From a virus (lineage: Duplodnaviria; Caudoviricetes): 64,000 bases of DNA. Within the stretch, counting starts at the first letter, position 1. The number at the start of each line of letters is the position of its first letter. A program made the translations under genes and the position numbers. The stretch is from positions 96,001 through 160,000 of IMG/VR virus record IMGVR_UViG_2830161386_000001. One strand, written 5' to 3'. Positions 1 to 64,000 of this stretch are shown here, piece by piece. The notes under the pieces were generated by a model. That model did not search any database, was not told the origin of the DNA, and saw only the letters and a program-made list of their open reading frames with translations.

Positions 1-884
1 TCGCCCCCGAGTCCGGCCTCCTCCGCCGCGTCGGCCGAGAGTCGGACCTCGTTTTGGCCAGTCGAAGCGGCCTTCGCAAACGCTTCTTTGCTTCCGCCCC
101 TGGCCGAGGCGCCGCCGTCTTCTAGGTCTCCGGTTGCGGGATTGTTGATTTCGGTGCCGTCCCCGACCGGAAGGCGGCTGGTAGCGACCGCCCGGCTTGT
201 CGGGTCCGCCCGGTCTTCAACAAACGAGATATCGAAGAACTTCCCCTTCGGGTTGCGGGCGTGGACGATGTGGCCGTTGGGCTTGACCTCCAGCATGTTT
301 TTCCGGAGGTGGTCGCAGTACTCCGCCCGGCTTGAGGCCTTGTTGCCACATACGCTGCAAGTATCGTAAGCGGCCCGGAAGCCCATGCTTGTTGAGACGG
401 GCTCGTAGTTTCGGATCTTCTGCGCGATCATCGGCGCTTTGTCCGCGTTGAGGTGGGCAACCAATTCCACCCGGTCCATCTTTGGGTTGAAGAAGCTCTT
501 TTCGACCGTCCCATAGGCCGGGGAGTCGTCCCGGTTGATGTGATGCTTGTAGGGGCGGGCAAAATGCTCGAAGGACTTGTACATCGGGACTTCCAGAGAG
601 CCCTCCCCCTCCGGCGGGGTCCCGTAGTCCACGTTCCCGAGCAGGTCCTCCCGGTAAAACCCGTCGCCGTTTTTGTTCGGCCCGATCCGGTCGAACGAGC
701 TCAAGGCCGTAATCAAGAGGCGCATCGTCCCGTCGCCTGGGCTCGCGGCCTGGTCAAGATACGACCGCACGTCCGGGTGGACCTCGCTTGCGGTTTTGTC
801 CAGCGAGCCAGAGGCGGGGTGGACCAGCGCCTCTCCCGTCGCGTCCGGGCGGGAGTCGTACTGAACGAGCTTGTCTATAGCCAT
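1..884 (-). CDS. Prohead (capsid maturation) protease-like protein, 3' end runs off window
   Basis: Not in ORF track; translated manually from ATG at 884: MAIDKLVQY...GPNKNGDGF...YKHHIN...STSMGFRAAYDTCSVCGN...YCDHL...FFDISFVEDPAD. His and SMG motifs plus a Cys cluster resemble large-phage head proteases; lies in the head module. Confidence 0.7.
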   Translation of the reverse strand, partial: MAIDKLVQYDSRPDATGEALVHPASGSLDKTASEVHPDVRSYLDQAASPGDGTMRLLITALSSFDRIGPNKNGDGFYREDLLGNVDYGTPPEGEGSLEVPMYKSFEHFARPYKHHINRDDSPAYGTVEKSFFNPKMDRVELVAHLNADKAPMIAQKIRNYEPVSTSMGFRAAYDTCSVCGNKASSRAEYCDHLRKNMLEVKPNGHIVHARNPKGKFFDISFVEDRADPTSRAVATSRLPVGDGTEINNPATGDLEDGGASARGGSKEAFAKAASTGQNEVRLSADAAEEAGLGG

Positions 885-970
885 CGAACACTAGCGTTGC
901 AGGTTGCCAGCCGGAAGGCCGGTAAGGCGCCGTTGCGCAAAAGCCTTTCTTCTGTTAAGGCTGTTTTCCG

Positions 971-3900
971 TTAGGGCTGAATTGCCTTCGCCGCGTCCAT
1001 CATCGAGCGAGAGCGGTTCCCCGACACGCGCTGCCGCTTCTCTTGCCGCTCAAGCTCGTCTGTTCCCTTTCGCACCGCATCTCGGAGAAGCTCCTGCGGC
1101 TCTCCGGCCGTCAGGTTTTTGTCGATAATCTTCCGAGCCACGACCGGGGTCTTGGTCAGCTGCGGGGCGTGCTCGTGCAGAATCGAAAACGCCTGGCGCC
1201 GAGCGCGCTCGTTTGCCTCCTCCTTCGGGGCGTCTTTTTCAATTCCGTAGCTCTTTCTCTGCCCCTCGTCGCTGATCATATTATCGTCGATCAGCTTCGG
1301 GTCCCGGCCCGGAAGCTCCATCATGCGGTTGTACCGGATGCGCTCCCGGATCGGGTCGATGGCCTTGCTGATCCCGCTTGCCACCGGCCCGGCCGCAAGC
1401 CCGGCGCCGAGAAGTCCCTGCGCGAGAAGGCGGCGGTTGTCTGGATCCCCCAGAGCATCCTTCGCCTTTTGCATCATTCCGGTCCCGTAGACTTTCCCGG
1501 GCGCCGCCGTTTTGCTTAAGGCGTCGGCCTTCTTGTCCATCGCCTTCTTCAAGGCACCGAGGTAGATGGCTTCATCTTCGCTGATCTTGCCCTGGTCGTA
1601 GGCGCGGGCGATTTTTTCACCTGTCTCCGTTTCCGGCGGCAGGTACACCGGGCTTCCCGCCGGCGCAAAGGCGCGGGCAAAGGTCCCGTACGTCGAGGAG
1701 TTTTTCTCCGAGTCGTCCTTCGGCACGCAGTTGGGCACCTTGTTTCCGTCTTTGGTCTTCATGCCCACCTGCTTGTAGCCATCCCAGCAAGGGTCGCTGT
1801 CATCATCGGCCGTCTTGGCGCTCTCCTTCGAGTCGTCTTTCGGGACGCAGTTCGGCACCTTTTTGCCGTTTTTGGTTTTCATCCCGATCTGCTCGTAGCC
1901 GTCCCAGCAGGGATCGCTATCGCTAGAGTCGTCGGCGGTTTTCTCTCCGCAGCCGCAATCGCTGGAGGCTTCTTTTTCTTTCCCCATGTCGTCAACATTG
2001 GCGTGAAGGGCCTTTTGGTGGTCCCGAGCCTCTTCTTTCGTGTCGTGGGGCTCTTCGTTTTGGCGCTCGCCCGTTGACTCTTTCTCAACGTACCAACCGC
2101 CTTCGCCCTGGACGACTTCATACTCGGCAACCTTCCGGAACGCCCCCTCCGCGGCGGCGGCCTTCGCCATGTCCGTCAAGAGGTAGCTGTCGGGAAGATT
2201 GGCCTCTTTCTCAGGCGACACCTCTTTGCCGCACTTCGGGCACTTGCCCTCCTCGGTGATCTCCCCGCCGCAGTGTGGGCAGGTCTTCGCCGCTTCCTTC
2301 TCGGCGGCATCCTCGCCGGAGTCGCCACTCTCCTCAGAACTGTCCTCTTCGGAGCTGCTGTCCGCAGAGCCGCTCTCGCTAGAGCCACTCTCACTAGAAC
2401 CGTTCTCGCTGGAGCTACCCTCCGAAGCGCCCCCACTTTCTTCAGAAGAAGAGGTCCCCTGTGCCCGCTGCATCTCTTGCTGCTTCCGCTGCTGCTTGGC
2501 CCGAAGCATCTTCATCATCAGGATCTTCTTGAGCATCTGGCGGGCCTTCTCGCTTTTGGCCCCGGCCGGGTGCTTGCGCTTTGTGGTCGGGCCTTGTCCG
2601 GCGTGCTGGGCGAGAGCCTTCTGGGGCGGCTCGGCGGTTTTCTCGACCCACCGGAAGCTGCGCGCCGAAGCCTCTTTTTCGGCCGAGGATTCCGCCTGAT
2701 CCTTAGAGGAACTCTCAAAACTCATACTTTCATTCCCTTTGCCCAGGTACACTTCATCAGGGCGCACTTCTCCCTGATCGTTGTATTTATCGTCTACGCT
2801 TTTTCGCCCAGCGATTCCACCACGATAGAAACCGTACCCCGCTCCACCAAGTGCTCCTAGCCCCCCCGCTGCCGCTGCTCCTGCGGCTGCGCCAGGCGCT
2901 CCTCCAATCAGACCACCGGCGGCCCCTCCAGCAGCAGCTCCGGCAGCTGCCCCTCCAAGACCGCCGCCAGCTCCATAGAGCGTACTGTATCCGTATCTAG
3001 ACCCATAATCACCAAGATTACGGCCTATGCTTTCACTTCGAGGGTCCATTGCCGTATTATATACCGGGCCAATGTGACCAGCAACGGGAGCTGCAAACGG
3101 AACAAGAGACCCTCCTATTGTCGCAGCAGCATTTATCTTTCCCTCCTCTTTGGGAGAAGCAGGAGGGCTCTCTGCCGACTTCAAAAACGCGTTTGTCGAC
3201 GCTTGCTTGGTCTCTTTCTGCTTCCGGTTCGACGGGCGGTCCTCATGCATGGCTTTTGCCCGGCCGACCGGGGATCCCGAATCGGTGTACTGAAGCGGTC
3301 GCCCCTCTGGCCCAGGCGTTCGCGGGGCGGGATTGCCAGGCTCTTGGACTCCTTGCTGCATCCTGCGGCCACCACGTCGAGAGCGTGCCTCTTGGGCCAA
3401 GTACCCCCCCATCGGAGAACGAGTAATCTGAATGTCCCGCCGGTTTCCCTCCGGGTATACCGCCTGATACAGACCCTCCCCTTGCCGCCGCACGTCCACC
3501 TCCGACGGCTTCACGCTCTCAGGCGCCAACCGGCTTCCGATGTACCCCCCGCCAACGCCACCAAGCGCGCCACCAGCAAGCATAGCCAAAGGTGCAGCTC
3601 GGCCGCTTCCAATATTACTGCCTGCAAGAGCGCCTCCGGCGGCGCCGGTAAAGCCGCCAATTGCAACGCCGTTTCCGATTGCGTTTCCACGTCGTTGCCC
3701 CCGGCGGTTCCGTGCCACTTGCCGGGCGATAGCCCGCTGGGCCTGCTGCTCGCCCTCCGCTTTTTTGTCAAATGAGCTGTCGCTTCGTCCTGCTGACTTT
3801 AGAAAAGGGTTCATAGATTTGTTTTTAGTTTGCCTGCTAGAGGTACTGCCCTCTACGTTGCTAATCGGTTCGTTTTGTGCTTGCTTGTTGGACGAAAGCT

Positions 3901-5122
3901 CGTATGCTCCCGCCCCTACGCCAAGCGCGCCTCCGGCCATGCCGACGTTCTTGAGGCGCTCGGCCATTCCGGCTCCTCCTTCTTCGGCCGCCTCGGACGC
4001 ACCTTCCTCTGCCGCTTCTGAGCCGCCAGATTGACTGCTTGTCCCAGACGAACTCGTTCCAGATGAGCCGCTTACCGACGATTCGTCAACCAAGTCCTCC
4101 AGCTGCTGGCCCTCCCCCCCGGAGCTAGCTGCTTCGTCTGCCCCGCCAGGAGGAGTTCTGCTCATGCTCGCGTCACTTGTCCTCGGTGCAGTTCTGCCAA
4201 AACCCACCCCCTCTATCGGCTCTACATCTGCATTTCTCATTCGCACCTGCGGCGGCGAGAGGTCAATGCTGCGAGCCGCGTCGCTGAACATGTCTGCGAG
4301 CGAGCCACGCGCCTCTTTGCTCAGTCCCAGCTGGGACTCGGTGTTGGCCTCTTTGTCGCTAACCATAATTGGGCCAAATCCCGGCTGAGAGCTCTCGATG
4401 CGGGTTTTCTCTCCCTCGTCTCGAACGGTAAAGTCTCGGGTCCGGCGCACTCCGTTTGTTGTCCGCCCCATGTCGGCCTCGAAGTCCGTTCCATCTTGGT
4501 TCACGCTCACCTCCTCGGCGCTAACTGCCTGCGGGCTTGCCCGGTCGGCAACGGCACTGCCGCCCAGCGCGCCGAGCGCCCCGCCAGCAAGCGTCGCCGG
4601 GAGGCGGTACCGGTTTGGCACGTGACGAGACGTAAAGCCCAGCCCGGCGCCAATGCCTGCGCCTGACAATACGCCGATTCCCTTGTTTACTTGGCGATTG
4701 GCCTTGTTTTGCGATGCAGCCGATACAGCGACCATGTCCTGCTTCGTGGTTGTGTCATCAGACAAGTCTTTTGGCCCGTCCGCGAGCCCGGCTGCGCTTT
4801 TCAAAAACGCGTTTTTCTCCCCCGAAGCCCTGCCTGAAGAGTCAGCTGAAGACCCAGTTGAAGCGTTGGCTGAAGAGCGAGTTGAACCGCTGGATTCGGC
4901 GCTTGGCTGCGCTGCCGGTCGGGCAGGCGGGGCCGCCCGCACGTTCGGGGTCGCCATTATTTGCTGGCGTTTTGCGTCGGCAAGGCCTTTTTCGTATCCT
5001 TGGCGGTACCCTTCCCGGCGCCCCTGCTCTAGGCCCTCTGCGCCGCCGTACAGGTAGCCCCCACCGCCTGCAAGAAGGCCGGTCCCGCCCGCAATTCCGA
5101 TCGTCTTTGGCATAGATGGCAT
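971..5122 (-). CDS. 1383-aa modular virion/internal-head protein (putative polyprotein)
   Basis: Many K-x-A motifs (FLKSA x3, KEAS, KTAD, KTAA), glycine-zipper hydrophobic segments, CPHC..CPKC zinc ribbon, two CWDGY..VPNCVP repeats; adjacent to protease. Confidence 0.6.
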   Translation of the reverse strand: MPSMPKTIGIAGGTGLLAGGGGYLYGGAEGLEQGRREGYRQGYEKGLADAKRQQIMATPNVRAAPPARPAAQPSAESSGSTRSSANASTGSSADSSGRASGEKNAFLKSAAGLADGPKDLSDDTTTKQDMVAVSAASQNKANRQVNKGIGVLSGAGIGAGLGFTSRHVPNRYRLPATLAGGALGALGGSAVADRASPQAVSAEEVSVNQDGTDFEADMGRTTNGVRRTRDFTVRDEGEKTRIESSQPGFGPIMVSDKEANTESQLGLSKEARGSLADMFSDAARSIDLSPPQVRMRNADVEPIEGVGFGRTAPRTSDASMSRTPPGGADEAASSGGEGQQLEDLVDESSVSGSSGTSSSGTSSQSGGSEAAEEGASEAAEEGGAGMAERLKNVGMAGGALGVGAGAYELSSNKQAQNEPISNVEGSTSSRQTKNKSMNPFLKSAGRSDSSFDKKAEGEQQAQRAIARQVARNRRGQRRGNAIGNGVAIGGFTGAAGGALAGSNIGSGRAAPLAMLAGGALGGVGGGYIGSRLAPESVKPSEVDVRRQGEGLYQAVYPEGNRRDIQITRSPMGGYLAQEARSRRGGRRMQQGVQEPGNPAPRTPGPEGRPLQYTDSGSPVGRAKAMHEDRPSNRKQKETKQASTNAFLKSAESPPASPKEEGKINAAATIGGSLVPFAAPVAGHIGPVYNTAMDPRSESIGRNLGDYGSRYGYSTLYGAGGGLGGAAAGAAAGGAAGGLIGGAPGAAAGAAAAGGLGALGGAGYGFYRGGIAGRKSVDDKYNDQGEVRPDEVYLGKGNESMSFESSSKDQAESSAEKEASARSFRWVEKTAEPPQKALAQHAGQGPTTKRKHPAGAKSEKARQMLKKILMMKMLRAKQQRKQQEMQRAQGTSSSEESGGASEGSSSENGSSESGSSESGSADSSSEEDSSEESGDSGEDAAEKEAAKTCPHCGGEITEEGKCPKCGKEVSPEKEANLPDSYLLTDMAKAAAAEGAFRKVAEYEVVQGEGGWYVEKESTGERQNEEPHDTKEEARDHQKALHANVDDMGKEKEASSDCGCGEKTADDSSDSDPCWDGYEQIGMKTKNGKKVPNCVPKDDSKESAKTADDDSDPCWDGYKQVGMKTKDGNKVPNCVPKDDSEKNSSTYGTFARAFAPAGSPVYLPPETETGEKIARAYDQGKISEDEAIYLGALKKAMDKKADALSKTAAPGKVYGTGMMQKAKDALGDPDNRRLLAQGLLGAGLAAGPVASGISKAIDPIRERIRYNRMMELPGRDPKLIDDNMISDEGQRKSYGIEKDAPKEEANERARRQAFSILHEHAPQLTKTPVVARKIIDKNLTAGEPQELLRDAVRKGTDELERQEKRQRVSGNRSRSMMDAAKAIQP
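1710..1949 (-). repeat. Two 120-bp tandem units encoding KTADD..DPCWDGYxQxGMKTKxGxKVPNCVPKDDS
   Basis: agtcgtcyttcggsacgcagttsggcacct at 1711 and 1831. Confidence 0.9.
4323..4338. repeat. 16-bp palindrome, in frame (SQLG) between two KEA motifs
   Basis: agtcccagctgggact. Confidence 0.95.
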
Positions 5123-5152
5123 CGTAGAAGTGGTGTTTTTATTGGCGCCTGC

Positions 5153-6253
5153 TTAAAACTGACGCTTTTGCTTCTCCATGTCTTCCTCCTGCTTTCCGGC
5201 AAGCTGCCCGGCGGAGTAGCCCCCAAACCCAAGCTCAATCGTGCGCAAAAAAGGCTTCTCGGCCACGAAATTGCCGACGCCCTCCCCGACGCTTTCCGCG
5301 CCTCGTATTGTGCTTTTTGCCGTTTCCCCCAGGCCTTTCATAAAGTCTACGCCCTTGCTCCCAATGCTTGACATAATGCCGGCCTGCTTCTCGGCGAGGC
5401 CCGGGTGCACGTCGAAATCCGCCCCGCTTAGCGACTCGGCGTTTTCGGCGACCTTCGACGCAAGCCGGAGCGCCGCGGCATCCAGCGAGGCGTTGTCCGC
5501 GAGCTTTTTCAGCTCCGCGGCCTTCTTTCGAAGCGGAGCGTCTTCTGAAATTTTTGTCGGGCTACCCTCCTTTAGGTACTGCCGCTCAAGAGAATAGGGA
5601 CCGTCGTCCGGATATTCGCTTCGAGGAATCATGCCGTCGGCCTCCAGGCGGTTCAAGACGTACTCGATCACGTCTTTCCCGTGGCCTTCCTCCTTCATCG
5701 ACCGGAGCGCCTCTTTCGGGGAGGCGCCCTCGTAGATGCTATTTTTGATCTCCTCGTAGACCTCCTCCCGCTTTTGGCTGAGCTTGACGATGCGCCCTTT
5801 GAGCTGGTCGGCGGCCTGGTGGGCGATTTTTTCCGCGGCGCCCAGAAGGTGGCGGGCGTCCCGCTTCGGGCTCGGGGAGGGCACGTACTCCGCCCCGTAG
5901 ACGCCTGCAATCTTTGAGAACAAGCCGCCGTTTACGACCTCGTCGCTCTCGGGAGCAGCGGTTTTCTCGTGGCCCTCCGCAGGCCGAGGCGCAAACCCGG
6001 CGGTCTTCTCCGCCGCCTCTTTCGACCGGAGAATCTCCTCGGGCTCGGCCATTTCAAACTCGGTATACGCGCTTTCTTTCATCAGCTCCGCGTTGACCGA
6101 CCGGTTCGCGTAGTGGGCAACTCGCTCGATTTGCTGGTCGGTCAGGGACTGATCCGACGCGATTTTCCGAATCGACTCGTTTAAGGGCGTGTCGTCTTTG
6201 AGGTAAGACTCGGCGGCCTCTTTGCCGAGGGACTGAAGCGCCTCTTTGGTCAC
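5153..6253 (-). CDS. Putative head/core structural protein rich in K-x-A motifs
   Basis: 366 aa; KEAA, EKTAG, EKTAA, EKQAG; helical, lies in head module. Confidence 0.55.
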   Translation of the reverse strand: MTKEALQSLGKEAAESYLKDDTPLNESIRKIASDQSLTDQQIERVAHYANRSVNAELMKESAYTEFEMAEPEEILRSKEAAEKTAGFAPRPAEGHEKTAAPESDEVVNGGLFSKIAGVYGAEYVPSPSPKRDARHLLGAAEKIAHQAADQLKGRIVKLSQKREEVYEEIKNSIYEGASPKEALRSMKEEGHGKDVIEYVLNRLEADGMIPRSEYPDDGPYSLERQYLKEGSPTKISEDAPLRKKAAELKKLADNASLDAAALRLASKVAENAESLSGADFDVHPGLAEKQAGIMSSIGSKGVDFMKGLGETAKSTIRGAESVGEGVGNFVAEKPFLRTIELGFGGYSAGQLAGKQEEDMEKQKRQF

Positions 6254-6349
6254 GTTGGTGTAGAAGTTGAGCAGCCCCGATACAGAAGGGGCAGGTCGCT
6301 AGTGGCGTCTGTGTTTAGGGTAGCACATACATTTTCACAGCCAACCCGC

Positions 6350-8035
6350 TTACGCCGGCTCCCGCTCCATGACCGGAAAGACCGAGTTCATCTTCTCCCC
6401 GAAGTCGGTGTCCGACCGGATTTGACCTGCTTGCGGCTGGGCCTCAAACACCTGCCCTCGGAAGAAGCACTGGCCCTCGTGAATCCGGATCAAATCAACG
6501 CTGTGGTCGGTCCCACCCTCCTCGTACTGCACGGCAACGAGCCCCTGCTGCCAGTCCATGCGGTTGCTCACCGCCGGAACCACCCCAGGATCGGTCCGGC
6601 AGAGGCACCCGGCCGTTACCCCGTGAATCGGCTGCTGGTGGTCCCGGAACTGCATCGTCGAGGACTTCATCTCGATCCGGTGGTTATGCCCCTGGATCGT
6701 CGTCACGTTGTGCTTCTCCATTAGATTTCGGCACACTCGCTTTGCGGCGCTCTCCCCGTGGATGCCCTTCACCGCGTCGTTGAGCCACACCTCTCCTTGC
6801 GGGTAAGGGTCGCTTACCTCGTAGCCGAGGTCGTCAAGCTCCAGCATCGTCCGAATCGACATGAGCGGCGGCTCCTCCATGCGCCCGCCGGGGCGGACGT
6901 TGTAGGCCTGGCCGTAGTGGTTGATGAGGGAATTTCGGACCCGGTCCTCGTGGTTTCCGAGCAGGTAGTGCTTCTCGGCGCCGGGATGCTGCTCCCCGAG
7001 GTTTTGAAGCCACCACTTGCCCTCCTGAAGCGCCGGGTTTGTCGTCTCCCGGAACTCCTGGCTCTGGGTGTACTTCTTCGTCCAGTTGGTCATGTCCAGC
7101 CAGTCGCCAAGAACGATAATATCGTCCGGGTCGATGTGGGCCGCGACTTGGAGCATCACGTCCAGGGCCCGCCGGTCGTGAATCGGGGAGTACCGGCCGG
7201 TACGCTGACTGCGCCGAAACCCGATTTGCGGGTCCGGGACGAAGAGGGCAGTTTTTAGCCCGTCGGGGCGCCGTTGCGGCGGGTCTGCTTCGTACTGCTG
7301 GGTCACGCTAATCTCCACCGGGCGCAGCGGCTCGAACTCCACCGGCTTGACCTGTTTCCGCTCCAGCTTGACATGAAAGCTGTGCAGCTGCTGGCTCTCT
7401 TTCCGCTCGACGTAGATCGGCTCCCCGTTGTCTTTAAACTTCAGGATCTCCCGCATTTTCATGCCCTGCTCGTAGCACTTGACGTTCGAGTCGACCCGGC
7501 GCCACTTGTTTTCATCCAGGCCCGCGTAGCCGATCAGGTCGTCAACGGAGGCTATATCCGTGTCGCTCGCCGTAATCGTCGCTTCGTTTCCGCTTACGTC
7601 CACGCCGATCTGCTCCCGGTAGGCGTCGCTTGCTTTTTCTTGGGCCACCACGCGAAGCCGGCTCTCCCCGTCCTCCCGGTGGTAGGAGACGTACCGCTGG
7701 CAGCCCGTGTAAACGTTGTCTGCCTCCTTGGAGAACACCTCCGCCCCGCGCAAAAACTTGTTCAGGCGGTAGGCCTTGTCCGAAGAGATGCCTCGGTCGC
7801 GGCACATCTCCGCCCGGCTGCCGCCGTACTGGCCGTTTTTCACCGCCCGCAGCGCGAGGGCCGACACCGCCTGCACGACGTCTTTGTCCCGCCCGAGGTC
7901 CGAACTTTCGTCGAGGGCAGGAAGGTCTATTCCTTTCCGGCCCGCCTCCGAGAAGAAGACCTCGTAGAAGGAGTTGGGGTCGACGTCCAAAGACAGAATA
8001 TCGAGAACATGGTCGGCGCTAAAGCTAGATCGCAT
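6350..8035 (-). CDS. Calcineurin-like metallophosphoesterase with long N-terminal extension
   Basis: Motifs PDPQIG, LGDWLD, GNHE, HG, GHNH; start re-called to MRSSF to avoid overlap with the upstream gene. Confidence 0.85.
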   Translation of the reverse strand: MRSSFSADHVLDILSLDVDPNSFYEVFFSEAGRKGIDLPALDESSDLGRDKDVVQAVSALALRAVKNGQYGGSRAEMCRDRGISSDKAYRLNKFLRGAEVFSKEADNVYTGCQRYVSYHREDGESRLRVVAQEKASDAYREQIGVDVSGNEATITASDTDIASVDDLIGYAGLDENKWRRVDSNVKCYEQGMKMREILKFKDNGEPIYVERKESQQLHSFHVKLERKQVKPVEFEPLRPVEISVTQQYEADPPQRRPDGLKTALFVPDPQIGFRRSQRTGRYSPIHDRRALDVMLQVAAHIDPDDIIVLGDWLDMTNWTKKYTQSQEFRETTNPALQEGKWWLQNLGEQHPGAEKHYLLGNHEDRVRNSLINHYGQAYNVRPGGRMEEPPLMSIRTMLELDDLGYEVSDPYPQGEVWLNDAVKGIHGESAAKRVCRNLMEKHNVTTIQGHNHRIEMKSSTMQFRDHQQPIHGVTAGCLCRTDPGVVPAVSNRMDWQQGLVAVQYEEGGTDHSVDLIRIHEGQCFFRGQVFEAQPQAGQIRSDTDFGEKMNSVFPVMEREPA

Positions 8036-8070
8036 AAGGGAAGTTGTTGGTTGGCCGGTAAGGGGCGGCG

Positions 8071-8349
8071 CTATATCGAGACGCCGGGCGTGATGTCGTC
8101 GCTTCGGTCCTGCCCTCGGGACCGGGCGAAAAGTTTCTCGAAATCCTCTTGGCGAAAGGCTTTGACCTGCCCACTCGGGTAGCGGACGACCCAATCGCCA
8201 GGGTGAACGGTGATTTTGTGCGGGCCCATTTCAATCTCTTCTGAGCTCCCGCTAATTTGCCGCGCCTCCACCTGAACGGGCTTTTGGACGGCAGGGGACC
8301 ACTGGCTCTTCTCCGGGCCATTCCAGTACTGCTCTGCGTCTTGGTCCAT
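8071..8349 (-). CDS. Hypothetical protein (PGDWVV..F..F motif)
   Basis: 92 aa, fills the gap between terminase and phosphoesterase. Confidence 0.6.
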   Translation of the reverse strand: MDQDAEQYWNGPEKSQWSPAVQKPVQVEARQISGSSEEIEMGPHKITVHPGDWVVRYPSGQVKAFRQEDFEKLFARSRGQDRSDDITPGVSI

Positions 8350-8406
8350 GGCGCTGTCAGGCTAAAGATGTTTTAGGTGCCTCAAGCACGTTTGTCGTTC
8401 GGGCGC

Positions 8407-10248
8407 TTACCGCGCCGACACCCCCGGCGTCTCAAAGTCGCCGGGCGCGGAGTCCGGGTCCCCCGGCGCGACCTCTCCGCCTTGCAGGGTTCCGGCAATT
8501 TGCCGGTCCCGCTGGGACCGCAGGTCGGACTTGCTGCCTGCAAACACGCCGCGGCGGCGGTCTAGGCGCTCGGCGATGGCAGCGTAGTTGAGCACGTGCA
8601 CAAAATCGTCGGTGCCGGTCGACTCGTACTTGATAATTCGGCGAGCGGGGTCGACGTCTGTACTTAAATTGTAGAGATCATCAGCGAAAGGCTTGACTTC
8701 CTCATAACGAGGGAACTCAAATTCTTGATTTTCCAAGTCCACGATGAGCTGATTCAGGGTCCGGGTCTTTGGAATGATCCACTTGAGGCTCTTCTCGTCG
8801 TAGGTCGACCGGGCCTGCCCGGCCCCGCGCTTGTACTGAAACGCCGCGATCCGCTGATGGCCGAAAATCCGCATCAGGCGAAGATCTTCCTTGTACCCAA
8901 TGCCGTAGTCGGCCCCGACCCGGTTTACGTTAAAGAGCCGGATCCACTCGGTGAGCTTTTTCATGACGTGATCCGGGTCGTTGGACTGCTGGCCCCGAAA
9001 CCGGTGGGCAAAAATGAGTTTGAGGTTTCCCCGCACCTTCGCGAACACCGCGAAGATCGTGTAGCTGGGCACCTCCTCGTCGGAGGCCTGCATCGCCCAG
9101 TCTAGCCCCGCGTACGTCTGCCGCCCGCGAAACCGCTTGGCCACCTCCCGGATGCGCTGATCAGAGCTGGGCAGGTCGTAGTCCTCGGTGCAGCTTTTAA
9201 CCATCTCCTCGGTAATCGGCACCGTCCCGGAGTCGTAGGGCAGGGCCATGACCTCGTTGTAAAACCGCCGCTCCGACCAGTCCTCCAGCCGGTCTAAAAT
9301 CCCGTCGTCCCGGTCGGTGCGCCACTGGGCCCACGGCATCATCATTCGCACCACGCGGTACCCATCGTACTTTCCGTCCGGGTTGTGGGCAACCCACTGC
9401 CCATTGGGCGGCACCCGCTGGTCGGCCGTCGACCAGGAGGGGTCGTACATGTCTCGCCCGCAGTGCTCGCAAAACAAGTAGGGGCGGTCCCGGTCCAGGT
9501 GCTCCATCCCGAGCGGGCTGTTCCAGCCGCCTTTCCGCCGATCTCGGCCGTTGGGCCCGGTTTTTCCGGTCGGCTCCGAGCAGTGCGGGCACTGGATGTG
9601 CCACTGGTACTGACGAGACCGATTCCACTGGCGCTCAATCAGGTTTTGCTTCGAGAGGGGCGTCCCGGCGTACACGTAGAAGGCCTGGCGGCGCCCGTCT
9701 TGGCCGTCGAACGTGGCGGCGGTGGACTCAATAACCGGCACGTCCTCCTGCAAGAGGCTTTGAAACTCGTCGAGGTAGATGTCATTGGCCGTGATTCCTC
9801 GGATCCGCTCTGCCCCGCTTGCGCCGCCGGTCGAGCGCAGGGTAATGCGGCTCGTGCCGCGCCCGACCCGAAACTCTTTGACACCGACGTTCCACTTCGT
9901 GTCGTTTGTCGTAAAGGCCTCTTTCAGCTTCTTTCGGTACGTGAACGTCGTTTCCAGCTTCTCGTCGTTGAACGTCCGGAGCTGGGTTGTTGTCGGGGCA
10001 ACCACTAAGGACTTCGATCCGGACTTCATAAGCGAGCGCCCCACGGAAAAATTCCGCAGTGTCGTCGACTTAATCGACTGCCGGGACGTATACAGGAGAA
10101 GCTTGTTGCGAGGCTTGTCGTAAACCGGCTTGTAGAACGGCATCCGGTCCAGGGCCCACCGCCGCCCGTCGTCGGTGGTGAAGATCATCTCGCAAATCTT
10201 ATGAAACGGCAAGTCCCGTGTCGGAAACTGCCGGAGAGACGTGCCCAC
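8407..10248 (-). CDS. terL: Terminase large subunit, GpA family
   Basis: SRQSIKST deviant Walker A, IYLDE Walker B, AGTP, CPHC/CEHC zinc motifs, AGLDW and DDFVH nuclease acidic residues. Confidence 0.88.
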   Translation of the reverse strand: MGTSLRQFPTRDLPFHKICEMIFTTDDGRRWALDRMPFYKPVYDKPRNKLLLYTSRQSIKSTTLRNFSVGRSLMKSGSKSLVVAPTTTQLRTFNDEKLETTFTYRKKLKEAFTTNDTKWNVGVKEFRVGRGTSRITLRSTGGASGAERIRGITANDIYLDEFQSLLQEDVPVIESTAATFDGQDGRRQAFYVYAGTPLSKQNLIERQWNRSRQYQWHIQCPHCSEPTGKTGPNGRDRRKGGWNSPLGMEHLDRDRPYLFCEHCGRDMYDPSWSTADQRVPPNGQWVAHNPDGKYDGYRVVRMMMPWAQWRTDRDDGILDRLEDWSERRFYNEVMALPYDSGTVPITEEMVKSCTEDYDLPSSDQRIREVAKRFRGRQTYAGLDWAMQASDEEVPSYTIFAVFAKVRGNLKLIFAHRFRGQQSNDPDHVMKKLTEWIRLFNVNRVGADYGIGYKEDLRLMRIFGHQRIAAFQYKRGAGQARSTYDEKSLKWIIPKTRTLNQLIVDLENQEFEFPRYEEVKPFADDLYNLSTDVDPARRIIKYESTGTDDFVHVLNYAAIAERLDRRRGVFAGSKSDLRSQRDRQIAGTLQGGEVAPGDPDSAPGDFETPGVSAR

Positions 10249-10353
10249 CAGATAAAAGCAAGCTATTGGGCCAGCTGCGGCCAGAGGATGTGATGAAGGG
10301 GCTTTCTGTATGCAATGTAGAAGGCCATCGCCGCTTCGTTGAGGCCTGTCGAC

Positions 10354-10398
10354 AAAAAAAGACCCCCACCCGGCCTATTACGGCGTTGGGCGAGGGTC
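10354..10398 (-). terminator. Intrinsic terminator
   Basis: Minus strand gaccctcgccc...gggtgggggtc followed by T7. Confidence 0.65.
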
Positions 10399-10806
10399 GA
10401 CGCGGTTTTCACCGCCCATGTTGAGCATCTCTTGCAGCTCCCGGTACGAGGGCGGAAAGGAGTCCTTGTGCATCTCGTGATCCCGGGCGGCATTGGCCAT
10501 CATCCGGACGAAATGGCGAGCCGGCAGGTTTTTATGCTGCTCGTAGAGGCCCCGGTGCATGACCGTCATCGTCAGAAACTCCCCCAAAGGGACCTTTGAG
10601 AGAGCTCTATCGTCCGTGGCCGCTTCCCGGATCAGCTGCACGCCGCGCCAAAACGCCTTTGTGCCATGTTTTTCGAGACCAATCGACATGGCCACGATCA
10701 CTGGCTCGTCTTGGGGGGTGACCCGCTCGATATCAATTCCGTTGCGGGTCACCCGGATCTGAATCTCAAATTCGTGAATCTCCGTGTTCGTCGTTTCGCT
10801 TGCCAT
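10378..10806 (-). CDS. Hypothetical protein, IRVTRNGIDI paralog family
   Basis: Start re-called to MASETT; shares EIxIRVTRNGIDIE with 11346..11696. Confidence 0.7.
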   Translation of the reverse strand: MASETTNTEIHEFEIQIRVTRNGIDIERVTPQDEPVIVAMSIGLEKHGTKAFWRGVQLIREAATDDRALSKVPLGEFLTMTVMHRGLYEQHKNLPARHFVRMMANAARDHEMHKDSFPPSYRELQEMLNMGGENRVDPRPTP

Positions 10807-10820
10807 CGTTTGAATTGAGT

Positions 10821-11315
10821 TTAGTAAGCAGAAAGCGCGTGTTTTTTCGCTTCCTTCTCCAGCTTCATAAGCTCCCGGAGGCGCGGGGCGTCTAAAAACG
10901 ACTTCTCGACCTGGTAGGGGCCGCATTTCAGGACTCCTGGGCCGCGGGCCCAGTTTACAAGCGCCTCCGACTGGAGCTGGAAGGCAAGCTCCTCCCCGCT
11001 GGTAACGTCGGTGAAGGCGGGAAGCCCCATTTCGGTTTGGAGGCCTTCTGGAAGCAGTCCAAACCGGTCAAGAACCTCGTAATACTCCTCGGCCACAGCC
11101 CGGCCGCCTTCCTCTCGCATAACGCGAATGCGCTCGCCGATGCGGTCGGCCACCTCCTTTGAACTTTCTCCTGCGTGGGGAATTTGCTCCCGGCGCGTCT
11201 TGGGGTGGATATGGTTTATGATTGCAATTGCCGTGTCCCAGCCAGGCCACATGCCCGGCACGTCGACGCCCGTCCTCGACACTTGTACGATTAGTTGCGG
11301 CTCGTAAATGCTCAT
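10821..11315 (-). CDS. Hypothetical protein, divergent member of the same family (VQVSRTGVDV)
   Basis: 164 aa; N-terminal motif similarity to both neighbours. Confidence 0.65.
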   Translation of the reverse strand: MSIYEPQLIVQVSRTGVDVPGMWPGWDTAIAIINHIHPKTRREQIPHAGESSKEVADRIGERIRVMREEGGRAVAEEYYEVLDRFGLLPEGLQTEMGLPAFTDVTSGEELAFQLQSEALVNWARGPGVLKCGPYQVEKSFLDAPRLRELMKLEKEAKKHALSAY

Positions 11316-11345
11316 AGGAAACGTGGGTTTATTGAGAGAAGCTAC

Positions 11346-11696
11346 TTACTTCTTGTATTCTGGCTTCTTGTAGTCCGGGTAGCGCTCGTGACGGTACACG
11401 GTACTGCCGATCACGGCCCAGCTTTTGACCCACGTCCGAAGCTGCTCGTGCCAGTCCCGGACAAGGGTGCCGTTTCTCGTGATAAGCTCGCCCAAGCCCC
11501 GCTCTTGCAGAAGGCTCACAAGCCGCTCCTCCCGGCCGAGGTGGGCGTCCCGGAGGGCTCGACCGATCGTGCGCCTCGGCTGGGGCCACTGCTGGTCCAG
11601 GTCGTCTAAGATCTCAAACTCGTCGGCCCGCAGGTCCCGCTCGGCCGACTCGATATCGATTCCGTTGCGGGTCACGCGAATCTCGATTTTAAGCAT
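11346..11696 (-). CDS. Hypothetical protein, IRVTRNGIDI paralog family
   Basis: Start re-called to MLKIEIRVTRNGIDIE. Confidence 0.7.
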   Translation of the reverse strand: MLKIEIRVTRNGIDIESAERDLRADEFEILDDLDQQWPQPRRTIGRALRDAHLGREERLVSLLQERGLGELITRNGTLVRDWHEQLRTWVKSWAVIGSTVYRHERYPDYKKPEYKK

Positions 11697-11736
11697 ATCA
11701 CTATTGCAGCAAGTGAGTGAAAGTAGGCGCAAAACA

Positions 11737-11764
11737 GAAAAGCCGCCCCGAGTCGGGGGCGGCT
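11737..11764 (-). terminator. Intrinsic terminator
   Basis: agccgcccc(cgactc)ggggcggct followed by ttttctg on minus strand. Confidence 0.75.
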
Positions 11765-11776
11765 GGCCTGCCTCTC

Positions 11777-11792
11777 AGTCCCAGCTGGGATT
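11777..11792. repeat. 16-bp palindrome copy
   Basis: agtcccagctgggatt, 3' of the stop at 11826. Confidence 0.95.
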
Positions 11793-11825
11793 CAGCTAGG
11801 CGTTAAAAAAATGCTCAGCAAAGAG

Positions 11826-14800
11826 CTACTCCGTCATGTCCACGTCGGTGTCCCCCTGGTCGTGGTCCATCGTCTCGGGGTCGATGTCCTGCATGTCCGG
11901 CGTGGACTGGACGTCCGGGGAGCCCATCTCCATTTCCTCCGGCATCTCCGGGTCCGGCATGTCAAAATCGAACCCTTCTTCGAAAAGGGATGGCTCGTCT
12001 TCTGCCGTAGTTATGGTGCCGTTCTGGTCGGCATATTTGCGTTTCTGAGCGGGCTGCTGGCCGCCTGAGCGGTTTACGTAGCTGTAGCCCCCGTACCCGG
12101 CGGCCCCGGTCAAGCCCGCTCCTATGATCGCGTCACTCATCTGACTGGCCCGCGCCTGGCCGGAAAGCGGAACCCGAAACTCCGTGTCCGTGCCGCCTGT
12201 CGATTCGGCCCGAGAAAGGTCCACCGGGCTCACCTCCGACACCGCGTTGGCGTCGGTCGTGTCCGCGACGCCGGGCATTTTATTCGGCACCTCCAGCTCG
12301 TCTCCACCGGATTTGATGCCGGGCACGAGCCGCCGGCCCTCGTCGGTCGCGACCTCCCACATCTCGGGCCCGTCGCCGTTTCCGGCAAACACGACATTAT
12401 CCCCGTTCATGTCCGGCCCGTTGAGCTTTTCCGGGCGGGCCCGGACCGTCGGGTTCGGAACCCCATCCACGTCTTGAAGGAAGTTCTCAAACTTGCTCGG
12501 AGAGGGTGCGTCGGTCTTATTCGCGAACTGGACAAACGCGTCCGCTACCTTTTTTTTAGAAGCCTCTTTTCGCTGGGCACTTGCCGCAGCGGATTCCTTG
12601 GAGAAAAGCCCAAAGAAGCGGTTGTCTTTTGCCTTCTGGGCCAGCTCGTCGAACGACTGGTTTGTGTCGGAAATCTCGTCGGCCACCCCTTCCATTCGGT
12701 CCATAAATTCGTCCGCCCTGGAGGTCCCCTCATCTACGTTTCGGCGCACGTTTCCGAGATCCTCCGCCGCGCTTTGCATATCGCGGAAGGCCTGGTCTGC
12801 CTCGTCCATGGTCCGCTTCGCCTGTCGGCCGAGGTCCCGGGCGCGCCCGGCAAGTTCCCGCCCGCCGCGAATGGCCGCCGGGCCTGCTGCTCCAAGCGCC
12901 CCACCAACAGCGCCGGACCGGGCGAGCCGGTACGGGTCAATCCGCTCTTGCCGGCCGGAGCGGATTTCTCCCCTTTGCTTCGCGTAGTTGAGGCCAGTTC
13001 CGGCCGCCCCGCCTGCAAGCCCGCCGCCAACCGCAGCAAGTGGCACGGCGCTTTTGCCCATGCTGGCTCTCTTTGTTTGCGGGCCGCTCCCCGGCGGCAT
13101 CTCTTCAAGGGCCTGGTTTCGCACTTCATCGTTCAGGCTTTGTGTCGGCTCTGGGTCTTCGGTAAGCTCGTCACTTAAATGCCGAGCACCCTGGTATGCA
13201 CCGTATCCGCCAAGGGCCGCTCCTCCAAGAATCAATGGCGATGCCGCACCGGGTTTGAGGTCCAACTTTGAAGCAAGCCCCGCAGCTCCAGCCCCACTAA
13301 CTGCTCCACCAGATAGCGCCCCCAATGCACCGTTTAGGCTTTTTGCCTGCTCTTTGCGGCGGCGACGACGACGATTTTCCGTTCGTTTTTGGGCAAGTTC
13401 TTTTGCACTTGCGTCCAGCTCTGGACTAGCTGGTCGAGAGGCTTTTACCCCCCCACCAATTTGACGCTGAACATAAGTACCATCTGGGCGCATTGTTACC
13501 GCAGAATCAGCCGGCATTCCCGATACAAGTGGCCGCCGCTCACTGGACGCCTCTTTATGGACATCTACCGGCTTTTGATCGGTCTTCTCCCAGTCCCCCT
13601 CTCGGATTTTCTCTCGAACCGCGTCGGGACGCTCGGTCCACGAGGCGTCATCGGTCGAGAGCTCAACCGTATTGTCTCCGACCCCCTCGACGGTTACCAT
13701 CTTGTCGTTCAGATGCGAGTAGTACTTGCGCTGCGCGATAATTGGCGGAGACGTGCTCCCAGTTTTTTCCTCGACAAACTCCTCTGCGCTTACGTTTTCG
13801 GGGCTATAATACTCGATTGTGTCCATATTCAGCCTAGCTTCGCTTCCGCCTAGAATCCCGCCAAGAGATCCTGCAAGACCCCCGCCTATCATGCCTTCCG
13901 CCGGATTCATATCTATCTTCCGGACCGCTCTCGCTCCACCAGCGCCCCCAAGAACGAGTCCTCCAGCAAGCCCTACGAGCGGAAGAGCGTCTCGAATCGG
14001 TTCTGTAATTTGCTCGTTTTTGTGCTCAGCAACGAGCCTATCGGAATCTTCGTGCGCCGTAAGCGGTACGTATCCAGTCATGTTGCCGCTCCGGATGTTT
14101 CTGCGGGGGGCCTCATCAACACCGCCCTTCATTTCCGATACGCTTGAGGCCGTCTGGTTTGGGGGCGTGTACTTGTGCGGCTCCCCAAACCCGTACTCGT
14201 ATGTGGGCGTGGCGCTGGCCTGCTCGTCCATATATTCGGCCCGCTCCTTAACAAAATCCGGGCCGCGGCGACTCCACGTTGATATCATCCGTGCTTTCGT
14301 CGGGTCCTCCGCGCTTACGCTTTCGGAGTAGCTATCAAAAGCAGTTTTTTCCTTGCCCTTACTAAAAGATGCCTCTTTTGCGCCAAATACGGGCCGATAC
14401 GCCGTTGACCCGTCCTCGCGCTGAACCTCTTCCGTCCCAGTGACAATTTGCTCTGAGGGGCCTTCAATCTGTCGCCCGAGTCCAGCCCCACTATATCCCC
14501 CTGCAACCGCAAGCGCGGGAATTCCAATTGCTGCCGCAACCGGCTCATATCGACGTGGAACCGCTCGCGTTAGTCCCGCTCCCGCAGCCCCGCCTGCAAG
14601 GCCCCCTCCCATTGCCCCGGGCAGCTCGGCTCCAGTAGACGCTTCAACTTCTCCCATATCCCGCGCCTCTGCTCGGGTATGGTACCCCTTTTGGGACGCC
14701 TCCTTTCCCACGCCTGGCGGCGCAACGTCTCGGAGCGTTGGGCCTGACGGCTCTGTTTTTCCAATTAGCTTTCGGACTTGTGGCCCTAAAGACGCCCCCG

Positions 14801-15353
14801 CACCTGCGCCCAGCGTTGCCCCCATAGCGACTTGCCCCCCTTTTGAGTCAGCAATATAGTCAAACGTATCGGTGCCATACCCCAGGCCCGCTCCAGCACC
14901 TATGCCTATTGCTTCATCTGCGAGATAGGTTTTAGCCGACCCCTCTTTTTGCCCCGTGACGCGGCGCACCTCGTCTTCTCCCATCACGTACACATCGGCC
15001 TTAACGGAGTCCATCCCAAGGCGATCTGCCGCTAAAACCCGGTGGTGCCCGTCCATGAGATGATGATCCCCCTCAATCCGGACGACTTGCACCGGGTCTT
15101 CCTCCCACTCCTCGACGTTTGAGAGCATCCAGCCGAGCTTTTCGACGTCGTAGGTCCCTTGGGCCCCGTAGTCAATCTTGCCCAGCGATAGGTCTTTTTC
15201 GGTTTGCTCCGGGCTACGGTGGTTCATAATTTTCTTCCGCCGGTGGAGCGTTACGAGCGGCGACTTGTCGAGGCGCTCAATCGGGGCGGTGCTGTCGCGG
15301 GACTTCCCGCTACCGGGGCCGCCGCTGGATTTAAGAAGTGTAGGTCGGTCCAT
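11826..15353 (-). CDS. 1175-aa modular protein: N-terminal ParB/Srx-like domain plus multiple glycine-zipper modules (putative polyprotein)
   Basis: PVQV..HHLMDGHHRVLAA..G...V.A ParB-N signature near 14980-15190; KEAS x4, EKTAF, KSAV motifs; GxxxG arrays. Confidence 0.65.
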   Translation of the reverse strand: MDRPTLLKSSGGPGSGKSRDSTAPIERLDKSPLVTLHRRKKIMNHRSPEQTEKDLSLGKIDYGAQGTYDVEKLGWMLSNVEEWEEDPVQVVRIEGDHHLMDGHHRVLAADRLGMDSVKADVYVMGEDEVRRVTGQKEGSAKTYLADEAIGIGAGAGLGYGTDTFDYIADSKGGQVAMGATLGAGAGASLGPQVRKLIGKTEPSGPTLRDVAPPGVGKEASQKGYHTRAEARDMGEVEASTGAELPGAMGGGLAGGAAGAGLTRAVPRRYEPVAAAIGIPALAVAGGYSGAGLGRQIEGPSEQIVTGTEEVQREDGSTAYRPVFGAKEASFSKGKEKTAFDSYSESVSAEDPTKARMISTWSRRGPDFVKERAEYMDEQASATPTYEYGFGEPHKYTPPNQTASSVSEMKGGVDEAPRRNIRSGNMTGYVPLTAHEDSDRLVAEHKNEQITEPIRDALPLVGLAGGLVLGGAGGARAVRKIDMNPAEGMIGGGLAGSLGGILGGSEARLNMDTIEYYSPENVSAEEFVEEKTGSTSPPIIAQRKYYSHLNDKMVTVEGVGDNTVELSTDDASWTERPDAVREKIREGDWEKTDQKPVDVHKEASSERRPLVSGMPADSAVTMRPDGTYVQRQIGGGVKASRPASPELDASAKELAQKRTENRRRRRRKEQAKSLNGALGALSGGAVSGAGAAGLASKLDLKPGAASPLILGGAALGGYGAYQGARHLSDELTEDPEPTQSLNDEVRNQALEEMPPGSGPQTKRASMGKSAVPLAAVGGGLAGGAAGTGLNYAKQRGEIRSGRQERIDPYRLARSGAVGGALGAAGPAAIRGGRELAGRARDLGRQAKRTMDEADQAFRDMQSAAEDLGNVRRNVDEGTSRADEFMDRMEGVADEISDTNQSFDELAQKAKDNRFFGLFSKESAAASAQRKEASKKKVADAFVQFANKTDAPSPSKFENFLQDVDGVPNPTVRARPEKLNGPDMNGDNVVFAGNGDGPEMWEVATDEGRRLVPGIKSGGDELEVPNKMPGVADTTDANAVSEVSPVDLSRAESTGGTDTEFRVPLSGQARASQMSDAIIGAGLTGAAGYGGYSYVNRSGGQQPAQKRKYADQNGTITTAEDEPSLFEEGFDFDMPDPEMPEEMEMGSPDVQSTPDMQDIDPETMDHDQGDTDVDMTE

Positions 15354-15392
15354 TAGTCAAGTCTTGCTTTGTAGGGCGCTTGCCCAGTCTAT

Positions 15393-18300
15393 CTACAAGC
15401 GGGGAATATCTAGCTCATTATCGACTTCGCGCTTGTACTGCTTGTACCGGGGCTTCGCGAGCACATAGGCGTCTTTGAGGCGCTTTTTCTCCCCAATGAT
15501 GCGCCCTCGGTCCTCCGGCGTTAGCTCCTCGTTTGCCCGGTCGAAGCTCTCAACGCGCTCGTCAACGTGGGGGCCGTGGCCAACGACTACGTCCATATCA
15601 TCGCCGTCAACGGTGCCGGACATAACGTACACTCCGTCTCGAAAACGGTTGTACGGGCTGCTTTCCAGGTCGGTAAACTTCTCCCGCACCTCCTCAATTT
15701 TGCTTCGGTACTCCTCGTCGCTGCCAGTTGGAATCGTGACGTCGATGTCAGAATCGTCATCGGGGACGTTAATGCCAAGTCCCATCGAGCCGTGCAGGCG
15801 CACCTTTTCGCCGAAGAGGTCTTTAAGCCGGTCTTGATCCGGCGCCTCCTCCTCTGCTCGCCGGGCCAGGTCTCGAAGCTCCTCTTTGTCTAGGTCCAGG
15901 TTCCCGTACACCTGATCTCGGAGCTTCGATACTGCCGACATGACCGTATCTGGGGCAGCAGTTTTCTCCTTTGCTGATTCGTTCAAATGTTGATACGCGC
16001 CACCAGCTAACGCCACGCCTCCTGCTCCGAGTGCCGCTCTAATACTGCCTTTATTCATCCGTTGAGCATTTCTGCCCAACCGCCCCGCCTCTTGACCCAC
16101 CTCGTAAGTCTGCAAGTACATTTTACGCAATTCACGTTCTTCTGGCGTAAACCCGTTTCCAAAACGAGAATTAGCCAGGTTTTGAGCCCGGTCCCACGCT
16201 CGCCGCTCTTCTCGTACTAAAGACGAATCAGGGTTTTTGCCCATTAGATCCTGCAAAACACCAGCTTGATCAGACTTCAACTTCTTGGTTTCTTTGAACC
16301 CTTCCAGCTCCCCATCAAAATCTTTGAAGTTCTTAAAGTGTCCAAGCTCATGCAAAAAACCAGCTCGATTTGAAGGCTCACTAACCATTATTCTTAGACT
16401 TTCTGAATCAGGTGTGATTGAGCCGGTGGCCGAATCTGATATACCAAATGCATCTTGTTTCCCTTTAACGACTTCGCCCGCAAAACCTTCTTGCCTCGCT
16501 AGATCCGTTGCCGCCTCAATGTTAGGGGCATCAGGCGCCGAACGCTCTAAATGTCTTGCTCGTGATCTCACTTCTCGCTTTAGATCGTTTTTGAGATTCT
16601 TCTGTGCCTCATCATAGTAAATGTGACCACCACGCATTGCCAAAGAGCCCGCCCCGAGGGCGCCTGCCGCAGCGCCGGCAGCCTCATCAACCTCAATTGA
16701 ATCGCTACCAGAAAATCCTTCGTTTTTATCGTCTACCGCCCCCTCTTTTTCGGCAAGATAGGCTCCTCCCGCCAAAGCCGGAGCCCCAACCATCCCAGCT
16801 CTCCCGGAACGGCTCAACCCCCGCCCCACTGACTCCAAACCTGATTGAACTTGCTTCAAGGGTTGCCGAAGAACGCTATCATAAGATTGGGCTGAGCCCT
16901 TTGTCCCTTCTACCATGCGGTGATAAGAGAGCTCTTGAAAAACGTCATGTGCCGCCCCTCCTGACCCCTTCATAATCTTAGATTGCTCCTCTGGCGCAAG
17001 CGATTTCAGGTCCTCCACGCTTGAGACGTCATAGCCCATTTTTTGCGCCTTCCCGAGATAGTTTTGCAAATGGGCCTCACGTCCGTTCAGATCGGAAGGG
17101 TCAGTATCCGAAGAAACACCAAGAGCTTCTTGTACTACGTGCTGAGCATCTTCAGCAACATTTCCGCCTGAAGACCCTGATTCTTGAATGGCTTTCTCTA
17201 CCTTCTCAGACAGGCTGCGAATTGACTCGTCAGGAACGTCATTATATTTGAATCCTTTTTTCAGCTCTTCATCTAGGGCGCTCATATAGTCTTCTCCACT
17301 TGCAGCCCGATTTTGCGCTGCCATTCGTGCTCCAATAAGGCGCTTACCCGTGTCTTCGACTGGATCGTCAAAGCTCTCTCCGTAAAACTGCGCGTGTCCG
17401 AATATCGGCCCTTTTTCAAACGCATCGTAGTGCGCCCGTTCAGCAGTTTGCGGCAACCCAGTCTGGTCTGAGAAATTCCGCATTGCCGGATTGTTAATAG
17501 CAGACATCATATCTGCCCCCGACACCTCACGTCCAGATATAGGAACTCGAAACTCTTTCTCTCGAAGGGTTCTTGATCCCGACTCAAAGTACTGATTCAT
17601 TGCCCGGGTGGGATCGTCAATATTTCTCATGCCCCCTACTTCCTCAAACGAATTAAGCCCTTTTTCTGTGACCAGTTTTGCACGGTCGGATTCAGGAAGG
17701 CGCTTTCCAGCAGCGTCCGTTGCTTTCCCCCCGGCCATGCCCACACCAGAAGCTAAACCAGTTTCTTCTTCTGAAAGCTGGTCGTCACCTAAGTCAATGC
17801 CACTAAGAGATAAGTCGTTTAATCCCAGCTGGGACTGAGGGGCCGCTTCTTTTTCTGCCTCTTCCTTTCTTTTTTCTGCTTCTTCCTCCAGAAGCTTAAT
17901 CAGCTGGTCGCTCAGTTCCTGCTTCTCTTTTGCGAGACCCTGAATGTACTCCTCGACCGAACCGGTCATGGTTTTGTCCCCGCCGAACACCGACCGGACG
18001 GCGTTGGACACCGATTTTTCGGGAAGCTCGGAGACATACCGTTTCACGTCGACTTGCCGCTCCTCCTCCGGTAGGCCCTCATGGCTTTTGTACCGGTCGG
18101 CGCGGGCAACCACCTGGTTGATCTTCTGCTCGTTCCAATGGGGCTCCATCACGTGAATCTCGTTTACCGCGTCGAGGTCAAGCCCCTCCCCGCCGGCCGA
18201 CGACATCACGAGGGTAGAGAGTTCTCCTTCGTTAAAGCGGCGCACGTCTTCTTCACGCTTGGACTGAGACGTGCTTCCGGTATACTCCCCGTAGTCAACG

Positions 18301-21300
18301 CCCTTCTCGTCGAGAACGGCCCGAAGCGGGTCAAGCCCGCTTTCCAAGAAGTTTGAGTAGACGACCTGCCGTTTCGAGGAGTCGTCTACCGCCTCCGCAA
18401 TCTCTTGAACCTTGGGGGAGTCCTGCCCGGCCTCAAGATCGGAGGCGTCCTCGTCAAACGCGTTGATTGAAGTTGCCACCTGGCGCGGCCCGTTCAGAAA
18501 CTTCATCATCTTGCCCCGCTCGTCCTTGTCCGGCGGCAGGTTGCTCTGCACCTTCCACCGGAGGTGCATCGGAAGGTCTTTAAACATGTACCGGTACGCG
18601 TCTTTCTGGCGCTTAGACATCGGCACGCTGACCTCCTCTTCCTCGACGTCCGGGTAGTTTTCGTTGTCGCGGTCCGGCTCGTAGTAGTCGACGTACTGGC
18701 GGAGCGGCTTTCGGAGGCTCTCCTTGCCGGTCTCTAGCTTTTTCTTGATGCCGGGCGTGCCGCCGGTTACCCGGTAGGCCAGTCCGCTTAGGCCGCCTGG
18801 ATACTCCTCCTCTTCGCGGACGTACTTCGTCTCGAATCGGGACTTGGTCTCCGGCAAAAGGTTTTCTCCTGCCGAGATGTTGACCAGAGGAGAAATCTCG
18901 TGCGGGTGGTTGTATACCGGAGTTCCGGTCATAAGCAGGTTCTTTTCCGCCGGGGTCTCCCGGAGGCGCTTCTTAAACTTGCTGCCCGTCGAGCGGGCGC
19001 GGTGGGCCTCGTCAACCACCCGCATGTCGGTTTTCTCGTCTCGGGGGCCCTCCATCGTGGCCTTCGTGTGGCTTTTTGGCTGGGGCGTGCCGCCGGTAAT
19101 GCCTTCATCGGTGTGCTTTTCAACCTCCTTGCGGAAGTTTTCCCGAAGGGAGGCCGGCGTTAGCACCCGCAGCATCGAGTCGGGGTCTTCTTGCCGAACG
19201 TCTTCCAGCGCGCTAATTGCGGATAGCGTTTTCCCAGACCCCATGTCATGAGCAGCTACAAGACCTTCTTGATTTTGCAAACGGTCCCGTACTCTCTTTT
19301 GGTGGGGCCGAAGCTCCGTGTTCAGATCTGAGTTTTTTTTAATTGAAGACTGTTTGTCTATGGCTGGCCTTCCATAACGCTCATTTGCTACGGCCATTTC
19401 TTTCGTCAATCCAGTTTTGGCCTCACGCTTTTCTGTAAGGCCGGAGTTAAAATCCATTGGCGCTGCCCTGGCGGTTTTTTCACCTTGTTGCATTGCTTCG
19501 TTAGCTGCATACCCACTAGCGGCAAGAAGGCCAAGCCCGGCGCCTCCTTTCCCAACCCCCTTTGCAAACCGACCCGAGTTCTTCCTTGCGTATTCCATCA
19601 CCTCATCGACGCTCAAGGGGTTGTAACCATCGCTTCCTTTGATATACTTGGGGTCGATGCCATGATCAAATACCCGAGATTTTTCTAATTCACGAAACTC
19701 CGCCCGGTGCTGCATCTGTCGCCCGGGAATATCAGCAAGAGGGTCCGTTTTTTTCTTCTCCACCAGAAATTCGTCAAGATTCCCGCCAGTTTCTGGGTTC
19801 GTTACTTCATTAATTTCCTCTTTCCACGTTGGAACTGATATATCAACTCGTTCCCCCAATCCCATTCCCGGAACCTTAACGCGAAGCAGCCCAAGCGGGT
19901 CTTGCATAAGCTTCTTCGGACCACCTGCAACAGCTTGCTCCCCGTACATTTTTGCTTGTGCCTTTTCCGGGGTTGTATACGTTTTACCCTTCGACTCTTC
20001 AAATACACTGGGCCGCTGGAATTCTAACCCCCCAAGATTTGGCCCAGACCCTTGCGAGGGCCTGAGGCCCTCTTGCCGAATTGACGCTGCTGCCTCTGGA
20101 GTAGTACCGTGATAAAGGGTTTCTCGGCCCGTGATGTCAGGCTTGGCAGACTCAAAAGTCTTTTTGCTTCCATAAAGCCCTGCGGCTGAGAGCCCAGCAA
20201 GCTGCTTATCTTTATCTAAGCCAGCTTTATCACTCACAAGAAGACGCTCCGAATCTGCTGTCTTTTCCGACCCTTCAACCACGTCTTCAAGATCGTACCG
20301 GGCCGACTCGTCTGCGTCTTGGTCCTCTGGCCAGAGGTCTTTTATCGACCAGTGATTGGCCGAGTGCGGGTCGTCTTTCGTGGGGTTTCCGTCCCCGTCG
20401 GTAATGCCCTTCGCTCGGGCAAGATAGTTTTGCTTCGCGTCTTCGCTGTAGTTGTGCTTGTGGTCGGAGGAGCCGTAGTGAATGAGCTTCACGCGCTTCT
20501 CCCCGTCTACATCTTTTGAGGCGAGCACCGCCCGCTTCTTCCCGTCTCGCCAGGACTCAACCGGCTGGTCAACCGGCATCCAGCGGCCCCGATATTTTGC
20601 CTTGGTCGTCCCGTTTTCCTCTTCAGTCTCTAGGTCTTTTAGTTGCCGCGCTCCCTCTTTCAGAAATGCCTTGTCGCTAGCGGTTTTCTCGCTTTGCAGT
20701 CCCAGCTGGGATCCTATGGCTTGACCTGTTTCGTTCTGGGCCGATTCCTTTTGCATTCCAGGCTGGACTTGAGGCGAGACGCGGGCCCGGTTTGGGCTCA
20801 GGCGCTGGGACTGCGGCGCGAGCGGACCGGCGGGGTGCCCTACGTTTTGCGCCGCCCGCTCTACGCGGCGCTGCTCCCGGCGCTCCTGCGGAGACAGTTT
20901 GACGTTCGGCTGCGTAGCGCGGTAGCCGTAGTTTCCCGCCAGCCCGGCGCCGGCGGCAAGCCCCGCTCCTGCGAGCGTTTTCCCGTCTCGCTTTAGCGCC
21001 TCCCCCGCGTCGCTGATGCCACTAGAAATCGAGTCTCCCGCCTCCCGCATCGACTGGCGGAACTGAAAGCCCAGGTCGTTGTCGACCATTTTCTGCCCCG
21101 CCTCCATGCGCATGTCTCCAAAGAGGTCCTCCACGCGGCCAGTCGCCTCCTCTGCCGACATCGACTCGGTCGGCGGCGCGTCTCCCATCTCTTGTCGTTT
21201 TTTGAACTCGCTCAAGGCGTCTTCGAAGCTGGGCATGCTCACGTCATCGCCCATGCCAAAGAGCTTTTTGCCCTTATTTAGCGCCGCTCCAAATACACTC

Positions 21301-21911
21301 CCTTTCGCTTCTTTCAAGGCAGACGCCTCTTTACGGCCAAACTCCGACTCTTGGCCGGCGGCCATTTGCCGGCCGGAATCCGCCTCTTGTCGAGGCGTCA
21401 CCTGCGGGGCGGGTGAGCTGCTCTGCGAACGCTGCATTTGATAGGCACTCTGCCCGCCGCTCAATTGGCCGGGCGCAGCTCTTGGAGCCGTCCCCGTGTA
21501 CATGTCCTCGTCCTCATCGAGAAAGTTGCTAATTGCGCGCTGCCCGGCGTAGGTCGCCGCACCTGCGCCAAGGCCCATCCGGGCTGCCCGCCGGCCCACG
21601 CCGCCTTCGACAAAGGGACGTCCTATTGACTTTAGAAAATTAGGCACATCGGCGTTCTTAAGACGGTCTAGCGATTCGGTCTCAGGCGAGGGCTTGGCCG
21701 CCTCGATCCCGCCGAAAATAATGGCCGACCCGGTTGCCTCACCGATGTCCTTTTCCTGCCCCTTCGAGAGGCCCCCGGCAAAGTCCTTCCGCTCCTCGTC
21801 GGCAAACTCAAGAAGGGCATTCCCGCCTTGGCGTGGCGGCGCCTGCCCCATCGTAGGGCCTGGGTCGGCAGCGGGACGGCCAGAAGAAATGTCGTTTTGA
21901 TCAGTAGGCAC
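15393..21911 (-). CDS. 2172-aa multidomain protein: SNF2 helicase, ART-like (YHGT), zincin (HELGH), Pol-beta nucleotidyltransferase
   Basis: HDMGSGKT, VVDEAH, MTGTP, GGEGLDL, QVVARADR helicase motifs; TLYHGTT..IRQEGLRP; FLHELGH; LHGS..DSDIDV..DMDV; modules bounded by EKTA/EKEA. Confidence 0.85.
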   Translation of the reverse strand: MPTDQNDISSGRPAADPGPTMGQAPPRQGGNALLEFADEERKDFAGGLSKGQEKDIGEATGSAIIFGGIEAAKPSPETESLDRLKNADVPNFLKSIGRPFVEGGVGRRAARMGLGAGAATYAGQRAISNFLDEDEDMYTGTAPRAAPGQLSGGQSAYQMQRSQSSSPAPQVTPRQEADSGRQMAAGQESEFGRKEASALKEAKGSVFGAALNKGKKLFGMGDDVSMPSFEDALSEFKKRQEMGDAPPTESMSAEEATGRVEDLFGDMRMEAGQKMVDNDLGFQFRQSMREAGDSISSGISDAGEALKRDGKTLAGAGLAAGAGLAGNYGYRATQPNVKLSPQERREQRRVERAAQNVGHPAGPLAPQSQRLSPNRARVSPQVQPGMQKESAQNETGQAIGSQLGLQSEKTASDKAFLKEGARQLKDLETEEENGTTKAKYRGRWMPVDQPVESWRDGKKRAVLASKDVDGEKRVKLIHYGSSDHKHNYSEDAKQNYLARAKGITDGDGNPTKDDPHSANHWSIKDLWPEDQDADESARYDLEDVVEGSEKTADSERLLVSDKAGLDKDKQLAGLSAAGLYGSKKTFESAKPDITGRETLYHGTTPEAAASIRQEGLRPSQGSGPNLGGLEFQRPSVFEESKGKTYTTPEKAQAKMYGEQAVAGGPKKLMQDPLGLLRVKVPGMGLGERVDISVPTWKEEINEVTNPETGGNLDEFLVEKKKTDPLADIPGRQMQHRAEFRELEKSRVFDHGIDPKYIKGSDGYNPLSVDEVMEYARKNSGRFAKGVGKGGAGLGLLAASGYAANEAMQQGEKTARAAPMDFNSGLTEKREAKTGLTKEMAVANERYGRPAIDKQSSIKKNSDLNTELRPHQKRVRDRLQNQEGLVAAHDMGSGKTLSAISALEDVRQEDPDSMLRVLTPASLRENFRKEVEKHTDEGITGGTPQPKSHTKATMEGPRDEKTDMRVVDEAHRARSTGSKFKKRLRETPAEKNLLMTGTPVYNHPHEISPLVNISAGENLLPETKSRFETKYVREEEEYPGGLSGLAYRVTGGTPGIKKKLETGKESLRKPLRQYVDYYEPDRDNENYPDVEEEEVSVPMSKRQKDAYRYMFKDLPMHLRWKVQSNLPPDKDERGKMMKFLNGPRQVATSINAFDEDASDLEAGQDSPKVQEIAEAVDDSSKRQVVYSNFLESGLDPLRAVLDEKGVDYGEYTGSTSQSKREEDVRRFNEGELSTLVMSSAGGEGLDLDAVNEIHVMEPHWNEQKINQVVARADRYKSHEGLPEEERQVDVKRYVSELPEKSVSNAVRSVFGGDKTMTGSVEEYIQGLAKEKQELSDQLIKLLEEEAEKRKEEAEKEAAPQSQLGLNDLSLSGIDLGDDQLSEEETGLASGVGMAGGKATDAAGKRLPESDRAKLVTEKGLNSFEEVGGMRNIDDPTRAMNQYFESGSRTLREKEFRVPISGREVSGADMMSAINNPAMRNFSDQTGLPQTAERAHYDAFEKGPIFGHAQFYGESFDDPVEDTGKRLIGARMAAQNRAASGEDYMSALDEELKKGFKYNDVPDESIRSLSEKVEKAIQESGSSGGNVAEDAQHVVQEALGVSSDTDPSDLNGREAHLQNYLGKAQKMGYDVSSVEDLKSLAPEEQSKIMKGSGGAAHDVFQELSYHRMVEGTKGSAQSYDSVLRQPLKQVQSGLESVGRGLSRSGRAGMVGAPALAGGAYLAEKEGAVDDKNEGFSGSDSIEVDEAAGAAAGALGAGSLAMRGGHIYYDEAQKNLKNDLKREVRSRARHLERSAPDAPNIEAATDLARQEGFAGEVVKGKQDAFGISDSATGSITPDSESLRIMVSEPSNRAGFLHELGHFKNFKDFDGELEGFKETKKLKSDQAGVLQDLMGKNPDSSLVREERRAWDRAQNLANSRFGNGFTPEERELRKMYLQTYEVGQEAGRLGRNAQRMNKGSIRAALGAGGVALAGGAYQHLNESAKEKTAAPDTVMSAVSKLRDQVYGNLDLDKEELRDLARRAEEEAPDQDRLKDLFGEKVRLHGSMGLGINVPDDDSDIDVTIPTGSDEEYRSKIEEVREKFTDLESSPYNRFRDGVYVMSGTVDGDDMDVVVGHGPHVDERVESFDRANEELTPEDRGRIIGEKKRLKDAYVLAKPRYKQYKREVDNELDIPRL
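17821..17836. repeat. 16-bp palindrome, in frame (SQLG) just after EKEAA
   Basis: aatcccagctgggact. Confidence 0.95.
20698..20713. repeat. 16-bp palindrome, in frame (SQLG) between KESA and EKTA
   Basis: agtcccagctgggatc. Confidence 0.93.
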
Positions 21912-22860
21912 GGCTGTCGGTGTCGTTTTCGGTACCTTCCTCGGGAAGAGAGTCCGGGGCGCTTGCCTCGGGCAGCTCCTCGGAAGGGGTGTCGTCAGCG
22001 TCTAGGACCTCGTCGTTTTCTGCTTGCAGGTCTTCGGGGGACACCTCCGTCGACTCCAAAGCGCGGTAGTCGTCAATGTCCTGGTCGATCTCGTCCCACA
22101 TATCCTCGAAAAACTCCCCCAGCTCAATTGCTTCCTCTTCGTTGGTGCCGATCTCTTGGGCCGCCTGCGTCACGATCATCGTCGTCCGCTGAAACGAAGC
22201 GATGTTCTTGTACCGCCGGGTATCTCCGATGCCGTCCTCCTGCATCAGCTCCCGGCTTAGCTGCTGAGAGAGCCGGGTGTTGATCATCGCCATGCGTTTC
22301 AGCTCCTTTCCGGCCTGAAAGCCCCGCACCGCCCCCCAGTCGACGCGGGCATCGGTCAAGCTGCGGCTTCCGGCAAGCACCGACCGAAGCGGGCCGCCGT
22401 CCCGAAAACAGGCACTCGCGTAGGTCTGCACTGCCTCCGGGTCCGCCCCCGAGAAGTTCCAGAAGAACGACGCGTAGTCCAGAACGTCCAGAAGCCCGAG
22501 CTGAATAACCTCGTCTCCAATCGACTGGTAGTCCCGCCACGCCCGCTCGACGGCGCCTTTCAGCCCGAAGCCCCGCTGGAAATAGAGAAGCAAAAACTCG
22601 TCGAGGGCCTCCCGAGAGCGGCTCCGCGGCAGCTCGACAAACGACTCGACCTGGCGGGAGAAGCTCCCGATGCCGATGGGCGTCTCAAGCTCCCCAGCTG
22701 AAAACTCCTCCCCGTCGGGCCGAAACCGGCTGGGCACCGAGCGGTCGCAGATCGCCCGGGCGTGACGAAGCGCCTCCTGGCGAAGTCGCTGACGGGTATT
22801 GGCCCGCCCCCGGCTCTGCTCGGCGGCATAGTATGGAAGGTGCCGGTAGGGCGTCCACAT
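21901..22860 (-). CDS. Hypothetical protein, acidic C-terminus
   Basis: 319 aa, overlaps the next start by 11 nt. Confidence 0.7.
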   Translation of the reverse strand: MWTPYRHLPYYAAEQSRGRANTRQRLRQEALRHARAICDRSVPSRFRPDGEEFSAGELETPIGIGSFSRQVESFVELPRSRSREALDEFLLLYFQRGFGLKGAVERAWRDYQSIGDEVIQLGLLDVLDYASFFWNFSGADPEAVQTYASACFRDGGPLRSVLAGSRSLTDARVDWGAVRGFQAGKELKRMAMINTRLSQQLSRELMQEDGIGDTRRYKNIASFQRTTMIVTQAAQEIGTNEEEAIELGEFFEDMWDEIDQDIDDYRALESTEVSPEDLQAENDEVLDADDTPSEELPEASAPDSLPEEGTENDTDSRAY

Positions 22861-22906
22861 CAGCGGTGCGGCAGGTTGTTAAAGGGGCTTTTTACTGAAT
22901 GGGCTT

Positions 22907-24976
22907 TTACTGAACAGACTTCAGCTCCTTGAGGCCGTCGATCACGGAATCGAGCGCGGAGAGCGCCTCCTTGGCTACGTCTTCCTCGATGATGTCAACC
23001 GCCCCGGTCCGGATCCGGTAGAGAAGCTCCGCCACTGCTCGTTTCGAGGACTGAAGTTCGTCGGTCGCGTCGGTAAATTTGTCCGCGTTGTACTGGTTGA
23101 GCATGTTGACCGCGTTGAGCGAGTCTTGAAGCTCCTCGCCCCGCTCTTGCCCAGGGGCCTGAAGCTGCTGGCGGTCCTGCCGGCGCTTTTCTTGAGGAGA
23201 CTCCCGCGCCTGCTCCTGCTTGCGCCTTCGCTGGGCGGCCTCCTGCCGGGACCGCTGCGGGCGCCTCGGCATCATCGGGTGCTGGGGCGCGGGGCCGGCC
23301 TGGCGCATTGCCTGCGGAGCGCGGGCGGCAAGCCGGTTGATCGCCTGCCGGCCACGGGCCCACTTCTCGATCACGGAGGCAACCTTCTCCTGCGCCGCCG
23401 ACCCGTCCGGCTCGCTGCGCCGCCCGTCTTGGGCGTGGGGCTCCAGGCCCTCGACGCGCACGGAGCGCTGGCTGTCGGCGCTTGTGGCCTGCTTGACGGC
23501 CGTCTGGGCGGACTCCGGCGTGGCGCCGAGGCTCTCTAGCAAGCCGACCATGCGGGTCGGGCTCTCGGTCTGAGAGTAGTTTCCGTTCCGAATCTCCACC
23601 GCCCGGCCGGTCTTGGACAAAAAGTACTCTGGCCCCTCTCGGCTGGCCTCCTTCTCTTCGGTATCCGGCATCAGCTCCTCCGCCTCTACAAACTGAATCT
23701 CCTCCGGCACGATGTACCGGGAATTCCCCCGCGGGCTGTCGTCCTTCCCAAGCTGGCGGACCTTCGGCATTACCTCCGAAACCTGGAGGTACGTCCGGCC
23801 TTCCAGCCGCGACCGGAGCGCGAGAAGAAAGTCGTTGGACTCGTCTTGAATCCACTCCTCCGTATACACCGGGCCGCTAAGAGCGGGCGGCCCCTCCTCC
23901 TGCGGAATCACCAAAAAGCCCCGCGCCCCGACCGGGGCGTCCCGGACCGGAACCGACCCGGAGAGCGGGTCCCCGCTTGAGCTGGCAGTATCGGCCGGCG
24001 CGGTAATCGGCTGCATGTACCCGCCCTCGTCGCCGAGGAAGACGTGACCGGCCGCCATGCCGTCTGGATACGGCGACCGGAGGCGAACAAGGCGGTAGGC
24101 GGTTCCGACCGGCCCGCCGTCCCCAAGCCGGACCCGGTCCCCCGGCTCGAAGCGGTTGATCTCCCCGCCGTCCGAGCGGTCGATCACCATCGCCTTTTTG
24201 TCCAAGTCGCGCTTGCTTCGAATTGTCGTCCCGCTTTCCATCGCCTCCCGGGCCCATTTCGCGAGGCTCGACTCCGGGTCTTCGAACATCTCGTGGCGAC
24301 TTGCGGTGACGTCGACGGTCCGCTCCCCCTGCGAGAAGCCCGCCAGCTTAAAGCGATCCCCGTGAAGCGGAGACTCTTCGTGCTCGACGACCATCGTGTC
24401 CCACGTCCGGCCCGGCTGCCCGCTTGCCCGCTTTTGAATCCGGTCGAAGCTCTCGGCAAGAGCGGGAAAGTCCTCAGTCACGTGGGCCTTCATCCGCTCG
24501 CAGTCCTCCGAAAACGAGGAGGTGGAGGACACCTTCTGGATCATCCCGTCGCTTTTGATGGCCGTCCCGCCCCCGTACATCGGCTGCCCCGCATGCGGGC
24601 GGACGTCGCGCCCGACCTGAACCTCGCCCCGCTCGGGGTGCTGCATGCCAACCGACTCGTCGAGAAGGTCCATCTTCCCGTCGGGCCGGAGGTAAAGGTC
24701 GACCGGCTTGAGCTCAAAGTCGCGGACGACAATTGGGATCCGGATCGGCTGGTCCCCGACGCGGGCGGTCATAATGCCGACCGCATCGCCGGAGGTGTCG
24801 TCCACCGGCTCGACCGACCAGTCAATGTCGCCCTGAAGCCGGTCGGCTAGATACGGGTGCATGCGGAGCACCCGCTTCATGATTTCATCCGTCCATTTCG
24901 ACGGGTCGTTCGACAGGCGCATGCCCGCCTGCTTTTGGAAGATGTCGGAGGAGAGGCCTTCGATATTGCGGGGCAT
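22907..24976 (-). CDS. Putative head-associated protein with K-x-A motifs
   Basis: Start re-called to MPRNIE; QKQAG, EKEAS, EKVAS; helical C-terminus. Confidence 0.55.
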   Translation of the reverse strand: MPRNIEGLSSDIFQKQAGMRLSNDPSKWTDEIMKRVLRMHPYLADRLQGDIDWSVEPVDDTSGDAVGIMTARVGDQPIRIPIVVRDFELKPVDLYLRPDGKMDLLDESVGMQHPERGEVQVGRDVRPHAGQPMYGGGTAIKSDGMIQKVSSTSSFSEDCERMKAHVTEDFPALAESFDRIQKRASGQPGRTWDTMVVEHEESPLHGDRFKLAGFSQGERTVDVTASRHEMFEDPESSLAKWAREAMESGTTIRSKRDLDKKAMVIDRSDGGEINRFEPGDRVRLGDGGPVGTAYRLVRLRSPYPDGMAAGHVFLGDEGGYMQPITAPADTASSSGDPLSGSVPVRDAPVGARGFLVIPQEEGPPALSGPVYTEEWIQDESNDFLLALRSRLEGRTYLQVSEVMPKVRQLGKDDSPRGNSRYIVPEEIQFVEAEELMPDTEEKEASREGPEYFLSKTGRAVEIRNGNYSQTESPTRMVGLLESLGATPESAQTAVKQATSADSQRSVRVEGLEPHAQDGRRSEPDGSAAQEKVASVIEKWARGRQAINRLAARAPQAMRQAGPAPQHPMMPRRPQRSRQEAAQRRRKQEQARESPQEKRRQDRQQLQAPGQERGEELQDSLNAVNMLNQYNADKFTDATDELQSSKRAVAELLYRIRTGAVDIIEEDVAKEALSALDSVIDGLKELKSVQ

Positions 24977-25114
24977 AACACAAAACGCGCAGATTTGCCG
25001 CAGACGTGCGGCTGGGGTGGACCATGCGTTTTGCAATATAGCCCCCGAAAAGCAGAGAGATGAAAAGCCCGGGACCCCGCTTGGAAACCTGTTCCATCCA
25101 GAGCCCCTCGGGCC

Positions 25115-25378
25115 TTACCCGTTCTCAATTTGACTTTCAAGCTCGTTGATGCGCCGCTCTTGCTCTTTGATTTTCTCCTGCCAGCTCTTTACGCCGTCAA
25201 ACGTCATGAGCACCGCGTAGGGCTCGTTGTTGCGCTGGACGATCACCCCGTCTCCTTCCTGGGCTGCATCGACCACGTCTTGAAAGCTGGTCCGGAGCTC
25301 GGTTACGCTTGCAACATCGGTAATGCCTTGGGTGCTATACATGGCAGTGAGGTGTTTTTCATAGCCGATTGGGCTCAT
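25115..25378 (-). CDS. Phd/YefM-family antitoxin-like protein (orphan)
   Basis: SVTELRTSFQDVVDAA..G..VIVQRNNEPYAVLM is the typical Phd fold pattern. Confidence 0.8.
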   Translation of the reverse strand: MSPIGYEKHLTAMYSTQGITDVASVTELRTSFQDVVDAAQEGDGVIVQRNNEPYAVLMTFDGVKSWQEKIKEQERRINELESQIENG

Positions 25379-25450
25379 TACATAAGATATTTTGCCGTAG
25401 AAACGCCAGATACATCTGCCCTATTTGGCCGGATTAACTGCATTTTTACG

Positions 25451-26530
25451 CTACCGGCAGTGCTCCCCGATCAGCTCCGGAAGGTTTAGAACCCACTCCT
25501 TGGCCGTCTGCGGGCAATCGTCCCCGAGCTGGTCCTCGAAAAACGCCTGGTACGGGCCCTCCGGCACGTTTTCCCGCCCGTATTCCCGGATCTCCTCGCG
25601 CTTGACAAGCTCCATGAGCGGCCCGGTTTTCATCGTGCGGGCCGTTTTCGGCCAGTCAAGCTGGCGGCGAATCACCGTTTGAAGCAGCTTCAAGCGCCTG
25701 CGGAGAAGGAAGTTTTGCTGCCGCCCTGGGGACCACTTTTCCAGCTCAGGCCCGGCCTTGATAAAGCGCTTGCGGGGGGACTCCTGCATGACCACGTCCA
25801 GGTCCCCGCGGGCAATCCCTCGGGTAATTGAAGACTGGTTTTGGTCTTTAAGGTCACTTACCTTCGCGATGCTAATCCACCCTTCCGGCGCCTCCTCGAC
25901 CGTCGGCCGGGACCGGGACGCGCCTTTCCCCCAACTCGGGTCCCCCTCCACGTCCAGGTGCGTCCAGTTGTAAAAGAGAAACTGAAAAATCGTTTTCCCC
26001 TTCCGGAGCAAGAGGCGGTAGTCTTTTAGGTTAATGTCGAAGGGGCTCCGGTCGTATCCGTGGCTGGACTCCTTCCGGCCGGAGGGCACGTCATTTCCGC
26101 CTTTGTGAAGCGCAAGGCGCCGCTCAAGGTTGCCCTGGTGGATGCGGACGTAATCTACGCGCTGCGCCTCAATCACGCCGGACTTCCAGGAGAGCCACTG
26201 CGACGGAGAGTCGATCACCTGAAGCACGCACTTTACGTCCCCCGGCTCCCGGCGCTCGAAGAGCTTCCGGGCCTCCTCGTCGCTTAGGTCCCCGCCTCGG
26301 GTCGCAACCTCTTCCTTCGGGAAGGTATCGGGGGCTTGCTTGGTGGCGGGGACGCCTCGGTCAAATACAGATTCATCGTCTTGAAACGGGGTCACGCGGC
26401 CGACGCGAGAGACCTGCTTCGGGCTAATCGCGCCGGAGTAGTCCATCGAGTGGTCCATGTCGGGGAGGGCTTGTTTGTGGGGCCCGTTGGCGGGCCGTTT
26501 GCTGAGAATGCATTTCAAATTTACGGGCAC
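25451..26530 (-). CDS. Hypothetical protein (start may be 26458)
   Basis: 359-aa ORF on the coding strand; no motif recognised. Confidence 0.65.
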   Translation of the reverse strand: MPVNLKCILSKRPANGPHKQALPDMDHSMDYSGAISPKQVSRVGRVTPFQDDESVFDRGVPATKQAPDTFPKEEVATRGGDLSDEEARKLFERREPGDVKCVLQVIDSPSQWLSWKSGVIEAQRVDYVRIHQGNLERRLALHKGGNDVPSGRKESSHGYDRSPFDINLKDYRLLLRKGKTIFQFLFYNWTHLDVEGDPSWGKGASRSRPTVEEAPEGWISIAKVSDLKDQNQSSITRGIARGDLDVVMQESPRKRFIKAGPELEKWSPGRQQNFLLRRRLKLLQTVIRRQLDWPKTARTMKTGPLMELVKREEIREYGRENVPEGPYQAFFEDQLGDDCPQTAKEWVLNLPELIGEHCR

Positions 26531-26625
26531 TCCCGTAGTAAATACAAGCCATTTTTGATAATTGATTTCTAAGACTCAAGGCAAAAAATAAAAGCAGAGT
26601 AAAGTTATATAAAGAGCGTTTTAAC

Positions 26626-26665
26626 AAAAAAAGACCCCACCCCGGCTCTCGCCTGGATGAGGCCT
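26626..26665 (-). terminator. Probable intrinsic terminator, related to the one at 10354
   Basis: aaaaaaagaccccacccggc...ctggatgaggcc. Confidence 0.5.
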
Positions 26666-26722
26666 TCTCTTCTTCCAGTCAGTAGCACTTTTCCTGCCAG
26701 TATCGCCTTGCCCGCCGGGCCT

Positions 26723-27157
26723 TTAAAACGTGGCGTCGGTCTCCTCCCCCACAAACAGGCTCAGCGACGGATGCTCCTCCAAAAGCCCGGCGTGAGATTG
26801 GCCCGCAATTTGAGAGCGGGCCGACCGGAGCAGGTCGTGAACCTGATTTACGCTTTCGACCGACTCCTCCTCGTAGCCGATCTCTTCAAGCCGCTTCTTC
26901 CGCTCGCGGATTTCCTCAAGAAGAGACCGGACCTCCTCTTCGTTCTCGAAAAACGCGAGGACCGACCGCCGGCGCTCCGGGCTTATTTGCTGGAGCAGGC
27001 GGCGGGCCCGCTTCCGCATCCGCGACTCGTACCGGGCGGACATCTCCGACTCGTACCAGGCCGGGCTTTGGCTGCCCGTTTTCAGTTCGGTTGGGATGAG
27101 GCGGTCTTCAAGGTGCTCGATAATTTGATCGATTTCAGAGGGGCTGTCGCCATCCAT
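26723..27157 (-). CDS. Hypothetical coiled-coil protein
   Basis: 144 aa, E/R-rich helical. Confidence 0.7.
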   Translation of the reverse strand: MDGDSPSEIDQIIEHLEDRLIPTELKTGSQSPAWYESEMSARYESRMRKRARRLLQQISPERRRSVLAFFENEEEVRSLLEEIRERKKRLEEIGYEEESVESVNQVHDLLRSARSQIAGQSHAGLLEEHPSLSLFVGEETDATF

Positions 27158-27172
27158 GTTGGTAAGGGGGAT

Positions 27173-27454
27173 TTATTTGACAGACTTGCGAATTGTCCAT
27201 TCTCTTGTGGAATCGGGATTCACGGCAAGCCGATAGGGGCACTCACCGGTCCGGCACTGAATCGTGGCTTCTTTCAATCCGTTGCGCCGCTTCTGGTCGC
27301 CGTATGCGCTTGCAAACAGGCCACATGCAATTAGTATCGCCAGCGCCGAAAGCACGGGCGGCCCAGCCGACCCGCGGTCGCCAGCGGCAGAAACGCCCGC
27401 CGCAAACGAAAACAGGCAAGCCAAAACCGCCGCAAGAATTGTAGGAAGATACAT
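27173..27454 (-). CDS. Small membrane protein
   Basis: Two hydrophobic segments, 93 aa. Confidence 0.6.
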   Translation of the reverse strand: MYLPTILAAVLACLFSFAAGVSAAGDRGSAGPPVLSALAILIACGLFASAYGDQKRRNGLKEATIQCRTGECPYRLAVNPDSTREWTIRKSVK

Positions 27455-27486
27455 GCTTAAAAGCGTCTGTTACGCGAAAGACAACG

Positions 27487-27502
27487 AATCCCAGCTGGGA
27501 CT
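27487..27502. repeat. 16-bp palindrome copy
   Basis: aatcccagctgggact, 3' of the RNR gene. Confidence 0.95.
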
Positions 27503-27558
27503 GGGCGGGAGGCCCCCGCCCAGCCACGCGCTAGGGGCGCTTCTTGGGCAACCGCGCT

Positions 27559-30500
27559 TTAGCTGCACCGCGAGTGGCCGCAGTCCGCGCAGGTCATGCA
27601 GGACTCCTCCATCCGGACGTTGTCGGACCCACATTTGTCGCAGGTCGGCCGGCCGGTTTCCGCGTGGGCCTGGAGGGCCTTTGCAAGCGACTGCCCAAAA
27701 GAGGCTATCGACCCCTCGGCCTTCTCCAGCTGCTTGACCAGAAAGTCGATCTTCGCTCCGTGGCGAAGCGCCGTCGAAACCATTCGGGTTTCGTGCCGGA
27801 CGTCGTCGTTGGGGGCCTTCGAGGTGATGTCGTCGACGATCACCTTCTCGTCTCCCTCCGGCGCCAGAAGCTGGTAGTGCCCCGACCCGGCCTTCCGGAT
27901 ACGGCCCCTAGAGAGCTTCTCGCCGCTGGAATCGGTGATGCGGACCTCCCCCATCGTCGTAAAGGCAAACACCTCATACGGAGTCTCCTCCAGAAAGCCG
28001 ACCAGCACCTTCCAGTTGTCGCCCCGGAACCGGATGCGGTGGATCGCCGCCTCCAGGGTGCCGGGCCGCTCGGGGGCCTCCGTCCGGGGAACGCCGCTTC
28101 CCTCCTCGCCTTCCCCGGAGAGAACCGCGCTCATCGTGCCGGCCCGGTAGGTGGTCACGCCCTTAATCGCCGTGGCCTGGTGGGCCTTGTCGTAGAGGTC
28201 CTTGAAGTCCTCGAAGGGATAGTCATTCGGGACGTTGACCGTTTTGCTCATGCTTGAGTCAATAAACGGGGCCAGCGCCTTCATCTGGGTCAGGTGGTCG
28301 TCCACGTCCAGATCGCGGGTCGTGACCGCCCAGTCGGCATCCGGGTCAAACTCCCCGTTCATGTTGCGCTTCGCGTAGTCCTCCACGACGCTGTCCTTGA
28401 CAATGCCGCGAGTCGGGTGGATCTGCCAGTGGGTGTGACCCTCCACCGTGCACCGCGCCACGTTCTCATCGCCCTGCTCCTCGATTTCCCAGTCCTCGGC
28501 GTGGTCACCGGAGATGTCCCCGGCTTCCAGATCAAGCACGTCCGGTCGCTCGACCTCGTCGGGGAGCGCCGGCTGCTCCGATGTCCGCACGTAGCTATGC
28601 ATGAACACTGGCTCGACGCCCGAGGACGGCGCGTTCGCAACAGTCGACGTATTCCCCGTCGGCTGAATCGACAGCAGGTGGCTGTTGCGAAGGCCGTAGG
28701 CGGCGATCATCTCCTTCGTTTCCGGAGAGAGCCGGTCGATAAACGGAGAGTTGTTCAGGTACTCGTCCTTGTCGAACAGCGGGAACGCGCCCTTCTCTTC
28801 TGCAAGGCGAGCGCTGGCCTGGTAGGCCAGGTTCGCAAGCCGCTCTTGAAAGGCCCGCATGACCTCAAACCCCTCGTCGGACCCGTATCGGACCTTCATC
28901 ATCGCAAGGGCCGACCCGTCTCCGTAGTGGCCGAGGCCGATCCGCCGCTTGTTTTGAAGATTCCAGCGCTGCTTCTGCGTCGGGACGTAGGTCCGGTCGT
29001 TCACGTTGTCGAGGAACCGCACTGCCCGTGGCACGAGCGTCTCCAGCAGGTCGTAGTCAAACCCGCTCCGGCTCTCGTTCATGAGCTGGGTCAGGTTGAA
29101 ATTCCCCAGGAGGCAGACACCCCCAACAGGCAAAATTTGCTCACCACAGTTGTGAATCACAATGCCGTTTCCGACCAGAGAATGGGTGTCCGGCTCCGTA
29201 AGGTCATAGACCGGCTCAACGCCACGATTGCGAATCTCATCGACTGTCGCGGTGAACGCCCGGCTGTAGGGCCCTTTTGTGTATGAGTCGAGAAGCTCAT
29301 CGAGCTGCTCGCTCTTGTAGTCAATCAAGAAGCCGATCTCATCGCGGAAGCGAATGAGATCGTCTTTCGACACAACGAGATCATGGCAGCCCTGAACATC
29401 ATACTCCTTAGAGCCGCCCTTTCCATCAGGCAATACTTTCTTGCCTTCCGTCTTACGATCGGCATACAGTGTCGAATATATGCCAAAGTTCAACAGAAGC
29501 CGCTGAACCTCTTTCAGAAGCTCTTTGCTTACGCTAGTAAGACGGACCGACAAACCGTTAGCAGCGGTTCCTTGCACGCCACCATCGGCGCTAAACAAGC
29601 CCTGAAGGTATCCACGGGCCATGTCTTCGGACCCGCGCATGACACGGTCAGGGACCTGTAGCTTGTTTTCTGCAAGCCCTGTCGATACAGCAAGGTCGTA
29701 TGTCGGCTTGTTCTGCACGCGAACCTCACGCTGATCGCTTCTGGCGCTTGCATCGTCTGGAATTTCTACGACTCCAGACTCATAATCATCACGGTGCACG
29801 TGATCGGAATGTCGCGGCAACTCGTTGGTTGCCTCAGCCATTGCCTCTGCAATCTCACAGTCTTCGCCAAAGAAGGAAAGAACTCCCCAGCTCATTTCCT
29901 CATTGACGTATCCGTCGCCCACAAGCCAGCCCAGAACGCGCCCTTCTCCCAAGGAACCGTGGTCACCAAATCCACCTTTTCGGTTCTGGATATGAATCTC
30001 GTCTCCTTTAGACAGGTGTTGAGTTTCAACCCACCCGTTAGGCGTTCGGATCTTGTGGTCGGCCGTCACTGAAAGCTCATATCCTTCCTCAGTGACAAGG
30101 TCGTACGTCATTTTCTCACCCGTCTTATAAACGCCCTGTTCGGTCGTGGGGTGGATCTTCTGGTCTGAAAGACGTCCATCGACAACAACTTCCTGCGGCG
30201 AGTTGGCTTCAGCCAAGACAGCAGCCGAAACTAGACCCTGATCCGTTGAGATCAGCGTATCGCCTGTAAAGCAAGGATTGGTCGCGTCGATGTGCTCCTC
30301 GTAGCCGAGGTTGTTTTCCCGGTTCATCTTGTCGACAAACAGGACGCCGGGCTCATTCCGCTCGTAGGTCGAGCGCATGATTTTGTCCCAAATCTCTTGG
30401 GCGTCGTAGACGGCCTTCTCGCCGGTGGCCGGATCACGCCAAACGCGGACGGTCCCGCCTGCCTCCTCGTACTTCTGGAGGTCCCCCTCCCAGTGCTCCT

Positions 30501-31284
30501 CGTAGAAGCCCGGCTCTCCCTCGTAATCGGGGTACTTCAGGGCCCACTTCTTTCCCTCCCGCACCGCGTTCATGAACTTGTCGGTCACGAGCACCGACAT
30601 GTTGAACTTGTGCAGGCGGCCGGCTTCCTGCTTCGCCTCGATAAACTCCAAGAGGTCCGGGTGCCAGCAGTGCATCGTCACCATCTGGGCACCCTTCCGG
30701 ATCTTGTCCTTCACGTCGTCTCGGTCGGAGTCCATGCCGGACCCGGCGACAATCGTGGCGGCCTGCTCATTCCAGCAGTCCAGCATCCGCACCGCTCCGG
30801 GGGTCATCGCGCCCACGCCCCCAATCCGGGCGCCTCTCGGTCGCATAAACGAGGCGCAGAAACCGTACCCGCCTTCCGAGGCTAGAATCTTGGCCTGCCG
30901 GGTCAGCTCCGCCTGGATCTCGTCCATCGAGTCCTGGTCTGTGCCCCGGGCTCCACTGACAAAACAGTTGATGAGGCTGGCCTTGCCGAGCCCCGTCCCG
31001 GCGTTTGCGAGAATCCGCCCACCGGGCGTAAACGGAAACGGGCCCGTCCCCACGCCCTTGCCGCTCAGCAGCTCGTAGAACTTCTTCGTCCACTCCTCTG
31101 GACTCTCTTCCTCTTGGGCCAGGGCCCGGGCGTTTCGGTACCACGTGTCCGGGACCCGGCTGTCTTTCCCGTACTTGTAGTTTTGGCCGTAGACCTCCTC
31201 GCTGATTTCGGTTTGAAAGATGTCTTCGTTCGTCCGGCTGTCAGACAGGATCTCCGAGCCGGAAAGCTGAATTTGATTTTGCAT
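27559..31284 (-). CDS. nrdJ: Class II (adenosylcobalamin-dependent) ribonucleotide reductase with intein
   Basis: PGGRILAN, LINCF, EPGVLF, NP|CGEQ, CLLG, PTGNTS, SKTVN, TTYR, C-terminal TSCPD-like region and Cys ribbon; no small subunit nearby; start re-called to MQNQIQ. Confidence 0.92.
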   Translation of the reverse strand: MQNQIQLSGSEILSDSRTNEDIFQTEISEEVYGQNYKYGKDSRVPDTWYRNARALAQEEESPEEWTKKFYELLSGKGVGTGPFPFTPGGRILANAGTGLGKASLINCFVSGARGTDQDSMDEIQAELTRQAKILASEGGYGFCASFMRPRGARIGGVGAMTPGAVRMLDCWNEQAATIVAGSGMDSDRDDVKDKIRKGAQMVTMHCWHPDLLEFIEAKQEAGRLHKFNMSVLVTDKFMNAVREGKKWALKYPDYEGEPGFYEEHWEGDLQKYEEAGGTVRVWRDPATGEKAVYDAQEIWDKIMRSTYERNEPGVLFVDKMNRENNLGYEEHIDATNPCFTGDTLISTDQGLVSAAVLAEANSPQEVVVDGRLSDQKIHPTTEQGVYKTGEKMTYDLVTEEGYELSVTADHKIRTPNGWVETQHLSKGDEIHIQNRKGGFGDHGSLGEGRVLGWLVGDGYVNEEMSWGVLSFFGEDCEIAEAMAEATNELPRHSDHVHRDDYESGVVEIPDDASARSDQREVRVQNKPTYDLAVSTGLAENKLQVPDRVMRGSEDMARGYLQGLFSADGGVQGTAANGLSVRLTSVSKELLKEVQRLLLNFGIYSTLYADRKTEGKKVLPDGKGGSKEYDVQGCHDLVVSKDDLIRFRDEIGFLIDYKSEQLDELLDSYTKGPYSRAFTATVDEIRNRGVEPVYDLTEPDTHSLVGNGIVIHNCGEQILPVGGVCLLGNFNLTQLMNESRSGFDYDLLETLVPRAVRFLDNVNDRTYVPTQKQRWNLQNKRRIGLGHYGDGSALAMMKVRYGSDEGFEVMRAFQERLANLAYQASARLAEEKGAFPLFDKDEYLNNSPFIDRLSPETKEMIAAYGLRNSHLLSIQPTGNTSTVANAPSSGVEPVFMHSYVRTSEQPALPDEVERPDVLDLEAGDISGDHAEDWEIEEQGDENVARCTVEGHTHWQIHPTRGIVKDSVVEDYAKRNMNGEFDPDADWAVTTRDLDVDDHLTQMKALAPFIDSSMSKTVNVPNDYPFEDFKDLYDKAHQATAIKGVTTYRAGTMSAVLSGEGEEGSGVPRTEAPERPGTLEAAIHRIRFRGDNWKVLVGFLEETPYEVFAFTTMGEVRITDSSGEKLSRGRIRKAGSGHYQLLAPEGDEKVIVDDITSKAPNDDVRHETRMVSTALRHGAKIDFLVKQLEKAEGSIASFGQSLAKALQAHAETGRPTCDKCGSDNVRMEESCMTCADCGHSRCS
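29149..30273 (-). mobile_element. 375-aa intein with LAGLIDADG homing endonuclease, inserted at the RNR active-site NP/CGE
   Basis: CFTGDT start, VTADH block B, LGWLVGDG and LQGLFSADG motifs, VYDL..HN|C end; visibly lower GC. Confidence 0.95.
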
Positions 31285-31415
31285 ACGTCCTCGGTGTTGA
31301 TGAAACGAAAAACAGATAAGGGGCGCACTTCGCCAAAGAGAAGCGGCACCCAGGGCGGGCGCCGCGGCTGAAGTCAGTTGCAAAAAATCAGTTGTAAAAA
31401 AGGCTACGAAAATGG

Positions 31416-31835
31416 TTAGAGAAACTCGGCGCGCCGGCCATCGGCCCGCTTTGGGCCTGCCCGGTACACGTAGTCGGACTCCGACTGGGGGAACCCGCCG
31501 GGCTGCCCAACTCCGCCCCGAGCCAAAAACGCAGACTCCGGCTCCCGCACTCCACCGGTGGAAAACCCGATTAGAATCTCCTCTCGCCCTCGCCACTGGA
31601 TCCACTGCCGGGCCGCCGACACCGATCCCGGGCGGGCGATCACGACGCTTAGGTTTCCGTGCTCACCGACCGCTCGGGGCATCGTATACGCGATGCGCCC
31701 GGTTTTCTGCATGCGGCGGCGCACGCTGGTTGCCCCCTCACGGTCTAAGTTCGACCGCTCGAACAAGACGCGGGTCAGCTCCGACTCCGCGTTGGGGCAT
31801 TTGTTAACCGGTTCCAGGGATGGGAGAAAGTTCAT
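31416..31835 (-). CDS. Hypothetical protein
   Basis: 139 aa, fits the gap once the RNR start is corrected. Confidence 0.55.
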   Translation of the reverse strand: MNFLPSLEPVNKCPNAESELTRVLFERSNLDREGATSVRRRMQKTGRIAYTMPRAVGEHGNLSVVIARPGSVSAARQWIQWRGREEILIGFSTGGVREPESAFLARGGVGQPGGFPQSESDYVYRAGPKRADGRRAEFL

Positions 31836-31872
31836 GCTGAGAGGCTACGTTAGAGAAAGCGGCTGCGGCGCA

Positions 31873-32700
31873 CTACCACCGCAAAAAGAGCGATACCTCG
31901 CTGATCGGGCGCACCGGCCCGCCGCCAATCCGAGACTCCGCCCCGGCCGCCACTTCTGCCGAAAGGCGAAGCCCGCCGCCAAGCCGAATTCCGCCGGAAA
32001 GCGCCGCCCGCGCCTCGCCGTACAGCCCGGACGGGCGGGCAATCGTCCCGGCCCCGACCGACCACCCGGAGGTCCACCGGCTTTTAGGCGCCGGTCTTAG
32101 CGAGGAGCGTTCCTGCCGGCCGGATTGGGCCGACACCGACTCAAGAGAGAGCCGGGCCGGCAGGTCCACGTACGTCCGGCCTACGCCGGACTGGTCAACG
32201 GTTTGCACCAGCGACACTCGCTCCCGCCGGGGCAGGAGCCGGATGCGGTACCGGAGCCTGTCGCCGGGCGGACGGACCCAAATCCGCCCCTCATGCCGGT
32301 TTCCGCCGATGTCGTGAACGTAGCGGCCATTTTCTCTTGGCGCCTTCGACCGGCCGGACAGAGTGTCCTCTCTTGTTTCTACGACGGCCTCCACGCGCCG
32401 CGAGACGTCGCCTTGAGCGGAGTCCGGGGCAGTAAGGGTATCGGTACTCGGCTCGTTTGCCGACGCCCAGAGCGACCGCATCGCACCGCTGGCCGCCTCG
32501 TACTCGTTCACGACGCGAAGGGACTCCTCAAGAGCGGCGACCTCCTGAGTTTTGCGTCCCAGCTGGGACTGAAGGGCTTGGTTTTGCGACTGAAGCGACC
32601 AGACGTACCCAAGCCCCGCCGCTACCAAAAGCCCGGCGGCGGCGTACGGCAGAAGCGGGCGGAGCGACGAAAGCGAAACGCGGCTTATAAACGGGATCAT
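31873..32700 (-). CDS. Membrane-anchored coiled-coil protein with C-terminal beta strands (spanin-like?)
   Basis: N-terminal TM helix, coiled coil, Gly-rich amphipathic strands ending SLFLRW. Confidence 0.5.
   Translation of the reverse strand: MIPFISRVSLSSLRPLLPYAAAGLLVAAGLGYVWSLQSQNQALQSQLGRKTQEVAALEESLRVVNEYEAASGAMRSLWASANEPSTDTLTAPDSAQGDVSRRVEAVVETREDTLSGRSKAPRENGRYVHDIGGNRHEGRIWVRPPGDRLRYRIRLLPRRERVSLVQTVDQSGVGRTYVDLPARLSLESVSAQSGRQERSSLRPAPKSRWTSGWSVGAGTIARPSGLYGEARAALSGGIRLGGGLRLSAEVAAGAESRIGGGPVRPISEVSLFLRW
32555..32570. repeat. Palindrome copy, in frame (SQLG)
   Basis: cgtcccagctgggact. Confidence 0.9.
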
Positions 32701-32706
32701 CGGCGG

Positions 32707-34020
32707 TTAAAATCCAGGGCTCGCGGCGCTTCGGTCGGAGAGGGCCGACTCCTGCTCCGCAAACTCTTCGGCGGCGTTGAGCTGCTCCTCCATCGCGTCG
32801 ACCGCGTTTTCGAACGCCTCGTCGTCAAGCGGCACCTGGTCGGCAACCGAAAGCGAGGTGGCCGCCTCGCAGACCGCCCGGATCTCGTCTCCGGACGCGC
32901 CCTCGACATTCTCCAGGATCGTCTCGGAGCCTACCTCCGCCTCGTCCGGGAGGTAAAGCTGCGCGCAGCGAAGGGCATACTCGCCCTCCAAAAACCCGAT
33001 TTCCACAGGGCGGTCGACGCGGCCGGGGCGCTCTAGGATTCGGTCTTCAATCTGGCCGGGATGGTTCGTCGACATGATAATGGCACAGCCCTTCTCGTTT
33101 GTTGGCGTGTCGACCCCGTCCAAGGCGTTTAGCACCTTCGAGTCGGCGCCGCCTTTCTGGCCTTGCTCCCCGCCCATCGGTGAGGTCTTAAACGCCTGCT
33201 CCGCGTCCTCCAGAAAGATGATGACCGGAAGGCTTGCATCCGCCGCCATGCGCTGGATTTGGAGCATCGCCGAGATGTCCCCTGCAAACACGCAGGGGCG
33301 CGTGCCCTTCATCTCCCGGGCAATTTGCTGCTGCATGGTGGTTTTGCCTGTGCCCGGCGGGCCGATCATCATCCACTTCTTCGTGCCGTCCTGGCCGAAG
33401 CGAGTGTAAAGCTCGCTGTTTTCGAAGAAGGACCGGATCTCTTTCATGATCACGTCCCGCTTCGGGTGAATGGTTGGGACCTCGCTCAGCTCGTCGTCAA
33501 TCTCCTCAAGCTGAAGCCCATCGCGGGTTATCTCCGCCCGGTAGGCCCCGGCTTCCAGGTCCGTCGATTCGTGCTTGTAGCGGGCGCCCAGGCGCGTCCA
33601 GGCCCGCAGGTCTGCCGGCGTCCCGACCACCACGTTGAGGGAGACAAGCCCCTCCTGCACGCGGATCGGGGCCCGGACGACGGCAATTCTGTGACCCGTG
33701 CCACTGGGGGCCTCCAGCTCGAACGCAAACGTTCCGTAGCGGCTGATGGGCCCGAGCACGTCTACGTTCTCCTCCTCGTCGTTCCACTCGTACTCGAAGC
33801 CGGACTCGATTAGCTCCCCGATCTGGCTTTCCACCCGCTCGATGGGCCCAAGCTCCCACTCGGTTTCCTCGTTCATCTCCTCTCTCATTTCCTGGTGCCG
33901 CCGCCACGAGTCGGTTTGAAACGAAACGACGGGATCCGCCAGCTCGCTTTCGCTGGGGTCACCTTCTCTGTGGGCAGACCGGGCGGCCTGCTTTGCCTTG
34001 TCGATCGTTAGCTGTTCCAT
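32707..34020 (-). CDS. AAA+ ATPase
   Basis: GPPGTGKT, IIFLED, LNALDG, STNHP, RPGRVD; start re-called to MEQLT. Confidence 0.92.
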   Translation of the reverse strand: MEQLTIDKAKQAARSAHREGDPSESELADPVVSFQTDSWRRHQEMREEMNEETEWELGPIERVESQIGELIESGFEYEWNDEEENVDVLGPISRYGTFAFELEAPSGTGHRIAVVRAPIRVQEGLVSLNVVVGTPADLRAWTRLGARYKHESTDLEAGAYRAEITRDGLQLEEIDDELSEVPTIHPKRDVIMKEIRSFFENSELYTRFGQDGTKKWMMIGPPGTGKTTMQQQIAREMKGTRPCVFAGDISAMLQIQRMAADASLPVIIFLEDAEQAFKTSPMGGEQGQKGGADSKVLNALDGVDTPTNEKGCAIIMSTNHPGQIEDRILERPGRVDRPVEIGFLEGEYALRCAQLYLPDEAEVGSETILENVEGASGDEIRAVCEAATSLSVADQVPLDDEAFENAVDAMEEQLNAAEEFAEQESALSDRSAASPGF

Positions 34021-34140
34021 ACTGGTAGGGGTTGGTTTGCAGAAGATTAAGTAGTCCAGTCCCGGCCGGCGCCCGCCCCAGGCGGACATCCGAGACAAAT
34101 TTCGGTTTTTGATCTGGTGCACGACACGCCTCCAAAAGAG

Positions 34141-34494
34141 CTATTCCGAAAACGACAGATGAAGCGTCCCGTCCGGCCCGGTCTCGTACTTGCTGGGGTC
34201 GAAGGCGCGGACAAACTCCTCGGCGGGAAAAAACGTCTGCCCGCCGGTCCGCTCCGGCTGGAACACCCCGAGGCAATTCTCGGGAATCTCCTCCCCCTCT
34301 GCCGTCTGCGAGCGAGGCGGCCACGCCTCGGAGCTGATCCGGAGCTCAGCCACCGGGCGCCCCCGGTACGCAATGTATCCGGGGATGTCCTCGCCCCCGC
34401 ACAGGAAAACGGCCTGAAGGGCCTCGTGTGAGGAGGCTTGCGTGAGGGCCTGCATCGCCCGCTGGATGTCGAGGTTGTCTCGTGAGACTGTCAT
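34141..34494 (-). CDS. Hypothetical protein
   Basis: Start re-called to MTVSRD. Confidence 0.6.
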   Translation of the reverse strand: MTVSRDNLDIQRAMQALTQASSHEALQAVFLCGGEDIPGYIAYRGRPVAELRISSEAWPPRSQTAEGEEIPENCLGVFQPERTGGQTFFPAEEFVRAFDPSKYETGPDGTLHLSFSE

Positions 34495-34544
34495 AAGGGA
34501 GGGTTCATAAAGAAAGTTAGCGCAAGTGGGCACCTGCGAAAAAC

Positions 34545-35150
34545 CTACGAAAGAAGATTCCGGACCGGGCCGCTTGCATCTACGATTTGCCGGGCCTGGG
34601 CGTAGGCGTCGGCCACCGGGTCGTGCGTCCCGTCGTGCTCCGGGCGGCCAAGCCCAAGGGTCCGGTGGTCCCGCTGGTTGGAGTAGCTCCACGGAAGCCC
34701 TCGCCCGACCGCCTCAAACGCAGGCCGGAGCACGAGCCCGAAGTCAAAGTCCGTGCCCCGCGCCCACACCTTCGGGCTCGGCCCACACTGCCGGTCCAGG
34801 TGCATCCGCAGCAGGGAAAGCCCCTTCTTGAGCGGAACCGCGCTTTTTTGCAGCTGGAGCCAGCCGTCGGACTTCCGCATCCAAAACGTAATCGTTCCGG
34901 CCTCGACGGAAAGCCCGTCGTAGGCCATCGCGCTGTCGAGATCAACGTGCACGCGGAGCATCGGGCCGGTTTCTCGCCGATCAACCGAAAACGGAACGGC
35001 CCCAATCGCAATTGGAACGGCGCCGGGGCAGCGCCCCATCGTTTCGGTATCGATCATAAGGTGGGGATATTCGTGCTCTTTCCGCGCCTGGACGTCGCCA
35101 GGACGGGTCGCCGGCGCTTTAGAAAGCGCTTGTTCGGTTAGCATGGGCAA
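34545..35150 (-). CDS. DEDD 3'-5' exonuclease (exonuclease VIII / Rv2179c-like)
   Basis: HLMIDTET, WARGTDFD, RDHRT, HDPVADA. Confidence 0.88.
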   Translation of the reverse strand: MPMLTEQALSKAPATRPGDVQARKEHEYPHLMIDTETMGRCPGAVPIAIGAVPFSVDRRETGPMLRVHVDLDSAMAYDGLSVEAGTITFWMRKSDGWLQLQKSAVPLKKGLSLLRMHLDRQCGPSPKVWARGTDFDFGLVLRPAFEAVGRGLPWSYSNQRDHRTLGLGRPEHDGTHDPVADAYAQARQIVDASGPVRNLLS

Positions 35151-35177
35151 TATGGGAAAAATGCAAGTGCAGTGAGG

Positions 35178-35459
35178 TTACTTAGAGCCCCAGAAAATTT
35201 CTCTCAGCGTCTCGAACTGAGATACGACATTGGGGTCTGTGATTTTTGTCTCGCCAATCATGACGTACGGCTCGCCGCTTGGCGTCTCTCCAAAAGCAAC
35301 GTGGTGCCGGAGAAGCGTCGACGCCGCCTTCCGGACCTCTTTCTCGTTAGCGTCGGCCGAGCAGTTGCGGCACACAATGCCGCCTTCTTTCACCCGGTCG
35401 ATACTGCCAAACGGCACGGACCGGCCGCACGAGGAACAAGTGAGATTGAGCTCAGACAC
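35178..35459 (-). CDS. Small zinc-ribbon protein
   Basis: CSSC..CRNC. Confidence 0.65.
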   Translation of the reverse strand: MSELNLTCSSCGRSVPFGSIDRVKEGGIVCRNCSADANEKEVRKAASTLLRHHVAFGETPSGEPYVMIGETKITDPNVVSQFETLREIFWGSK

Positions 35460-35503
35460 GTCAGTAGTGCTTAATAGGAAAGAAAAAGTGATGCCTACAG
35501 CGT

Positions 35504-35689
35504 TCAGTTCAGATGCACCTGCCCTTGCGTGTGGCAGAGCATCCCGCCCGTCCGGTCGAGCACGAGGATAAACCGGTAGACCGGCGGGTTTTCTTCCTGG
35601 CCGAACGGGACCGCCCCGTACACCGGCTCCTGTCCGACAGGAACGTCGTGTTCGATAGAACGAGACTTTGCGCGAGTTAGGTCGTACAT
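35504..35689 (-). CDS. Hypothetical protein
   Basis: 61 aa, fills gap in operon. Confidence 0.5.
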   Translation of the reverse strand: MYDLTRAKSRSIEHDVPVGQEPVYGAVPFGQEENPPVYRFILVLDRTGGMLCHTQGQVHLN

Positions 35690-35693
35690 CGGT

Positions 35694-36305
35694 TTATGTT
35701 GACGTCTTGCTTGTCAGGCGGCCGTTTCCCCGGCTTGTGCTTGTCGTCTGCACCGGCCAGTGGACCGCCGGCACCGTTACCGTCGCCACAATAATCTCCT
35801 CTTCGGAGTGGTCCGGGTAGGCCCGGGCGACGCGAAGCGGGTCGTTGTGGTCCTTTGGGCGAAAGCTCTCGATCACGTGGTACGTCACGTGCTTCCGGAC
35901 TGCCTTCTCTGCGGCCTTGACCGTCGCGGCTTCGATTGCGTCCTGCCGCATCTGCGGCGTCTCGAAGTGGCTGGTCTTCTCGTCTGGGATTTTCTCTTCT
36001 TGATCTCCGGTCGGGTAGGGCACCTCGTCCCCGCCTTGTGAAAAGCCGCATACGCTCTCCAGCAGCAGCTCTTTTAGGCGAGGAACCGACACGTCCTTGT
36101 GGTCGAGCCCCACCTCACTCGCCGCCGACACGAGCTGGGGCCGGTTGGCGCTTAAAATCACCTCGGCCTTCTTCCCGACGTCCTCGTCGGAGAGGGCCTT
36201 TAGGTGCTCGTTTTTCGACAGGGACACGTTCACCCCGTCGGTTTGGCGGGCCCGGTCTTTCAGGTCCGCGCTTGATTCGTGAACCAGGTCAAGTATGCTT
36301 GGCAT
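35694..36305 (-). CDS. Hypothetical protein
   Basis: 203 aa. Confidence 0.7.
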   Translation of the reverse strand: MPSILDLVHESSADLKDRARQTDGVNVSLSKNEHLKALSDEDVGKKAEVILSANRPQLVSAASEVGLDHKDVSVPRLKELLLESVCGFSQGGDEVPYPTGDQEEKIPDEKTSHFETPQMRQDAIEAATVKAAEKAVRKHVTYHVIESFRPKDHNDPLRVARAYPDHSEEEIIVATVTVPAVHWPVQTTSTSRGNGRLTSKTST

Positions 36306-36404
36306 GCTTCAGTAAAGTGCGGTGAGAAAGTGCGGTAAGAAAAGTAATTACAAGCGGCTCGGCGCATGTGTATGGTGGGGTCTTCGCCCCTATTTTTGCG
36401 CCTT

Positions 36405-36578
36405 TCAGTCGTAGTCGGTGTCGTGGAAGCCGTCGGTTTTGTAGACAACCTCCGCGTCTCCGATAATCGGCTCGACAGGCTGGCCGGTATCGGGGCACTC
36501 CTTTAAGGGCGCCTCACTAATGGAGTGGCGCACCTCGATTACCTCGCCGTCCTCGCGCCGGTACTTGTACTTAGGCAT
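36405..36578 (-). CDS. FmdB-family zinc-ribbon-like protein (57 aa, below ORF-track cutoff)
   Basis: MPKYKYRREDGEVIEVRHSISEAPLKECPDTG...VVYKTDGFHDTDY. Confidence 0.75.
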   Translation of the reverse strand: MPKYKYRREDGEVIEVRHSISEAPLKECPDTGQPVEPIIGDAEVVYKTDGFHDTDYD

Positions 36579-36619
36579 CGTGCTAACCAGAAGGTTTATG
36601 AAGGGAAACTGCGAACCTG

Positions 36620-36799
36620 CTACTCGGAGCCAAACAGCCGCTCGCTAATTAGTACCGGGAGCCAAAGCAGGGCGGCCCACGCCGCCGCCGCTGCGCCCGA
36701 CCGTTTGCCGGGATGAAAATGGCCCCCTGCCGCAACCACGCTTCCGGCCAGCAGGTAGGCCACCACAAGCCCCAAAATTGAAAGCTCAAGGAAGGTCAT
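36620..36799 (-). CDS. Small membrane protein (59 aa)
   Basis: MTFLELSILGLVVAYLLAG...AAWAALLWLPVLI, translated manually. Confidence 0.55.
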   Translation of the reverse strand: MTFLELSILGLVVAYLLAGSVVAAGGHFHPGKRSGAAAAAWAALLWLPVLISERLFGSE

Positions 36800-36828
36800 T
36801 GGCCTAACATTTGATTTGCAGAATGGGC

Positions 36829-37647
36829 TTACACGTCTGCGGCCTTGTAGCCAAGCTCCTCCAGACGGTCGGTGAAGTGGCCCCGCAGATCGTCGATCTC
36901 CTCAAGCATCCATCGGAGGTAGTCCGGCTCGTTTTTCAGGACCCACTCCAGCGACCGGTTCTGGTCGCCAAACTTCCCGAAGTCCAGGCGCATCGCCCCA
37001 TCCTCATCCCGGTAGAGCCGCCGCTTTTCATCGAGATAGCCGTCGGACATCTCCTCGGCGATCCCCTCTACCGTGCCGGGGAGCCCAAACTCCTCGACCT
37101 GCCGGCTTAGCACTTCCGTCGTGCCGATCACGTCGGCAAGCGCCTCGTGAGCGCCCTCCAGCTCCACGCCGGTATACCGCTCGTAGACCGCCTCCAAGGA
37201 AAGGCTCCGGCAGTACTTCTCCATCTCGTAGATGTCAAGCACCTCACGGTCCTCCGGCGGCGGAAGCTCCGCTCCAATCCGGCCGAGCTCCGCCTCCAGA
37301 AGCGGAAGGTCGTAGGACTTGAGGTTGTACCCCGCCAGGTCGGCCCCCTCGAAATAGGAGAGCATGTAGTCGGCTACGTCCTCCAGGGGCGGGGCAAAAG
37401 TCAGCTCCTGGGTGGTAATGCCGGTCAGCGCCTCGACCTCACTTGGCACCGAGCGCTTCGGGTCGATCTTCTGGTCGAACGTGTCGGCCTGGCCGCCCGG
37501 CTCAATCCGGGCGATGCCGACCTGGATGATCCGGTCGGTGTCGACGTCCGTCCCGGTCGCCTCCAGGTCGAAAACGCACAGCGGGCGGCTCAGTCTCAGG
37601 TCAAGACTGTCGGCGATCGTCTCAGTCTGCTTGGTTGTCGTGCTCAT
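36829..37647 (-). CDS. DEDDh 3'-5' exonuclease (DnaQ/ExoX-like)
   Basis: VFDLEATG, GYN..YD, AHEALADV, C-terminal FGK..YLRW motif. Confidence 0.92.
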   Translation of the reverse strand: MSTTTKQTETIADSLDLRLSRPLCVFDLEATGTDVDTDRIIQVGIARIEPGGQADTFDQKIDPKRSVPSEVEALTGITTQELTFAPPLEDVADYMLSYFEGADLAGYNLKSYDLPLLEAELGRIGAELPPPEDREVLDIYEMEKYCRSLSLEAVYERYTGVELEGAHEALADVIGTTEVLSRQVEEFGLPGTVEGIAEEMSDGYLDEKRRLYRDEDGAMRLDFGKFGDQNRSLEWVLKNEPDYLRWMLEEIDDLRGHFTDRLEELGYKAADV

Positions 37648-37670
37648 AAGGTCAAAAATAGGTGTTGTGG

Positions 37671-38201
37671 TTAAGAAAGCTCAGAAAGGGTTTCCACGTA
37701 GGGCAGCTCTCCCCGCGCCCCACGGTTCCACGGCCGGGCCAGAACTACGCCGTCTGCGTCCGGCAGCTCCCCGGCGGCCCGGGCGTTTTTTGGCCGGTCG
37801 TCTACAAAGAGGCTCGCCCCGCACGCCCGGAGCGCCTCCTTCTTGGAGTTTCCGGGCCCGACGGTGTGGACCGGCGCCGGGGGAAATCCATGCTTTTGAA
37901 GCCAGTGTTTCGACACCGGAGAGCCGATCGGCCGGGAAGTCACGTAGGCGTTGACCGGCCCCTCTACATAGGCGTCTTCGTAGGGCTCAAGGCCAAGCCA
38001 CCAGGACGGGTCGTTCTCGATGGAGGTCCACACCATTTCAAACGCCGTGTCGTCAATCGGGGACCAGCTGTCCCAGTGGGTCCAGTGCGGCAGGAGCTTC
38101 TCGCCGGGCACCCCCATCCGTCGGGCGGTGTCCAGCACCCCAGCCACGAAGTTTGCCAGCACGCCGTCGATGTCCAGGGTCGGTGGGCCGTCGGTGTCCA
38201 T
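37671..38201 (-). CDS. HAD-family 5'(3')-deoxyribonucleotidase-like protein
   Basis: LDIDGVLANF, VTSR, K, FVDD, PWN. Confidence 0.85.
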   Translation of the reverse strand: MDTDGPPTLDIDGVLANFVAGVLDTARRMGVPGEKLLPHWTHWDSWSPIDDTAFEMVWTSIENDPSWWLGLEPYEDAYVEGPVNAYVTSRPIGSPVSKHWLQKHGFPPAPVHTVGPGNSKKEALRACGASLFVDDRPKNARAAGELPDADGVVLARPWNRGARGELPYVETLSELS

Positions 38202-38258
38202 ACCTAGTTGTTTGGGCTATCAGGATGTATGGGGAATAAGGGTTTCGGGAAGGGTGGG

Positions 38259-39416
38259 CTAAGCGGCCATCGGAAGATCCGCCTCCAGCTTCGGGTTCGG
38301 GTCGTATCCGGTCACCTCAATCTCGCTTGCCTCATGCTCAAAAATCGAAACCGCCTCGGGAACCTCAATTTCAGGGGAGTGCTGCGGAAGAGGGCGCTCG
38401 CAGAGGTCTCGGGCCGCCTCCATATGGTTGTGGTACACGTGGCAGTCCCCGCCCTGAAACACCAGGTCCCCGACCGCCATCCCGGCCTCCTCGGCCAGAA
38501 GATGCGCCAAAAGCCCGTAGCCAGCGATGTTGAACGGGAGCCCGAGAACGCTGTCCGTCGACCGCTGGGACCACACCAGATGCAGGCGGCGCTTTGGCAC
38601 GTCCACCGCGTTTAGAAGCTCGACGGGGTCCTCCTGACGGATTTTCTTTCCGTTCTGGCGGGCCATCCGTACCCGCTCGTCTTCGGAAAGCGGTTCGGTC
38701 AAGACTTGAAACCCGGTGTGGCACGGCGGCGGCTCGGCCTTCTCGCTCTCCGGCGCGCCGGGCATGTGGTAGGCAGGCTTCCAGGCCTCGACTTTCAGGC
38801 GGCGAGAGTCTGGGTTCTCCTCCAGCTGCTGGAGCAGGTTATCGATCTGGTCGACCCCGCCTGCGTCCCGCCACCGGGCGCCGTAGATCTCTCCCATCTC
38901 GCCCCACATGCCCGCGAAGTTGCCCTCTGCCGGGCGGTCGCAGGCTTTAATAAGCCGCTCGAACTCCTCCTTCGAACCCGCGGCCCCGCCGCCGGGCGCC
39001 TCGCTGGTTGCCTTCCGGTAGTTTTTGTAGGCGTTGCCGGTCCAAATCCCAACGCTGTCTTGAAGCAGGTGCCAGATGTTGGTCCGCCCCCGCAGGAACC
39101 ACATCATCTCTCGGAACGCCCCGAACGCCCAGATCGGGCGCAAACCGATCAGGGGAAAACCCTCCTCCAAGTCAAAGCGCAATTGCCGCCCGACCAGCTT
39201 TCGGGTGCCAACGCCGGTTCGGTCGCTTGCGTCGAACCCACCGTCGACGATTTTCCGGAGGTACGCCCGGTATTTCCGGTCGGCCGCCGCGCTGTCAGGG
39301 CCGGGCGAGCGGTAGGTGGTGTCTCGAAGGGTGCTTGTTGAAGAGGCGGTCAGCGGGTGAGGTTCTCCCGCCTCGCCGTTTAGGTCTTCGTAGTAAGCGG
39401 TGTCGTCGTTAGGCAT
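38259..39416 (-). CDS. thyA: Thymidylate synthase
   Basis: DRTGVGT, YG.RWR, SRR, PPCH, QRSTD..LGLPFN, GDCHVYHNH. Confidence 0.96.
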   Translation of the reverse strand: MPNDDTAYYEDLNGEAGEPHPLTASSTSTLRDTTYRSPGPDSAAADRKYRAYLRKIVDGGFDASDRTGVGTRKLVGRQLRFDLEEGFPLIGLRPIWAFGAFREMMWFLRGRTNIWHLLQDSVGIWTGNAYKNYRKATSEAPGGGAAGSKEEFERLIKACDRPAEGNFAGMWGEMGEIYGARWRDAGGVDQIDNLLQQLEENPDSRRLKVEAWKPAYHMPGAPESEKAEPPPCHTGFQVLTEPLSEDERVRMARQNGKKIRQEDPVELLNAVDVPKRRLHLVWSQRSTDSVLGLPFNIAGYGLLAHLLAEEAGMAVGDLVFQGGDCHVYHNHMEAARDLCERPLPQHSPEIEVPEAVSIFEHEASEIEVTGYDPNPKLEADLPMAA

Positions 39417-39428
39417 GTCGGCAAATCG

Positions 39429-39977
39429 CTAAGCAATGTAAAGAACAGAAGCAATGGCGGCGGCGACCGGGACGTGCCAAAGCAGGCCGTGCCGGACGCC
39501 GTGCTCATATCGAGCGCGGTTCCACGGGAAGCTAAACTGGCCCCAAAGGGCAAGCCCCAAAACGCCGGCGGGCACCAGCGCCTTAAGGCCCGCGGTGTAG
39601 GCCAGCGCGGCCAAGATCACGGCCGACCAGTACCCGATGTGGTGGAAGCTGGACGTGTGGTCTAAGTTTTCGTAGTAGAACCACCAAAACGCAATCGCGG
39701 CCAGCGGGGCTTGCGCCGGGCCGCCCAGCGCCCGGTTGACCACAACTGCGGCCACCGAAGACATAAGCATCATCATCCCCAGCTCGTCGAACCGGCGGGC
39801 CCGGACCGACTCGAAGCGGTGCCACATCCAAGAGCCGACGCAGGTCATCGCGCCGGCGGGCACCACGGCCCACGTTTCCCAAAACCCCATTGGAACCAGG
39901 GCTAAAAACGCGAACGAGAGGTTTGTCCACTCGTCTACGGCGGGGAACCGGTACTCTACGTCTGCAAGCTGTGCCAT
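39429..39977 (-). CDS. Multi-TM protein with CREST (ceramidase/hemolysin III)-like motifs
   Basis: SWMWH, D, HGLLWH on hydrophobic helices. Confidence 0.6.
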   Translation of the reverse strand: MAQLADVEYRFPAVDEWTNLSFAFLALVPMGFWETWAVVPAGAMTCVGSWMWHRFESVRARRFDELGMMMLMSSVAAVVVNRALGGPAQAPLAAIAFWWFYYENLDHTSSFHHIGYWSAVILAALAYTAGLKALVPAGVLGLALWGQFSFPWNRARYEHGVRHGLLWHVPVAAAIASVLYIA

Positions 39978-40032
39978 CGGTATTGGTTGGTTTGTTGAAC
40001 GCTCTTGCGGGAGTGCGTCTTGGCGGCAGCTG

Positions 40033-40048
40033 AGTCCCAGCTGGGACT
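40033..40048. repeat. 16-bp palindrome copy
   Basis: agtcccagctgggact, 6 nt 3' of the dut stop. Confidence 0.95.
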
Positions 40049-40054
40049 GAGGCG

Positions 40055-40624
40055 CTACACGCCGGTGGACCCGAAGCCGCCCTCCCCTCGATCCGTGTCG
40101 GACGGGACCTCCTCGACCTCCTCGAATTGGGGGCGGATTACCGGACGGATTGCGGCTTGGGCGATGCGGTCCCCCGTTTCAACCGCAAACGGATCGCCGG
40201 ATCGGTTTTCAAGAAGGACCTTCACCTCGCCTCGGTAGCCGGGGTCGACGGTTCCGGGACTGTTGGCGACGCTAATGCCACTTCGGGCCAGCCCACTTCG
40301 GGGGCGGATTTGCATCTCTAAGTTGGGGGGAAGGGCGATTTTCAGCCCAGTGGGGACAAGGGTGTTTTTCCCAGACGGAATGATAATCCCCTGCGCGCTC
40401 GGGTCGACGCCCTCAGCGTTTATGAAGGCCCGCAGGTCCAGCGCCGCGTCTAAGGCGTTTTCCTGCCGGGGCATGTCTACGTCCTCGTGCATGCGCTCGA
40501 CGTGGACGGTCGGGCGCTCGGCCCCCCGAGGGGCGCCTTCAAATTCGATGTCAACGTCTGTAGGAGCGTCTTCACTGCCGCTATGTGGGGCGGCGGGAGA
40601 AGCGCTTGCGTTTGGCGTGCTCAT
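40055..40624 (-). CDS. dut: Trimeric dUTPase
   Basis: AALDL, RPRSGLA, GTVDPGYRGE, GDRIAQ, RGEGGFGSTG; start uncertain (40624 or 40666). Confidence 0.96.
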   Translation of the reverse strand: MSTPNASASPAAPHSGSEDAPTDVDIEFEGAPRGAERPTVHVERMHEDVDMPRQENALDAALDLRAFINAEGVDPSAQGIIIPSGKNTLVPTGLKIALPPNLEMQIRPRSGLARSGISVANSPGTVDPGYRGEVKVLLENRSGDPFAVETGDRIAQAAIRPVIRPQFEEVEEVPSDTDRGEGGFGSTGV

Positions 40625-40671
40625 CGGTATCGATTCGGGTGGGTGGTGCGGAAGAAGAGTGGACATAGTTG

Positions 40672-40935
40672 CTACCGGCCTGGCGGATTTGACTCCGGGC
40701 GGGACGGAAACAGGTCTTTGGTGTTGGGGTCGCGGTTGTACTGGAAGGCTAGCTCCTCGTCGCCGGCCATCTCGCAGAGGTTCTCGTAGTCGCTTCGGCC
40801 GATGTGTTCGGCTTCCTCGTAGCCGCTGGCCTCCAGAAGGCGCTGGGCGCCAGAGCGGCTGTAACCGGTCTCCAGCGCAATCGCCCAAAACCGGGCGGCT
40901 TGCTGATCGGAAATCGTCGTGTCAAGATCACTCAT
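40672..40935 (-). CDS. Hypothetical protein
   Basis: Start re-called to MSDLDT. Confidence 0.6.
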   Translation of the reverse strand: MSDLDTTISDQQAARFWAIALETGYSRSGAQRLLEASGYEEAEHIGRSDYENLCEMAGDEELAFQYNRDPNTKDLFPSRPESNPPGR

Positions 40936-40957
40936 AACAGGTAGAAGCTGTTGATGA

Positions 40958-41182
40958 CTAAGAGTCTTGATTCGTGGAGTGAGACTCGATAACGTCGGTT
41001 GGATCAAGCTCTTGTTCAGCCGCTTCCAACCGCTGGACCGCCGACGCCGAAGCCCTCGCCTCATCCGCCCGGCCTCGGTAATACTCCCGAAGGGCGGCGG
41101 TGCTGGCCGCGTCCGCCCGCTCGTCGTAGCGGCGCGCTGCGGCTTCAAACTGGCGGCGAACGGCCCCGATGCTGTTGATCAT
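40958..41182 (-). CDS. Hypothetical protein
   Basis: 74 aa, helical. Confidence 0.55.
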   Translation of the reverse strand: MINSIGAVRRQFEAAARRYDERADAASTAALREYYRGRADEARASASAVQRLEAAEQELDPTDVIESHSTNQDS

Positions 41183-41230
41183 AGGGGCGCTGTTTGCTCT
41201 GAAAAAGCCAAATGTAGAAAGAACAGTTCG

Positions 41231-41303
41231 TAGGCCCGGCAGGACTCGAACCTGCGACTTTCCGGTTAAAAGCCGGAAGCTCTGCCAACTGAGCTACGGA
41301 CCT
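41231..41303 (-). tRNA. tRNA-Lys(UUU), CCA not encoded
   Basis: AGGTCCG TAGCTCAGTTGGCAGAGC T TCCGG CTTTTAA CCGGA AAGTC GCAGG TTCGAGT CCTGC CGGGCCT A folds as a cloverleaf. Confidence 0.96.
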
Positions 41304-41326
41304 AACAGCCTGCGCCAAGCGGGGCG

Positions 41327-41821
41327 CTACCGGAGAAGCTCTCGCTGGTTAAAAACGCTCATAAAGTCGAGCACCCGCCCGTCTTGGCCGGTGATAACGG
41401 TGTAGTCGCTTCCGGTCAAGGGGTAGACGTGCACTAGGCTATCGGCCTCAGGGAGCACGTTGTCCGTCCGGACCCCATCGGGGACCGATTTGGGGAAGCA
41501 GTGCACCAGAAGGTCGTATTCCTGCGACTTGCGGAGAAGACGGGCCTGCTGCCTCTCTTGTCCAGGGGCGTAGTGCTGGACCCACACCGACAGGGTATCG
41601 CCGGTAATCGGCTCCAGCCTGCGATTGACCTCGACAAGATCGACGCTGTTGCCGTACCCGGGGCGAAGCTGCCCGCGCACGAGCACCTGCGTCACCGTTC
41701 GGTCTGGATCCGCGTTCTTAAAAAAGCGGACGTTCCGTTTTTCCGAATCGTCTCCAGAAACGGCAATTCCGCAGGCCAAGACGACAGCACAAAAAAGAGC
41801 AGTAAGGTAGCGCATCGGCAT
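41327..41821 (-). CDS. Exported or membrane-anchored hypothetical protein
   Basis: Signal-like N-terminus MPMRYLTALFCAVVLAC. Confidence 0.6.
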   Translation of the reverse strand: MPMRYLTALFCAVVLACGIAVSGDDSEKRNVRFFKNADPDRTVTQVLVRGQLRPGYGNSVDLVEVNRRLEPITGDTLSVWVQHYAPGQERQQARLLRKSQEYDLLVHCFPKSVPDGVRTDNVLPEADSLVHVYPLTGSDYTVITGQDGRVLDFMSVFNQRELLR

Positions 41822-41829
41822 TGGGTGGC

Positions 41830-41865
41830 AAAAAAGAATGCCCAGCCATCCGGTTTGGCTGGGCA
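41830..41865 (-). terminator. Intrinsic terminator
   Basis: tgcccagcca...tggctgggca stem with T-tract on minus strand. Confidence 0.7.
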
Positions 41866-41875
41866 ATCCGGCGAA

Positions 41876-42295
41876 CTACTCGCTTGCGGTTTGAACCTCT
41901 TCGGCAAGGTAGACCTGCACGTCGGCCGCCCGCTCGGGGCCGATGTACTGAATCTCCGTCAGGTCCTCTCGGCCAAGCAGGTCGTTTAGATGTTGCACCC
42001 CGCCAGCCTCAAGCCAGCCTCGATGCGGGATGTCCTCGGGCAGGTCCACTTGCAGCTCCGGCGCCTCGTCGGCAAAGGAGGCCGTTCCGAAAGAAGCTGT
42101 CTCATCTTCGCCTGTTTGCACACCGGCGGCGGGCTCGTCCCGGCTTCCGGGCGCAACGGAGCTGTTTTCTTCCTCAGGCGGAGCGAGCGTCGTCTCCGAG
42201 GAGCCGCTTTGATACTCGTTTGGCCAGATGTAGAGGGAAAGAAACGCAAGGGTGGCAATTGCGAGAACGAGAACCGAAAGGAAAAACGCAATCAT
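41876..42295 (-). CDS. Membrane-anchored protein with C-terminal helix-hairpin-helix
   Basis: N-terminal TM, acidic linker, LTEIQYIGPERA. Confidence 0.6.
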   Translation of the reverse strand: MIAFFLSVLVLAIATLAFLSLYIWPNEYQSGSSETTLAPPEEENSSVAPGSRDEPAAGVQTGEDETASFGTASFADEAPELQVDLPEDIPHRGWLEAGGVQHLNDLLGREDLTEIQYIGPERAADVQVYLAEEVQTASE

Positions 42296-42340
42296 AACGG
42301 CGCTTTGGTTTTGCGTGGCTTGTTCAAATGCAATTTAGCA

Positions 42341-42598
42341 TCAGGCCGGATTTTTCTTGTGGTCCTTACCGGCCCGCCGCTCCTCCTGTCGGATTTGCGG
42401 GAAAAACTGCTCGATGATGCCGGGTGCAAGGTGGCGCTTTCTGCACCCGTCACACAGGAGAAAAACCTTGTCTGGATTAACGCGGGCCTCAGCATGGTTT
42501 GCAGTTTCGGTGTGCGTTACGCAGAACGACCTGCCGCACTCGTCGCACATCCAGTGGCCCCTTCGCATACAGCCGTCTTGTGAGCATTGGCCAACCAT
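42341..42598 (-). CDS. Cys/His zinc-finger protein, paralog 1
   Basis: CxxxGC..CxxC..CxxH..LCxxC..GIIEQFFP. Confidence 0.75.
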   Translation of the reverse strand: MVGQCSQDGCMRRGHWMCDECGRSFCVTHTETANHAEARVNPDKVFLLCDGCRKRHLAPGIIEQFFPQIRQEERRAGKDHKKNPA

Positions 42599-42610
42599 GG
42601 CTTGGGCGTT

Positions 42611-42835
42611 TCATTGAGCGATTTGTGGAAAGTGCTGCTCGATAATGCCGGGCGCCCGGCGTTTTCTTTTCTTTATGCACATGTCGCACAGGCCAATCGT
42701 GTTGTCCAATAAGTCGACAATGTCGATTTCATCGCCGTATTGAATATGCAAATCGCAGAAGACCTGGTGGCAGCGGTCGCATCGCCAGGCAGGCTTTGCC
42801 CAGCACCCTTCACGTCTGCAACGAGAATGTGTCAT
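42611..42835 (-). CDS. Cys/His zinc-finger protein, paralog 2
   Basis: Same pattern, ends PGIIEQHFP. Confidence 0.75.
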   Translation of the reverse strand: MTHSRCRREGCWAKPAWRCDRCHQVFCDLHIQYGDEIDIVDLLDNTIGLCDMCIKKRKRRAPGIIEQHFPQIAQ

Positions 42836-42847
42836 GGCTTCGTGTTT

Positions 42848-43054
42848 TTATGTGACGTCTGGAAAATGCTGCTCGATGATGCCAAGAGCGGACTGCTCTT
42901 TCTCCTTGCACGTCCAGCACAAGAGCATGACCCGCTGAGGGTTTGCCCCCGACGCCGTGTGTTTAAGGCAGACAAGTCCTCCGCACTTATCACAACACGC
43001 AACGCCGTTCTTTTGGCATCCTTCTCGTTTACATGGAGTCGGAGAATAAGACAT
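42848..43054 (-). CDS. Cys/His zinc-finger protein, paralog 3
   Basis: Same pattern, ends LGIIEQHFP. Confidence 0.75.
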   Translation of the reverse strand: MSYSPTPCKREGCQKNGVACCDKCGGLVCLKHTASGANPQRVMLLCWTCKEKEQSALGIIEQHFPDVT

Positions 43055-43341
43055 TATGTGGTGGCGCCGTTGAGCTTTTCTTCGAGACGCTTGGCCGCCT
43101 GCTCCAGCGAGCGGGCACGCTCTCGCTTCTCCTTGGCAAAGCCGGGCATCTGCTCCTCTTCGTATGCGCTCGCTTTAGCGCGGAGCTTACGCGCCAGAGA
43201 GAGCCGCTGGTCAATCGCCTGCCGGATGCCGCGAGCAAGGTCTCGGTTTATTCGCTTTACGTCCTGGCCCTTTCCGCGGGCGCTTTTAATGTCAAACCTT
43301 CCGCCCTTCCTCGAAGCCGTCGAAAACGTGGTTTGGTGCAT
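43054..43341 (-). CDS. Basic helical protein, paralog of 43440..43727
   Basis: INR.L...A..LR..AS..EEE...A.RL.EKL. Confidence 0.65.
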   Translation of the reverse strand: MHQTTFSTASRKGGRFDIKSARGKGQDVKRINRDLARGIRQAIDQRLSLARKLRAKASAYEEEQMPGFAKEKRERARSLEQAAKRLEEKLNGATT

Positions 43342-43375
43342 CGGTGTAGAGTAATCGGTGTGCCGTTTACCGTGA

Positions 43376-43409
43376 GAAAAAAGAAACGGCCCGGGGCAGT
43401 CCCGGGCCG
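43376..43409 (-). terminator. Intrinsic terminator
   Basis: cggcccggg/cccgggccg stem with T-tract. Confidence 0.7.
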
Positions 43410-43439
43410 CCTTGTAGCTCGCGCTCTTCCTCGCTTGCC

Positions 43440-43727
43440 TTATTCGAGCTTCTCTTGAAGCCGGCTCGCCTTCTCCAGCGCTCTCTTCGACGCTCGTCGC
43501 TTTTGCGCGGCTACGTCGGTATAGCCCTCCTCTTCGGCCACCGACGCCTCTACGCGAAGCTCATCGGCCTCACGCTCTTTTTCTTTGATTCGCTTTTGCA
43601 ACGAACGGTTGATCTCAACGCCCCGGATCCCCATCGCGCCCTGGGACCGCCGAACTTCCGGGCCTCTTGGCCGCCAGGATCCACCGAGCATGCTTGTCTT
43701 TCTCGTTTTCGAGCGAAGAAGTCTCAT
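43440..43727 (-). CDS. Basic helical protein, paralog of 43054..43341
   Basis: Start re-called to MRLLRS. Confidence 0.6.
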   Translation of the reverse strand: MRLLRSKTRKTSMLGGSWRPRGPEVRRSQGAMGIRGVEINRSLQKRIKEKEREADELRVEASVAEEEGYTDVAAQKRRASKRALEKASRLQEKLE

Positions 43728-43758
43728 GTCAAAAGCTGTAGGTCTAAGGTAAGAACAC

Positions 43759-43787
43759 AAAAAACGCGGCCCCGTCTTCGGGCCGCG
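43759..43787 (-). terminator. Intrinsic terminator
   Basis: cgcggccc(cgtcttc)gggccgcg with T6. Confidence 0.75.
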
Positions 43788-43809
43788 CCTCTTTGTTCAA
43801 AATGAGCAG

Positions 43810-44241
43810 TTACGCCGGCTGAAGCTCCCGCTCCTCTTCCTCCTCTTCGGTGTCTGGGGTTCCCGTGCCGGGGTCTTCGTCTGGGTCTTCGGCGCCGGAG
43901 TCTTCTGTGCTGGGCTCTTCGACCCAGAGCTTCTTGTCGGGGACCTCTTCCTCAAGCCACTCCGCAATGGCCTCCCGGCTCATTCCGACCTGGTCGTTAA
44001 GGTGAATGATCGAGTCAGAAAGCGAAGAGGGGCAAGGCGCGCCTCCGACGCCGGATATGTCCCTGTCGTCAATCCCGAGGACACATTCGCTTGCGTTTTG
44101 CTGGCTTGCCTCTTTCCCCTGCAACGCAACGGCGGCGGCCCCGATTGCGCAGGCCGAATTTCCCATTCTCTTGAAGTAATGACCGGTGCCAGGGTCGGTG
44201 ACTTCCGCACCTTCTCGGATAAGGTTAGGCAGGTATGCCAT
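43810..44241 (-). CDS. Hypothetical protein (CAIG..IIHLND..SREAIAEWLE), acidic tail
   Basis: Start re-called to MAYLP. Confidence 0.7.
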   Translation of the reverse strand: MAYLPNLIREGAEVTDPGTGHYFKRMGNSACAIGAAAVALQGKEASQQNASECVLGIDDRDISGVGGAPCPSSLSDSIIHLNDQVGMSREAIAEWLEEEVPDKKLWVEEPSTEDSGAEDPDEDPGTGTPDTEEEEEERELQPA

Positions 44242-44266
44242 AGTAGAAGAAAGGTTGGTCAAAATG

Positions 44267-44455
44267 TTAGCTTGAGTATTCGTCGTAGATGGAGGCGACC
44301 TTGCTTTTCAGGTCTTCGTACTTAAACGCGCCGGTCTGCTTCTCGGGCGCCGTAAACGAAAACTCCACCGACACCTTCTGCTCGCCGAGGCCCTCCTCGA
44401 CGGTGATGGTGCCGATTTCCTCGCCGAAGTCGTCTTCAATAGAGATCGTGTCCAT
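44267..44455 (-). CDS. Small acidic hypothetical protein
   Basis: 62 aa. Confidence 0.65.
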   Translation of the reverse strand: MDTISIEDDFGEEIGTITVEEGLGEQKVSVEFSFTAPEKQTGAFKYEDLKSKVASIYDEYSS

Positions 44456-44483
44456 AACTGGTCAGTAGGTTTTGAGTAGCCAT

Positions 44484-44759
44484 TTACGAAAATCGGTTTT
44501 CGTACCGCCCGGTTAGCTCCGCCAGAACGGCGACCTTCGTCCGCATCTCCATGCGGGCGTGCCGGGCCTCTTGCTTTGAGGCGTCGCTAGCCTTCCGGTA
44601 CAAGTCGATGAGCGCCTTTTGCTTCGGCTTCAGCTCCCGGACGACCGCCCACGCCGCTTCCTTGGGGCTTGCCGTCGTGTTTTGGACCCGAGAGCGCATC
44701 GCCTCTACAAGGTCGTCGTAATTGACCCCTGGGACGGGGTCGGTCTTTACCGTTGCCAT
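44484..44759 (-). CDS. Hypothetical protein
   Basis: 91 aa. Confidence 0.65.
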   Translation of the reverse strand: MATVKTDPVPGVNYDDLVEAMRSRVQNTTASPKEAAWAVVRELKPKQKALIDLYRKASDASKQEARHARMEMRTKVAVLAELTGRYENRFS

Positions 44760-44794
44760 ATCGGTGTGGGGCTCCTGTGAGAAAACTTGTGACC

Positions 44795-44810
44795 AGTCCC
44801 AGCTGGGACT
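44795..44810. repeat. 16-bp palindrome copy
   Basis: agtcccagctgggact, 3 nt 3' of a stop codon. Confidence 0.95.
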
Positions 44811-44813
44811 AAG

Positions 44814-45311
44814 CTAAATGCCGCTTGACGTCAGGTTCTCCGTCTCCTGAGCCTGCTCCTGCACAGTCGTGGGCGTGAGGTTAAACACCGCGCCGCCAAA
44901 TTTGACGCGAATGCGGCTCGCCTCCGCCACGGCCGCTAGGTCCGAGGCGTTTATCGCGATGCCGTGCACCTCCCGCACGCCGGGGCCGTCCGCTTCGGTG
45001 CGGATTTCGTAGAGGTCCCACTCGTAGCGCTCCCCGTCGATTAGGGCGTAGGCGGTGTCGGTATTGAGGAAGTTCCAGCTCTCGGACTTCGTGCCAAACG
45101 CCAGGATGTAAACGTCATTGGCCGTCAGCACCGCAACGCGGGCCCAGTCCAGGTAGTGCTGCGGGTGCTCCTCGACCGGCAGCCGGTCGTACTCGCATTG
45201 GATGCTGGTCTCGCCGGTAAACTCGTCGGTCTCCGCCTCACAGAGGTCTTGGCCCGAGGCCGGGGCGGTGAGAAAGAGCGCGAAAAGCGCGGCTGTGATC
45301 GTTCGAAGCAT
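44814..45311 (-). CDS. Secreted hypothetical protein
   Basis: Signal peptide MLRTITAALFALFLTAPASG; DEFTG motif. Confidence 0.7.
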   Translation of the reverse strand: MLRTITAALFALFLTAPASGQDLCEAETDEFTGETSIQCEYDRLPVEEHPQHYLDWARVAVLTANDVYILAFGTKSESWNFLNTDTAYALIDGERYEWDLYEIRTEADGPGVREVHGIAINASDLAAVAEASRIRVKFGGAVFNLTPTTVQEQAQETENLTSSGI

Positions 45312-45362
45312 GTCTGCCAGTTAAGAACGGTTGGTCAAAATGGTTTTGAAAGCGGTCGTCCG

Positions 45363-45665
45363 TTACTCAAGAACGGCGATGCGGCGGCCGCCGATTTCGT
45401 AGGTCGGCACTTTTCCTTCCTGCTCGTACCGTTTTGTCTCCGGGTCGTAACTGCCCTCTTCGTAGAAGACCTCGCCCTCCGGCTCTTGCGACTCGATGGC
45501 GTCGGAAAGCGCCTCTTCCGCCTTTGCGCCGAGCACGTAGTCGATCTGAGCCGCGAAGTCCTCGGCCGTCTCCTCGAAGTTTCCGATTCGCTCGTTGTAC
45601 CGCTGGGCAGCCCGGCGGCTAAAGTCAACGTCTTTCAAGATTTCCTTTGTGCGGTCCAGTCCCAT
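45363..45665 (-). CDS. Acidic hypothetical protein
   Basis: 100 aa. Confidence 0.65.
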   Translation of the reverse strand: MGLDRTKEILKDVDFSRRAAQRYNERIGNFEETAEDFAAQIDYVLGAKAEEALSDAIESQEPEGEVFYEEGSYDPETKRYEQEGKVPTYEIGGRRIAVLE

Positions 45666-45735
45666 AGTGCTTTGAAGGTGTCTTTAATGAGAGGAGGGGG
45701 CTCTCGCCCCTGCGAATAGTTTACGCAAGTGGGGC

Positions 45736-46338
45736 CTATTGCTTGACGCCCACCGGGTTGTTCTCGTAGATGCCCTTCGCCGCAATCGTCGCGTCTCGGG
45801 GCGTGTCGTGCAGCTCCGTTTCCACCTCCCGCTTATCGTTTCCTGGATGAAGCACCCCGTAGAATTTAGTCGGGTCGTTTCGGCTAATAAAGACTTTGTA
45901 GTCGACCTGACTCCCAATCCGGCCGAACGTCCCGATCCGAACTCCGCCCCGGCCCATCGTATCGTCTTCTGCGGCCCGCACCTCCGGCAGCACCTCATCG
46001 GTTACGTTCGTCCAGCCCTCCGACCGATCTGCCTCGCCGTAGAGGCCGCTTTCTGCGTAGTCCCCGACCGTCCGGATGCGGTCTCCGCTCCACCGGCCGA
46101 AGTTCGGCCACGTAATCTTACACATCCGGCCGTACTCGTCCCAATCTACCTCGCCGTCATCGTCTTTGAAGGCGCTGTAATTGGCCGTCGGGGTGCCCCC
46201 ACCGTCGTACGGCGCGTCGGCAGTGAGGTACGCCAGCGCCCCAGCAGCGGGATTGTTCATGATCTCCCACATCTTGTGCATCAAGGGCTCGACGAACTCT
46301 TGCTTGTCTTCGCTAATCAGCTTATAGTACTGTCCCAT
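45736..46338 (-). CDS. Hypothetical phage protein (MGQYY..GRWSGDRI..VGDY)
   Basis: 200 aa. Confidence 0.7.
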   Translation of the reverse strand: MGQYYKLISEDKQEFVEPLMHKMWEIMNNPAAGALAYLTADAPYDGGGTPTANYSAFKDDDGEVDWDEYGRMCKITWPNFGRWSGDRIRTVGDYAESGLYGEADRSEGWTNVTDEVLPEVRAAEDDTMGRGGVRIGTFGRIGSQVDYKVFISRNDPTKFYGVLHPGNDKREVETELHDTPRDATIAAKGIYENNPVGVKQ

Positions 46339-46389
46339 AAAGGGTAAAAGGTTGTACTTGGAAAAATAAAGGGTGGGAAAGCGCCTGCT

Positions 46390-46863
46390 CTACGCGGCAA
46401 ACTCGCTGATCTCGTAGAGGTGCTCCCTCGGCTTCAACCTGTAGGTTGGGCGGACCGACGCAATGCGGGCCGCTTGCCGCTCGCACTCGCGCTTTAGGTT
46501 TCCGGACTTGATGCCCGGAAGCTCGCTTTCGATGTGGTCCTTGCTATTCCCGTACATCATCCGGGCCAGGGCTCGGGCAACGGCGTCTCTTGGGCCCTCC
46601 GCCCCAATCGAAAACTGAAACGGGGTGAAGTTCTGTGTATCGGTATAGACGCCGATCACGGTCCACTCCGGCCGCTGCTCCTGCCCCACCTCCTCGACGG
46701 ACACGATGTGCTCGACGCGGCCATGGGTATCTTCACCGAACCGCACGGGCGTGCCGTCGGCGTAGTTGGCCTTATCAGCGGCCGCTTCCCTGCTGTCGGC
46801 CTCGACGCAAAACGTGACATGTTTTGGGCCGTCAATTGCGGCACTGACTAGGTAATAGCTCAT
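46390..46863 (-). CDS. Hypothetical protein
   Basis: 157 aa. Confidence 0.65.
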   Translation of the reverse strand: MSYYLVSAAIDGPKHVTFCVEADSREAAADKANYADGTPVRFGEDTHGRVEHIVSVEEVGQEQRPEWTVIGVYTDTQNFTPFQFSIGAEGPRDAVARALARMMYGNSKDHIESELPGIKSGNLKRECERQAARIASVRPTYRLKPREHLYEISEFAA

Positions 46864-46932
46864 TATTTAGCGGAATCTATTCGTAGAAGAATAAAGAGTG
46901 GGCAGTTTGGCGGGATGCCCAGCCCGATTCGG

Positions 46933-47160
46933 TTACGTCAGCGGCGTTCCGTCTTCGCCGAATACCGTCGCCTTTTCCGCGTCGGTGATCCGGTTGGCCT
47001 CATAATCCGGATTGGCCTGAATCTCATTTTTGATCGATTTAAGCTCCTCCTCGGAGCAGTCCTCTAGCGAGTCGGCCTCGACGCCGGCCTCCTCGGCCAC
47101 CTCCTCGAACGAGACCGTCCCGAAGTGCCGCTTCCATACTGCGAAACCAATGTCGCTCAT
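46933..47160 (-). CDS. Small acidic hypothetical protein
   Basis: 75 aa between two family-B repeats. Confidence 0.65.
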   Translation of the reverse strand: MSDIGFAVWKRHFGTVSFEEVAEEAGVEADSLEDCSEEELKSIKNEIQANPDYEANRITDAEKATVFGEDGTPLT

Positions 47161-47261
47161 AAGGTCTAAATTGCTGCTTGGGAAAGAATAAAGAGTGGGC
47201 AGTATTTTGGGATGCCCAGCCCTGTGGTTTGTGTGAAGTGTAAAGCTGAAGCAGTTTTTGG

Positions 47262-47690
47262 CTACGCTGCCGCCTTGTCCGTTCCGGCCATCGCGCTTGA
47301 GAGGCGGACCCGAACGTCCGGCAGGTTTGCGGGCAAAATTCCAAGATCAACGAGCTGCTCACCGGCATCTGCTTCCTCGGAGAGCGCCACGCGGACAAGC
47401 GCTGGCGTCGGCTCGACGCGCTCCCACTGCGCGTTGTCCGGCAGGTCGACGTGCCGCTTGACAAGCTCTTGAGGCACGTCGGCGTAGCTGATGTGAATAG
47501 AGCTGGCCACGTCGCCTGCAACCGTCTCCACAAGGGCTGCCTCTACCTCTTCGTCGGGGAGGCGCTCACAGAGAGAGCGAGCAAACGAGCAGAAAGCCCA
47601 GTACGCCTTATCGGTCACGCCCTCGCCTCGGTCGTGAATCTGATTTATGGCTCGGTCTAAAACGTTTGTTGGAAGCTCGTCATTGTCCAT
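47262..47690 (-). CDS. Hypothetical protein
   Basis: 142 aa. Confidence 0.65.
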   Translation of the reverse strand: MDNDELPTNVLDRAINQIHDRGEGVTDKAYWAFCSFARSLCERLPDEEVEAALVETVAGDVASSIHISYADVPQELVKRHVDLPDNAQWERVEPTPALVRVALSEEADAGEQLVDLGILPANLPDVRVRLSSAMAGTDKAAA

Positions 47691-47784
47691 AAGTTGGATG
47701 GTATCCGTTTTAAAAAAGGCGAGAGCCGGGCTACGCCCCCCGGCTATATCTATGGTGGGAAGTCAGCCGGGATTTTTGCGCTTC

Positions 47785-47800
47785 AGCCCCAGCTGGGATT
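47785..47800. repeat. Palindrome copy (variant)
   Basis: agccccagctgggatt, 3 nt 3' of a stop codon. Confidence 0.85.
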
Positions 47801-47803
47801 CTA

Positions 47804-48049
47804 TTAGTTCGAGCGGACGTACCCGCCGAAAAGACGGGACCGCCCGAAGTAGAAAAAGTGAAGCGCCCAGGAGCGAACGTCTGCCGGGCGTCCCCGGACC
47901 ATTCCGGCCTCGAAATTGACCTCTTGGACCCGGTAGTTTCGGCCGTCCGGCAGGTAGATTTTATCCCCGGCCGAAAACGAGTGCTTCTCGATCCTGTCCT
48001 CCCCCACGAGAATCCCGGCGCGAAAGCCTTCCATAAATACGGCAATCAT
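47804..48049 (-). CDS. Hypothetical protein
   Basis: 81 aa, ATGA overlap with the upstream gene. Confidence 0.6.
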   Translation of the reverse strand: MIAVFMEGFRAGILVGEDRIEKHSFSAGDKIYLPDGRNYRVQEVNFEAGMVRGRPADVRSWALHFFYFGRSRLFGGYVRSN

Positions 48050-48615
48050 TGGTCTCGTTGATCTGGGTCGGTCGTGACAATGCCATCGGTCATGCGGTCT
48101 TCAAAGAGGGCCTCCAGGTCAATGCGCGCCCGGATGTAGACCTTTTGGCGCGGCACGTCCTCCTTGTCGTACCAAAAGTCCTGAAGAATGGACTCTTGAA
48201 CGGTCGCTTCCCCATCTTCGCTGCGCATGTACTGGGCGTTAACCCGCCCTTCCGGGTCGACGAGGGCCGGAATCTTGATTTCAATGACCCCGTCTTCCGC
48301 CGGCCCGCGCCCGACCAGCCCCGAGCGGCGCAGGGCCTTCTTTAGGTCCGCCTCCCCGTCCTCGCTCTCCTCCAGCTCGGCCCCGCAGTACGGGCAGTAG
48401 TTTTTCTGCGGCTGGTGCAAGGAGCTGTGGGCGCAGTCGGGATCGGGGCACCGCATCTGTGTGGTGTCGATGTGCCAACCGATCCGGCGGAGCTCCTCCG
48501 CGAGCGTTTCGGCCGCGCCCTTTACCGCGCCGCGCCCCGGCGGAACTGGCGTGCCAGGCGTGTCGGGTGGGCTTGTGGGCTTTTCTGGTTTCGTGCCTCC
48601 ATCTTGACTACTCAT
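48046..48615 (-). CDS. Zinc-ribbon-containing hypothetical protein
   Basis: CPDPDC..YCPYCG. Confidence 0.7.
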   Translation of the reverse strand: MSSQDGGTKPEKPTSPPDTPGTPVPPGRGAVKGAAETLAEELRRIGWHIDTTQMRCPDPDCAHSSLHQPQKNYCPYCGAELEESEDGEADLKKALRRSGLVGRGPAEDGVIEIKIPALVDPEGRVNAQYMRSEDGEATVQESILQDFWYDKEDVPRQKVYIRARIDLEALFEDRMTDGIVTTDPDQRDQ

Positions 48616-48672
48616 TGGTTTGGTATAGTTATTTCAGGTCTTGTGAGCTTGCCTTCTACCGGGCCGCTTGGC

Positions 48673-48954
48673 CTATTTGTCGTGGTTGAGGGTGTCGATC
48701 TCTTCTTGAAGACGGGTGGCCTGAGACCGAATGTGGTCAAGAACGGTAGGCAGTCCGCGAGTCTTCTCGCGAAGCACCCGCTCGGCCAGGCCCTGAGCGG
48801 CAGCGCTGGCGTCGGGATCTGTCAGAATGCGACGAACCGCAATTAGGGCCTGGAAGGTGCCCTCCAAGCGGTCACAAACGTCGTGAATGCGCTGGTGGGC
48901 GCCGACCTCGTCGACGGGGTCGGTATCGATGTCTCTGTCGCCAGGAAGGCTCAT
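48673..48954 (-). CDS. Hypothetical protein
   Basis: 93 aa. Confidence 0.65.
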   Translation of the reverse strand: MSLPGDRDIDTDPVDEVGAHQRIHDVCDRLEGTFQALIAVRRILTDPDASAAAQGLAERVLREKTRGLPTVLDHIRSQATRLQEEIDTLNHDK

Positions 48955-48996
48955 AAGTACAGAATGGTTGGGAAAGAAGAAACGGTGGGCAAATGT

Positions 48997-49236
48997 CTAG
49001 GGAGCGTCCCCCGCATAGGTCGTGCACACCTCTTCGTATAGCTCCGCTTCACCCGCCCCACAGTCCTCGCAGTATTCGAGGCCCTTCTCGTTGGTCGTGA
49101 TCGACGGATGGGTCAGGCGCGTGAGGTCTTTGATCAGCTGTTCGGCGTAGGTCTTTCCCGTGGCGTCTTCTTGGTTGCCTACGTCAACAATGCGCTTTGC
49201 CCGGGTGAAGGCATGGGTCAGGGTGGCGTCGTCCAT
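48997..49236 (-). CDS. Hypothetical protein
   Basis: Start re-called to MDDATL; H..CEDC..C. Confidence 0.55.
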   Translation of the reverse strand: MDDATLTHAFTRAKRIVDVGNQEDATGKTYAEQLIKDLTRLTHPSITTNEKGLEYCEDCGAGEAELYEEVCTTYAGDAP

Positions 49237-49266
49237 ATCGCCAGTGCAGTAATGATAGAGATTGCG

Positions 49267-49282
49267 AATCCCAGCTGGGACT
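49267..49282. repeat. 16-bp palindrome copy
   Basis: aatcccagctgggact. Confidence 0.95.
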
Positions 49283-49324
49283 GGGGTAGCGTCATTTCGA
49301 ATTCGTTCGACAGGTCTTAGAAAT

Positions 49325-49361
49325 AAAAAAGATCTGCCCCAGTGTAAAACTGAGGCAGACC
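49325..49361 (-). terminator. Intrinsic terminator
   Basis: tctgccyca..tgrggcaga stem with T-tract. Confidence 0.6.
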
Positions 49362-49389
49362 CGTTCTGCGCCCTACTCAATCCACGACC

Positions 49390-49581
49390 TTATACCTCAT
49401 TTCGGTATTTCGCCACCTTCTGTGCTGCCTCGTTGAAAGCGGCCTCCCGCGCTTTGGACTCGCACCATTGGGTATGGTCATAGCCTCCGTCCTCTTCGGC
49501 CTTGGCTTCAGCATCTGCCGCCTTATTCGTAAAAATGTCGTACAGGTGGTCAAGTGCTTCGCTTGCGTCCATGACGATCAC
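49390..49581 (-). CDS. Hypothetical protein (start may be 49572)
   Basis: 63 aa. Confidence 0.55.
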   Translation of the reverse strand: MIVMDASEALDHLYDIFTNKAADAEAKAEEDGGYDHTQWCESKAREAAFNEAAQKVAKYRNEV

Positions 49582-49648
49582 CTCGTCGTGTTATGCAAAA
49601 GAACGGAAAGGCAGTGATGCCGGGATGCCCAGCCCGCTCTTGTGAGAG

Positions 49649-49966
49649 CTAATCGCCGGTTTTCACCCGCGTCACTATATCATCCGCAATTGCGTCAAGA
49701 AGAACGTCGCGGAAGCTCTTTTTCTTCTGGCTGACAATTTCGCCACGGTCAGGAGGCCCGCCCTTCAAGACGGTAATGTCAATGCCTTCATCGTCTAAAA
49801 CCACTTTTATTTCAGCGTGGTCGATGCTGTCCCAACCATCAACTTCGAGGTAGTAGTTGACGTAGACCTCCAAGTCTGATTCGTCTATACTGTCCCCCTC
49901 ATTGGATACTCCTGTAGTGTATCTTATTTCTTTTACCTCTGCCTGCAAGCCTCGGCCTTCAAGCAT
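49649..49966 (-). CDS. Acidic hypothetical protein
   Basis: Start re-called to MLEGRG. Confidence 0.6.
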   Translation of the reverse strand: MLEGRGLQAEVKEIRYTTGVSNEGDSIDESDLEVYVNYYLEVDGWDSIDHAEIKVVLDDEGIDITVLKGGPPDRGEIVSQKKKSFRDVLLDAIADDIVTRVKTGD

Positions 49967-50043
49967 AACCCTGTGTGGATCCGGTGCGAAAGAATAAAAA
50001 ATGGGCAGTTTAACGAGCTGCCCAGCTCCGCTCCGACACACAA

Positions 50044-50397
50044 TTAGAAGTGAGTCAGGTCAATTCCGTCTGGAATCTTCTCCTCATCGTACTTGCTCGA
50101 TTCAAGTGCGCGAGCCAGAGCCAAGACGCGTTCGCCAACACGGTTGGTATCTCGGCAAATGGTGGTCACGCTTACGCCAAGCTGGTCGGCAATCCACGTT
50201 TTAAGCCCCTTGTAAAGCTCGCAGGGCGGCTCTTCCCGATTCCCGACTGCACCGGGGAAGAAGTATTCCAGAACGGCCTGTTCTCGCCTTTCTACATGAT
50301 CGTGCAATATCGAAATCGCCAGTTGCTGAGACAACTGGTCAGGCTCAAGTTTGGCTTCTTGACTCCCCGTGAGAAGGTCGTTGACAGTGTATTTCAT
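50044..50397 (-). CDS. HTH protein (sigma region 4-like)
   Basis: REQAVLEYFF..WIADQLGVSVTTICR. Confidence 0.55.
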   Translation of the reverse strand: MKYTVNDLLTGSQEAKLEPDQLSQQLAISILHDHVERREQAVLEYFFPGAVGNREEPPCELYKGLKTWIADQLGVSVTTICRDTNRVGERVLALARALESSKYDEEKIPDGIDLTHF

Positions 50398-50466
50398 GGT
50401 CAGGGTTGAAGTTTGAGCAGTGAAGAATAAAGGGTGGGCAGTTTTCGGGATGCCCAGCCCAGGGCG

Positions 50467-50652
50467 CTACCAGATGTTCGCCAGGCGCTTTTTCAGCTCC
50501 CGCGCCCGCTCGGTGGTAACTACCTCCATCCGATGGTCGGGCGTTCCCGCAATCTCGTGCATCTCCCGCAGCTCCTCCAGGTCCCCTGGCGGAAGCGCGG
50601 CCGATACCGAAATTACGTCTCCGTTCTGGTCTCTCGTGACTAAGCACTTCAT
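50467..50652 (-). CDS. Hypothetical protein
   Basis: 61 aa. Confidence 0.55.
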   Translation of the reverse strand: MKCLVTRDQNGDVISVSAALPPGDLEELREMHEIAGTPDHRMEVVTTERARELKKRLANIW

Positions 50653-50688
50653 ACGTAGAAAGAGTTTGGCTGCAAATAAAGAGTGCGT

Positions 50689-51066
50689 TTAGGCAAGCCC
50701 GACGATTTGGATGTCATCGCGCCGGACTCGGACTTCAACTTTCGAGGCTCCGTCCGCGAGTTCGCCATAAGCCCTGTTGAGGATATCTCGCTGCTGGGCG
50801 TGAAGCCGGCGAACGACCTCTTTAAGCACGCGGTGGCCACGGTCTGGATCAACCTGTTCGTCGGTGATTACGCCGTAGTAGCGCGCCTTCTGCGGGCTGT
50901 ACCAGTCGATCACAATCTGGAGCGATTGCTCAAACGCCTCCGGCCCGAGCTGCTCCCAAGACCAGTCGGTCGACAGGCGCCACGTCAAGAGGTCAGACAT
51001 CTTGTTTACAATCCGCCCGAGTCGGTCCTCGCGGACTGTAGGGTCGGTTTTCAAGACAGCATCCAT
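50689..51066 (-). CDS. Hypothetical protein
   Basis: 125 aa. Confidence 0.65.
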   Translation of the reverse strand: MDAVLKTDPTVREDRLGRIVNKMSDLLTWRLSTDWSWEQLGPEAFEQSLQIVIDWYSPQKARYYGVITDEQVDPDRGHRVLKEVVRRLHAQQRDILNRAYGELADGASKVEVRVRRDDIQIVGLA

Positions 51067-51110
51067 TTCGTTTCATTCTCATTGTGGGCCTTCTGGTGAG
51101 GTGGGGCTTC

Positions 51111-51665
51111 TTACCCTTCGCTCTTCGCCTCAATCGCGGCTTTGACCAGACCTTCTGCGCTCCGGTAAGCCGACTCCTCTTCTACGCACGCATGCTTCTG
51201 CTCTGCGTAGAACACGCGCCGCATGTTTTCCAGCACGTTTTTTCCGCGGTGCACCCGGTGGGCAGCAATGCGCCGGACAATCCAGTACTGCCGAAGATCA
51301 TCTTCTCTCATCACCTCCACGAGATCCTCCTCCTTCGCGGTTAGCTCCCCGAAGGGAAGCTCTAAGGAGCGGCTAATGGCCCCAACGACTTCCCGGAGGC
51401 GCTGGCGGCCGACCGTCTCGCCGTCGAAGCCGCTTTCTTCGCCCCACGGGGGCACGCCTGAAATGCGAACCAGATATCGGCCGGACCGCTCGCCGGGCAA
51501 GTCGCTCGTTCTGCTTGAGCTTTGTTTCGCCCGAAGCTGCCGGCCGTCCCAGAACTTCACGTCGATCCGGATTGCTTGGCCCAACTCACGCGCCTCGGCA
51601 TCGACAACGTGCTCGCGCCTGAGCATTTTCTCGACCGCCTCTTCTTCGGTATAGATTGCAGGCAT
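51111..51665 (-). CDS. Hypothetical protein
   Basis: 184 aa. Confidence 0.7.
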   Translation of the reverse strand: MPAIYTEEEAVEKMLRREHVVDAEARELGQAIRIDVKFWDGRQLRAKQSSSRTSDLPGERSGRYLVRISGVPPWGEESGFDGETVGRQRLREVVGAISRSLELPFGELTAKEEDLVEVMREDDLRQYWIVRRIAAHRVHRGKNVLENMRRVFYAEQKHACVEEESAYRSAEGLVKAAIEAKSEG

Positions 51666-51759
51666 GACGTTTTAGGTTGGTGAGAAAGAAGAAAAAGCCA
51701 GCCCCAGCTCAATCCCAGCTGGAACCGGCCGCGGAGGCAACTCGATATTTGAGAGCCGC

Positions 51760-52410
51760 TTAGGCCACAGGTTCGGCGAAGTGCCCCTCAGGAAAGTACC
51801 CTTTCACACCCACGTTAAGCCGGCTCTGATCGGCAACGGAGTGCAGATGGTAGTCAATCTCGTGGAGGAGCGAGTTGCCGACGAGCTTTTGGCTTAGGGC
51901 GTTCAGGATCTCGTTCAAGTCCTCATTCTCAAACAGGGACATCTGGACCTGCACCACACCTTCGATATGGCCCCACTCCTTTAGCATGGCCTGCTGCTCC
52001 TCTTCGGAAAGGGGCTCGCCTAAAACCACCTCCGATGTTTTCTCCTGCTCATAGGGTACAGAATCTGGGTATTGCGTGGTGTCTTGATACCCAAGCTCGC
52101 CTGCCAACACGCGGGCCATCTCGTCAGGGGAAGGGTTGTCCTCGTTGTATCCAGCTAGCGTGTCCCAAAGCTCAGGGATGTCGTTAAAGACCCGGAAGGC
52201 GTCGTCATAAACGCGCACCTGCATCACCAGGTCATCGGCAAACGACTTGTCGTACCACCTGAGGGCAAATTCGCACTGAAAGGTCTCACCCTCGTAGACT
52301 TGAACCATAATTTCGTGCTCGAAGTCTCTGTCCACCTCTCGGAAATTGTTTTCTTTCAGCCAGCTTTTCGTGCCGTACCAGAACTTTCCGTTTGTGCTAT
52401 TGCTGCTCAT
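51760..52410 (-). CDS. Acidic hypothetical protein
   Basis: 216 aa. Confidence 0.7.
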   Translation of the reverse strand: MSSNSTNGKFWYGTKSWLKENNFREVDRDFEHEIMVQVYEGETFQCEFALRWYDKSFADDLVMQVRVYDDAFRVFNDIPELWDTLAGYNEDNPSPDEMARVLAGELGYQDTTQYPDSVPYEQEKTSEVVLGEPLSEEEQQAMLKEWGHIEGVVQVQMSLFENEDLNEILNALSQKLVGNSLLHEIDYHLHSVADQSRLNVGVKGYFPEGHFAEPVA

Positions 52411-52484
52411 AAATGGAATAGGGTCTTATTAGCAAGCAAGAAAAAGCCAGCCCCAACTGAGTCCCAGCTGGGATTGGCCTAGAG

Positions 52485-52682
52485 CTACCTTTCCACCAGC
52501 CGACAAACCGAGCGGTCCTGGCACAGCTGGCTGTCTTCCCAAATGCTTTTGGCTTCGCTGATAACCTCTTTGTCGAAGCCAAGCTCGCGGGCTCTCTCGA
52601 CTAGGTCGTCAAATGAGACGCTCTCCTCATTGGTGGAAGAGGTATTTTCCGCGAAGGCGTGGTGAACCATTTCTTCATTCAT
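52485..52682 (-). CDS. Hypothetical protein
   Basis: 65 aa between two family-A repeats. Confidence 0.55.
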   Translation of the reverse strand: MNEEMVHHAFAENTSSTNEESVSFDDLVERARELGFDKEVISEAKSIWEDSQLCQDRSVCRLVER

Positions 52683-52774
52683 AGCAAGTCAGGGTTTGCG
52701 GAATGGGAAATGAAAAAAGCCAGCCCCAACTCAATCCCAGCTGGGACTGGCCGCTGATTGCTTTCTAAGACGCT

Positions 52775-53338
52775 CTACGCCAAGACAGCCTCGACGGTAT
52801 TATAGTCTCCCTCAAAAGACTGCTTGGCCTCCGCCCTGAGGTCTTCATCCTCGACCTCGTGGATGTCGAACAAGGTTTCGACAACCGACATCAGCGCATC
52901 AAACATATCTTCGTGTTCAGGAATAGCCCTTACGCTAAGCATCAGCGCCTTCTCAATACGCCAAAACTCAATCGTATCGTACGGCAGTGTCGTCGCCGCC
53001 TCTGGAAGCGGCTGCATGATGCTGTAATTCGTCAGCGGGAGGAGGTCAACCCCAAAGAAGAAATCCCCAACTAGCTCGTCGACCTCTCCGTCTATCATTT
53101 GCACCGCTTTAATTGCGGGCCAAGGCCCATAACAAGACGCATTTTTCCAGAGGCCATCTTGGGCCGTCGAGTGTGAGGGCCAGTTCTGAATGCTTTTGTG
53201 TACGCTTGCACCAGGGGTTTCCGCAGCGATAAGATTCCCCACTGCGCAGGCTTCGCACTTATAGGGTTCAAGCGTGCCCTCCAAATACGCGGTGGCAAGC
53301 ACATCTATCGATCGCCAAAATCGGTCAGGTCGGTTCAT
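52775..53338 (-). CDS. Hypothetical protein (AY..GTL...C.ACAVGNLI)
   Basis: 187 aa; visibly lower GC. Confidence 0.7.
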   Translation of the reverse strand: MNRPDRFWRSIDVLATAYLEGTLEPYKCEACAVGNLIAAETPGASVHKSIQNWPSHSTAQDGLWKNASCYGPWPAIKAVQMIDGEVDELVGDFFFGVDLLPLTNYSIMQPLPEAATTLPYDTIEFWRIEKALMLSVRAIPEHEDMFDALMSVVETLFDIHEVEDEDLRAEAKQSFEGDYNTVEAVLA

Positions 53339-53413
53339 GTCAAGCTAAGTTGTTAGCGAAAAATGAGATGGACGCACGTCCCCTCGTCCACTTTTATGGT
53401 GCAGATACAGCCG

Positions 53414-53776
53414 CTACTTTTGCGCCTCCTCACGGAGCCGCTCGATCGCTTTCTCCGGCACGTTGTATCCAGCCTCCCGAATCTCGGCGAGCCGCTCTGC
53501 GGCGCTCTCTGCCGTTTCTTCTTCAAACCACTCTCCGTCCAGCGGGCCGCCGATGGGCACCATCTCCGCGCCTTTGACCAAGTCCATGACCTCCCGCCAG
53601 TATTTGGCATACCGCTCCCCAAAGTCCTCCTCGCTTTCGTCCGGCTCCGGCGGTAGCCCGGACCGGTCGACGTCGTGCTCCTTGCGGGCCACGTCGATTT
53701 GGTAATGGCCGGCGGCGTGCTTGTAGACGTATACGTGAGAGCGAAACGCATTTGTCGAAAACCGGGCGTAGGACAT
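53414..53776 (-). CDS. Hypothetical phage protein (MSYARFS..S.VYVY..GYNVP)
   Basis: 120 aa. Confidence 0.7.
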   Translation of the reverse strand: MSYARFSTNAFRSHVYVYKHAAGHYQIDVARKEHDVDRSGLPPEPDESEEDFGERYAKYWREVMDLVKGAEMVPIGGPLDGEWFEEETAESAAERLAEIREAGYNVPEKAIERLREEAQK

Positions 53777-53813
53777 AAAGCGTTAGTGGTTGGCTTATGG
53801 AAATAAAGCGCCG

Positions 53814-54191
53814 TTAGTCTTGGGCCTCTCTTTTTCTGAGTCCGCACCTGGCGCACTTCTCGTACCCGTGTTCTCGGGTTTCATCTTCGTGCCGGATGTC
53901 AAATACCGGAATGCTCTCCTGCTTCCAGCGGTGCTCACAGTCTGCTTGCACCGACCGCTCGGACAGCTGGTCAATGAAAAACTGGGCCGCATGCTTAATC
54001 TGCCTCGCCTGATCAATTATGTCCTGGTCGCTTCGGCTAAGGGCCGTCGATCCGGCAAGGTCTTTGAGCAGACCTGCAACTTGCTCTCTCGTCATGTCCG
54101 CCGGCATCCCGTCCGTCGGCGGCACTTTCATCAGCTTCAATACATCAACCGCCTCGTCTGAGAGGTTTTTCTTTGCCTGCTTGTTGATCAT
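53814..54191 (-). CDS. Hypothetical protein with C-terminal CxHxW..CxxCG
   Basis: 125 aa. Confidence 0.65.
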   Translation of the reverse strand: MINKQAKKNLSDEAVDVLKLMKVPPTDGMPADMTREQVAGLLKDLAGSTALSRSDQDIIDQARQIKHAAQFFIDQLSERSVQADCEHRWKQESIPVFDIRHEDETREHGYEKCARCGLRKREAQD

Positions 54192-54268
54192 AGTTTTGAA
54201 GTCGTTTTTGAAATAAAAAACAGCCCCAACTGGATCGCAGCTGGGGCTGGCTATGTGCTAGCTTTTAG

Positions 54269-54484
54269 TCATCGTCGGGGGTGCGGGATGTCGTGACCGC
54301 TTGTGCGATCCCGGTAGATCTCCATGCGCGACTCCCCGCCGATTAACCGATCTATGAGCCGCACGTCCCGGCTTGCGTCTCGGGCGCAACGAGGCTGTCG
54401 CGGACACAGTTTTCGAAGAGCGGCCTTTCGGATACCCTTCATTTGACTGTTTCTCGACGCGTGTATGAGGTCGGTCTTATTCAT
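54269..54484 (-). CDS. Small basic hypothetical protein
   Basis: 71 aa between two family-A repeats. Confidence 0.55.
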   Translation of the reverse strand: MNKTDLIHASRNSQMKGIRKAALRKLCPRQPRCARDASRDVRLIDRLIGGESRMEIYRDRTSGHDIPHPRR

Positions 54485-54557
54485 TTTTAAAGTTGTATTT
54501 TATGAGAAAGAAAAATAGCCCCAGCTAAATCCCAGCTGGGACTGAATTGTAGGTTGC

Positions 54558-54899
54558 TTAATTATCTCCCTCCGCGATTTCCTCCGCACGCGCCTGCATG
54601 CGGTCGATTTTTCGCTCTCTCTTCCAGAGCTTGTACCGCTCCCGTACATTCCGCTTCAACTGCTGCGCTTTCAGATACCCATACCTCGAAACGGCTACCG
54701 GAAGCGCAATAAATAGCCCGACTCCCAGTAGCGAGGTTGCGAAAGCGGGGCGCCTCTCAAACAGCCCCCGAAAGTTCTCGGGCATATCCGACTCGTTTCT
54801 GGGCTTTTCCATTTCCCTTAGCCCCCACTCGACGGCAGCACAGGTCCAATACGCCCAGCCGCCAACGTACAAGACAGCGAAGGTCAGAAAGTAGAGCAT
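54558..54899 (-). CDS. Two-TM membrane protein
   Basis: Start re-called to MLYFLT. Confidence 0.6.
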   Translation of the reverse strand: MLYFLTFAVLYVGGWAYWTCAAVEWGLREMEKPRNESDMPENFRGLFERRPAFATSLLGVGLFIALPVAVSRYGYLKAQQLKRNVRERYKLWKRERKIDRMQARAEEIAEGDN

Positions 54900-55029
54900 A
54901 GTAAAACCCGGAGTACAATGCCTCCGGGTCAGGGCGTTTGTCGTAAGTAAAGTGAGCAGACGCACATTCCCTCGTCTATTTCTATGGTGGGGATTTGGCG
55001 CCGAATTTTGCGGGGGCCTACTTGCCTTT

Positions 55030-55269
55030 TCAGTCCGGAAGCGGCGGGGGCGTCTCCCGGAAGCCAAGCAGCCACCCGGCCCCGACCGTGCCCCAAACGG
55101 CGAGGTATGCCAGGCCAAACAGCGGCCAGCCGAGGATAAACGCCGAGGGGTCCGGTTCCCCGAAAATCCGAGCGAGGCGCATCGCAAAGAGGCCAATCAG
55201 CGGGTACAGGGCCGCCGCGTAGGCCCACCACGGCAGCACGTAGACGTGCTCTGCGTACCAGGACAGCAT
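55030..55269 (-). CDS. Small membrane protein
   Basis: 79 aa, hydrophobic. Confidence 0.6.
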   Translation of the reverse strand: MLSWYAEHVYVLPWWAYAAALYPLIGLFAMRLARIFGEPDPSAFILGWPLFGLAYLAVWGTVGAGWLLGFRETPPPLPD

Positions 55270-55325
55270 GTCAGGGGCGCGTGCTTTTTGGAAGGCAAAC
55301 CTGAGAGGGAAACCTGAGGGAAGGC

Positions 55326-56186
55326 CTAATGGCCGTCGGCGGCGATCTCCTGGGCGCTGGGCTCGCCCTGAAGCCGGCGGATCACCGGATACTCCATCTG
55401 CCGGTAGAGGTGTTTCCGGAGCGCCTTGATCTGCGGCCCCGCCTCCTCGATGTACGTCGACCGGAGCATCTCCAGCTGGTTCACCGTCCGGTTGGCCCCG
55501 GCGCCCTTGGCGTAGAGAATCGCCGTCTCGAAGTCCAGCCCCGAATCGACAGGTGTCCCGACCGACTCCCCGCTGATGAGGTCGACCGGCTCGTGGGGCC
55601 CGGCGTCCTCCACGATGTCCTGCGCGACGGCGGAGGCCATCTCCTCCTCTACCTCCGGCTCTAGGCGAAGCACCGCTGAGCGCTTTTGGGGCCGCACCTC
55701 CACAACGTCAATCAGGCCGCTCTCTTCGTCCATCTTCTCCAGGCGGTCCTCAACGGTCCCGCCTGCGCCCCGCGCTTCCATCATCGCCTCCAGCTCCGGG
55801 AAGCCAATTTCCATCACGCTGGGCCGCCCGGCCTTCGCCGCCCAAAACTCGTCGGGCATCGGGCCCTTCCCGCTCATAAAGAGCACAAAGTCCCGCAGGG
55901 CCGGGCCGCTTGCGGCCTGGACGACCGTGTCCGGGTCCGCGTCGGTCGCCTGCACCTCCTCGATTACGGACTTGGCCTCCTCCTTCCAATCCTCCCCGCC
56001 GTTGGCCGAATAGGTCATCCCTAGAATCGACACAAGGGCGGCGAGGCCCTCTGGGCCTTCTTCCTCCTGCTCCCAGCCGAACGGAAAGTCCTCGGTGGAC
56101 TCCGCCCGGCGGGTAATGGCATCGCTTAGGGTCTCAAGCGCTTGGTCTTCGATCTTTTCTTCTACAGGCGTGCTCATAAGAGACAT
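55326..56186 (-). CDS. Acidic hypothetical protein
   Basis: 286 aa. Confidence 0.75.
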   Translation of the reverse strand: MSLMSTPVEEKIEDQALETLSDAITRRAESTEDFPFGWEQEEEGPEGLAALVSILGMTYSANGGEDWKEEAKSVIEEVQATDADPDTVVQAASGPALRDFVLFMSGKGPMPDEFWAAKAGRPSVMEIGFPELEAMMEARGAGGTVEDRLEKMDEESGLIDVVEVRPQKRSAVLRLEPEVEEEMASAVAQDIVEDAGPHEPVDLISGESVGTPVDSGLDFETAILYAKGAGANRTVNQLEMLRSTYIEEAGPQIKALRKHLYRQMEYPVIRRLQGEPSAQEIAADGH

Positions 56187-56540
56187 GTGCTATTTACGAA
56201 AACAAATGAGGGTTCGGTCGGCTTCTACGCCGAAGCAAACTGCTTCACGTCCAGCGCCTCCTCCTCTTCGGCCTGCCGGAGATGGTACTGCATCTGTTGG
56301 GTAAGCCAACTTTCCGGGCTGCCGCCGAACGCCTTCGAGAGGCGGATTGCCATGTTTGGGGAGATCCCCGCCCGGCCATTCAGGAGCGCCGAAAGGTGCT
56401 TCCGGCTTACGCCAAGCCCTTCGGCCGCCTCGGTGATCGTAAGATCCAGCGGCTCGATGCAGTCTTTGCGGACGGTTTCACCTGGGTGTGGAGGAGTCAT
56501 GCTCATAAGAGACATGGGCTATTTGCGAGAACGAATGGGG
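56171..56540. repeat. 41-bp imperfect direct repeat (56171-56211 and 56500-56540) bracketing higA
   Basis: 36 of 41 positions identical by manual alignment. Confidence 0.88.
56225..56515 (-). CDS. higA: HigA-family antitoxin (orphan)
   Basis: PPHPGE..LTITEAAEGLGVSRKHLSALLNGRAGISPNMAIRLSKAFGGSPESWL..Q..Y. Confidence 0.93.
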   Translation of the reverse strand: MSLMSMTPPHPGETVRKDCIEPLDLTITEAAEGLGVSRKHLSALLNGRAGISPNMAIRLSKAFGGSPESWLTQQMQYHLRQAEEEEALDVKQFASA

Positions 56541-56788
56541 GAGTTTTCGGCAAACTTCTGGAGGGCCTTCGGGGCGAAGGCGGCGAGCAAAAACCCGAAC
56601 ACGATGTAAACGCCGGGGCCGCTGGCCGCCCCTTCGCCGGTGACGACAAGCCCGCCGAACACAATGGCCGCCACGAGAGCGATCATGCTCATCACCCGCA
56701 TCGCGGAGGTCCGGCCGGGGCGCTCCTCCAGCATGCCGGTCTGGGGGCTACTCTTCGTTTTTGGTGTCTTCGTCTTGGATTGGCTCAT
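56519..56788 (-). CDS. Holin-like two-TM protein
   Basis: S..RVMS, two TM helices, PKALQKFAE basic tail; near DUF5675 gene. Confidence 0.5.
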   Translation of the reverse strand: MSQSKTKTPKTKSSPQTGMLEERPGRTSAMRVMSMIALVAAIVFGGLVVTGEGAASGPGVYIVFGFLLAAFAPKALQKFAENSPIRSRK

Positions 56789-57200
56789 CGGGCTCGTCGG
56801 ATCGGGTCCAAAGGTTAAAGTTGCGCTCGCGGGCCACCGGCTTGAAGTCCGAGAAACTCGGGTAGACCTTGTTGTCCCCGAGCTTGAGCTTGGCCTTCTC
56901 CGGGCCCATGATCGTCAGGCTCGGCATCCCGCCGTGCTCGTCCCCGACGTACACCGCCCAGCCGGGGTCGCCTTTCAACTTGATGCGAGCGGAGCGGCCC
57001 TCCGCGCTTACCACCGCGCAAATCGGGCCGGACGCGCCTTTCAGCATCACCGCCTGCTCGCTCAAGGACGGCGGGGCCCCGCTCAGCTCCCCGATCGCGG
57101 CGACCAGCTCGGCCCGGGACACCTCCAGGTCCGCAAAGATGTCGTAGGCGGATTCGCCGCTTTCGGCTCGGGACCGGATTTCGTTGATTAGCTGCTGCAT
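56748..57200 (-). CDS. Hypothetical protein with N-terminal HTH-like segment, paralog of 57213..57602
   Basis: GESAYDIFADLEVSRAELVAAI. Confidence 0.6.
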   Translation of the reverse strand: MQQLINEIRSRAESGESAYDIFADLEVSRAELVAAIGELSGAPPSLSEQAVMLKGASGPICAVVSAEGRSARIKLKGDPGWAVYVGDEHGGMPSLTIMGPEKAKLKLGDNKVYPSFSDFKPVARERNFNLWTRSDEPDEPIQDEDTKNEE

Positions 57201-57212
57201 GGGATCGGTTTT

Positions 57213-57602
57213 TTAGTGGGCAGCCGAGCGGTTTGCCTCCCGGACGACCAGCTCCTCCCCTCGCATGTCGAGGCTTACGTCCAGGTACGGCGCCTGGGCC
57301 CGCACCGTCGGCACCGGGCTTTGGGCGTTTACGTTCAGGCGCCAGCGGGGCTCGCTTCCGAGGCGGACCGCAACCCCGCCGCTGCTTAGGTCCAGCTCCA
57401 TCGGCACGCCGGAAATCAAAACCGCGTCGGCGCCTTTCTCGCTGGCTCCGGCAATGGCCTCGACAAGGCGGACGCCGGATACGCCGAGCTTCTCCGCAAT
57501 TTCTCGGGCCGGAGTTCCCTCTGCCAGAAGCGACTGGATCAGGGCCACGAGGCCGTCGTCGGACATGCTTCCCTTCGGGACAATCGGGCTGTTTTGTGCC
57601 AT
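57213..57602 (-). CDS. Hypothetical protein with N-terminal HTH-like segment
   Basis: GTPAREIAEKLGVSGVRLVEAI. Confidence 0.6.
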   Translation of the reverse strand: MAQNSPIVPKGSMSDDGLVALIQSLLAEGTPAREIAEKLGVSGVRLVEAIAGASEKGADAVLISGVPMELDLSSGGVAVRLGSEPRWRLNVNAQSPVPTVRAQAPYLDVSLDMRGEELVVREANRSAAH

Positions 57603-57621
57603 TGAGTGTCGTAATTTTGTC

Positions 57622-58116
57622 TTAAAGACTGGGCAAATCGGCCCCGGCGCGAACGTTTTTGCTCATCTCTTTGGCCTTCGCTTCCGCCTTTTCCAAGGCG
57701 CCGATGAGGTCGCCGTGGCCTTCTCCGCCAAGCCCGGTGGCGCACTGAAGCACCCGCTTGGCCGTCTCGATTGTCATGCCCCAATCGGACAGGTACGGCC
57801 GCAGCCCCGCAATCTCCTCCGGGTCGGCTGGGTCGGGCAGGTCCCGCCCCTCCCGGCGAAGAGACACCCGGAGGTTGCCGGTGGCCTGGGCCGGCGTGCT
57901 GCCGGTGCCCACCATCGGGACGCCTGCCGCCTCGCGCACCGCCCAAAACTGCTCCGACGCGCTGCGGGAGGCGTAGATGCCGTCGGGAACGCGCTCGGTT
58001 TTTGCGACGGGCCAGGCGTGCCATTCCCCGCCGCTGAAATCCCCCTCAAACCGGTCGGGGATCAGCAAAAGCGGGTAGACGCTTCGGTCGGGCCGGACTA
58101 CGGAAACGGTATTCAT
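57622..58116 (-). CDS. Hypothetical protein (YPL....DRF.G.FSGG.W.AW)
   Basis: 164 aa. Confidence 0.65.
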   Translation of the reverse strand: MNTVSVVRPDRSVYPLLLIPDRFEGDFSGGEWHAWPVAKTERVPDGIYASRSASEQFWAVREAAGVPMVGTGSTPAQATGNLRVSLRREGRDLPDPADPEEIAGLRPYLSDWGMTIETAKRVLQCATGLGGEGHGDLIGALEKAEAKAKEMSKNVRAGADLPSL

Positions 58117-58128
58117 ATCGCTTTGAGG

Positions 58129-58698
58129 TTAAGGGGTCGGGTCAATCTCGTCGGGAATGTGCTCGTCGATCTCGACGGCCTTTTCGTCGAGGCCGGCCAC
58201 GAGGCCGTCCCACTCCGGCTCGGTGTCGGGCACGGCGATTTCGGTTTCAAACCGGCCCTCATATCCGTCTTGGATTTCAAGCGGCACGCTCCCTTCGCTT
58301 TGAAGCGGGCCGGAAAGCACGTCGCGGAGCCGGGAGAGCGTGGGCCCCGAATGGGTGACGTCCGGGTGGCCGTCTCCGTTTATGTCCACGAACTTGCGGC
58401 CGACAAGTATGCACCCGAGGATTTGGGTGTACAGGTTGCCCCGGTGGATCAAAATGTAGGAGCGGCCCTCCACGTCTCGGACGTGAAAGTGGTCGTAGCC
58501 GAAGCTTCCGGACTCGACCGCCTCCCTGTACTCGACCGGATAGGTCCCGGCCGGGATGCAGCTGACGCGGTTTTTGTTTTCCCGCCAGGGGAGCTCTAAG
58601 GTTTTGCACTTGAGGACCTGCTCGTCTCCGTTTCGGACCTCAAGGGTGCCTCGGGTCTGAACGTCGGACTTGTAAAGGCGGCGAAGAAGTAGTTTCAT
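58129..58698 (-). CDS. DUF5675-family protein (putative cell-wall hydrolase/endolysin)
   Basis: TLELPW..N...SCIPAGTY..V.GRS.ILIH.GN....GCILVG. Confidence 0.85.
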   Translation of the reverse strand: MKLLLRRLYKSDVQTRGTLEVRNGDEQVLKCKTLELPWRENKNRVSCIPAGTYPVEYREAVESGSFGYDHFHVRDVEGRSYILIHRGNLYTQILGCILVGRKFVDINGDGHPDVTHSGPTLSRLRDVLSGPLQSEGSVPLEIQDGYEGRFETEIAVPDTEPEWDGLVAGLDEKAVEIDEHIPDEIDPTP

Positions 58699-58738
58699 AT
58701 CAGGTAGGAAGCGCAAGCGTGAAGCTCAAACGCGAATT

Positions 58739-59089
58739 TCAGTCGTGAAGCAGCGCAGCCTGCCTTAGCTCCTCTTCTCGGCGGCCGCTTGGCATGTGGC
58801 GAAAGTGCGACGCAATCTCCTCCCTACTCATCTTTGCGGGAGCGTCCAGGGCAAAAGGCGCGCCGGGAAGAACGTTACTCTCGTGCCGGGCGCGCGTGAT
58901 CAGCCCGTTGATCTCGCTTAGTTCCTGCTTTGAAACCGGGCGGGTCCGGACGCGGCCCTGGGCGTGGCGAAGGATGTCTTCCGGGCCGCTGAGCCGCTTT
59001 TCCGGCCACGGAATTGCGGTCATCGCGCCGACCTCAAACTCCGGCGCCGGCTCGTTCGTCCACCGCGCTAGAAATACATGCTTAACCAT
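58739..59089 (-). CDS. Hypothetical protein
   Basis: 116 aa. Confidence 0.6.
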   Translation of the reverse strand: MVKHVFLARWTNEPAPEFEVGAMTAIPWPEKRLSGPEDILRHAQGRVRTRPVSKQELSEINGLITRARHESNVLPGAPFALDAPAKMSREEIASHFRHMPSGRREEELRQAALLHD

Positions 59090-59127
59090 AACTTATTGGG
59101 GGAATTTGAAGAACGTGATGCTCGTTC

Positions 59128-59143
59128 AGTCCCAGCTGGGACT
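59128..59143. repeat. 16-bp palindrome copy touching a stop codon
   Basis: agtcccagctgggact. Confidence 0.95.
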
Positions 59144-59661
59144 CAAGGCGCCTCCTCGATAGGTGGAAGCGCCTCTGATGCAGGCTCCGGGGGCATCGAC
59201 CGGCTTACCCGGCTCGGAGGCCCGGCCTGCTTTTCGCTGAGGTCAACGTCGACGGCCCCGATTTCTCCGCCCCGCACCGACAACACGACGTTTCCTTGGG
59301 CGACGTCTTTCTGGAACCGCCCGGCAACCTTTTCGGCACGTTCTCCGAGGTAGGTCTTCCGGGCGACCACCTCGTACTCGACCTCTTCCTGGTTCCAAGC
59401 GGACTCGTAGCTCCGAAACCGCTTGTTTCGAAGTTTTCCGGAGGGGCCGAAGAGGATGTGGTCGTGGTCGGTGCTCCAGGCTAGGCGCACGGCCTTCGAC
59501 GCCGAGTCGGTCAGCTTCGTGGCCAGGTGCGGCACGTCCGGCCGGTTAAGCGGAAGCAGGAGTCGCGGCCGCTTTTCCATGACCGCAAAGCTCGACAGAG
59601 CGGGGTAGTCTTCAGTCGGATGGTAATGGACATGCGAAAGGTGATACAGGTCACTCGGCAT
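59143..59661 (-). CDS. Hypothetical protein
   Basis: 172 aa. Confidence 0.65.
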   Translation of the reverse strand: MPSDLYHLSHVHYHPTEDYPALSSFAVMEKRPRLLLPLNRPDVPHLATKLTDSASKAVRLAWSTDHDHILFGPSGKLRNKRFRSYESAWNQEEVEYEVVARKTYLGERAEKVAGRFQKDVAQGNVVLSVRGGEIGAVDVDLSEKQAGPPSRVSRSMPPEPASEALPPIEEAP

Positions 59662-59664
59662 TGT

Positions 59665-60075
59665 CTACGTGGCTTCGCTGTTGAAAAGACGATTCGGGCG
59701 CCCGCCCTGCGCGATCACGATACAGTCCCGCGAGCGGGGCGAAAGATTATCTGGCAGGTCGTAGCCCCGGAGACGCTTCTTCCGCTTTCCCGGCGGAATA
59801 ATCTCGGCCCCGCCCACTAGCGAGAGCACCTCTGGGGTCAGGCACAAAAGCCCACTGGAGACGCCGGCGGCCCCGGCGATGCGGTCGACCATATCCGTGC
59901 GAACACGGGCATTGGCCCGCATGGGCGTGTTCTCGATCTTCGTAATCGAGCGGCGGCTTATCTCCGCACGCTCTGCGAGGTCGGGCTGGGACCACCCGTG
60001 GCCCTCCCGCAAAAACCGGACGCTTCGGGACAGACACGCCGTAAGGTGGGGCTGCATCGGTGGAGGGCGCGGCAA
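59665..60075 (-). CDS. XRE-family HTH regulator (start may be 60057)
   Basis: VRFLREGHGWSQPDLAERAEISRRSITKIEN. Confidence 0.85.
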   Translation of the reverse strand: MPRPPPMQPHLTACLSRSVRFLREGHGWSQPDLAERAEISRRSITKIENTPMRANARVRTDMVDRIAGAAGVSSGLLCLTPEVLSLVGGAEIIPPGKRKKRLRGYDLPDNLSPRSRDCIVIAQGGRPNRLFNSEAT

Positions 60076-60118
60076 AAAGAAATGGAGCGAGGCCAGGCTC
60101 TCCGCCCGGCCTACTGGA

Positions 60119-60580
60119 TTAGTCGAAGAACTCGTACGGGAACGGCACGCCGCACTCGTCCCGCCAGTTTTTCTTCTGCTGGTAGGAGAACCGTTTCCGG
60201 TCGTCGTTTTTGGGGTGGTTGTCCCGGTAGTCGATCCAGTTTTCCCACCGGTGAAACGCGACCCGCCCGTGGATGGGCACGACCAGCGACCAGTACTTCA
60301 CCCCCGCCCCGAAGAAGTAAATCGGGTCGCCCACGCCGGAATCGAAATACGGGGCGCCCCGGCGGATGAGCTTATCAGTTTCGATCAGGCGCCGGCACGC
60401 CGGGCAGATCTGGCGCTCGGTTTCGCCGGTTTCTGGGTCGTAGCGGCTAAGCACGACGTCGGACCGAGGGGATTCGACCGTTACCACTTCGCCCCCGCCG
60501 TCTTGCTGGTTCGGCGGGGTTGCCGTCCACTCCATCTTCCGGTGGTCGGGGCCGACGGCACTTCGGACATCGTCAGACAT
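60119..60580 (-). CDS. Hypothetical protein
   Basis: 153 aa; CPAC. Confidence 0.65.
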   Translation of the reverse strand: MSDDVRSAVGPDHRKMEWTATPPNQQDGGGEVVTVESPRSDVVLSRYDPETGETERQICPACRRLIETDKLIRRGAPYFDSGVGDPIYFFGAGVKYWSLVVPIHGRVAFHRWENWIDYRDNHPKNDDRKRFSYQQKKNWRDECGVPFPYEFFD

Positions 60581-60598
60581 GTGTTTGAGCTGCGTTGA

Positions 60599-60790
60599 TC
60601 AACGGCTGATGACCTTTACTTTGCCCGGATGAATGCGGGCGTACTTTTGGACTTCAGCCTTTATGGTATTGCCTACGTCTTCACAGCTCGTTTCCGTCTG
60701 GTTTTGAAGGTACACCGACAGGTGCTGCCGGTCTAAGATCCGGACGGTCTTGTCTCCGAGGTCGTAAATGCAGTTGCCTTTTTCGATCAT
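60599..60790 (-). CDS. Hypothetical protein
   Basis: 63 aa. Confidence 0.55.
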   Translation of the reverse strand: MIEKGNCIYDLGDKTVRILDRQHLSVYLQNQTETSCEDVGNTIKAEVQKYARIHPGKVKVISR

Positions 60791-60793
60791 TGC

Positions 60794-61429
60794 TTACCGT
60801 ACGGGCTTTACAATTGGGGGCCCGGGCGTCGGCCCCGAGGGCGTGGAGATCAGGTGCTGGACCGTTACGGTCACTTGGCTGGCCGCGTTGTGGATCAGGT
60901 CCGCAAGCGCCTCGATGGTCTGGTCGAAGGAGTCGTGATCCCCCTTGACGACCGGTTTCGCCGACTTCATCGGCACCAGCGCGCCGGTCGAGTCGGTCTT
61001 CTGCACGCTTCCGGGCGGGGGCGTAGACAGCTGAAACTTCAGCGGGAAAAACGACGCCCAGTTTGACTGCACCTGCGCGTCGATGGCCGGGACGTTGATC
61101 CCGCTTTCCGACTGGGCCATCGGCTCGACCAGAGAGCGGGCCTGCGCCTTCGTAAACGGGGTCATAAGCGGGTCCCCAAACGGGTCCTGCATGCCGTTTA
61201 GATACGTCTGTATAGCCGCCGCGTACCGGTCGAGGGTCTTCTCTTGCATCGACTCCGTCTTGCGTTCAGCGATTTTCCGGGCCTCCTCCTGAAAGCGCTC
61301 TGCGGAGAGGCTCTGGCCGATATCGGCCCGGAGCTTTTTGATCTCCGCCTCGACCTCGCGGTAGGCCTGCCGGTTCTTTTCGGCAGCGGCCGTGAAGCCT
61401 TCGGTGAGAACGCTTCGCTGAAGGGGCAT
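60794..61429 (-). CDS. Putative baseplate-associated protein
   Basis: Start re-called to MPLQRS with TGATG coupling to the spike gene; Pro-rich C-terminus. Confidence 0.5.
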   Translation of the reverse strand: MPLQRSVLTEGFTAAAEKNRQAYREVEAEIKKLRADIGQSLSAERFQEEARKIAERKTESMQEKTLDRYAAAIQTYLNGMQDPFGDPLMTPFTKAQARSLVEPMAQSESGINVPAIDAQVQSNWASFFPLKFQLSTPPPGSVQKTDSTGALVPMKSAKPVVKGDHDSFDQTIEALADLIHNAASQVTVTVQHLISTPSGPTPGPPIVKPVR

Positions 61430-62796
61430 CAATCGGTGTAGTTTTTTTGGCTCAGGATCGGCTGAGAGGGTCGGGCGAATGGAGTCATCGGCGGCCCGGT
61501 CGGGCCCTGCGGGTGCGTGTGAGTGTGCTTGTTGGCCCACTTTTTAAAGGCGTCCAGGAAGTCTTGAAGGGCACTGCCAAGGGCCAGGGGCTCCGATTCC
61601 GAGCTGGCAGTATCCCCAACGTAAATGTTGGACCCAGTCACCGTGATGCTGGTGCTTCCGTTGTCGATCGTGGCCTCGTCGTCCTCGATGGTCACGGTTG
61701 TCGTGCCGTTTGTGACCGTAAGCGCCCCGCCCGCTTCCATCGTTACGTCCCAGGTCGGGTTACTCGCCTCAAGGGTCCCGTCCTCCAGCACGCGGCGCTC
61801 GTAGGTCCCGCTCCCCTCCAGGACCTGCTCCGCAAGCACGCCGCCAAACTTCCCGCGCCGGGTCAAGGCAGAGGCCTCCTCGGCAACGACCTCGTGCCGC
61901 CACGCCTCGCCGGGAGCGGTCACGCCCGCCCCGACGCGCCGGGTCACCTCCACCTCTCCCTGCGACACCCGGTAGCGGTCGAACGTCTGCCCTTGCGTGC
62001 CAACCTGCCGCTCAAGCGCAGCTCCGGTTTGGAGATCCGACACCCGGGTTTCAAGCACCGAGTCGCGGCTCGCGGCCACCGCTTCTCGAAACCGGGCCTT
62101 CGGCGTTCCCTGGTCGCCTCGGTGCTCGGCCTTTCGGTACAGCAGGCTTCCGGTCTCCGGGTTGAGGGCGCTGGCCTGCTCGCTGCCCCGAGTCCGGCCC
62201 CACGTCTGGACCACGTCGGGCCCCTGGTCGCCTTCCCGGTGCATGAACGCGGAGTTAAGCAGAAGCTCCCGGAACCCGGCCTCCGCCTCTGCGTCGTGGA
62301 TCGTCCGGTCGTGGGCGATGGGCGTGTGGAGAACCTCCTTCGACTTGGCCCACTCCTTGATTAGTTTCTCGCTGGGGAGGTAGGTCCGGCGGGTCCAGTC
62401 GTCGGCCTTCAGGTCCACGAGGCCCGACTGGCTAAAGAGCACCTTCGACCCGCCGTTGGCCCGGTAAATCATGTCGCCCGGCGCGCCCCAATCGGGCGTG
62501 TCTCCCTGCGCTGCGCTGTAGGTCGAGAGCAGAAACGAGTGGTTCGGCCGGGGGGCGCCGCCGGACTCTAAAATCGCGACGAGGCACCGAGCGCCCACTC
62601 GGGGCGTGAGCCGCAGCCCCGACCCACCGATTCCGCCCATAGGCGTGGAAATGCGGGCGGTAATTTCCCGGCCGGTTTCGGTGATGACCGTCGCGTTTCC
62701 GGCCTCCCGGTCGACCCGGTCGATGGAGCCGAGCTCGACGGAGAGCGACCGGTTCGGGCTGCCGCTTCCAATTCCGGAGGTATTGGGGCGTCTCAT
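61429..62796 (-). CDS. Baseplate central spike-like protein (gpV/gp5/VgrG-like)
   Basis: N-terminal OB-like region (P.VG..CLV), beta-rich body, EPLALG..L, C-terminal HTHTHP..GPTGPP. Confidence 0.7.
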   Translation of the reverse strand: MRRPNTSGIGSGSPNRSLSVELGSIDRVDREAGNATVITETGREITARISTPMGGIGGSGLRLTPRVGARCLVAILESGGAPRPNHSFLLSTYSAAQGDTPDWGAPGDMIYRANGGSKVLFSQSGLVDLKADDWTRRTYLPSEKLIKEWAKSKEVLHTPIAHDRTIHDAEAEAGFRELLLNSAFMHREGDQGPDVVQTWGRTRGSEQASALNPETGSLLYRKAEHRGDQGTPKARFREAVAASRDSVLETRVSDLQTGAALERQVGTQGQTFDRYRVSQGEVEVTRRVGAGVTAPGEAWRHEVVAEEASALTRRGKFGGVLAEQVLEGSGTYERRVLEDGTLEASNPTWDVTMEAGGALTVTNGTTTVTIEDDEATIDNGSTSITVTGSNIYVGDTASSESEPLALGSALQDFLDAFKKWANKHTHTHPQGPTGPPMTPFARPSQPILSQKNYTD

Positions 62797-62990
62797 GTAA
62801 AAACCAAAAGGCTAATTAGAGCCAAAAACACGACCGAAGCGATGAGCACGATAATCGCTCCAAAGGCCACTTCCCTGGCCTGCTCGTGCCCGGAAAACAG
62901 AGGGCTTCCGAGGGCTTCGGTGATAATGCGCCCGCCCTCAAACAGAAAGTACGCCGATAAAAACAAGCACAGAAATACGAAAAGCGTCAT
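62793..62990 (-). CDS. Small two-TM protein
   Basis: 65 aa, ATGA overlaps on both sides. Confidence 0.6.
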   Translation of the reverse strand: MTLFVFLCLFLSAYFLFEGGRIITEALGSPLFSGHEQAREVAFGAIIVLIASVVFLALISLLVFT

Positions 62991-64000
62991 TGCTCTTCCT
63001 TGTTAATAAACTCGCCCTGTCTGATCGCGCCGCTTTTGAGCTGCTTGATGCGCCGGGCGAGCCGGTCTCTCATGCCGAGATTGTGCGGGAAGTCCCCGTC
63101 CGGCTCGATCGCGTCGTTGTCCCGGACGAAAGCGCGGAGCGCCTCGCTGCCCTGACAGATCGTTTCTCCCGCAATCTTGTACCAGGACCCGGCCTGCTCA
63201 ACCGCGCCGGCCTCCTCGGCGTGCTCCGCCAGCTCGAAGGCGCGGTCCAGCCCCTCCCCGTAGCGGATCAGGAGCTTGTCCTTCTTGAAGGGGGCGGCGG
63301 TTTTGTTTTTGACGCACCGGGCGTTGATGTAATTTGCGACCGTCTCCCCGCCGTCTTTCACGTGGGAGGACGGGGCAAGCCGGAGGCGAATGGAGCTGTA
63401 AAACTTCAGCGCCCGGCCGCCGGGGGTCGTTTCGTCGGGGCCAAACATTTGCCCGATGGTCGACCGGAGCTGGTTGACAAAAATAACGGTCGCCCCCGCC
63501 TCTTTAACCGTCGAGGAGAGCTTCCGCAGGGTTTGGCTCATAAGCCGGGCCAGGAGGCCAACGTGATCGTCGCCGATGTCTCCGTCTAGCTCGGCCTGCG
63601 GGACGAGGGAGGCAACCGAGTCTAAAATAACCAAGCCCACCCCCTCCTCGACCATCGACTCGACGAGCTGAAGCGCCTGTTCGCCGCTGTCCGGCTGCTG
63701 AAAGATAAGAGATTGCTGGTCCGCCCCAATGCCGTCGAACGCATACACTGGGTCTAAGGACTGCTCCGCGTCGACGTAGCCGCAGACCTCTCCCTCTTTT
63801 TGGGCCTCCTTTACCGCGTGGATCGCGCAGGTGGTTTTCCCAGACGAGGCCACGCCAAAGAGCTCGATGAGGCGCCCCTCCGGCCACCCGCCGCCCAAGA
63901 TGTTGTCGAGCTTATAAGACCCGGTGTGAATGCGGGGAATGTCTTCCGGGTCGTCCCCGAACCGCTGAACGTCGAATCCATCCTTGTTCAGGCGATCGTG
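62987..64000 (-). CDS. recA: RecA recombinase, 5' end outside window
   Basis: TGSYKLD..LGGGWPEGR, G..SSGKTT, VDAE, QPDSGEQAL, LDSVA, FVNQLR, TTPGGRALKFYSS, KNKTAAPFK; frame stays open to the window edge. Confidence 0.97.
   Translation of the reverse strand, partial: HDRLNKDGFDVQRFGDDPEDIPRIHTGSYKLDNILGGGWPEGRLIELFGVASSGKTTCAIHAVKEAQKEGEVCGYVDAEQSLDPVYAFDGIGADQQSLIFQQPDSGEQALQLVESMVEEGVGLVILDSVASLVPQAELDGDIGDDHVGLLARLMSQTLRKLSSTVKEAGATVIFVNQLRSTIGQMFGPDETTPGGRALKFYSSIRLRLAPSSHVKDGGETVANYINARCVKNKTAAPFKKDKLLIRYGEGLDRAFELAEHAEEAGAVEQAGSWYKIAGETICQGSEALRAFVRDNDAIEPDGDFPHNLGMRDRLARRIKQLKSGAIRQGEFINKEEQ

Follow-up and report, generated by a model that had tools for sequence, protein, structure and literature searches.

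The genome of this phage carries 32 exact copies of a 16-bp palindrome, AGTCCCAGCTGGGACT, spaced far more evenly than chance would allow. We consider the chances about even that AGTCCCAGCTGGGACT serves, as double-stranded DNA, to dock a dimeric DNA-binding protein encoded by the phage, working in the manner of KorB operators or stoperators. The evidence comes from the window, meaning the whole 64,000-nucleotide stretch of phage DNA that was analysed, and from the complete 197,771-bp genome.

The core of the full 16-bp dyad, TCCCAGCTGGGA, occurs exactly 13 times in the 64-kb window, with 0 matches in any of 100 dinucleotide shuffles. Exact cores start at 4325, 11779, 17823, 20700, 27489, 32557, 40035, 44797, 49269, 52462, 52735, 54530 and 59130, and the 16-mer begins 2 nt before its core. 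An earlier description of the window, made from the sequence alone (the sequence-only reading), had listed the same 13 16-mers, which exact search reproduced. It also gave variants at 47785, 51711 and about 54232; these were recovered at core positions 47787 (CCCCAGCTGGGA, one mismatch), 51713 (TCCCAGCTGGAA, one mismatch) and 54235 (TCGCAGCTGGGG, 2 mismatches). A scan of the whole genome, as that reading had proposed, yielded 32 exact and 5 one-mismatch copies, and 0 matches to a reversed-pattern control. The palindrome is the most over-represented word genome-wide, and its half-sites are absent outside it. The copies in the window are given below in window coordinates, with the strand where one was assigned.

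4323..4338, palindrome copy inside a 1383-aa gene (971..5122, minus strand), where it reads SQLGL
11777..11792, intergenic copy, 34 nt past the stop of a 1175-aa gene; a separate canonical hairpin and T-run terminator comes next on the minus strand
17821..17836, copy in an acidic linker of a 2172-aa SNF2-type gene, reading SQLGL
20698..20713, second copy within the 2172-aa gene, in a linker of low conservation
27487..27502, intergenic copy, 57 nt past the ribonucleotide reductase stop; a GC-rich hairpin lies immediately before it in the sense direction
32555..32570, copy within the 5′ end of ORF 31873..32700, possibly intergenic should translation really begin at the downstream TTG that follows AGGAGG
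40033..40048, intergenic copy, 7 nt past the stop of the dUTPase-like ORF 40055..40888, with the next start 56 nt on
44795..44810, intergenic copy, 4 nt past a stop, with the next start 36 nt on
47785..47800, one-mismatch copy, ending 6 nt ahead of the GCGCAAA box of a promoter-like motif (CACCATA at 47751)
49267..49282, copy that is intergenic on the basis of crude gene calls
51711..51726, minus strand, one-mismatch copy that supplies the 5′ arm of an intrinsic terminator, where it pairs with a degenerate second copy ahead of a T-run
52460..52475, minus strand, copy that supplies the 5′ arm of an intrinsic terminator
52733..52748, minus strand, copy that likewise supplies the 5′ arm of an intrinsic terminator
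54233..54248, minus strand, two-mismatch copy in a terminator-like module
54528..54543, minus strand, copy that pairs with a degenerate second copy and has a T-run after it
59128..59143, copy directly adjoining the stop of gene 59143..59661, with the next start 39 nt on

The dyad has no spacer, is exact across its centre and ends at 16 bp, and variation at positions 2 and 15 is uncompensated, in agreement with the sequence-only reading. The next outer position is anti-complementary (C..C 15, G..G 9, C..G 5, G..C 1; n=35), which, together with the end of the dyad at 16 bp, argues that a longer hairpin is not selected. Ended by C..C, the 18-mer is found 15 times in one orientation and 9 times in the other. 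In 9 of the 32 copies a second CAGCTG-like box is located at +11 or -11 bp, one helical turn away, compared with 0.2 expected per offset. Likeness between the flanks of different copies was not found past ~20 bp, nor was a conserved asymmetric flank within 60 nt.

Copies are concentrated in intergenic DNA (24 of 32) although the genome is 88% coding, and 176 of 179 crude gene calls are on the minus strand. The earlier statement that most intergenic copies lie 0-60 nt 3′ of a stop codon holds when the genes are read on that strand, the distances from the upstream stop being mostly 0-85 nt. Among the non-coding copies (24 exact and 2 one-mismatch), 17 of 26 are followed by a start codon after 24-61 nt. 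Five copies are clearly intragenic (genome 45623, 83524, 100325, 113823 and 116700), all of them in genes of at least 1383 aa, a class that accounts for ~20% of coding DNA by arithmetic from gene-call lengths. Within the window, copies are 3-7.5 kb apart over the first 45 kb and denser at 47-55 kb, as first described; the genome-wide mean is about one copy per 6 kb. Regularity of spacing was assessed by simulation: the spacing CV was 0.49, against 0.96 when sites were placed at random, and none of 20,000 simulations came down to 0.49; the largest gap was 13.5 kb versus a mean of 25 kb in random-placement simulations (P=0.001). Even spacing persisted when simulated sites were restricted to intergenic DNA (0/20,000). 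Spacing is enforced even within giant genes.

The motif is private to this phage lineage. Abundance of the motif in hosts, as for a REP-like repeat, had been raised by the sequence-only reading; a dispersed motif was found in none of 185,579 prokaryote species genomes, a collection from which the phage host may be missing. The 16-mer occurs at 67 loci in those genomes, 7 of them in one Myxococcota MAG, all inside a single repeated element. Conservation among relatives, also raised there, was not borne out: the closest retrievable relative (L084; terminase identity 68%) is syntenic over 15.4 kb and contains no recurrent palindrome in that segment, where ~3 copies were to be expected. G002 and G003, both complete phages whose polymerase is related, lacked a dispersed motif at a threshold of at least 6 exact copies, indicating that such an array is not a conserved necessity. 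A more distant phage of 210 kb (G001), with a related giant RNA polymerase and 212 of 227 gene calls on one strand, has its own 18-bp motif in 22 dispersed copies, which occur in both orientations, are intergenic in 18 cases and show a spacing CV of 0.64 (P=0.018). Two of these directly flank a canonical ParB gene. The terminase of the palindrome phage shares at most ~23% identity with that of any isolated phage.

The palindrome might instead act in RNA, where a 6-7 bp stem with an AGCU loop would serve the phage polymerase as a terminator, pause site or attenuator, or would protect mRNA 3′ ends as REP-like elements do; we judge this to be unlikely. The location of most intergenic copies shortly past stop codons fits such a role, all copies fold into this hairpin, and the phage has a fused beta-beta′ RNA polymerase of its own. 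In the early region, at least five copies each make up one half of a true intrinsic terminator, with long stems formed with a degenerate second copy, so that for those copies an RNA role is possible. A T-run begins no more than 16 nt downstream in 7 of 37 copies and 24-35 nt downstream in 4 more, but a GC-rich hairpin with a directly following U-run is lacking in the other 30. Variants at positions 2/15 keep a G-U pair on the sense RNA in 9 cases versus 4 on the antisense, a bias that leans slightly towards an RNA hairpin, although covariation is absent, the next outer pair is anti-complementary, and an RNA hairpin requires neither a self-complementary loop nor sequence identity. The five copies in giant genes would cut or pause their own mRNAs. 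A distinct, strand-specific promoter-like motif was identified at 15 CACCATA sites, 14 with a GCAAA box ~24 nt upstream, and only 2 of the 15 are located after a palindrome copy; with most copies followed by no recognisable promoter, efficient termination would silence downstream genes. Ordinary T-run terminators are also present in the genome, and the existence of these and of a separate promoter-like motif argues that the palindrome is not a general promoter or terminator. An RNA role also leaves the even spacing unexplained, and the analogous motif of the distant phage occurs in both orientations relative to transcription. The sequence-only reading, which preferred a duplex DNA site to an RNA hairpin, had not noticed the early-region terminators.

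Within the early hypervariable region, the palindrome and a degenerate neighbouring copy have been co-opted, as a secondary use, as intrinsic-terminator stems, and the repeated terminator modules are breakpoints for gain or loss of small gene cassettes. In 3 metagenome runs belonging to different studies, contigs lack window positions 51666-52712, a stretch with two small genes and two motif modules that includes the 52460..52475 copy and the gene it follows; the joint, 51665->52713, ends exactly on the first base of the 52733 terminator module. Other joints (54249->54903 and 54254->54903) begin at the edge of the 54233..54248 module, where a joint was seen in 3 runs; all indel joints were called at 85% likeness, a level at which the tool warns of artefacts. 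Such breakpoints are what a selfish or recombination-promoting repeat might leave, one that spreads by copying and shuffles cassettes like T4-type promoter/stem-loop cassettes or REP/MITE-like elements. Partial tandem second copies at 9 of 32 sites, the occurrence of the C..C-ended 18-mer in both orientations, as expected of copied units, and the lineage specificity of the motif would agree with this. We nevertheless regard it as decidedly improbable. Copying does not produce even spacing, copies are dissimilar past ~20 bp, no dispersed copies occur in the prokaryote species genomes searched, and no transposase, RAYT or integrase was found by Pfam among the 184 predicted phage proteins scanned. 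At the sole alignable intragenic copy (20698..20713), the relative L084 shows a 3-aa gap rather than the clean 6-codon (18-bp) difference of an insertion.

It is very improbable that the palindrome is a promoter of the phage-encoded polymerase, with each copy starting a ~6-kb transcription unit as near-identical T7-like promoters would: operon-scale spacing, a phage-encoded polymerase, the position of many non-coding copies shortly upstream of start codons and the very high sequence identity among copies, which is typical of phage polymerase promoters, are all compatible with such a role, but a perfect dyad is directionless while nearly all genes run one way, no asymmetric flank is conserved, a separate bipartite, strand-specific motif is present at 15 sites, and three copies (genome 188423, 107779 and 53017) are followed by a terminator before the next gene.

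A duplex docking site for a dimeric protein, as favoured by the sequence-only reading with parS, matS and stoperators as models, gains indirect support from the exact dyad ending at 16 bp, the enforced spacing, the second box one turn away, the separate promoter motif and the array flanking a real parB in the distant phage, which counts here by analogy. The array of 32 exact copies, spacing-controlled at ~1 per 6 kb across the 198-kb genome, would be accommodated in scarce non-coding DNA when possible and otherwise in permissive linker codons of giant genes. Its job would be the control or organisation of the whole phage DNA, through silencing or road-blocking of one-directional transcription and/or centromere-like handling of a plasmid-like replicon. 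The candidate binder is the ribbon-helix-helix-like protein whose gene comes right after parA, or else some small protein yet to be recognised.

This parA encodes a 263-aa protein that matches AAA_31, CbiA and MipZ and the PHROG 'ParA-like partition protein' (E=1e-61), and it is a small Walker-type ParA without an N-terminal DNA-binding domain, as in type Ib systems. Directly after it is encoded a 138-aa protein, P0039, which had no Pfam match and no PDB sequence match; its ESM Atlas neighbours include CB_ParB_C, Arc, HicB and RHH_9 clusters at borderline scores, which serve as leads only. The ParA and ribbon-helix-helix-like pair, which lies outside the window, is a better candidate partner for the palindrome than the candidates within it. 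One palindrome copy is located 31 nt upstream of the parA start and another within the repA 3′ end, so that a palindromic site of ~13-16 bp has a copy beside partition genes, as in ParB-parS and KorB-OB. The parA-repA intergenic region contains six iterons of the TTACACGACAGTACA type, spaced 20-22 bp, and a single palindrome copy. These iterons could serve ParA's partner or RepA, and for either they are more conventional candidates than the palindrome.

PF02195, run in six frames against the whole genome, gave no match at E<=0.1, whereas the same search matched G001 and control genomes, and the ParB of G001 had no match in the palindrome phage genome. The 'ParB-like domain' at 14980-15190 had been proposed as a binder and is not supported: the 1175-aa protein has no Pfam ParB match, the DGHHR-type stretch matches sulfiredoxin and ParB in the PDB at E ~1 only, and the domain is conserved in a relative that shows no such array. 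HigA, proposed likewise, fared no better. The 96-aa HigA-like protein (56228-56515) scores as an HTH-domain plasmid antitoxin and its gene lies in a stretch of very high metagenome depth, and it is therefore probably part of a shared toxin-antitoxin module.

Several known systems share features with the array. Cluster A mycobacteriophage stoperators are asymmetric sites of 13-14 bp, oriented with transcription and present in dozens of copies in short intergenic gaps near stop and start codons, where one phage protein binds and silences genome-wide. The palindrome resembles them in number and placement but is a perfect 16-bp dyad with no conserved asymmetric flank within 60 nt, and no immunity repressor or integrase was identified in the phage. 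In the plasmid-prophage N15, four palindromic centromere sites among phage genes are read by SopB, a ParB-type protein; our sites are likewise scattered among phage genes rather than clustered beside the par operon, but they number 32, are evenly spaced, and no ParB-type protein was found. Plasmid RK2 has 12 dispersed OB sites, which are read by KorB. Unlike KorB-OB, the palindrome phage has no detectable ParB N-terminal domain, and its parA partner is ribbon-helix-helix-like, a fold not known to us to slide. Cluster O mycobacteriophages have an actinobacterial host, and we know of no involvement of a phage RNA polymerase there.

The Cluster O repeat appears to be the closest published analogue. 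Corndog and its relatives carry >30 copies per genome of an invariant 17-bp inverted repeat, TGTTCGG-N3-CCGAACA, with 7-bp arms and a 3-bp spacer; its function is not established, and its binder is predicted by the authors to be a dimeric protein (PMC4351075). Dispersed dyad repeats have, by that account, already been reported in phage genomes, without a function. In both cases many copies are intergenic, about a quarter to a third are intragenic, and neither repeat is tied to predicted promoters (PMC4351075). The palindrome has another sequence and no spacer, and the likeness is in behaviour only. Cluster O genomes are ~70 kb with repeats densest at one end, and no even spacing is claimed for them, whereas our phage is 198 kb with evenly spaced copies; few if any Cluster O repeats are in indels according to the authors, whereas some palindrome copies are breakpoints (PMC4351075). 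KorB of the IncP plasmid RK2 is described as a ParB-family CTPase with palindromic OB operators across a mobile replicon (PMC11790492). That account parallels ours in the dispersal of one palindromic operator over a whole replicon at few-kb spacing, in action from promoter-proximal and distal or intragenic positions, and in coupling to a ParA-type partition ATPase (PMC11790492). If the likeness to KorB holds, the importance of spacing would follow from a sliding clamp of limited range. REPs are imperfect palindromes of 20-40 bp, present in hundreds of copies in bacterial chromosomes and paired with a RAYT gene; like our sites they are short, GC-rich and past stop codons, and some double as terminators or mRNA stabilisers (PMC3733652, PMC8266576). 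The phage array differs in its exact 16-bp identity and even spacing, with no RAYT by Pfam (184 proteins) and no dispersed motif in any genome among 185,579 species.

Two properties narrow the mechanism: spacing that is selected, with copies in giant genes where intergenic DNA is lacking, and promoter and terminator signals that are separate from the palindrome. Together they point to a process for which no part of the DNA may be more than a fixed distance from a site, such as range-limited protein spreading or sliding, loop anchoring or road-blocking. More tentatively, and with some doubt, we propose that some large one-way-transcribing phages with their own giant RNA polymerase carry a private 'address lattice', in which one exact dyad is kept under a selected maximum spacing (~6 kb here, never >13.5 kb) even through coding DNA. 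In this phage the lattice would have as its reader a type Ib ParA/ribbon-helix-helix pair, or an entirely new dimeric protein, rather than a ParB clamp, to silence, compact or segregate the 198-kb genome, with the repeat recycled as terminator stems and cassette-shuffling joints. If ~200-kb phages commonly carry such lattices, as the distant relative suggests, they would form a general, so far undescribed layer of phage genome organisation and a source of orthogonal protein/site pairs. As a test object the system is simple, consisting of a single 16-bp duplex and a few candidate proteins.

The source phage is uncultured and from a salt lake. An intragenic one-mismatch site at 1902 appears to be a chance occurrence. 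In a 99%-identical strain fragment, one copy carries a point mutation at its centre, which weighs against the docking-site reading.

The dispersed palindrome is confirmed, with 32 exact copies found in the 197,771 bp of the virus record and five more sites differing by one base; the same word read backwards, taken as a control, had no copies in the genome. In a k-mer scan it was by far the most over-represented word. Within the window, the sequence-only reading had listed 13 exact copies of the core TCCCAGCTGGGA, each of which was recovered in its place, while 100 dinucleotide-preserving shuffles gave 0 matches. With up to two mismatches allowed, 21 sites were present in the window (about 4 expected), including the three variants that had been reported, at 47787, 51713 and 54235.

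Alignment of all copies defined the conserved unit as a 16-bp perfect dyad, AGTCCCAGCTGGGACT, with C or G flanking each side and nothing else conserved within 60 nt on either side. Dyad symmetry ends at 16 bp. At the next outer position, 35 copies (a count that leaves out two coding one-mismatch sites resembling chance) carried C..C 15 times, G..G nine times, C..G five times and G..C once; this position is mostly non-complementary, and the palindrome is not part of a longer hairpin. The dyad remains exact across its centre, and its identity is conserved beyond mere pairing; this is what would be expected of a symmetric dimer on duplex DNA and hints at such a protein. In nine of the 32 copies a second CAGCTG-like box was located exactly 11 bp to one side (five at +11, four at −11), against a chance expectation of 0.2 at any single offset, which hints that the second site is placed on the same helix face, as in cooperative operators.

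The sequence-only reading had proposed a test of spacing regularity, and the copies proved to be evenly spaced. The gap CV was 0.49, compared with 0.96 for random placement, and 0 of 20,000 simulations were as even; the largest gap was 13.5 kb, compared with a mean of 25 kb in random placement (P=0.001). When 26 of the simulated sites were confined to intergenic segments, placement was more clumped (CV about 1.0–1.1), and none reached the observed value. Since this evenness goes beyond both nulls, the array is a spacing-controlled lattice rather than a repeat landing wherever room exists.

Twenty-four of the 32 exact copies are intergenic, within the 12% of the genome left non-coding by gene calls, and usually lie 0–85 nt past the upstream stop and 24–61 nt ahead of the next start. 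The other eight are coding by the same calls (genome positions):

74192, at the extreme start of an ORF; may really be intergenic
128557, near the start of an ORF that has a second possible start codon further downstream than the copy; may really be intergenic
184490, in the last codons of repA
45623, deep inside a gene of 1499 aa
83524, deep inside a gene of 3826 aa
100325, deep inside a gene of 1383 aa
113823 and 116700, deep inside genes of 2172 and 2172 aa

Genes of this size make up about one-fifth of coding DNA, so five of five falling within them is unlikely by chance (about 3 in 10,000 by our own arithmetic). The intragenic copies in the window (4325, 17823 and 20700) occupy linker-like sequence and, together with the copy at 32557 near the 5′ end of an ORF, are read in the frame SQLGL, by our reading the one with the most favoured codons.

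G+C content of the record is 60.7%, and its 95-bp terminal repeat probably reflects circular assembly. A crude codon-usage caller gave 179 genes covering 88% of the DNA. Most predicted proteins lacked any match, and those that had one mark the genome as that of a large tailed phage of a bacterium:

Structural and other proteins: terminase, protease-like and tail proteins, RIIA
Replication: DnaB, a DnaC-like loader, primase, a Pol III alpha-type polymerase, RecA
Nucleotide metabolism: thymidylate synthase and an intein-bearing ribonucleotide reductase
Window 27562–31605, minus strand: the ribonucleotide reductase, with intein and LAGLIDADG domain
Window 25118–25378: Phd/YefM-type antitoxin gene, among replication and nucleotide-metabolism genes
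L013 (a stretch of this genome) 12305–19663, minus strand: 2,453-aa fused beta-beta′ RNA polymerase with an intein
Plasmid-type module: 263-aa ParA, a 138-aa protein directly downstream and, on the opposite strand, a RepA-family initiator
L014 (another stretch) 3648–3861, genome about 182.5–182.7 kb: six iterons (TTACACGACAGTACA-type) between divergent parA and repA

The iterons are spaced at 20–22 bp (four at 22 bp, two at 20 bp). Because iterons between parA and a RepA-family gene constitute a plasmid-like origin/partition region, the 198-kb phage may persist as a plasmid prophage. Contigs nearly identical to window 40001–60000 (20 kb) were found in hypersaline-lake and brine metagenomes from the four studies compared. 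Among the 20 sequencing runs listed with matching contigs, which came from 8 studies, there was no RNA run. CTGCAG and CTCGAG are wholly absent from the genome, where 41 and 76 sites, respectively, would be expected, and CGCGCG is ten-fold depleted, a deficit that looks like host restriction-site avoidance.

The parA start codon has a palindrome copy 31 nt upstream. In the 138-aa protein encoded after parA (L014:2286–2699) the N-terminus is disordered, and CB_ParB_C, Arc, HicB and CopG-type clusters are among the nearest ESM Atlas neighbours of the C-terminal part, borderline neighbours that we treat as leads; the protein had no match among Pfam or PDB sequences. Further candidate binders are a 135-aa XRE protein (window 59665–60072) and weak helix-turn-helix proteins at window 50047–50397 and 57216–57602. 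A canonical ParB is absent from the phage genome. The stretch at 14980–15190, previously proposed as a ParB-like candidate binder, was not supported as one: it has a DGHHR motif and, among PDB sequences, matched sulfiredoxin and ParB weakly, at E~1. It forms the N-terminus of a 1175-aa protein and is conserved in a relative, L084, that has no lattice; the homologous segment there lies inside a 1,946-aa ORF that also matches the 2172-aa SNF2-type protein. In three of four metagenome runs, contig depth at window 56009–56675 was 3–20 times as high as in adjacent bins (in run X8, 217 compared with about 16). This segment holds a HigA-like helix-turn-helix antitoxin gene, and the module is therefore probably common to other abundant organisms.

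We read the lattice, with roughly even confidence, as putative sites at which a dimeric DNA-binding protein of the phage would dock, serving genome-wide silencing, road-blocking, organisation or segregation. In behaviour, the published system most like it is the 17-bp repeat carried by Cluster O mycobacteriophages (PMC4351075), and the nearest model of mechanism is KorB and its dispersed operators (PMC11790492); membership of the ParB/KorB family fails for this genome, as the ParB domain is missing. Our literature searches, supplements aside, turned up no large phage described as carrying a palindrome lattice of even spacing, other than Cluster O.

An unlikely alternative is that the palindrome acts at the RNA level, as punctuation of transcripts. 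Every copy can be folded, with a 6–7 bp stem and an AGCU loop, but a T-run begins within 16 nt downstream in only 7 of 37, which rules out a general terminator. The order relative to terminators also varies: in three cases a canonical terminator stands between the copy and the next gene, and in four a hairpin precedes the copy. A secondary role, compatible with the docking-site reading, is seen in the hypervariable early region (window 47–55 kb), where the palindrome and a degenerate copy immediately downstream of it form a 13–15 bp stem followed by a T-run; such modules are predicted to be true intrinsic terminators, one after each small gene.

That recombination, or carriage as a mobile module, is the main function we consider quite improbable. 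Window 51666–52712, comprising two genes and two modules, is missing from contigs of three runs from different studies, with 27 other letters in its place, and this joint closes on the first base of the module that follows. Another joint, likewise in three runs, starts at the edge of the 54235 module. As a secondary role, these joints fit recombination between repeated modules and are treated as suggestive because they were called at 85% likeness, where artefacts are a stated risk. Metagenome cover at window 52007–52673 was almost nil in the runs compared. Only one intragenic copy could be placed in an alignment with a homologue; there the relative shows a gap of 3 residues, in sequence of poor conservation, and no clean six-codon insertion. 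Integron-like attC sites were rejected, as Pfam detected no integrase among the 184 predicted proteins scanned.

A role as polymerase promoter is very improbable. The genome has a separate promoter-like motif that is strand-specific and bipartite, consisting of a GCAAA(A/T)AT box, about 15 nt, and then CACCATA, and its presence rules out the palindrome as a general promoter. CACCATA occurs at 15 sites, 14 of them with the upstream box:

Window 12012, 36371, 47751, 53395 and 54983, minus strand: CACCATA sites
Elsewhere in the genome: ten more, the promoter-like motif forming a cluster of four at genome 188–194 kb

After most of these motifs come a conserved hairpin (ATAGACGAGGGG...CTCGTC) and TCTCACTC; as a class, the motifs are candidate promoters of the phage polymerase or of a phage-directed host polymerase. 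The palindrome adjoins only two of them, in both cases with its end 6 nt before the upstream box.

Three further readings were discarded. The half-site AGCTGGGA occurs 36 times in the genome, 32 of these within the palindrome, and is not enriched on its own, which excludes a bidirectional Chi-like site. A restriction or methylation site is excluded because CAGCTG shows no avoidance away from the palindrome (62 sites, 87 expected) and the absent CTGCAG and CTCGAG are unlinked to the motif. A scan of candidate hosts, which had also been proposed, located 67 loci of the 16-mer in 185,579 prokaryote species genomes, a collection that may not include the host; multiple copies occurred only within one repeated element (seven loci, a Myxococcota MAG) or a tandem array (two loci, Cohnella), which argues against a host REP-like repeat.

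Among IMG/VR contigs the 16-mer was found in only three others, once each, one of them a 99%-identical fragment of the same phage. No isolated phage matched the first 25 kb of the window by megablast, and the terminase reaches no more than about 23% identity with that of any isolated phage; homologues at 68–77% identity are present in the protein collection. A polymerase-based scan found no close relatives, and a profile-based scan recovered distant phages only. L084, the only closer relative compared (terminase 68% identity, 46% G+C), is syntenic over 15.4 kb. The expectation that related phages would share the motif was not borne out there: about three copies were expected, and L084 has neither a recurrent palindrome nor a repeated 12-mer. 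G002 and G003, complete distant phages with a related polymerase, contain tandem coding repeats only, and neither has a dispersed motif that reaches six exact copies.

A different lattice was found in G001, a 210-kb distant phage whose fused polymerase is about 30% identical. Here an 18-bp motif peculiar to this phage, GCGGT-AATTAAGC-ACCGC, is present in 22 copies, which lie in both orientations, 18 of them intergenic and with moderately even spacing (CV 0.64, P=0.018). The closest pair of copies of this dispersed motif, GCGGTAATTAAGCACCGC, brackets a canonical 312-aa ParB gene with a GERR motif and helix-turn-helix, 19–35 nt from its stop and start (G001:C1:106520-107538, in stretch L133); no ParA homologue was found in G001. 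At least this one lattice thus appears, from gene content, to be tied to a ParB. Given their presence in two genomes and absence from L084, G002 and G003, such lattices are sporadic and lineage-private. Coding almost wholly from one strand is common to both phages, which are distant relatives, each about 200 kb in size and encoding a giant fused RNA polymerase: of the crude gene calls, 176 of 179 are on the minus strand in the present genome, and a single strand bears 212 of 227 in G001.

Follow-up and report, generated by a model that had tools for sequence, protein, structure and literature searches.

The window analyzed here, a 64,000-nucleotide stretch of a large phage genome from salt lakes, contains a single open reading frame (ORF) of 2172 amino acids (aa), which begins with a GTG codon and whose start has an 11-nt overlap with the stop of the gene upstream; both the start and the overlap are also kept in the relative L003. 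A first-pass annotation, made from the letters of the DNA, had described this ORF as a chain of several enzymatic domains. The ORF is real, and the motif residues quoted for it were confirmed, namely KRAVLA (459), KLIHYG (475), SANHWS (517), YHGT (600, positions 20103-20114), GSGKT (891), DEAH (967), HELGH (1854, positions 16338-16352), GSMGLG (2041), DIDV (2055), and DMDV (2105). The modules of the ORF and its neighbouring genes are listed in Table 1.

Table 1. Features of the 2172-aa ORF, from N- to C-terminus, and of the adjacent genes (nucleotide positions refer to the window).
Feature	Residues	Position	Strand	Remarks
2172-aa ORF		15393..21911	minus	GTG start
N1, conserved N-terminal module	30-143	21483..21824	minus	contains Gly-zipper-like segment 103-123
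EKTA string 1	408-411	20679..20690	minus	precedes B2
B2 (KRAVLA..KLIHYG..SANHWS) domain	438-546	20274..20600	minus	phrog_220
Low-GC3 segment A	539-908	19188..20297	minus	GC3 0.46; ART module, linker, first ~48 SNF2 residues
EKTA string 2	549-552	20256..20267	minus	B2/ART border
ART-fold module	592-798	19518..20138	minus	C-terminal end is a Gly zipper (782-806)
EKTA string 3	811-814	19470..19481	minus	follows ART module
SNF2-family ATPase	864-1342	17886..19322	minus	motifs I, II, III, V, VI intact
Low-GC3 segment B	1342-1987	15951..17888	minus	GC3 0.44; B5 and HELGH modules
B5, conserved mostly helical module	1410-1704	16800..17684	minus	invariant H1494-Y1495..F1498..G1501
HELGH module	1801-1964	16020..16511	minus	H1854-E-x-x-H1858 and E1901-E1902
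EKTA string 4	1982-1985	15957..15968	minus	HELGH module/NTase border
Pol-beta superfamily nucleotidyltransferase (NTase)	2029-2170	15402..15827	minus	G2041-S2042, D2055-x-D2057, D2107
1175-aa neighbour		11826..15353	minus	two EKT[AG] strings, GC3 partly low
Large terminase subunit (TerL)		8407..10248	minus	downstream of the 2172-aa ORF
366-aa neighbour		5153..6253	minus	two EKTA strings
1383-aa neighbour		971..5122	minus	two EKTA strings, Gly-zipper match, zinc-ribbon match
652-aa protein with head-maturation-protease domain, N-terminal part		3..884	minus	phrog_18299, E 1.2e-7

The SNF2 helicase is complete, as had been claimed: SNF2-rel_dom (PF00176, 59.4 bits) and Helicase_C (PF00271, 52.3 bits) exceed their Pfam cut-offs (24.9 and 23.5 bits, respectively), and the motif strings GSGKT, DEAH, TGTP, SSAGGEGLDL, and QVVARADR are present. 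The C-terminal block scores 20.6 bits, narrowly below the 21-bit Pfam cut-off, and its assignment as a Pol-beta NTase holds at family level through its relatives (~70; 4 of the 20 scanned exceed the Pfam NTP_transf_2 cut-off) and through the catalytic G-S/D-x-D/D residues given in Table 1, which show at least 90% conservation across 45 sequences. SNF2-NTase fusions recur among the relatives.

With regard to the YHGT block, which had been likened to Tpt1 and ADP-ribosyltransferases, the fold is confirmed as that of the ADP-ribosyltransferase (ART) superfamily, nearest to the NAD lobe of Tpt1/KptA, whereas membership in the Tpt1/KptA family was rejected: PF01885 (PTS_2-RNA) gave 11.6 bits against a 26-bit cut-off, and the structural alignments are limited to chain residues ~88-181, so the N-terminal lobe of these two-lobed enzymes has no counterpart here. 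Invariant residues are Y600-H601, N705-P706-E707, Y756, E770, and R781-F782, and the active-site pattern is H/aromatic/N-P-E (H601, an aromatic residue at 645, and 705-707). The nearest folds are KptA complexes, some of whose entries are titled 5'-phospho-ADP-ribosylated DNA. ART-PolyVal (PF18760), considered together with the Tox-ART-HYD2 clade and its H-Y-D active site, gave no hmmscan match to the block even at E <= 10; the same family appeared as a language-model lead (rank 4, score 0.81), and BFVD rows named PolyVal ART matched at weak E-values (0.15-0.28). An ART-NTase two-domain architecture is recurrent (34 proteins; hhalign probability 75%, E 2.5e-5). In addition, a free-standing ART gene lies directly upstream of a homologue of the phage's protease in 6 of 13 viral loci (E 1e-27 to 1e-29), and the N-terminus M.NK[YF]LEK[IL][AG] was found in 6 of 14 free-standing ARTs.

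The ART, B2, B5, and HELGH modules match no Pfam family at threshold. B2, noticed earlier as a small domain, is supported by its match at E 1.8e-25 to phrog_220, whose annotation is 'minor head protein and DNA pilot', and shares 47% identity with residues ~517-621 of gp012 from cyanophage CL131 (E 8e-22), which according to Pfam comprises portal, InPase, and MuF domains. The HMM of N1, a candidate carrier or anchor, matches P0003, P0009, and P0039, in the latter two at the N-terminus. For B5, fold and family searches gave zero matches. The HELGH module, previously read as a metallopeptidase, is a candidate zincin-like enzyme judging from its conserved HExxH...EE pattern (1854-1858 and E1901/E1902, invariant in 6/6 aligned segments) and the predicted order of helix, three strands, HELGH helix, and EE helix; profile and fold searches returned no zincin match, the fold searches being uninformative with a model of pLDDT 50. 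Instead of a single glycine-zipper block, seven Gly-zipper-like segments were located along the ORF (103-123, 309-334, 782-806, 1383-1403, 1698-1717, 1743-1765, and 1952-1974).

The composition of the ORF is mosaic. Its best GC3 segmentation has five segments (0.70/0.46/0.78/0.44/0.70), and 14 of the 19 genome windows with GC3 < 0.50 (571 windows in total) fall inside it. P0034, which is 95% identical (278/294 and 183/191 identical residues in the flanks), lacks the 614-residue stretch 1368-1981 with B5 and HELGH and joins SNF2 straight to the NTase. The seven modules occur in other orders elsewhere, such as N1-B2-ART-NT in P0039, B5-B2-NT in P0045, N1-ART-B5-ZN-B2 in P0009, SNF2-NT in P0078/87/99, and NT-SNF2 in P0104/92, and relatives carry InPase, LigD-type, and ParB-like 'DGHHR' modules in addition. 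The ORF is visibly assembled by the recent swap-in of foreign enzyme cassettes.

The ORF lies near late/virion genes, with TerL, a prohead-protease gene at the end of the block, and tail genes farther along. The 652-aa protein is a candidate processing enzyme; it has no PDB sequence match, and its family assignment rests on a single PHROG match. The 1383-aa neighbour is a candidate co-processed head-module protein. The terminase/protease context, the presence of B2 in a portal-InPase-MuF protein, and the ART-protease adjacency all fit a virion-associated role of the ORF.

The modules had been thought to be bounded by 'KxA' strings. A border string does exist and is EKTA, but none occurs at the SNF2/B5 or B5/HELGH border, so not all modules would be released by cutting at it. 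EKT[AG] is present in four copies in the ORF against 0.11 expected (0 of 2000 shuffles get to four), and 10 of the 14 copies in the genome lie within four head-module genes. None of 13 copies in eight proteins falls within a module, these copies not being independent since those of P0005, P0006, and P0009 represent one homologous site. A contig from a separate study diverges at string 2 (loose end 20254), and P0034 resumes at string 4. The codons of the string vary, which indicates that selection acts on the peptide; distant relatives also retain it, and it matches the signature at the N-terminus of those free-standing ARTs whose genes adjoin prohead-protease genes. It was reported that the prohead proteases of T4, phiKZ, and SPN3US cleave packaged proteins after Glu at short shared motifs, and that a 7-residue propeptide is removed from T4 Alt (PMC9026906, PMC10052503).

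We consider it fairly probable that the ORF encodes a phage-type polyvalent protein, i.e., a late chain of independent enzyme modules encoded in the head module, that arose by recombination and is packaged, cleaved, and injected as follows. Briefly, a resident core of N1-B2 ... SNF2-NTase would have received the ART module, and B5 together with the HELGH module, by recombination with lower-GC relatives. The product may enter the prohead via its N-terminal part and/or the B2 domain and may be cut at the inter-module EKT[AG] strings, more likely by the neighbouring prohead protease, with its own HELGH module as an alternative, to yield pieces that would be ~43, 16, 28, 129, and 22 kDa. These would exit the virion together with the DNA, whereupon the ART would move ADP-ribose from NAD+ onto a host or nucleic-acid target, the SNF2 motor would track along DNA, and the NTase would nucleotidylate a target.

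An unlikely variant is that the protein is packaged but never cut, the 237-kDa chain acting whole as does the N4 vRNAP, which is packaged unprocessed; the EKT[AG] strings would then be neutral linkers or leftovers from the N-termini of genes that were once separate. The full-length transfer of N4 vRNAP, ArdC, and TraC1 (PMC5512222) and the two borders devoid of the string agree with this, and a fusion relic would equally explain the likeness to free-standing ART gene starts. However, retention of the peptide while its codons vary, its persistence in distant relatives, and its enrichment in neighbouring head-module proteins that have no module in common with the ORF argue against this variant.

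It appears quite improbable that the product is an unpackaged transcription or recombination factor inside the cell, in which the SNF2 module would work with the phage RNA polymerase (RNAP) like RapA or NPH-I, the remaining modules acting as accessory enzymes. Among solved relatives, the SNF2 core is indeed closest to vaccinia NPH-I (E 1.8e-11), its top phage match, Arash gp217, adjoins RNAP beta-subunit genes, the genome encodes a 2453-aa ORF matching six phage 'RNA polymerase beta subunit' PHROGs, and a survey of jumbo phages ties such SNF2 helicases to phage RNAPs (PMC7824862). On the other hand, the 2172-aa ORF sits in the packaging/head block, ~54 kb from the RNAP gene, shares B2 with a portal-MuF protein, and has ART relatives that adjoin prohead proteases. 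Moreover, NPH-I is itself packaged, as is the virion RNAP according to the SPN3US paper, so a link to transcription is no argument against packaging.

A more speculative idea, to which we give little weight, is that the ORF encodes a polyprotein composed of internal head proteins that were formerly separate, their shared EK[TI]A propeptide signature having become the cut-and-join point, and that it delivers a set of enzymes for nucleic-acid ends. The KptA-complex folds and the recurrent ART-NTase proteins and SNF2-NTase fusions are the leads behind it. The Tpt1/KptA-like ART would then ADP-ribosylate terminal phosphates, the NTase would tail or nucleotidylate 3' ends, and the SNF2 motor would track the incoming genome; if so, the injected linear DNA or early transcripts would be capped against host exonucleases.

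Finally, the possibility of an assembly chimera, named in the first-pass annotation, or of a mis-joined ORF can be dismissed almost entirely: although GC3 shifts sharply inside the ORF and the protein collection's gene call for the window (P0002) begins at Met953, a 197,695-base contig of ~70x from a second assembly of the probable source run spans 14800-22600 with 0 differences, contig X5 record 19 from a separate study bridges the NTase/insert junction (15968), the reading frame stays open across both low-GC3 stretches (370 and 646 codons), which encode modules that occur in related polyvalent proteins, and a start at Met953, which falls between SNF2 motifs I and II, would truncate a conserved domain.

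The prediction for polyvalent proteins is that no other phage proteins act earlier in the infected cell, and their evolutionary assembly and virion processing have mostly been a matter of conjecture. As a probable polyvalent protein, the ORF offers an unusually clear snapshot: recent acquisitions still stand out in base composition, one acquired stretch is missing from a near-identical relative, a free-standing form of one cassette adjoins a prohead protease, and a short peptide string ties together free-standing N-termini, internal borders, and neighbouring head-module proteins. A concrete model follows from the locus, in which propeptide-bearing genes of internal proteins would be captured in frame and their products then released by the protease. 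The locus also defines four modules outside Pfam at threshold (ART, B2, B5, and HELGH) and the recurrent SNF2-NTase pairing.

Among known systems, T4 Alt and P1 DarB had been named as comparators for a putative injected toolkit of host takeover or anti-defence; the toolkit reading agrees with the phage polyvalent class (PMC5512222) and with a virion context, whereas the two comparators proved to be analogies rather than relatives. As for T4 Alt, the ART is encoded together with head genes, and the gp21-cut propeptides of T4 internal proteins resemble the N-terminal signature of the free-standing ARTs and the Glu-containing motif (PMC9026906); unlike Alt, which belongs to the R-S-E clade (PMC5512222), the ART here has the H/aromatic/N-P-E pattern and is one module within a 2172-aa chain. 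P1 DarB is likewise large and virion-associated and carries an SNF2-type helicase module (PMC5512222), but a DarB-like methylase-helicase dyad was rejected, since no methylase family occurred among the Pfam or NCBIfam matches, and P1 gave no sequence match among 71 phage records. CL131 gp012, a head-anchored multi-domain protein, has B2 and no further module in common with the ORF, in which no MuF or portal domain was matched in Pfam. The nearest likeness is to the polyvalent proteins, a published class (Iyer, Burroughs, Anand, de Souza, Aravind 2017, PMC5512222). SNF2-NTase is a recurrent pairing, unlike the SNF2-methylase dyad of the described members, and that paper assigns Pol-beta NTases chiefly to conjugative elements of firmicutes, where they are fused to ArdC-N, rather than to phage SNF2 proteins. 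The list given there does include the SWI2/SNF2 ATPase, ART, Pol-beta NTase, and HExxH metallopeptidase, as in the ORF, whose SNF2, ART-fold, and Pol-beta NTase modules place at least two disparate activities in one polypeptide; and, as in phage-type members of the class, the ORF lies near virion genes, its relatives contain InPase and ParB-like modules, and its modules are shuffled.

The ORF comprises 2172 uninterrupted codons (window 15393-21911, minus strand) and opens with GTG, its start and the end of the 319-aa gene upstream sharing 11 nt; both the start codon and the overlap recur in L003, a metagenome relative with 87% identity over residues 4-163. The motifs quoted in the first-pass annotation are all present where it placed them, and the assembly chimera that would have undermined it was not borne out: in the probable source run (~70x), a Logan contig 197,695 bases long shows 0 differences across 14800-22600, and the junction at 15968 is crossed by a contig of 647 bases that another study yielded. 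The window itself belongs to a single contig of 197,771 bp (no N, ~61% GC), and the runs holding parts of the ORF are hypersaline lake, brine, and saltern metagenomes from 9 studies. The genome is that of a large tailed phage, with PHROG matches to DnaB-like helicase, DnaC-like loader, RIIA, DNA polymerase, and baseplate and tail proteins. Its replication genes suggest a bacterial host; an archaeal host was also considered, and the helicase, loader, and RIIA matches point to a bacterial one instead.

Modules and third-position GC (GC3) segments of the ORF, by residue, and genes of its neighbourhood in minus-strand order, by window position
Feature	Position	Strand	Basis, GC3, or place
N1	residues 30-143		module HMM; N-terminal also in P0009 and P0039
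B2	residues 438-546		phrog_220
ART block	residues 592-798		structure search and alignment of relatives
SNF2	residues ~864-1342		Pfam, phrog_62, motifs
B5	residues 1410-1704		conserved in 7 further proteins among those fetched
HELGH block	residues 1801-1964		conserved pattern and predicted secondary structure
NTase	residues 2029-2170		HMMER family search, NTP_transf_2 in relatives
GC3 segment	residues 1-538		0.70
GC3 segment A	residues 539-908		0.46
GC3 segment	residues 909-1341		0.78
GC3 segment B	residues 1342-1987		0.44
GC3 segment	residues 1988-2172		0.70
Ribonucleotide reductase (RNR) with intein	27559-31605	-	first in minus-strand order
Three genes		-	between RNR and the ORF
1175-aa gene		-	after the ORF
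Two small genes		-	between 1175-aa gene and TerL
TerL	8407-10248	-
614-aa protein with metallophosphoesterase domain	6350-8194	-	directly after TerL
366-aa gene		-	after 614-aa protein
1383-aa gene	971-5122	-	after 366-aa gene
652-aa prohead protease gene	starts 884, runs past left edge	-
3827-aa ORF with tail-protein match		-	beyond further genes after protease

In the protein collection, the ORF is represented by P0002, a gene call of 1220 aa (window 15393-19055) that begins at Met953. This residue lies within the SNF2 domain, between motifs I (891) and II (967), so P0002 is a truncated gene call that does not speak for a break; we suspect that the low-GC3 stretch upstream lowered a gene finder's score. 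With this start, a search that relies on annotated genes would not see N1, B2, or ART. A whole-protein tblastn search against phages matched the SNF2 core alone (71 records, 0 with at least 80% coverage), no relative was found when the viral-contig collection was scanned with the whole protein and with B2 plus ART, and a metagenome scan returned one locus of 1.4 kb. Within the genome no second copy of any module was detected. Seven Gly-zipper-like segments flank the modules.

The SNF2 module is well supported by Pfam (SNF2-rel_dom, 59.4 bits against a cut-off of 24.9; Helicase_C, 52.3 against 23.5; ResIII, 29.7 against 22.5) and phrog_62 (E 1.3e-51), with motifs I, II, III, V, and VI intact. 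Among solved structures, vaccinia NPH-I is the closest in sequence (E 1.8e-11), ahead of Rad54-like proteins and Chd1. B2 matches phrog_220, 'minor head protein and DNA pilot' (E 1.8e-25); of the annotated proteins, Aphanizomenon phage CL131 gp012 matches it best, over gp012 residues ~517-621 (47% identity, E 8e-22). Since gp012 consists, by Pfam, of Phage_portal_3, InPase, and Phage_Mu_F, B2 belongs to head-anchored polyvalent proteins.

The ART-like domain proposed in the first-pass annotation is accepted as having a predicted ADP-ribosyltransferase fold, on middling scores whose weight lies in their coherence. Single-sequence matches were marginal (PARP, E 0.11; Tpt1, E 0.3). The AlphaFold model has a mean pLDDT of 71.8 with a confident core; Foldseek against PDB gave nothing at E <= 0.001, its top rows (probability 0.95-0.99) being pertussis-like toxins, KptA, and Rhs ART toxins. 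On a second look, all 50 rows were Tpt1/KptA or ART toxins, the first 12 being Tpt1/KptA NAD lobes. BFVD gave one match at E 5e-4, and its named rows include a phage 'RNA 2'-phosphotransferase', DarT, PolyVal ART, and PARP domains. The NAD lobe is what the block has in common with Tpt1/KptA, the rest of Tpt1 being without an aligned counterpart; because this lobe alone aligns, the block is not a Tpt1 orthologue. Free-standing ART genes were located in 13 viral contigs (22-384 kb, 30-54% GC). The block has 14 free-standing relatives (251-433 aa), and Y600-H601, N705-P706-E707, Y756, E770, and R781-F782 are invariant in the 15-sequence alignment. Genome contigs scanned with this alignment and a single peptide pattern yielded no match. 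In seven IMG/VR contigs (L018-L024, ~30% GC, 58-384 kb), two tandem ART-cassette paralogues occur, some split by stops, and a 314-aa ORF ~1 kb downstream of them weakly matches the HELGH-module HMM (E 3.7e-4).

With regard to the C-terminal modules, the earlier assignment of a Pol-beta nucleotidyltransferase was upheld. When residues 1361-2172 were searched exhaustively with HMMER, 80 proteins matched at E <= 0.001, 42 of them at <= 1e-10, nearly all over the NTase block; NTP_transf_2 was found at E <= 0.001 in 5 of 20 scanned NTase relatives, 4 of the 20 reaching the cut-off. Across 45 sequences, G2041-S2042, D2055, D2057, D2107, and K2142 are either invariant or conserved to at least 90%. 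No subfamily is claimed, because contact of the NTase profile with CD-NTases (E 0.016) is limited to the G-S..D-x-D stretch. In the HELGH block, HELGH[YF]K.F and the downstream EE.[RK]AW (E1901, E1902) do not vary among six aligned segments, which come from four proteins, and the predicted secondary structure (model pLDDT 50) runs helix, three strands, HELGH helix, later EE helix, the metallopeptidase layout set out in section 8 of the polyvalent-protein paper (PMC5512222). The metallopeptidase named in the first-pass annotation thus stands as a candidate zincin on its motif and predicted layout, no profile or fold match having been obtained. Structure matches of the 614-residue B5+HELGH model (pLDDT 50) were not used: those from VIA-wide were generic helical hairpins, and those from Foldseek helical enzymes at TM ~0.1. 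B5, whose core H-Y-D-A-F-x-K-G-P is invariant, matches none of Pfam, NCBIfam, and PHROG at a meaningful E, and gave no Atlas match and no PDB profile match. When alignment A3 served as the profile, the window's own protein was the sole match.

The composition of the ORF is mosaic. By BIC, its GC3 falls into five segments, against a median of 0.725 for the ORFs of the genome, and 14 of the 19 250-codon windows with GC3 <0.50 (among 571 genome-wide) lie in this one gene. P0034, a fragment of a near relative, is identical at 278 of 294 positions over residues 1074-1367 and at 183 of 191 over 1982-2172, and lacks the 614 residues between 1367 and 1982, a gap that approximates the second low-GC3 segment. 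This correspondence points to a recent in-frame insertion of B5+HELGH; the less simple alternative is that the relative recently lost this stretch. On the simpler reading, composition and the near-identical relative together show cassette gain in the act. The first low-GC3 segment begins shortly ahead of the EKTA at 549 and reaches ~48 residues into SNF2, which suggests that a lower-GC ART-SNF2 donor recombined within the conserved SNF2 start. Loose ends of metagenome-run contigs at 20254 (X5) and 17823 (X3), when translated by eye, diverge directly after EKTA-D553 and after G1363, which fits cassette borders, each on a single low-depth contig. The loose end at 19259 (X2, X3) was rejected as a module border, since, also translated by eye, it encodes these SNF2 residues in a diverged, homologous form. 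Likewise discarded were an X3 joint (19463->20311) as a skip of the ART block, its shorter side being just 24 letters, and the lower metagenome-run depth over both low-GC3 stretches, as depth taken from contigs does not allow one part of a gene to be ranked against another.

The joints also share a short string. EKT[AG] occurs at residues 408, 549, 811, and 1982, every copy between modules (4 observed, 0.11 expected; 0 of 2000 shuffles reach 4), and conservation is at the level of the peptide, since the codons vary between copies. Genome-wide there are 14 copies in 169 ORFs (60,974 aa), 10 of them in four genes of the block: 971-5122, 5153-6253, 11826-15353, and the ORF. Relatives carry two copies each (P0003, P0039) or one each (P0034, P0005, P0006, P0009, P0043); none of 13 copies in 8 proteins lies inside a module, those of P0005, P0006, and P0009 being one homologous site. 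The ORF's internal EKTA at 549 aligns with the N-terminal signature of the free-standing ARTs, 6 of 14 of which start M.NK[YF]LEK[IL][AG] (~0.01 expected per protein); the ART genes of L012, L013, and L015 start MNKYLEK[VI]A. At 6 of 13 viral loci (L012-L017; four distinct sequences), the ART gene lies directly upstream of a homologue of the 652-aa protease (E 1e-27 to 1e-29), a protein without a PDB sequence match. The border string ties the internal joints of the ORF to the N-termini of free-standing head-module genes.

Passages of PMC9026906 and PMC10052503 describe that T4 gp21 and the phiKZ and SPN3US proteases cleave after Glu in short motifs of head/ejection proteins, that short N-terminal propeptides direct T4 internal proteins into the prohead, and that 7 residues are removed from T4 Alt, an ART. 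Our reading is that EKT[AG] may be a processing and/or targeting signature and that the ORF probably concatenates formerly separate internal-protein genes; a cut after each Glu would release pieces of 42.9, 16.0, 28.2, 128.7, and 21.7 kDa. Each of the other three block genes (all minus strand) contains two strings, the 1383-aa product also having Gly-zipper and zinc-ribbon matches; low GC3 in parts of the 1383-aa and 1175-aa genes means that these may be mosaic too. Just past the right edge (window 64463-64897, genome 160463-160897, minus strand), a 144-aa ORF carries the string twice in succession (EKTGSEKTAD) near its N-terminus.

Some other features of the genome were also recorded. The RNR large subunit has an intein with a LAGLIDADG endonuclease domain, and the 614-aa protein, in a position often held by the portal gene, has a calcineurin-like metallophosphoesterase in its C-terminal half. 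A lone tRNA-Lys (anticodon UUU; 41230-41303, minus strand) lies among nucleotide-metabolism genes. Outside the window, the 3827-aa ORF downstream of the head genes (genome 78156-89636, minus strand; partly L004:1-9636) has a weak 'tail protein' match (E 8e-9), and a 2453-aa ORF (genome 171201-178562, minus strand; L009:11201-18562) matches six 'RNA polymerase beta subunit' PHROGs over different parts and may represent the multisubunit RNAP that is split in phiKZ-like phages, here fused into a single chain.

Module orders in the relatives were read with HMMs built for each module (ZN, HELGH block; NT, NTase). P0039 has N1-B2-ART-NT, P0045 B5-B2-NT, P0043 B5...NT, P0038 ART-NT, P0009 N1-ART-B5-ZN-B2, and P0005 and P0006 B5-ZN-ZN-B2-B5 with a 'DGHHR' ParB-like stretch. 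SNF2 occurs as SNF2-N1-B2 (P0003), SNF2-NT with Peptidase_C39 (P0078, P0087, P0099), NT-SNF2 (P0104, P0092), and NT-SNF2...ART (P0089), and the SNF2 relatives P0007 and P0010 contain InPase, the former also LigD-type modules. SNF2-NTase is a recurrent pairing, as 7 of 20 scanned NTase relatives have an SNF2 or Helicase_C domain. Within P0040-P0108 of the NTase family, 34 proteins of 290-440 aa combine an N-terminal ART-like part (H.T...FLT...N..P.E) with a C-terminal NTase, the members scanned having no Pfam name. Their N-terminal halves align with the ART profile at an hhalign probability of 75% (E 2.5e-5, 113 columns), but the whole alignments at 49% over 20 columns, so ART-NTase is a probable, not proven, second pairing.

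The polyvalent protein class is already known (PMC5512222), and the setting of the ORF agrees with the 'vicinity of late genes' that section 32 of that paper gives for phage polyvalent proteins. Particular to this case are the ART, B2, B5, and HELGH modules, which have no Pfam match at threshold, the visible cassette gain, the border string shared with free-standing genes, and the SNF2-NTase core, which stands in place of the described SNF2-methylase dyad.
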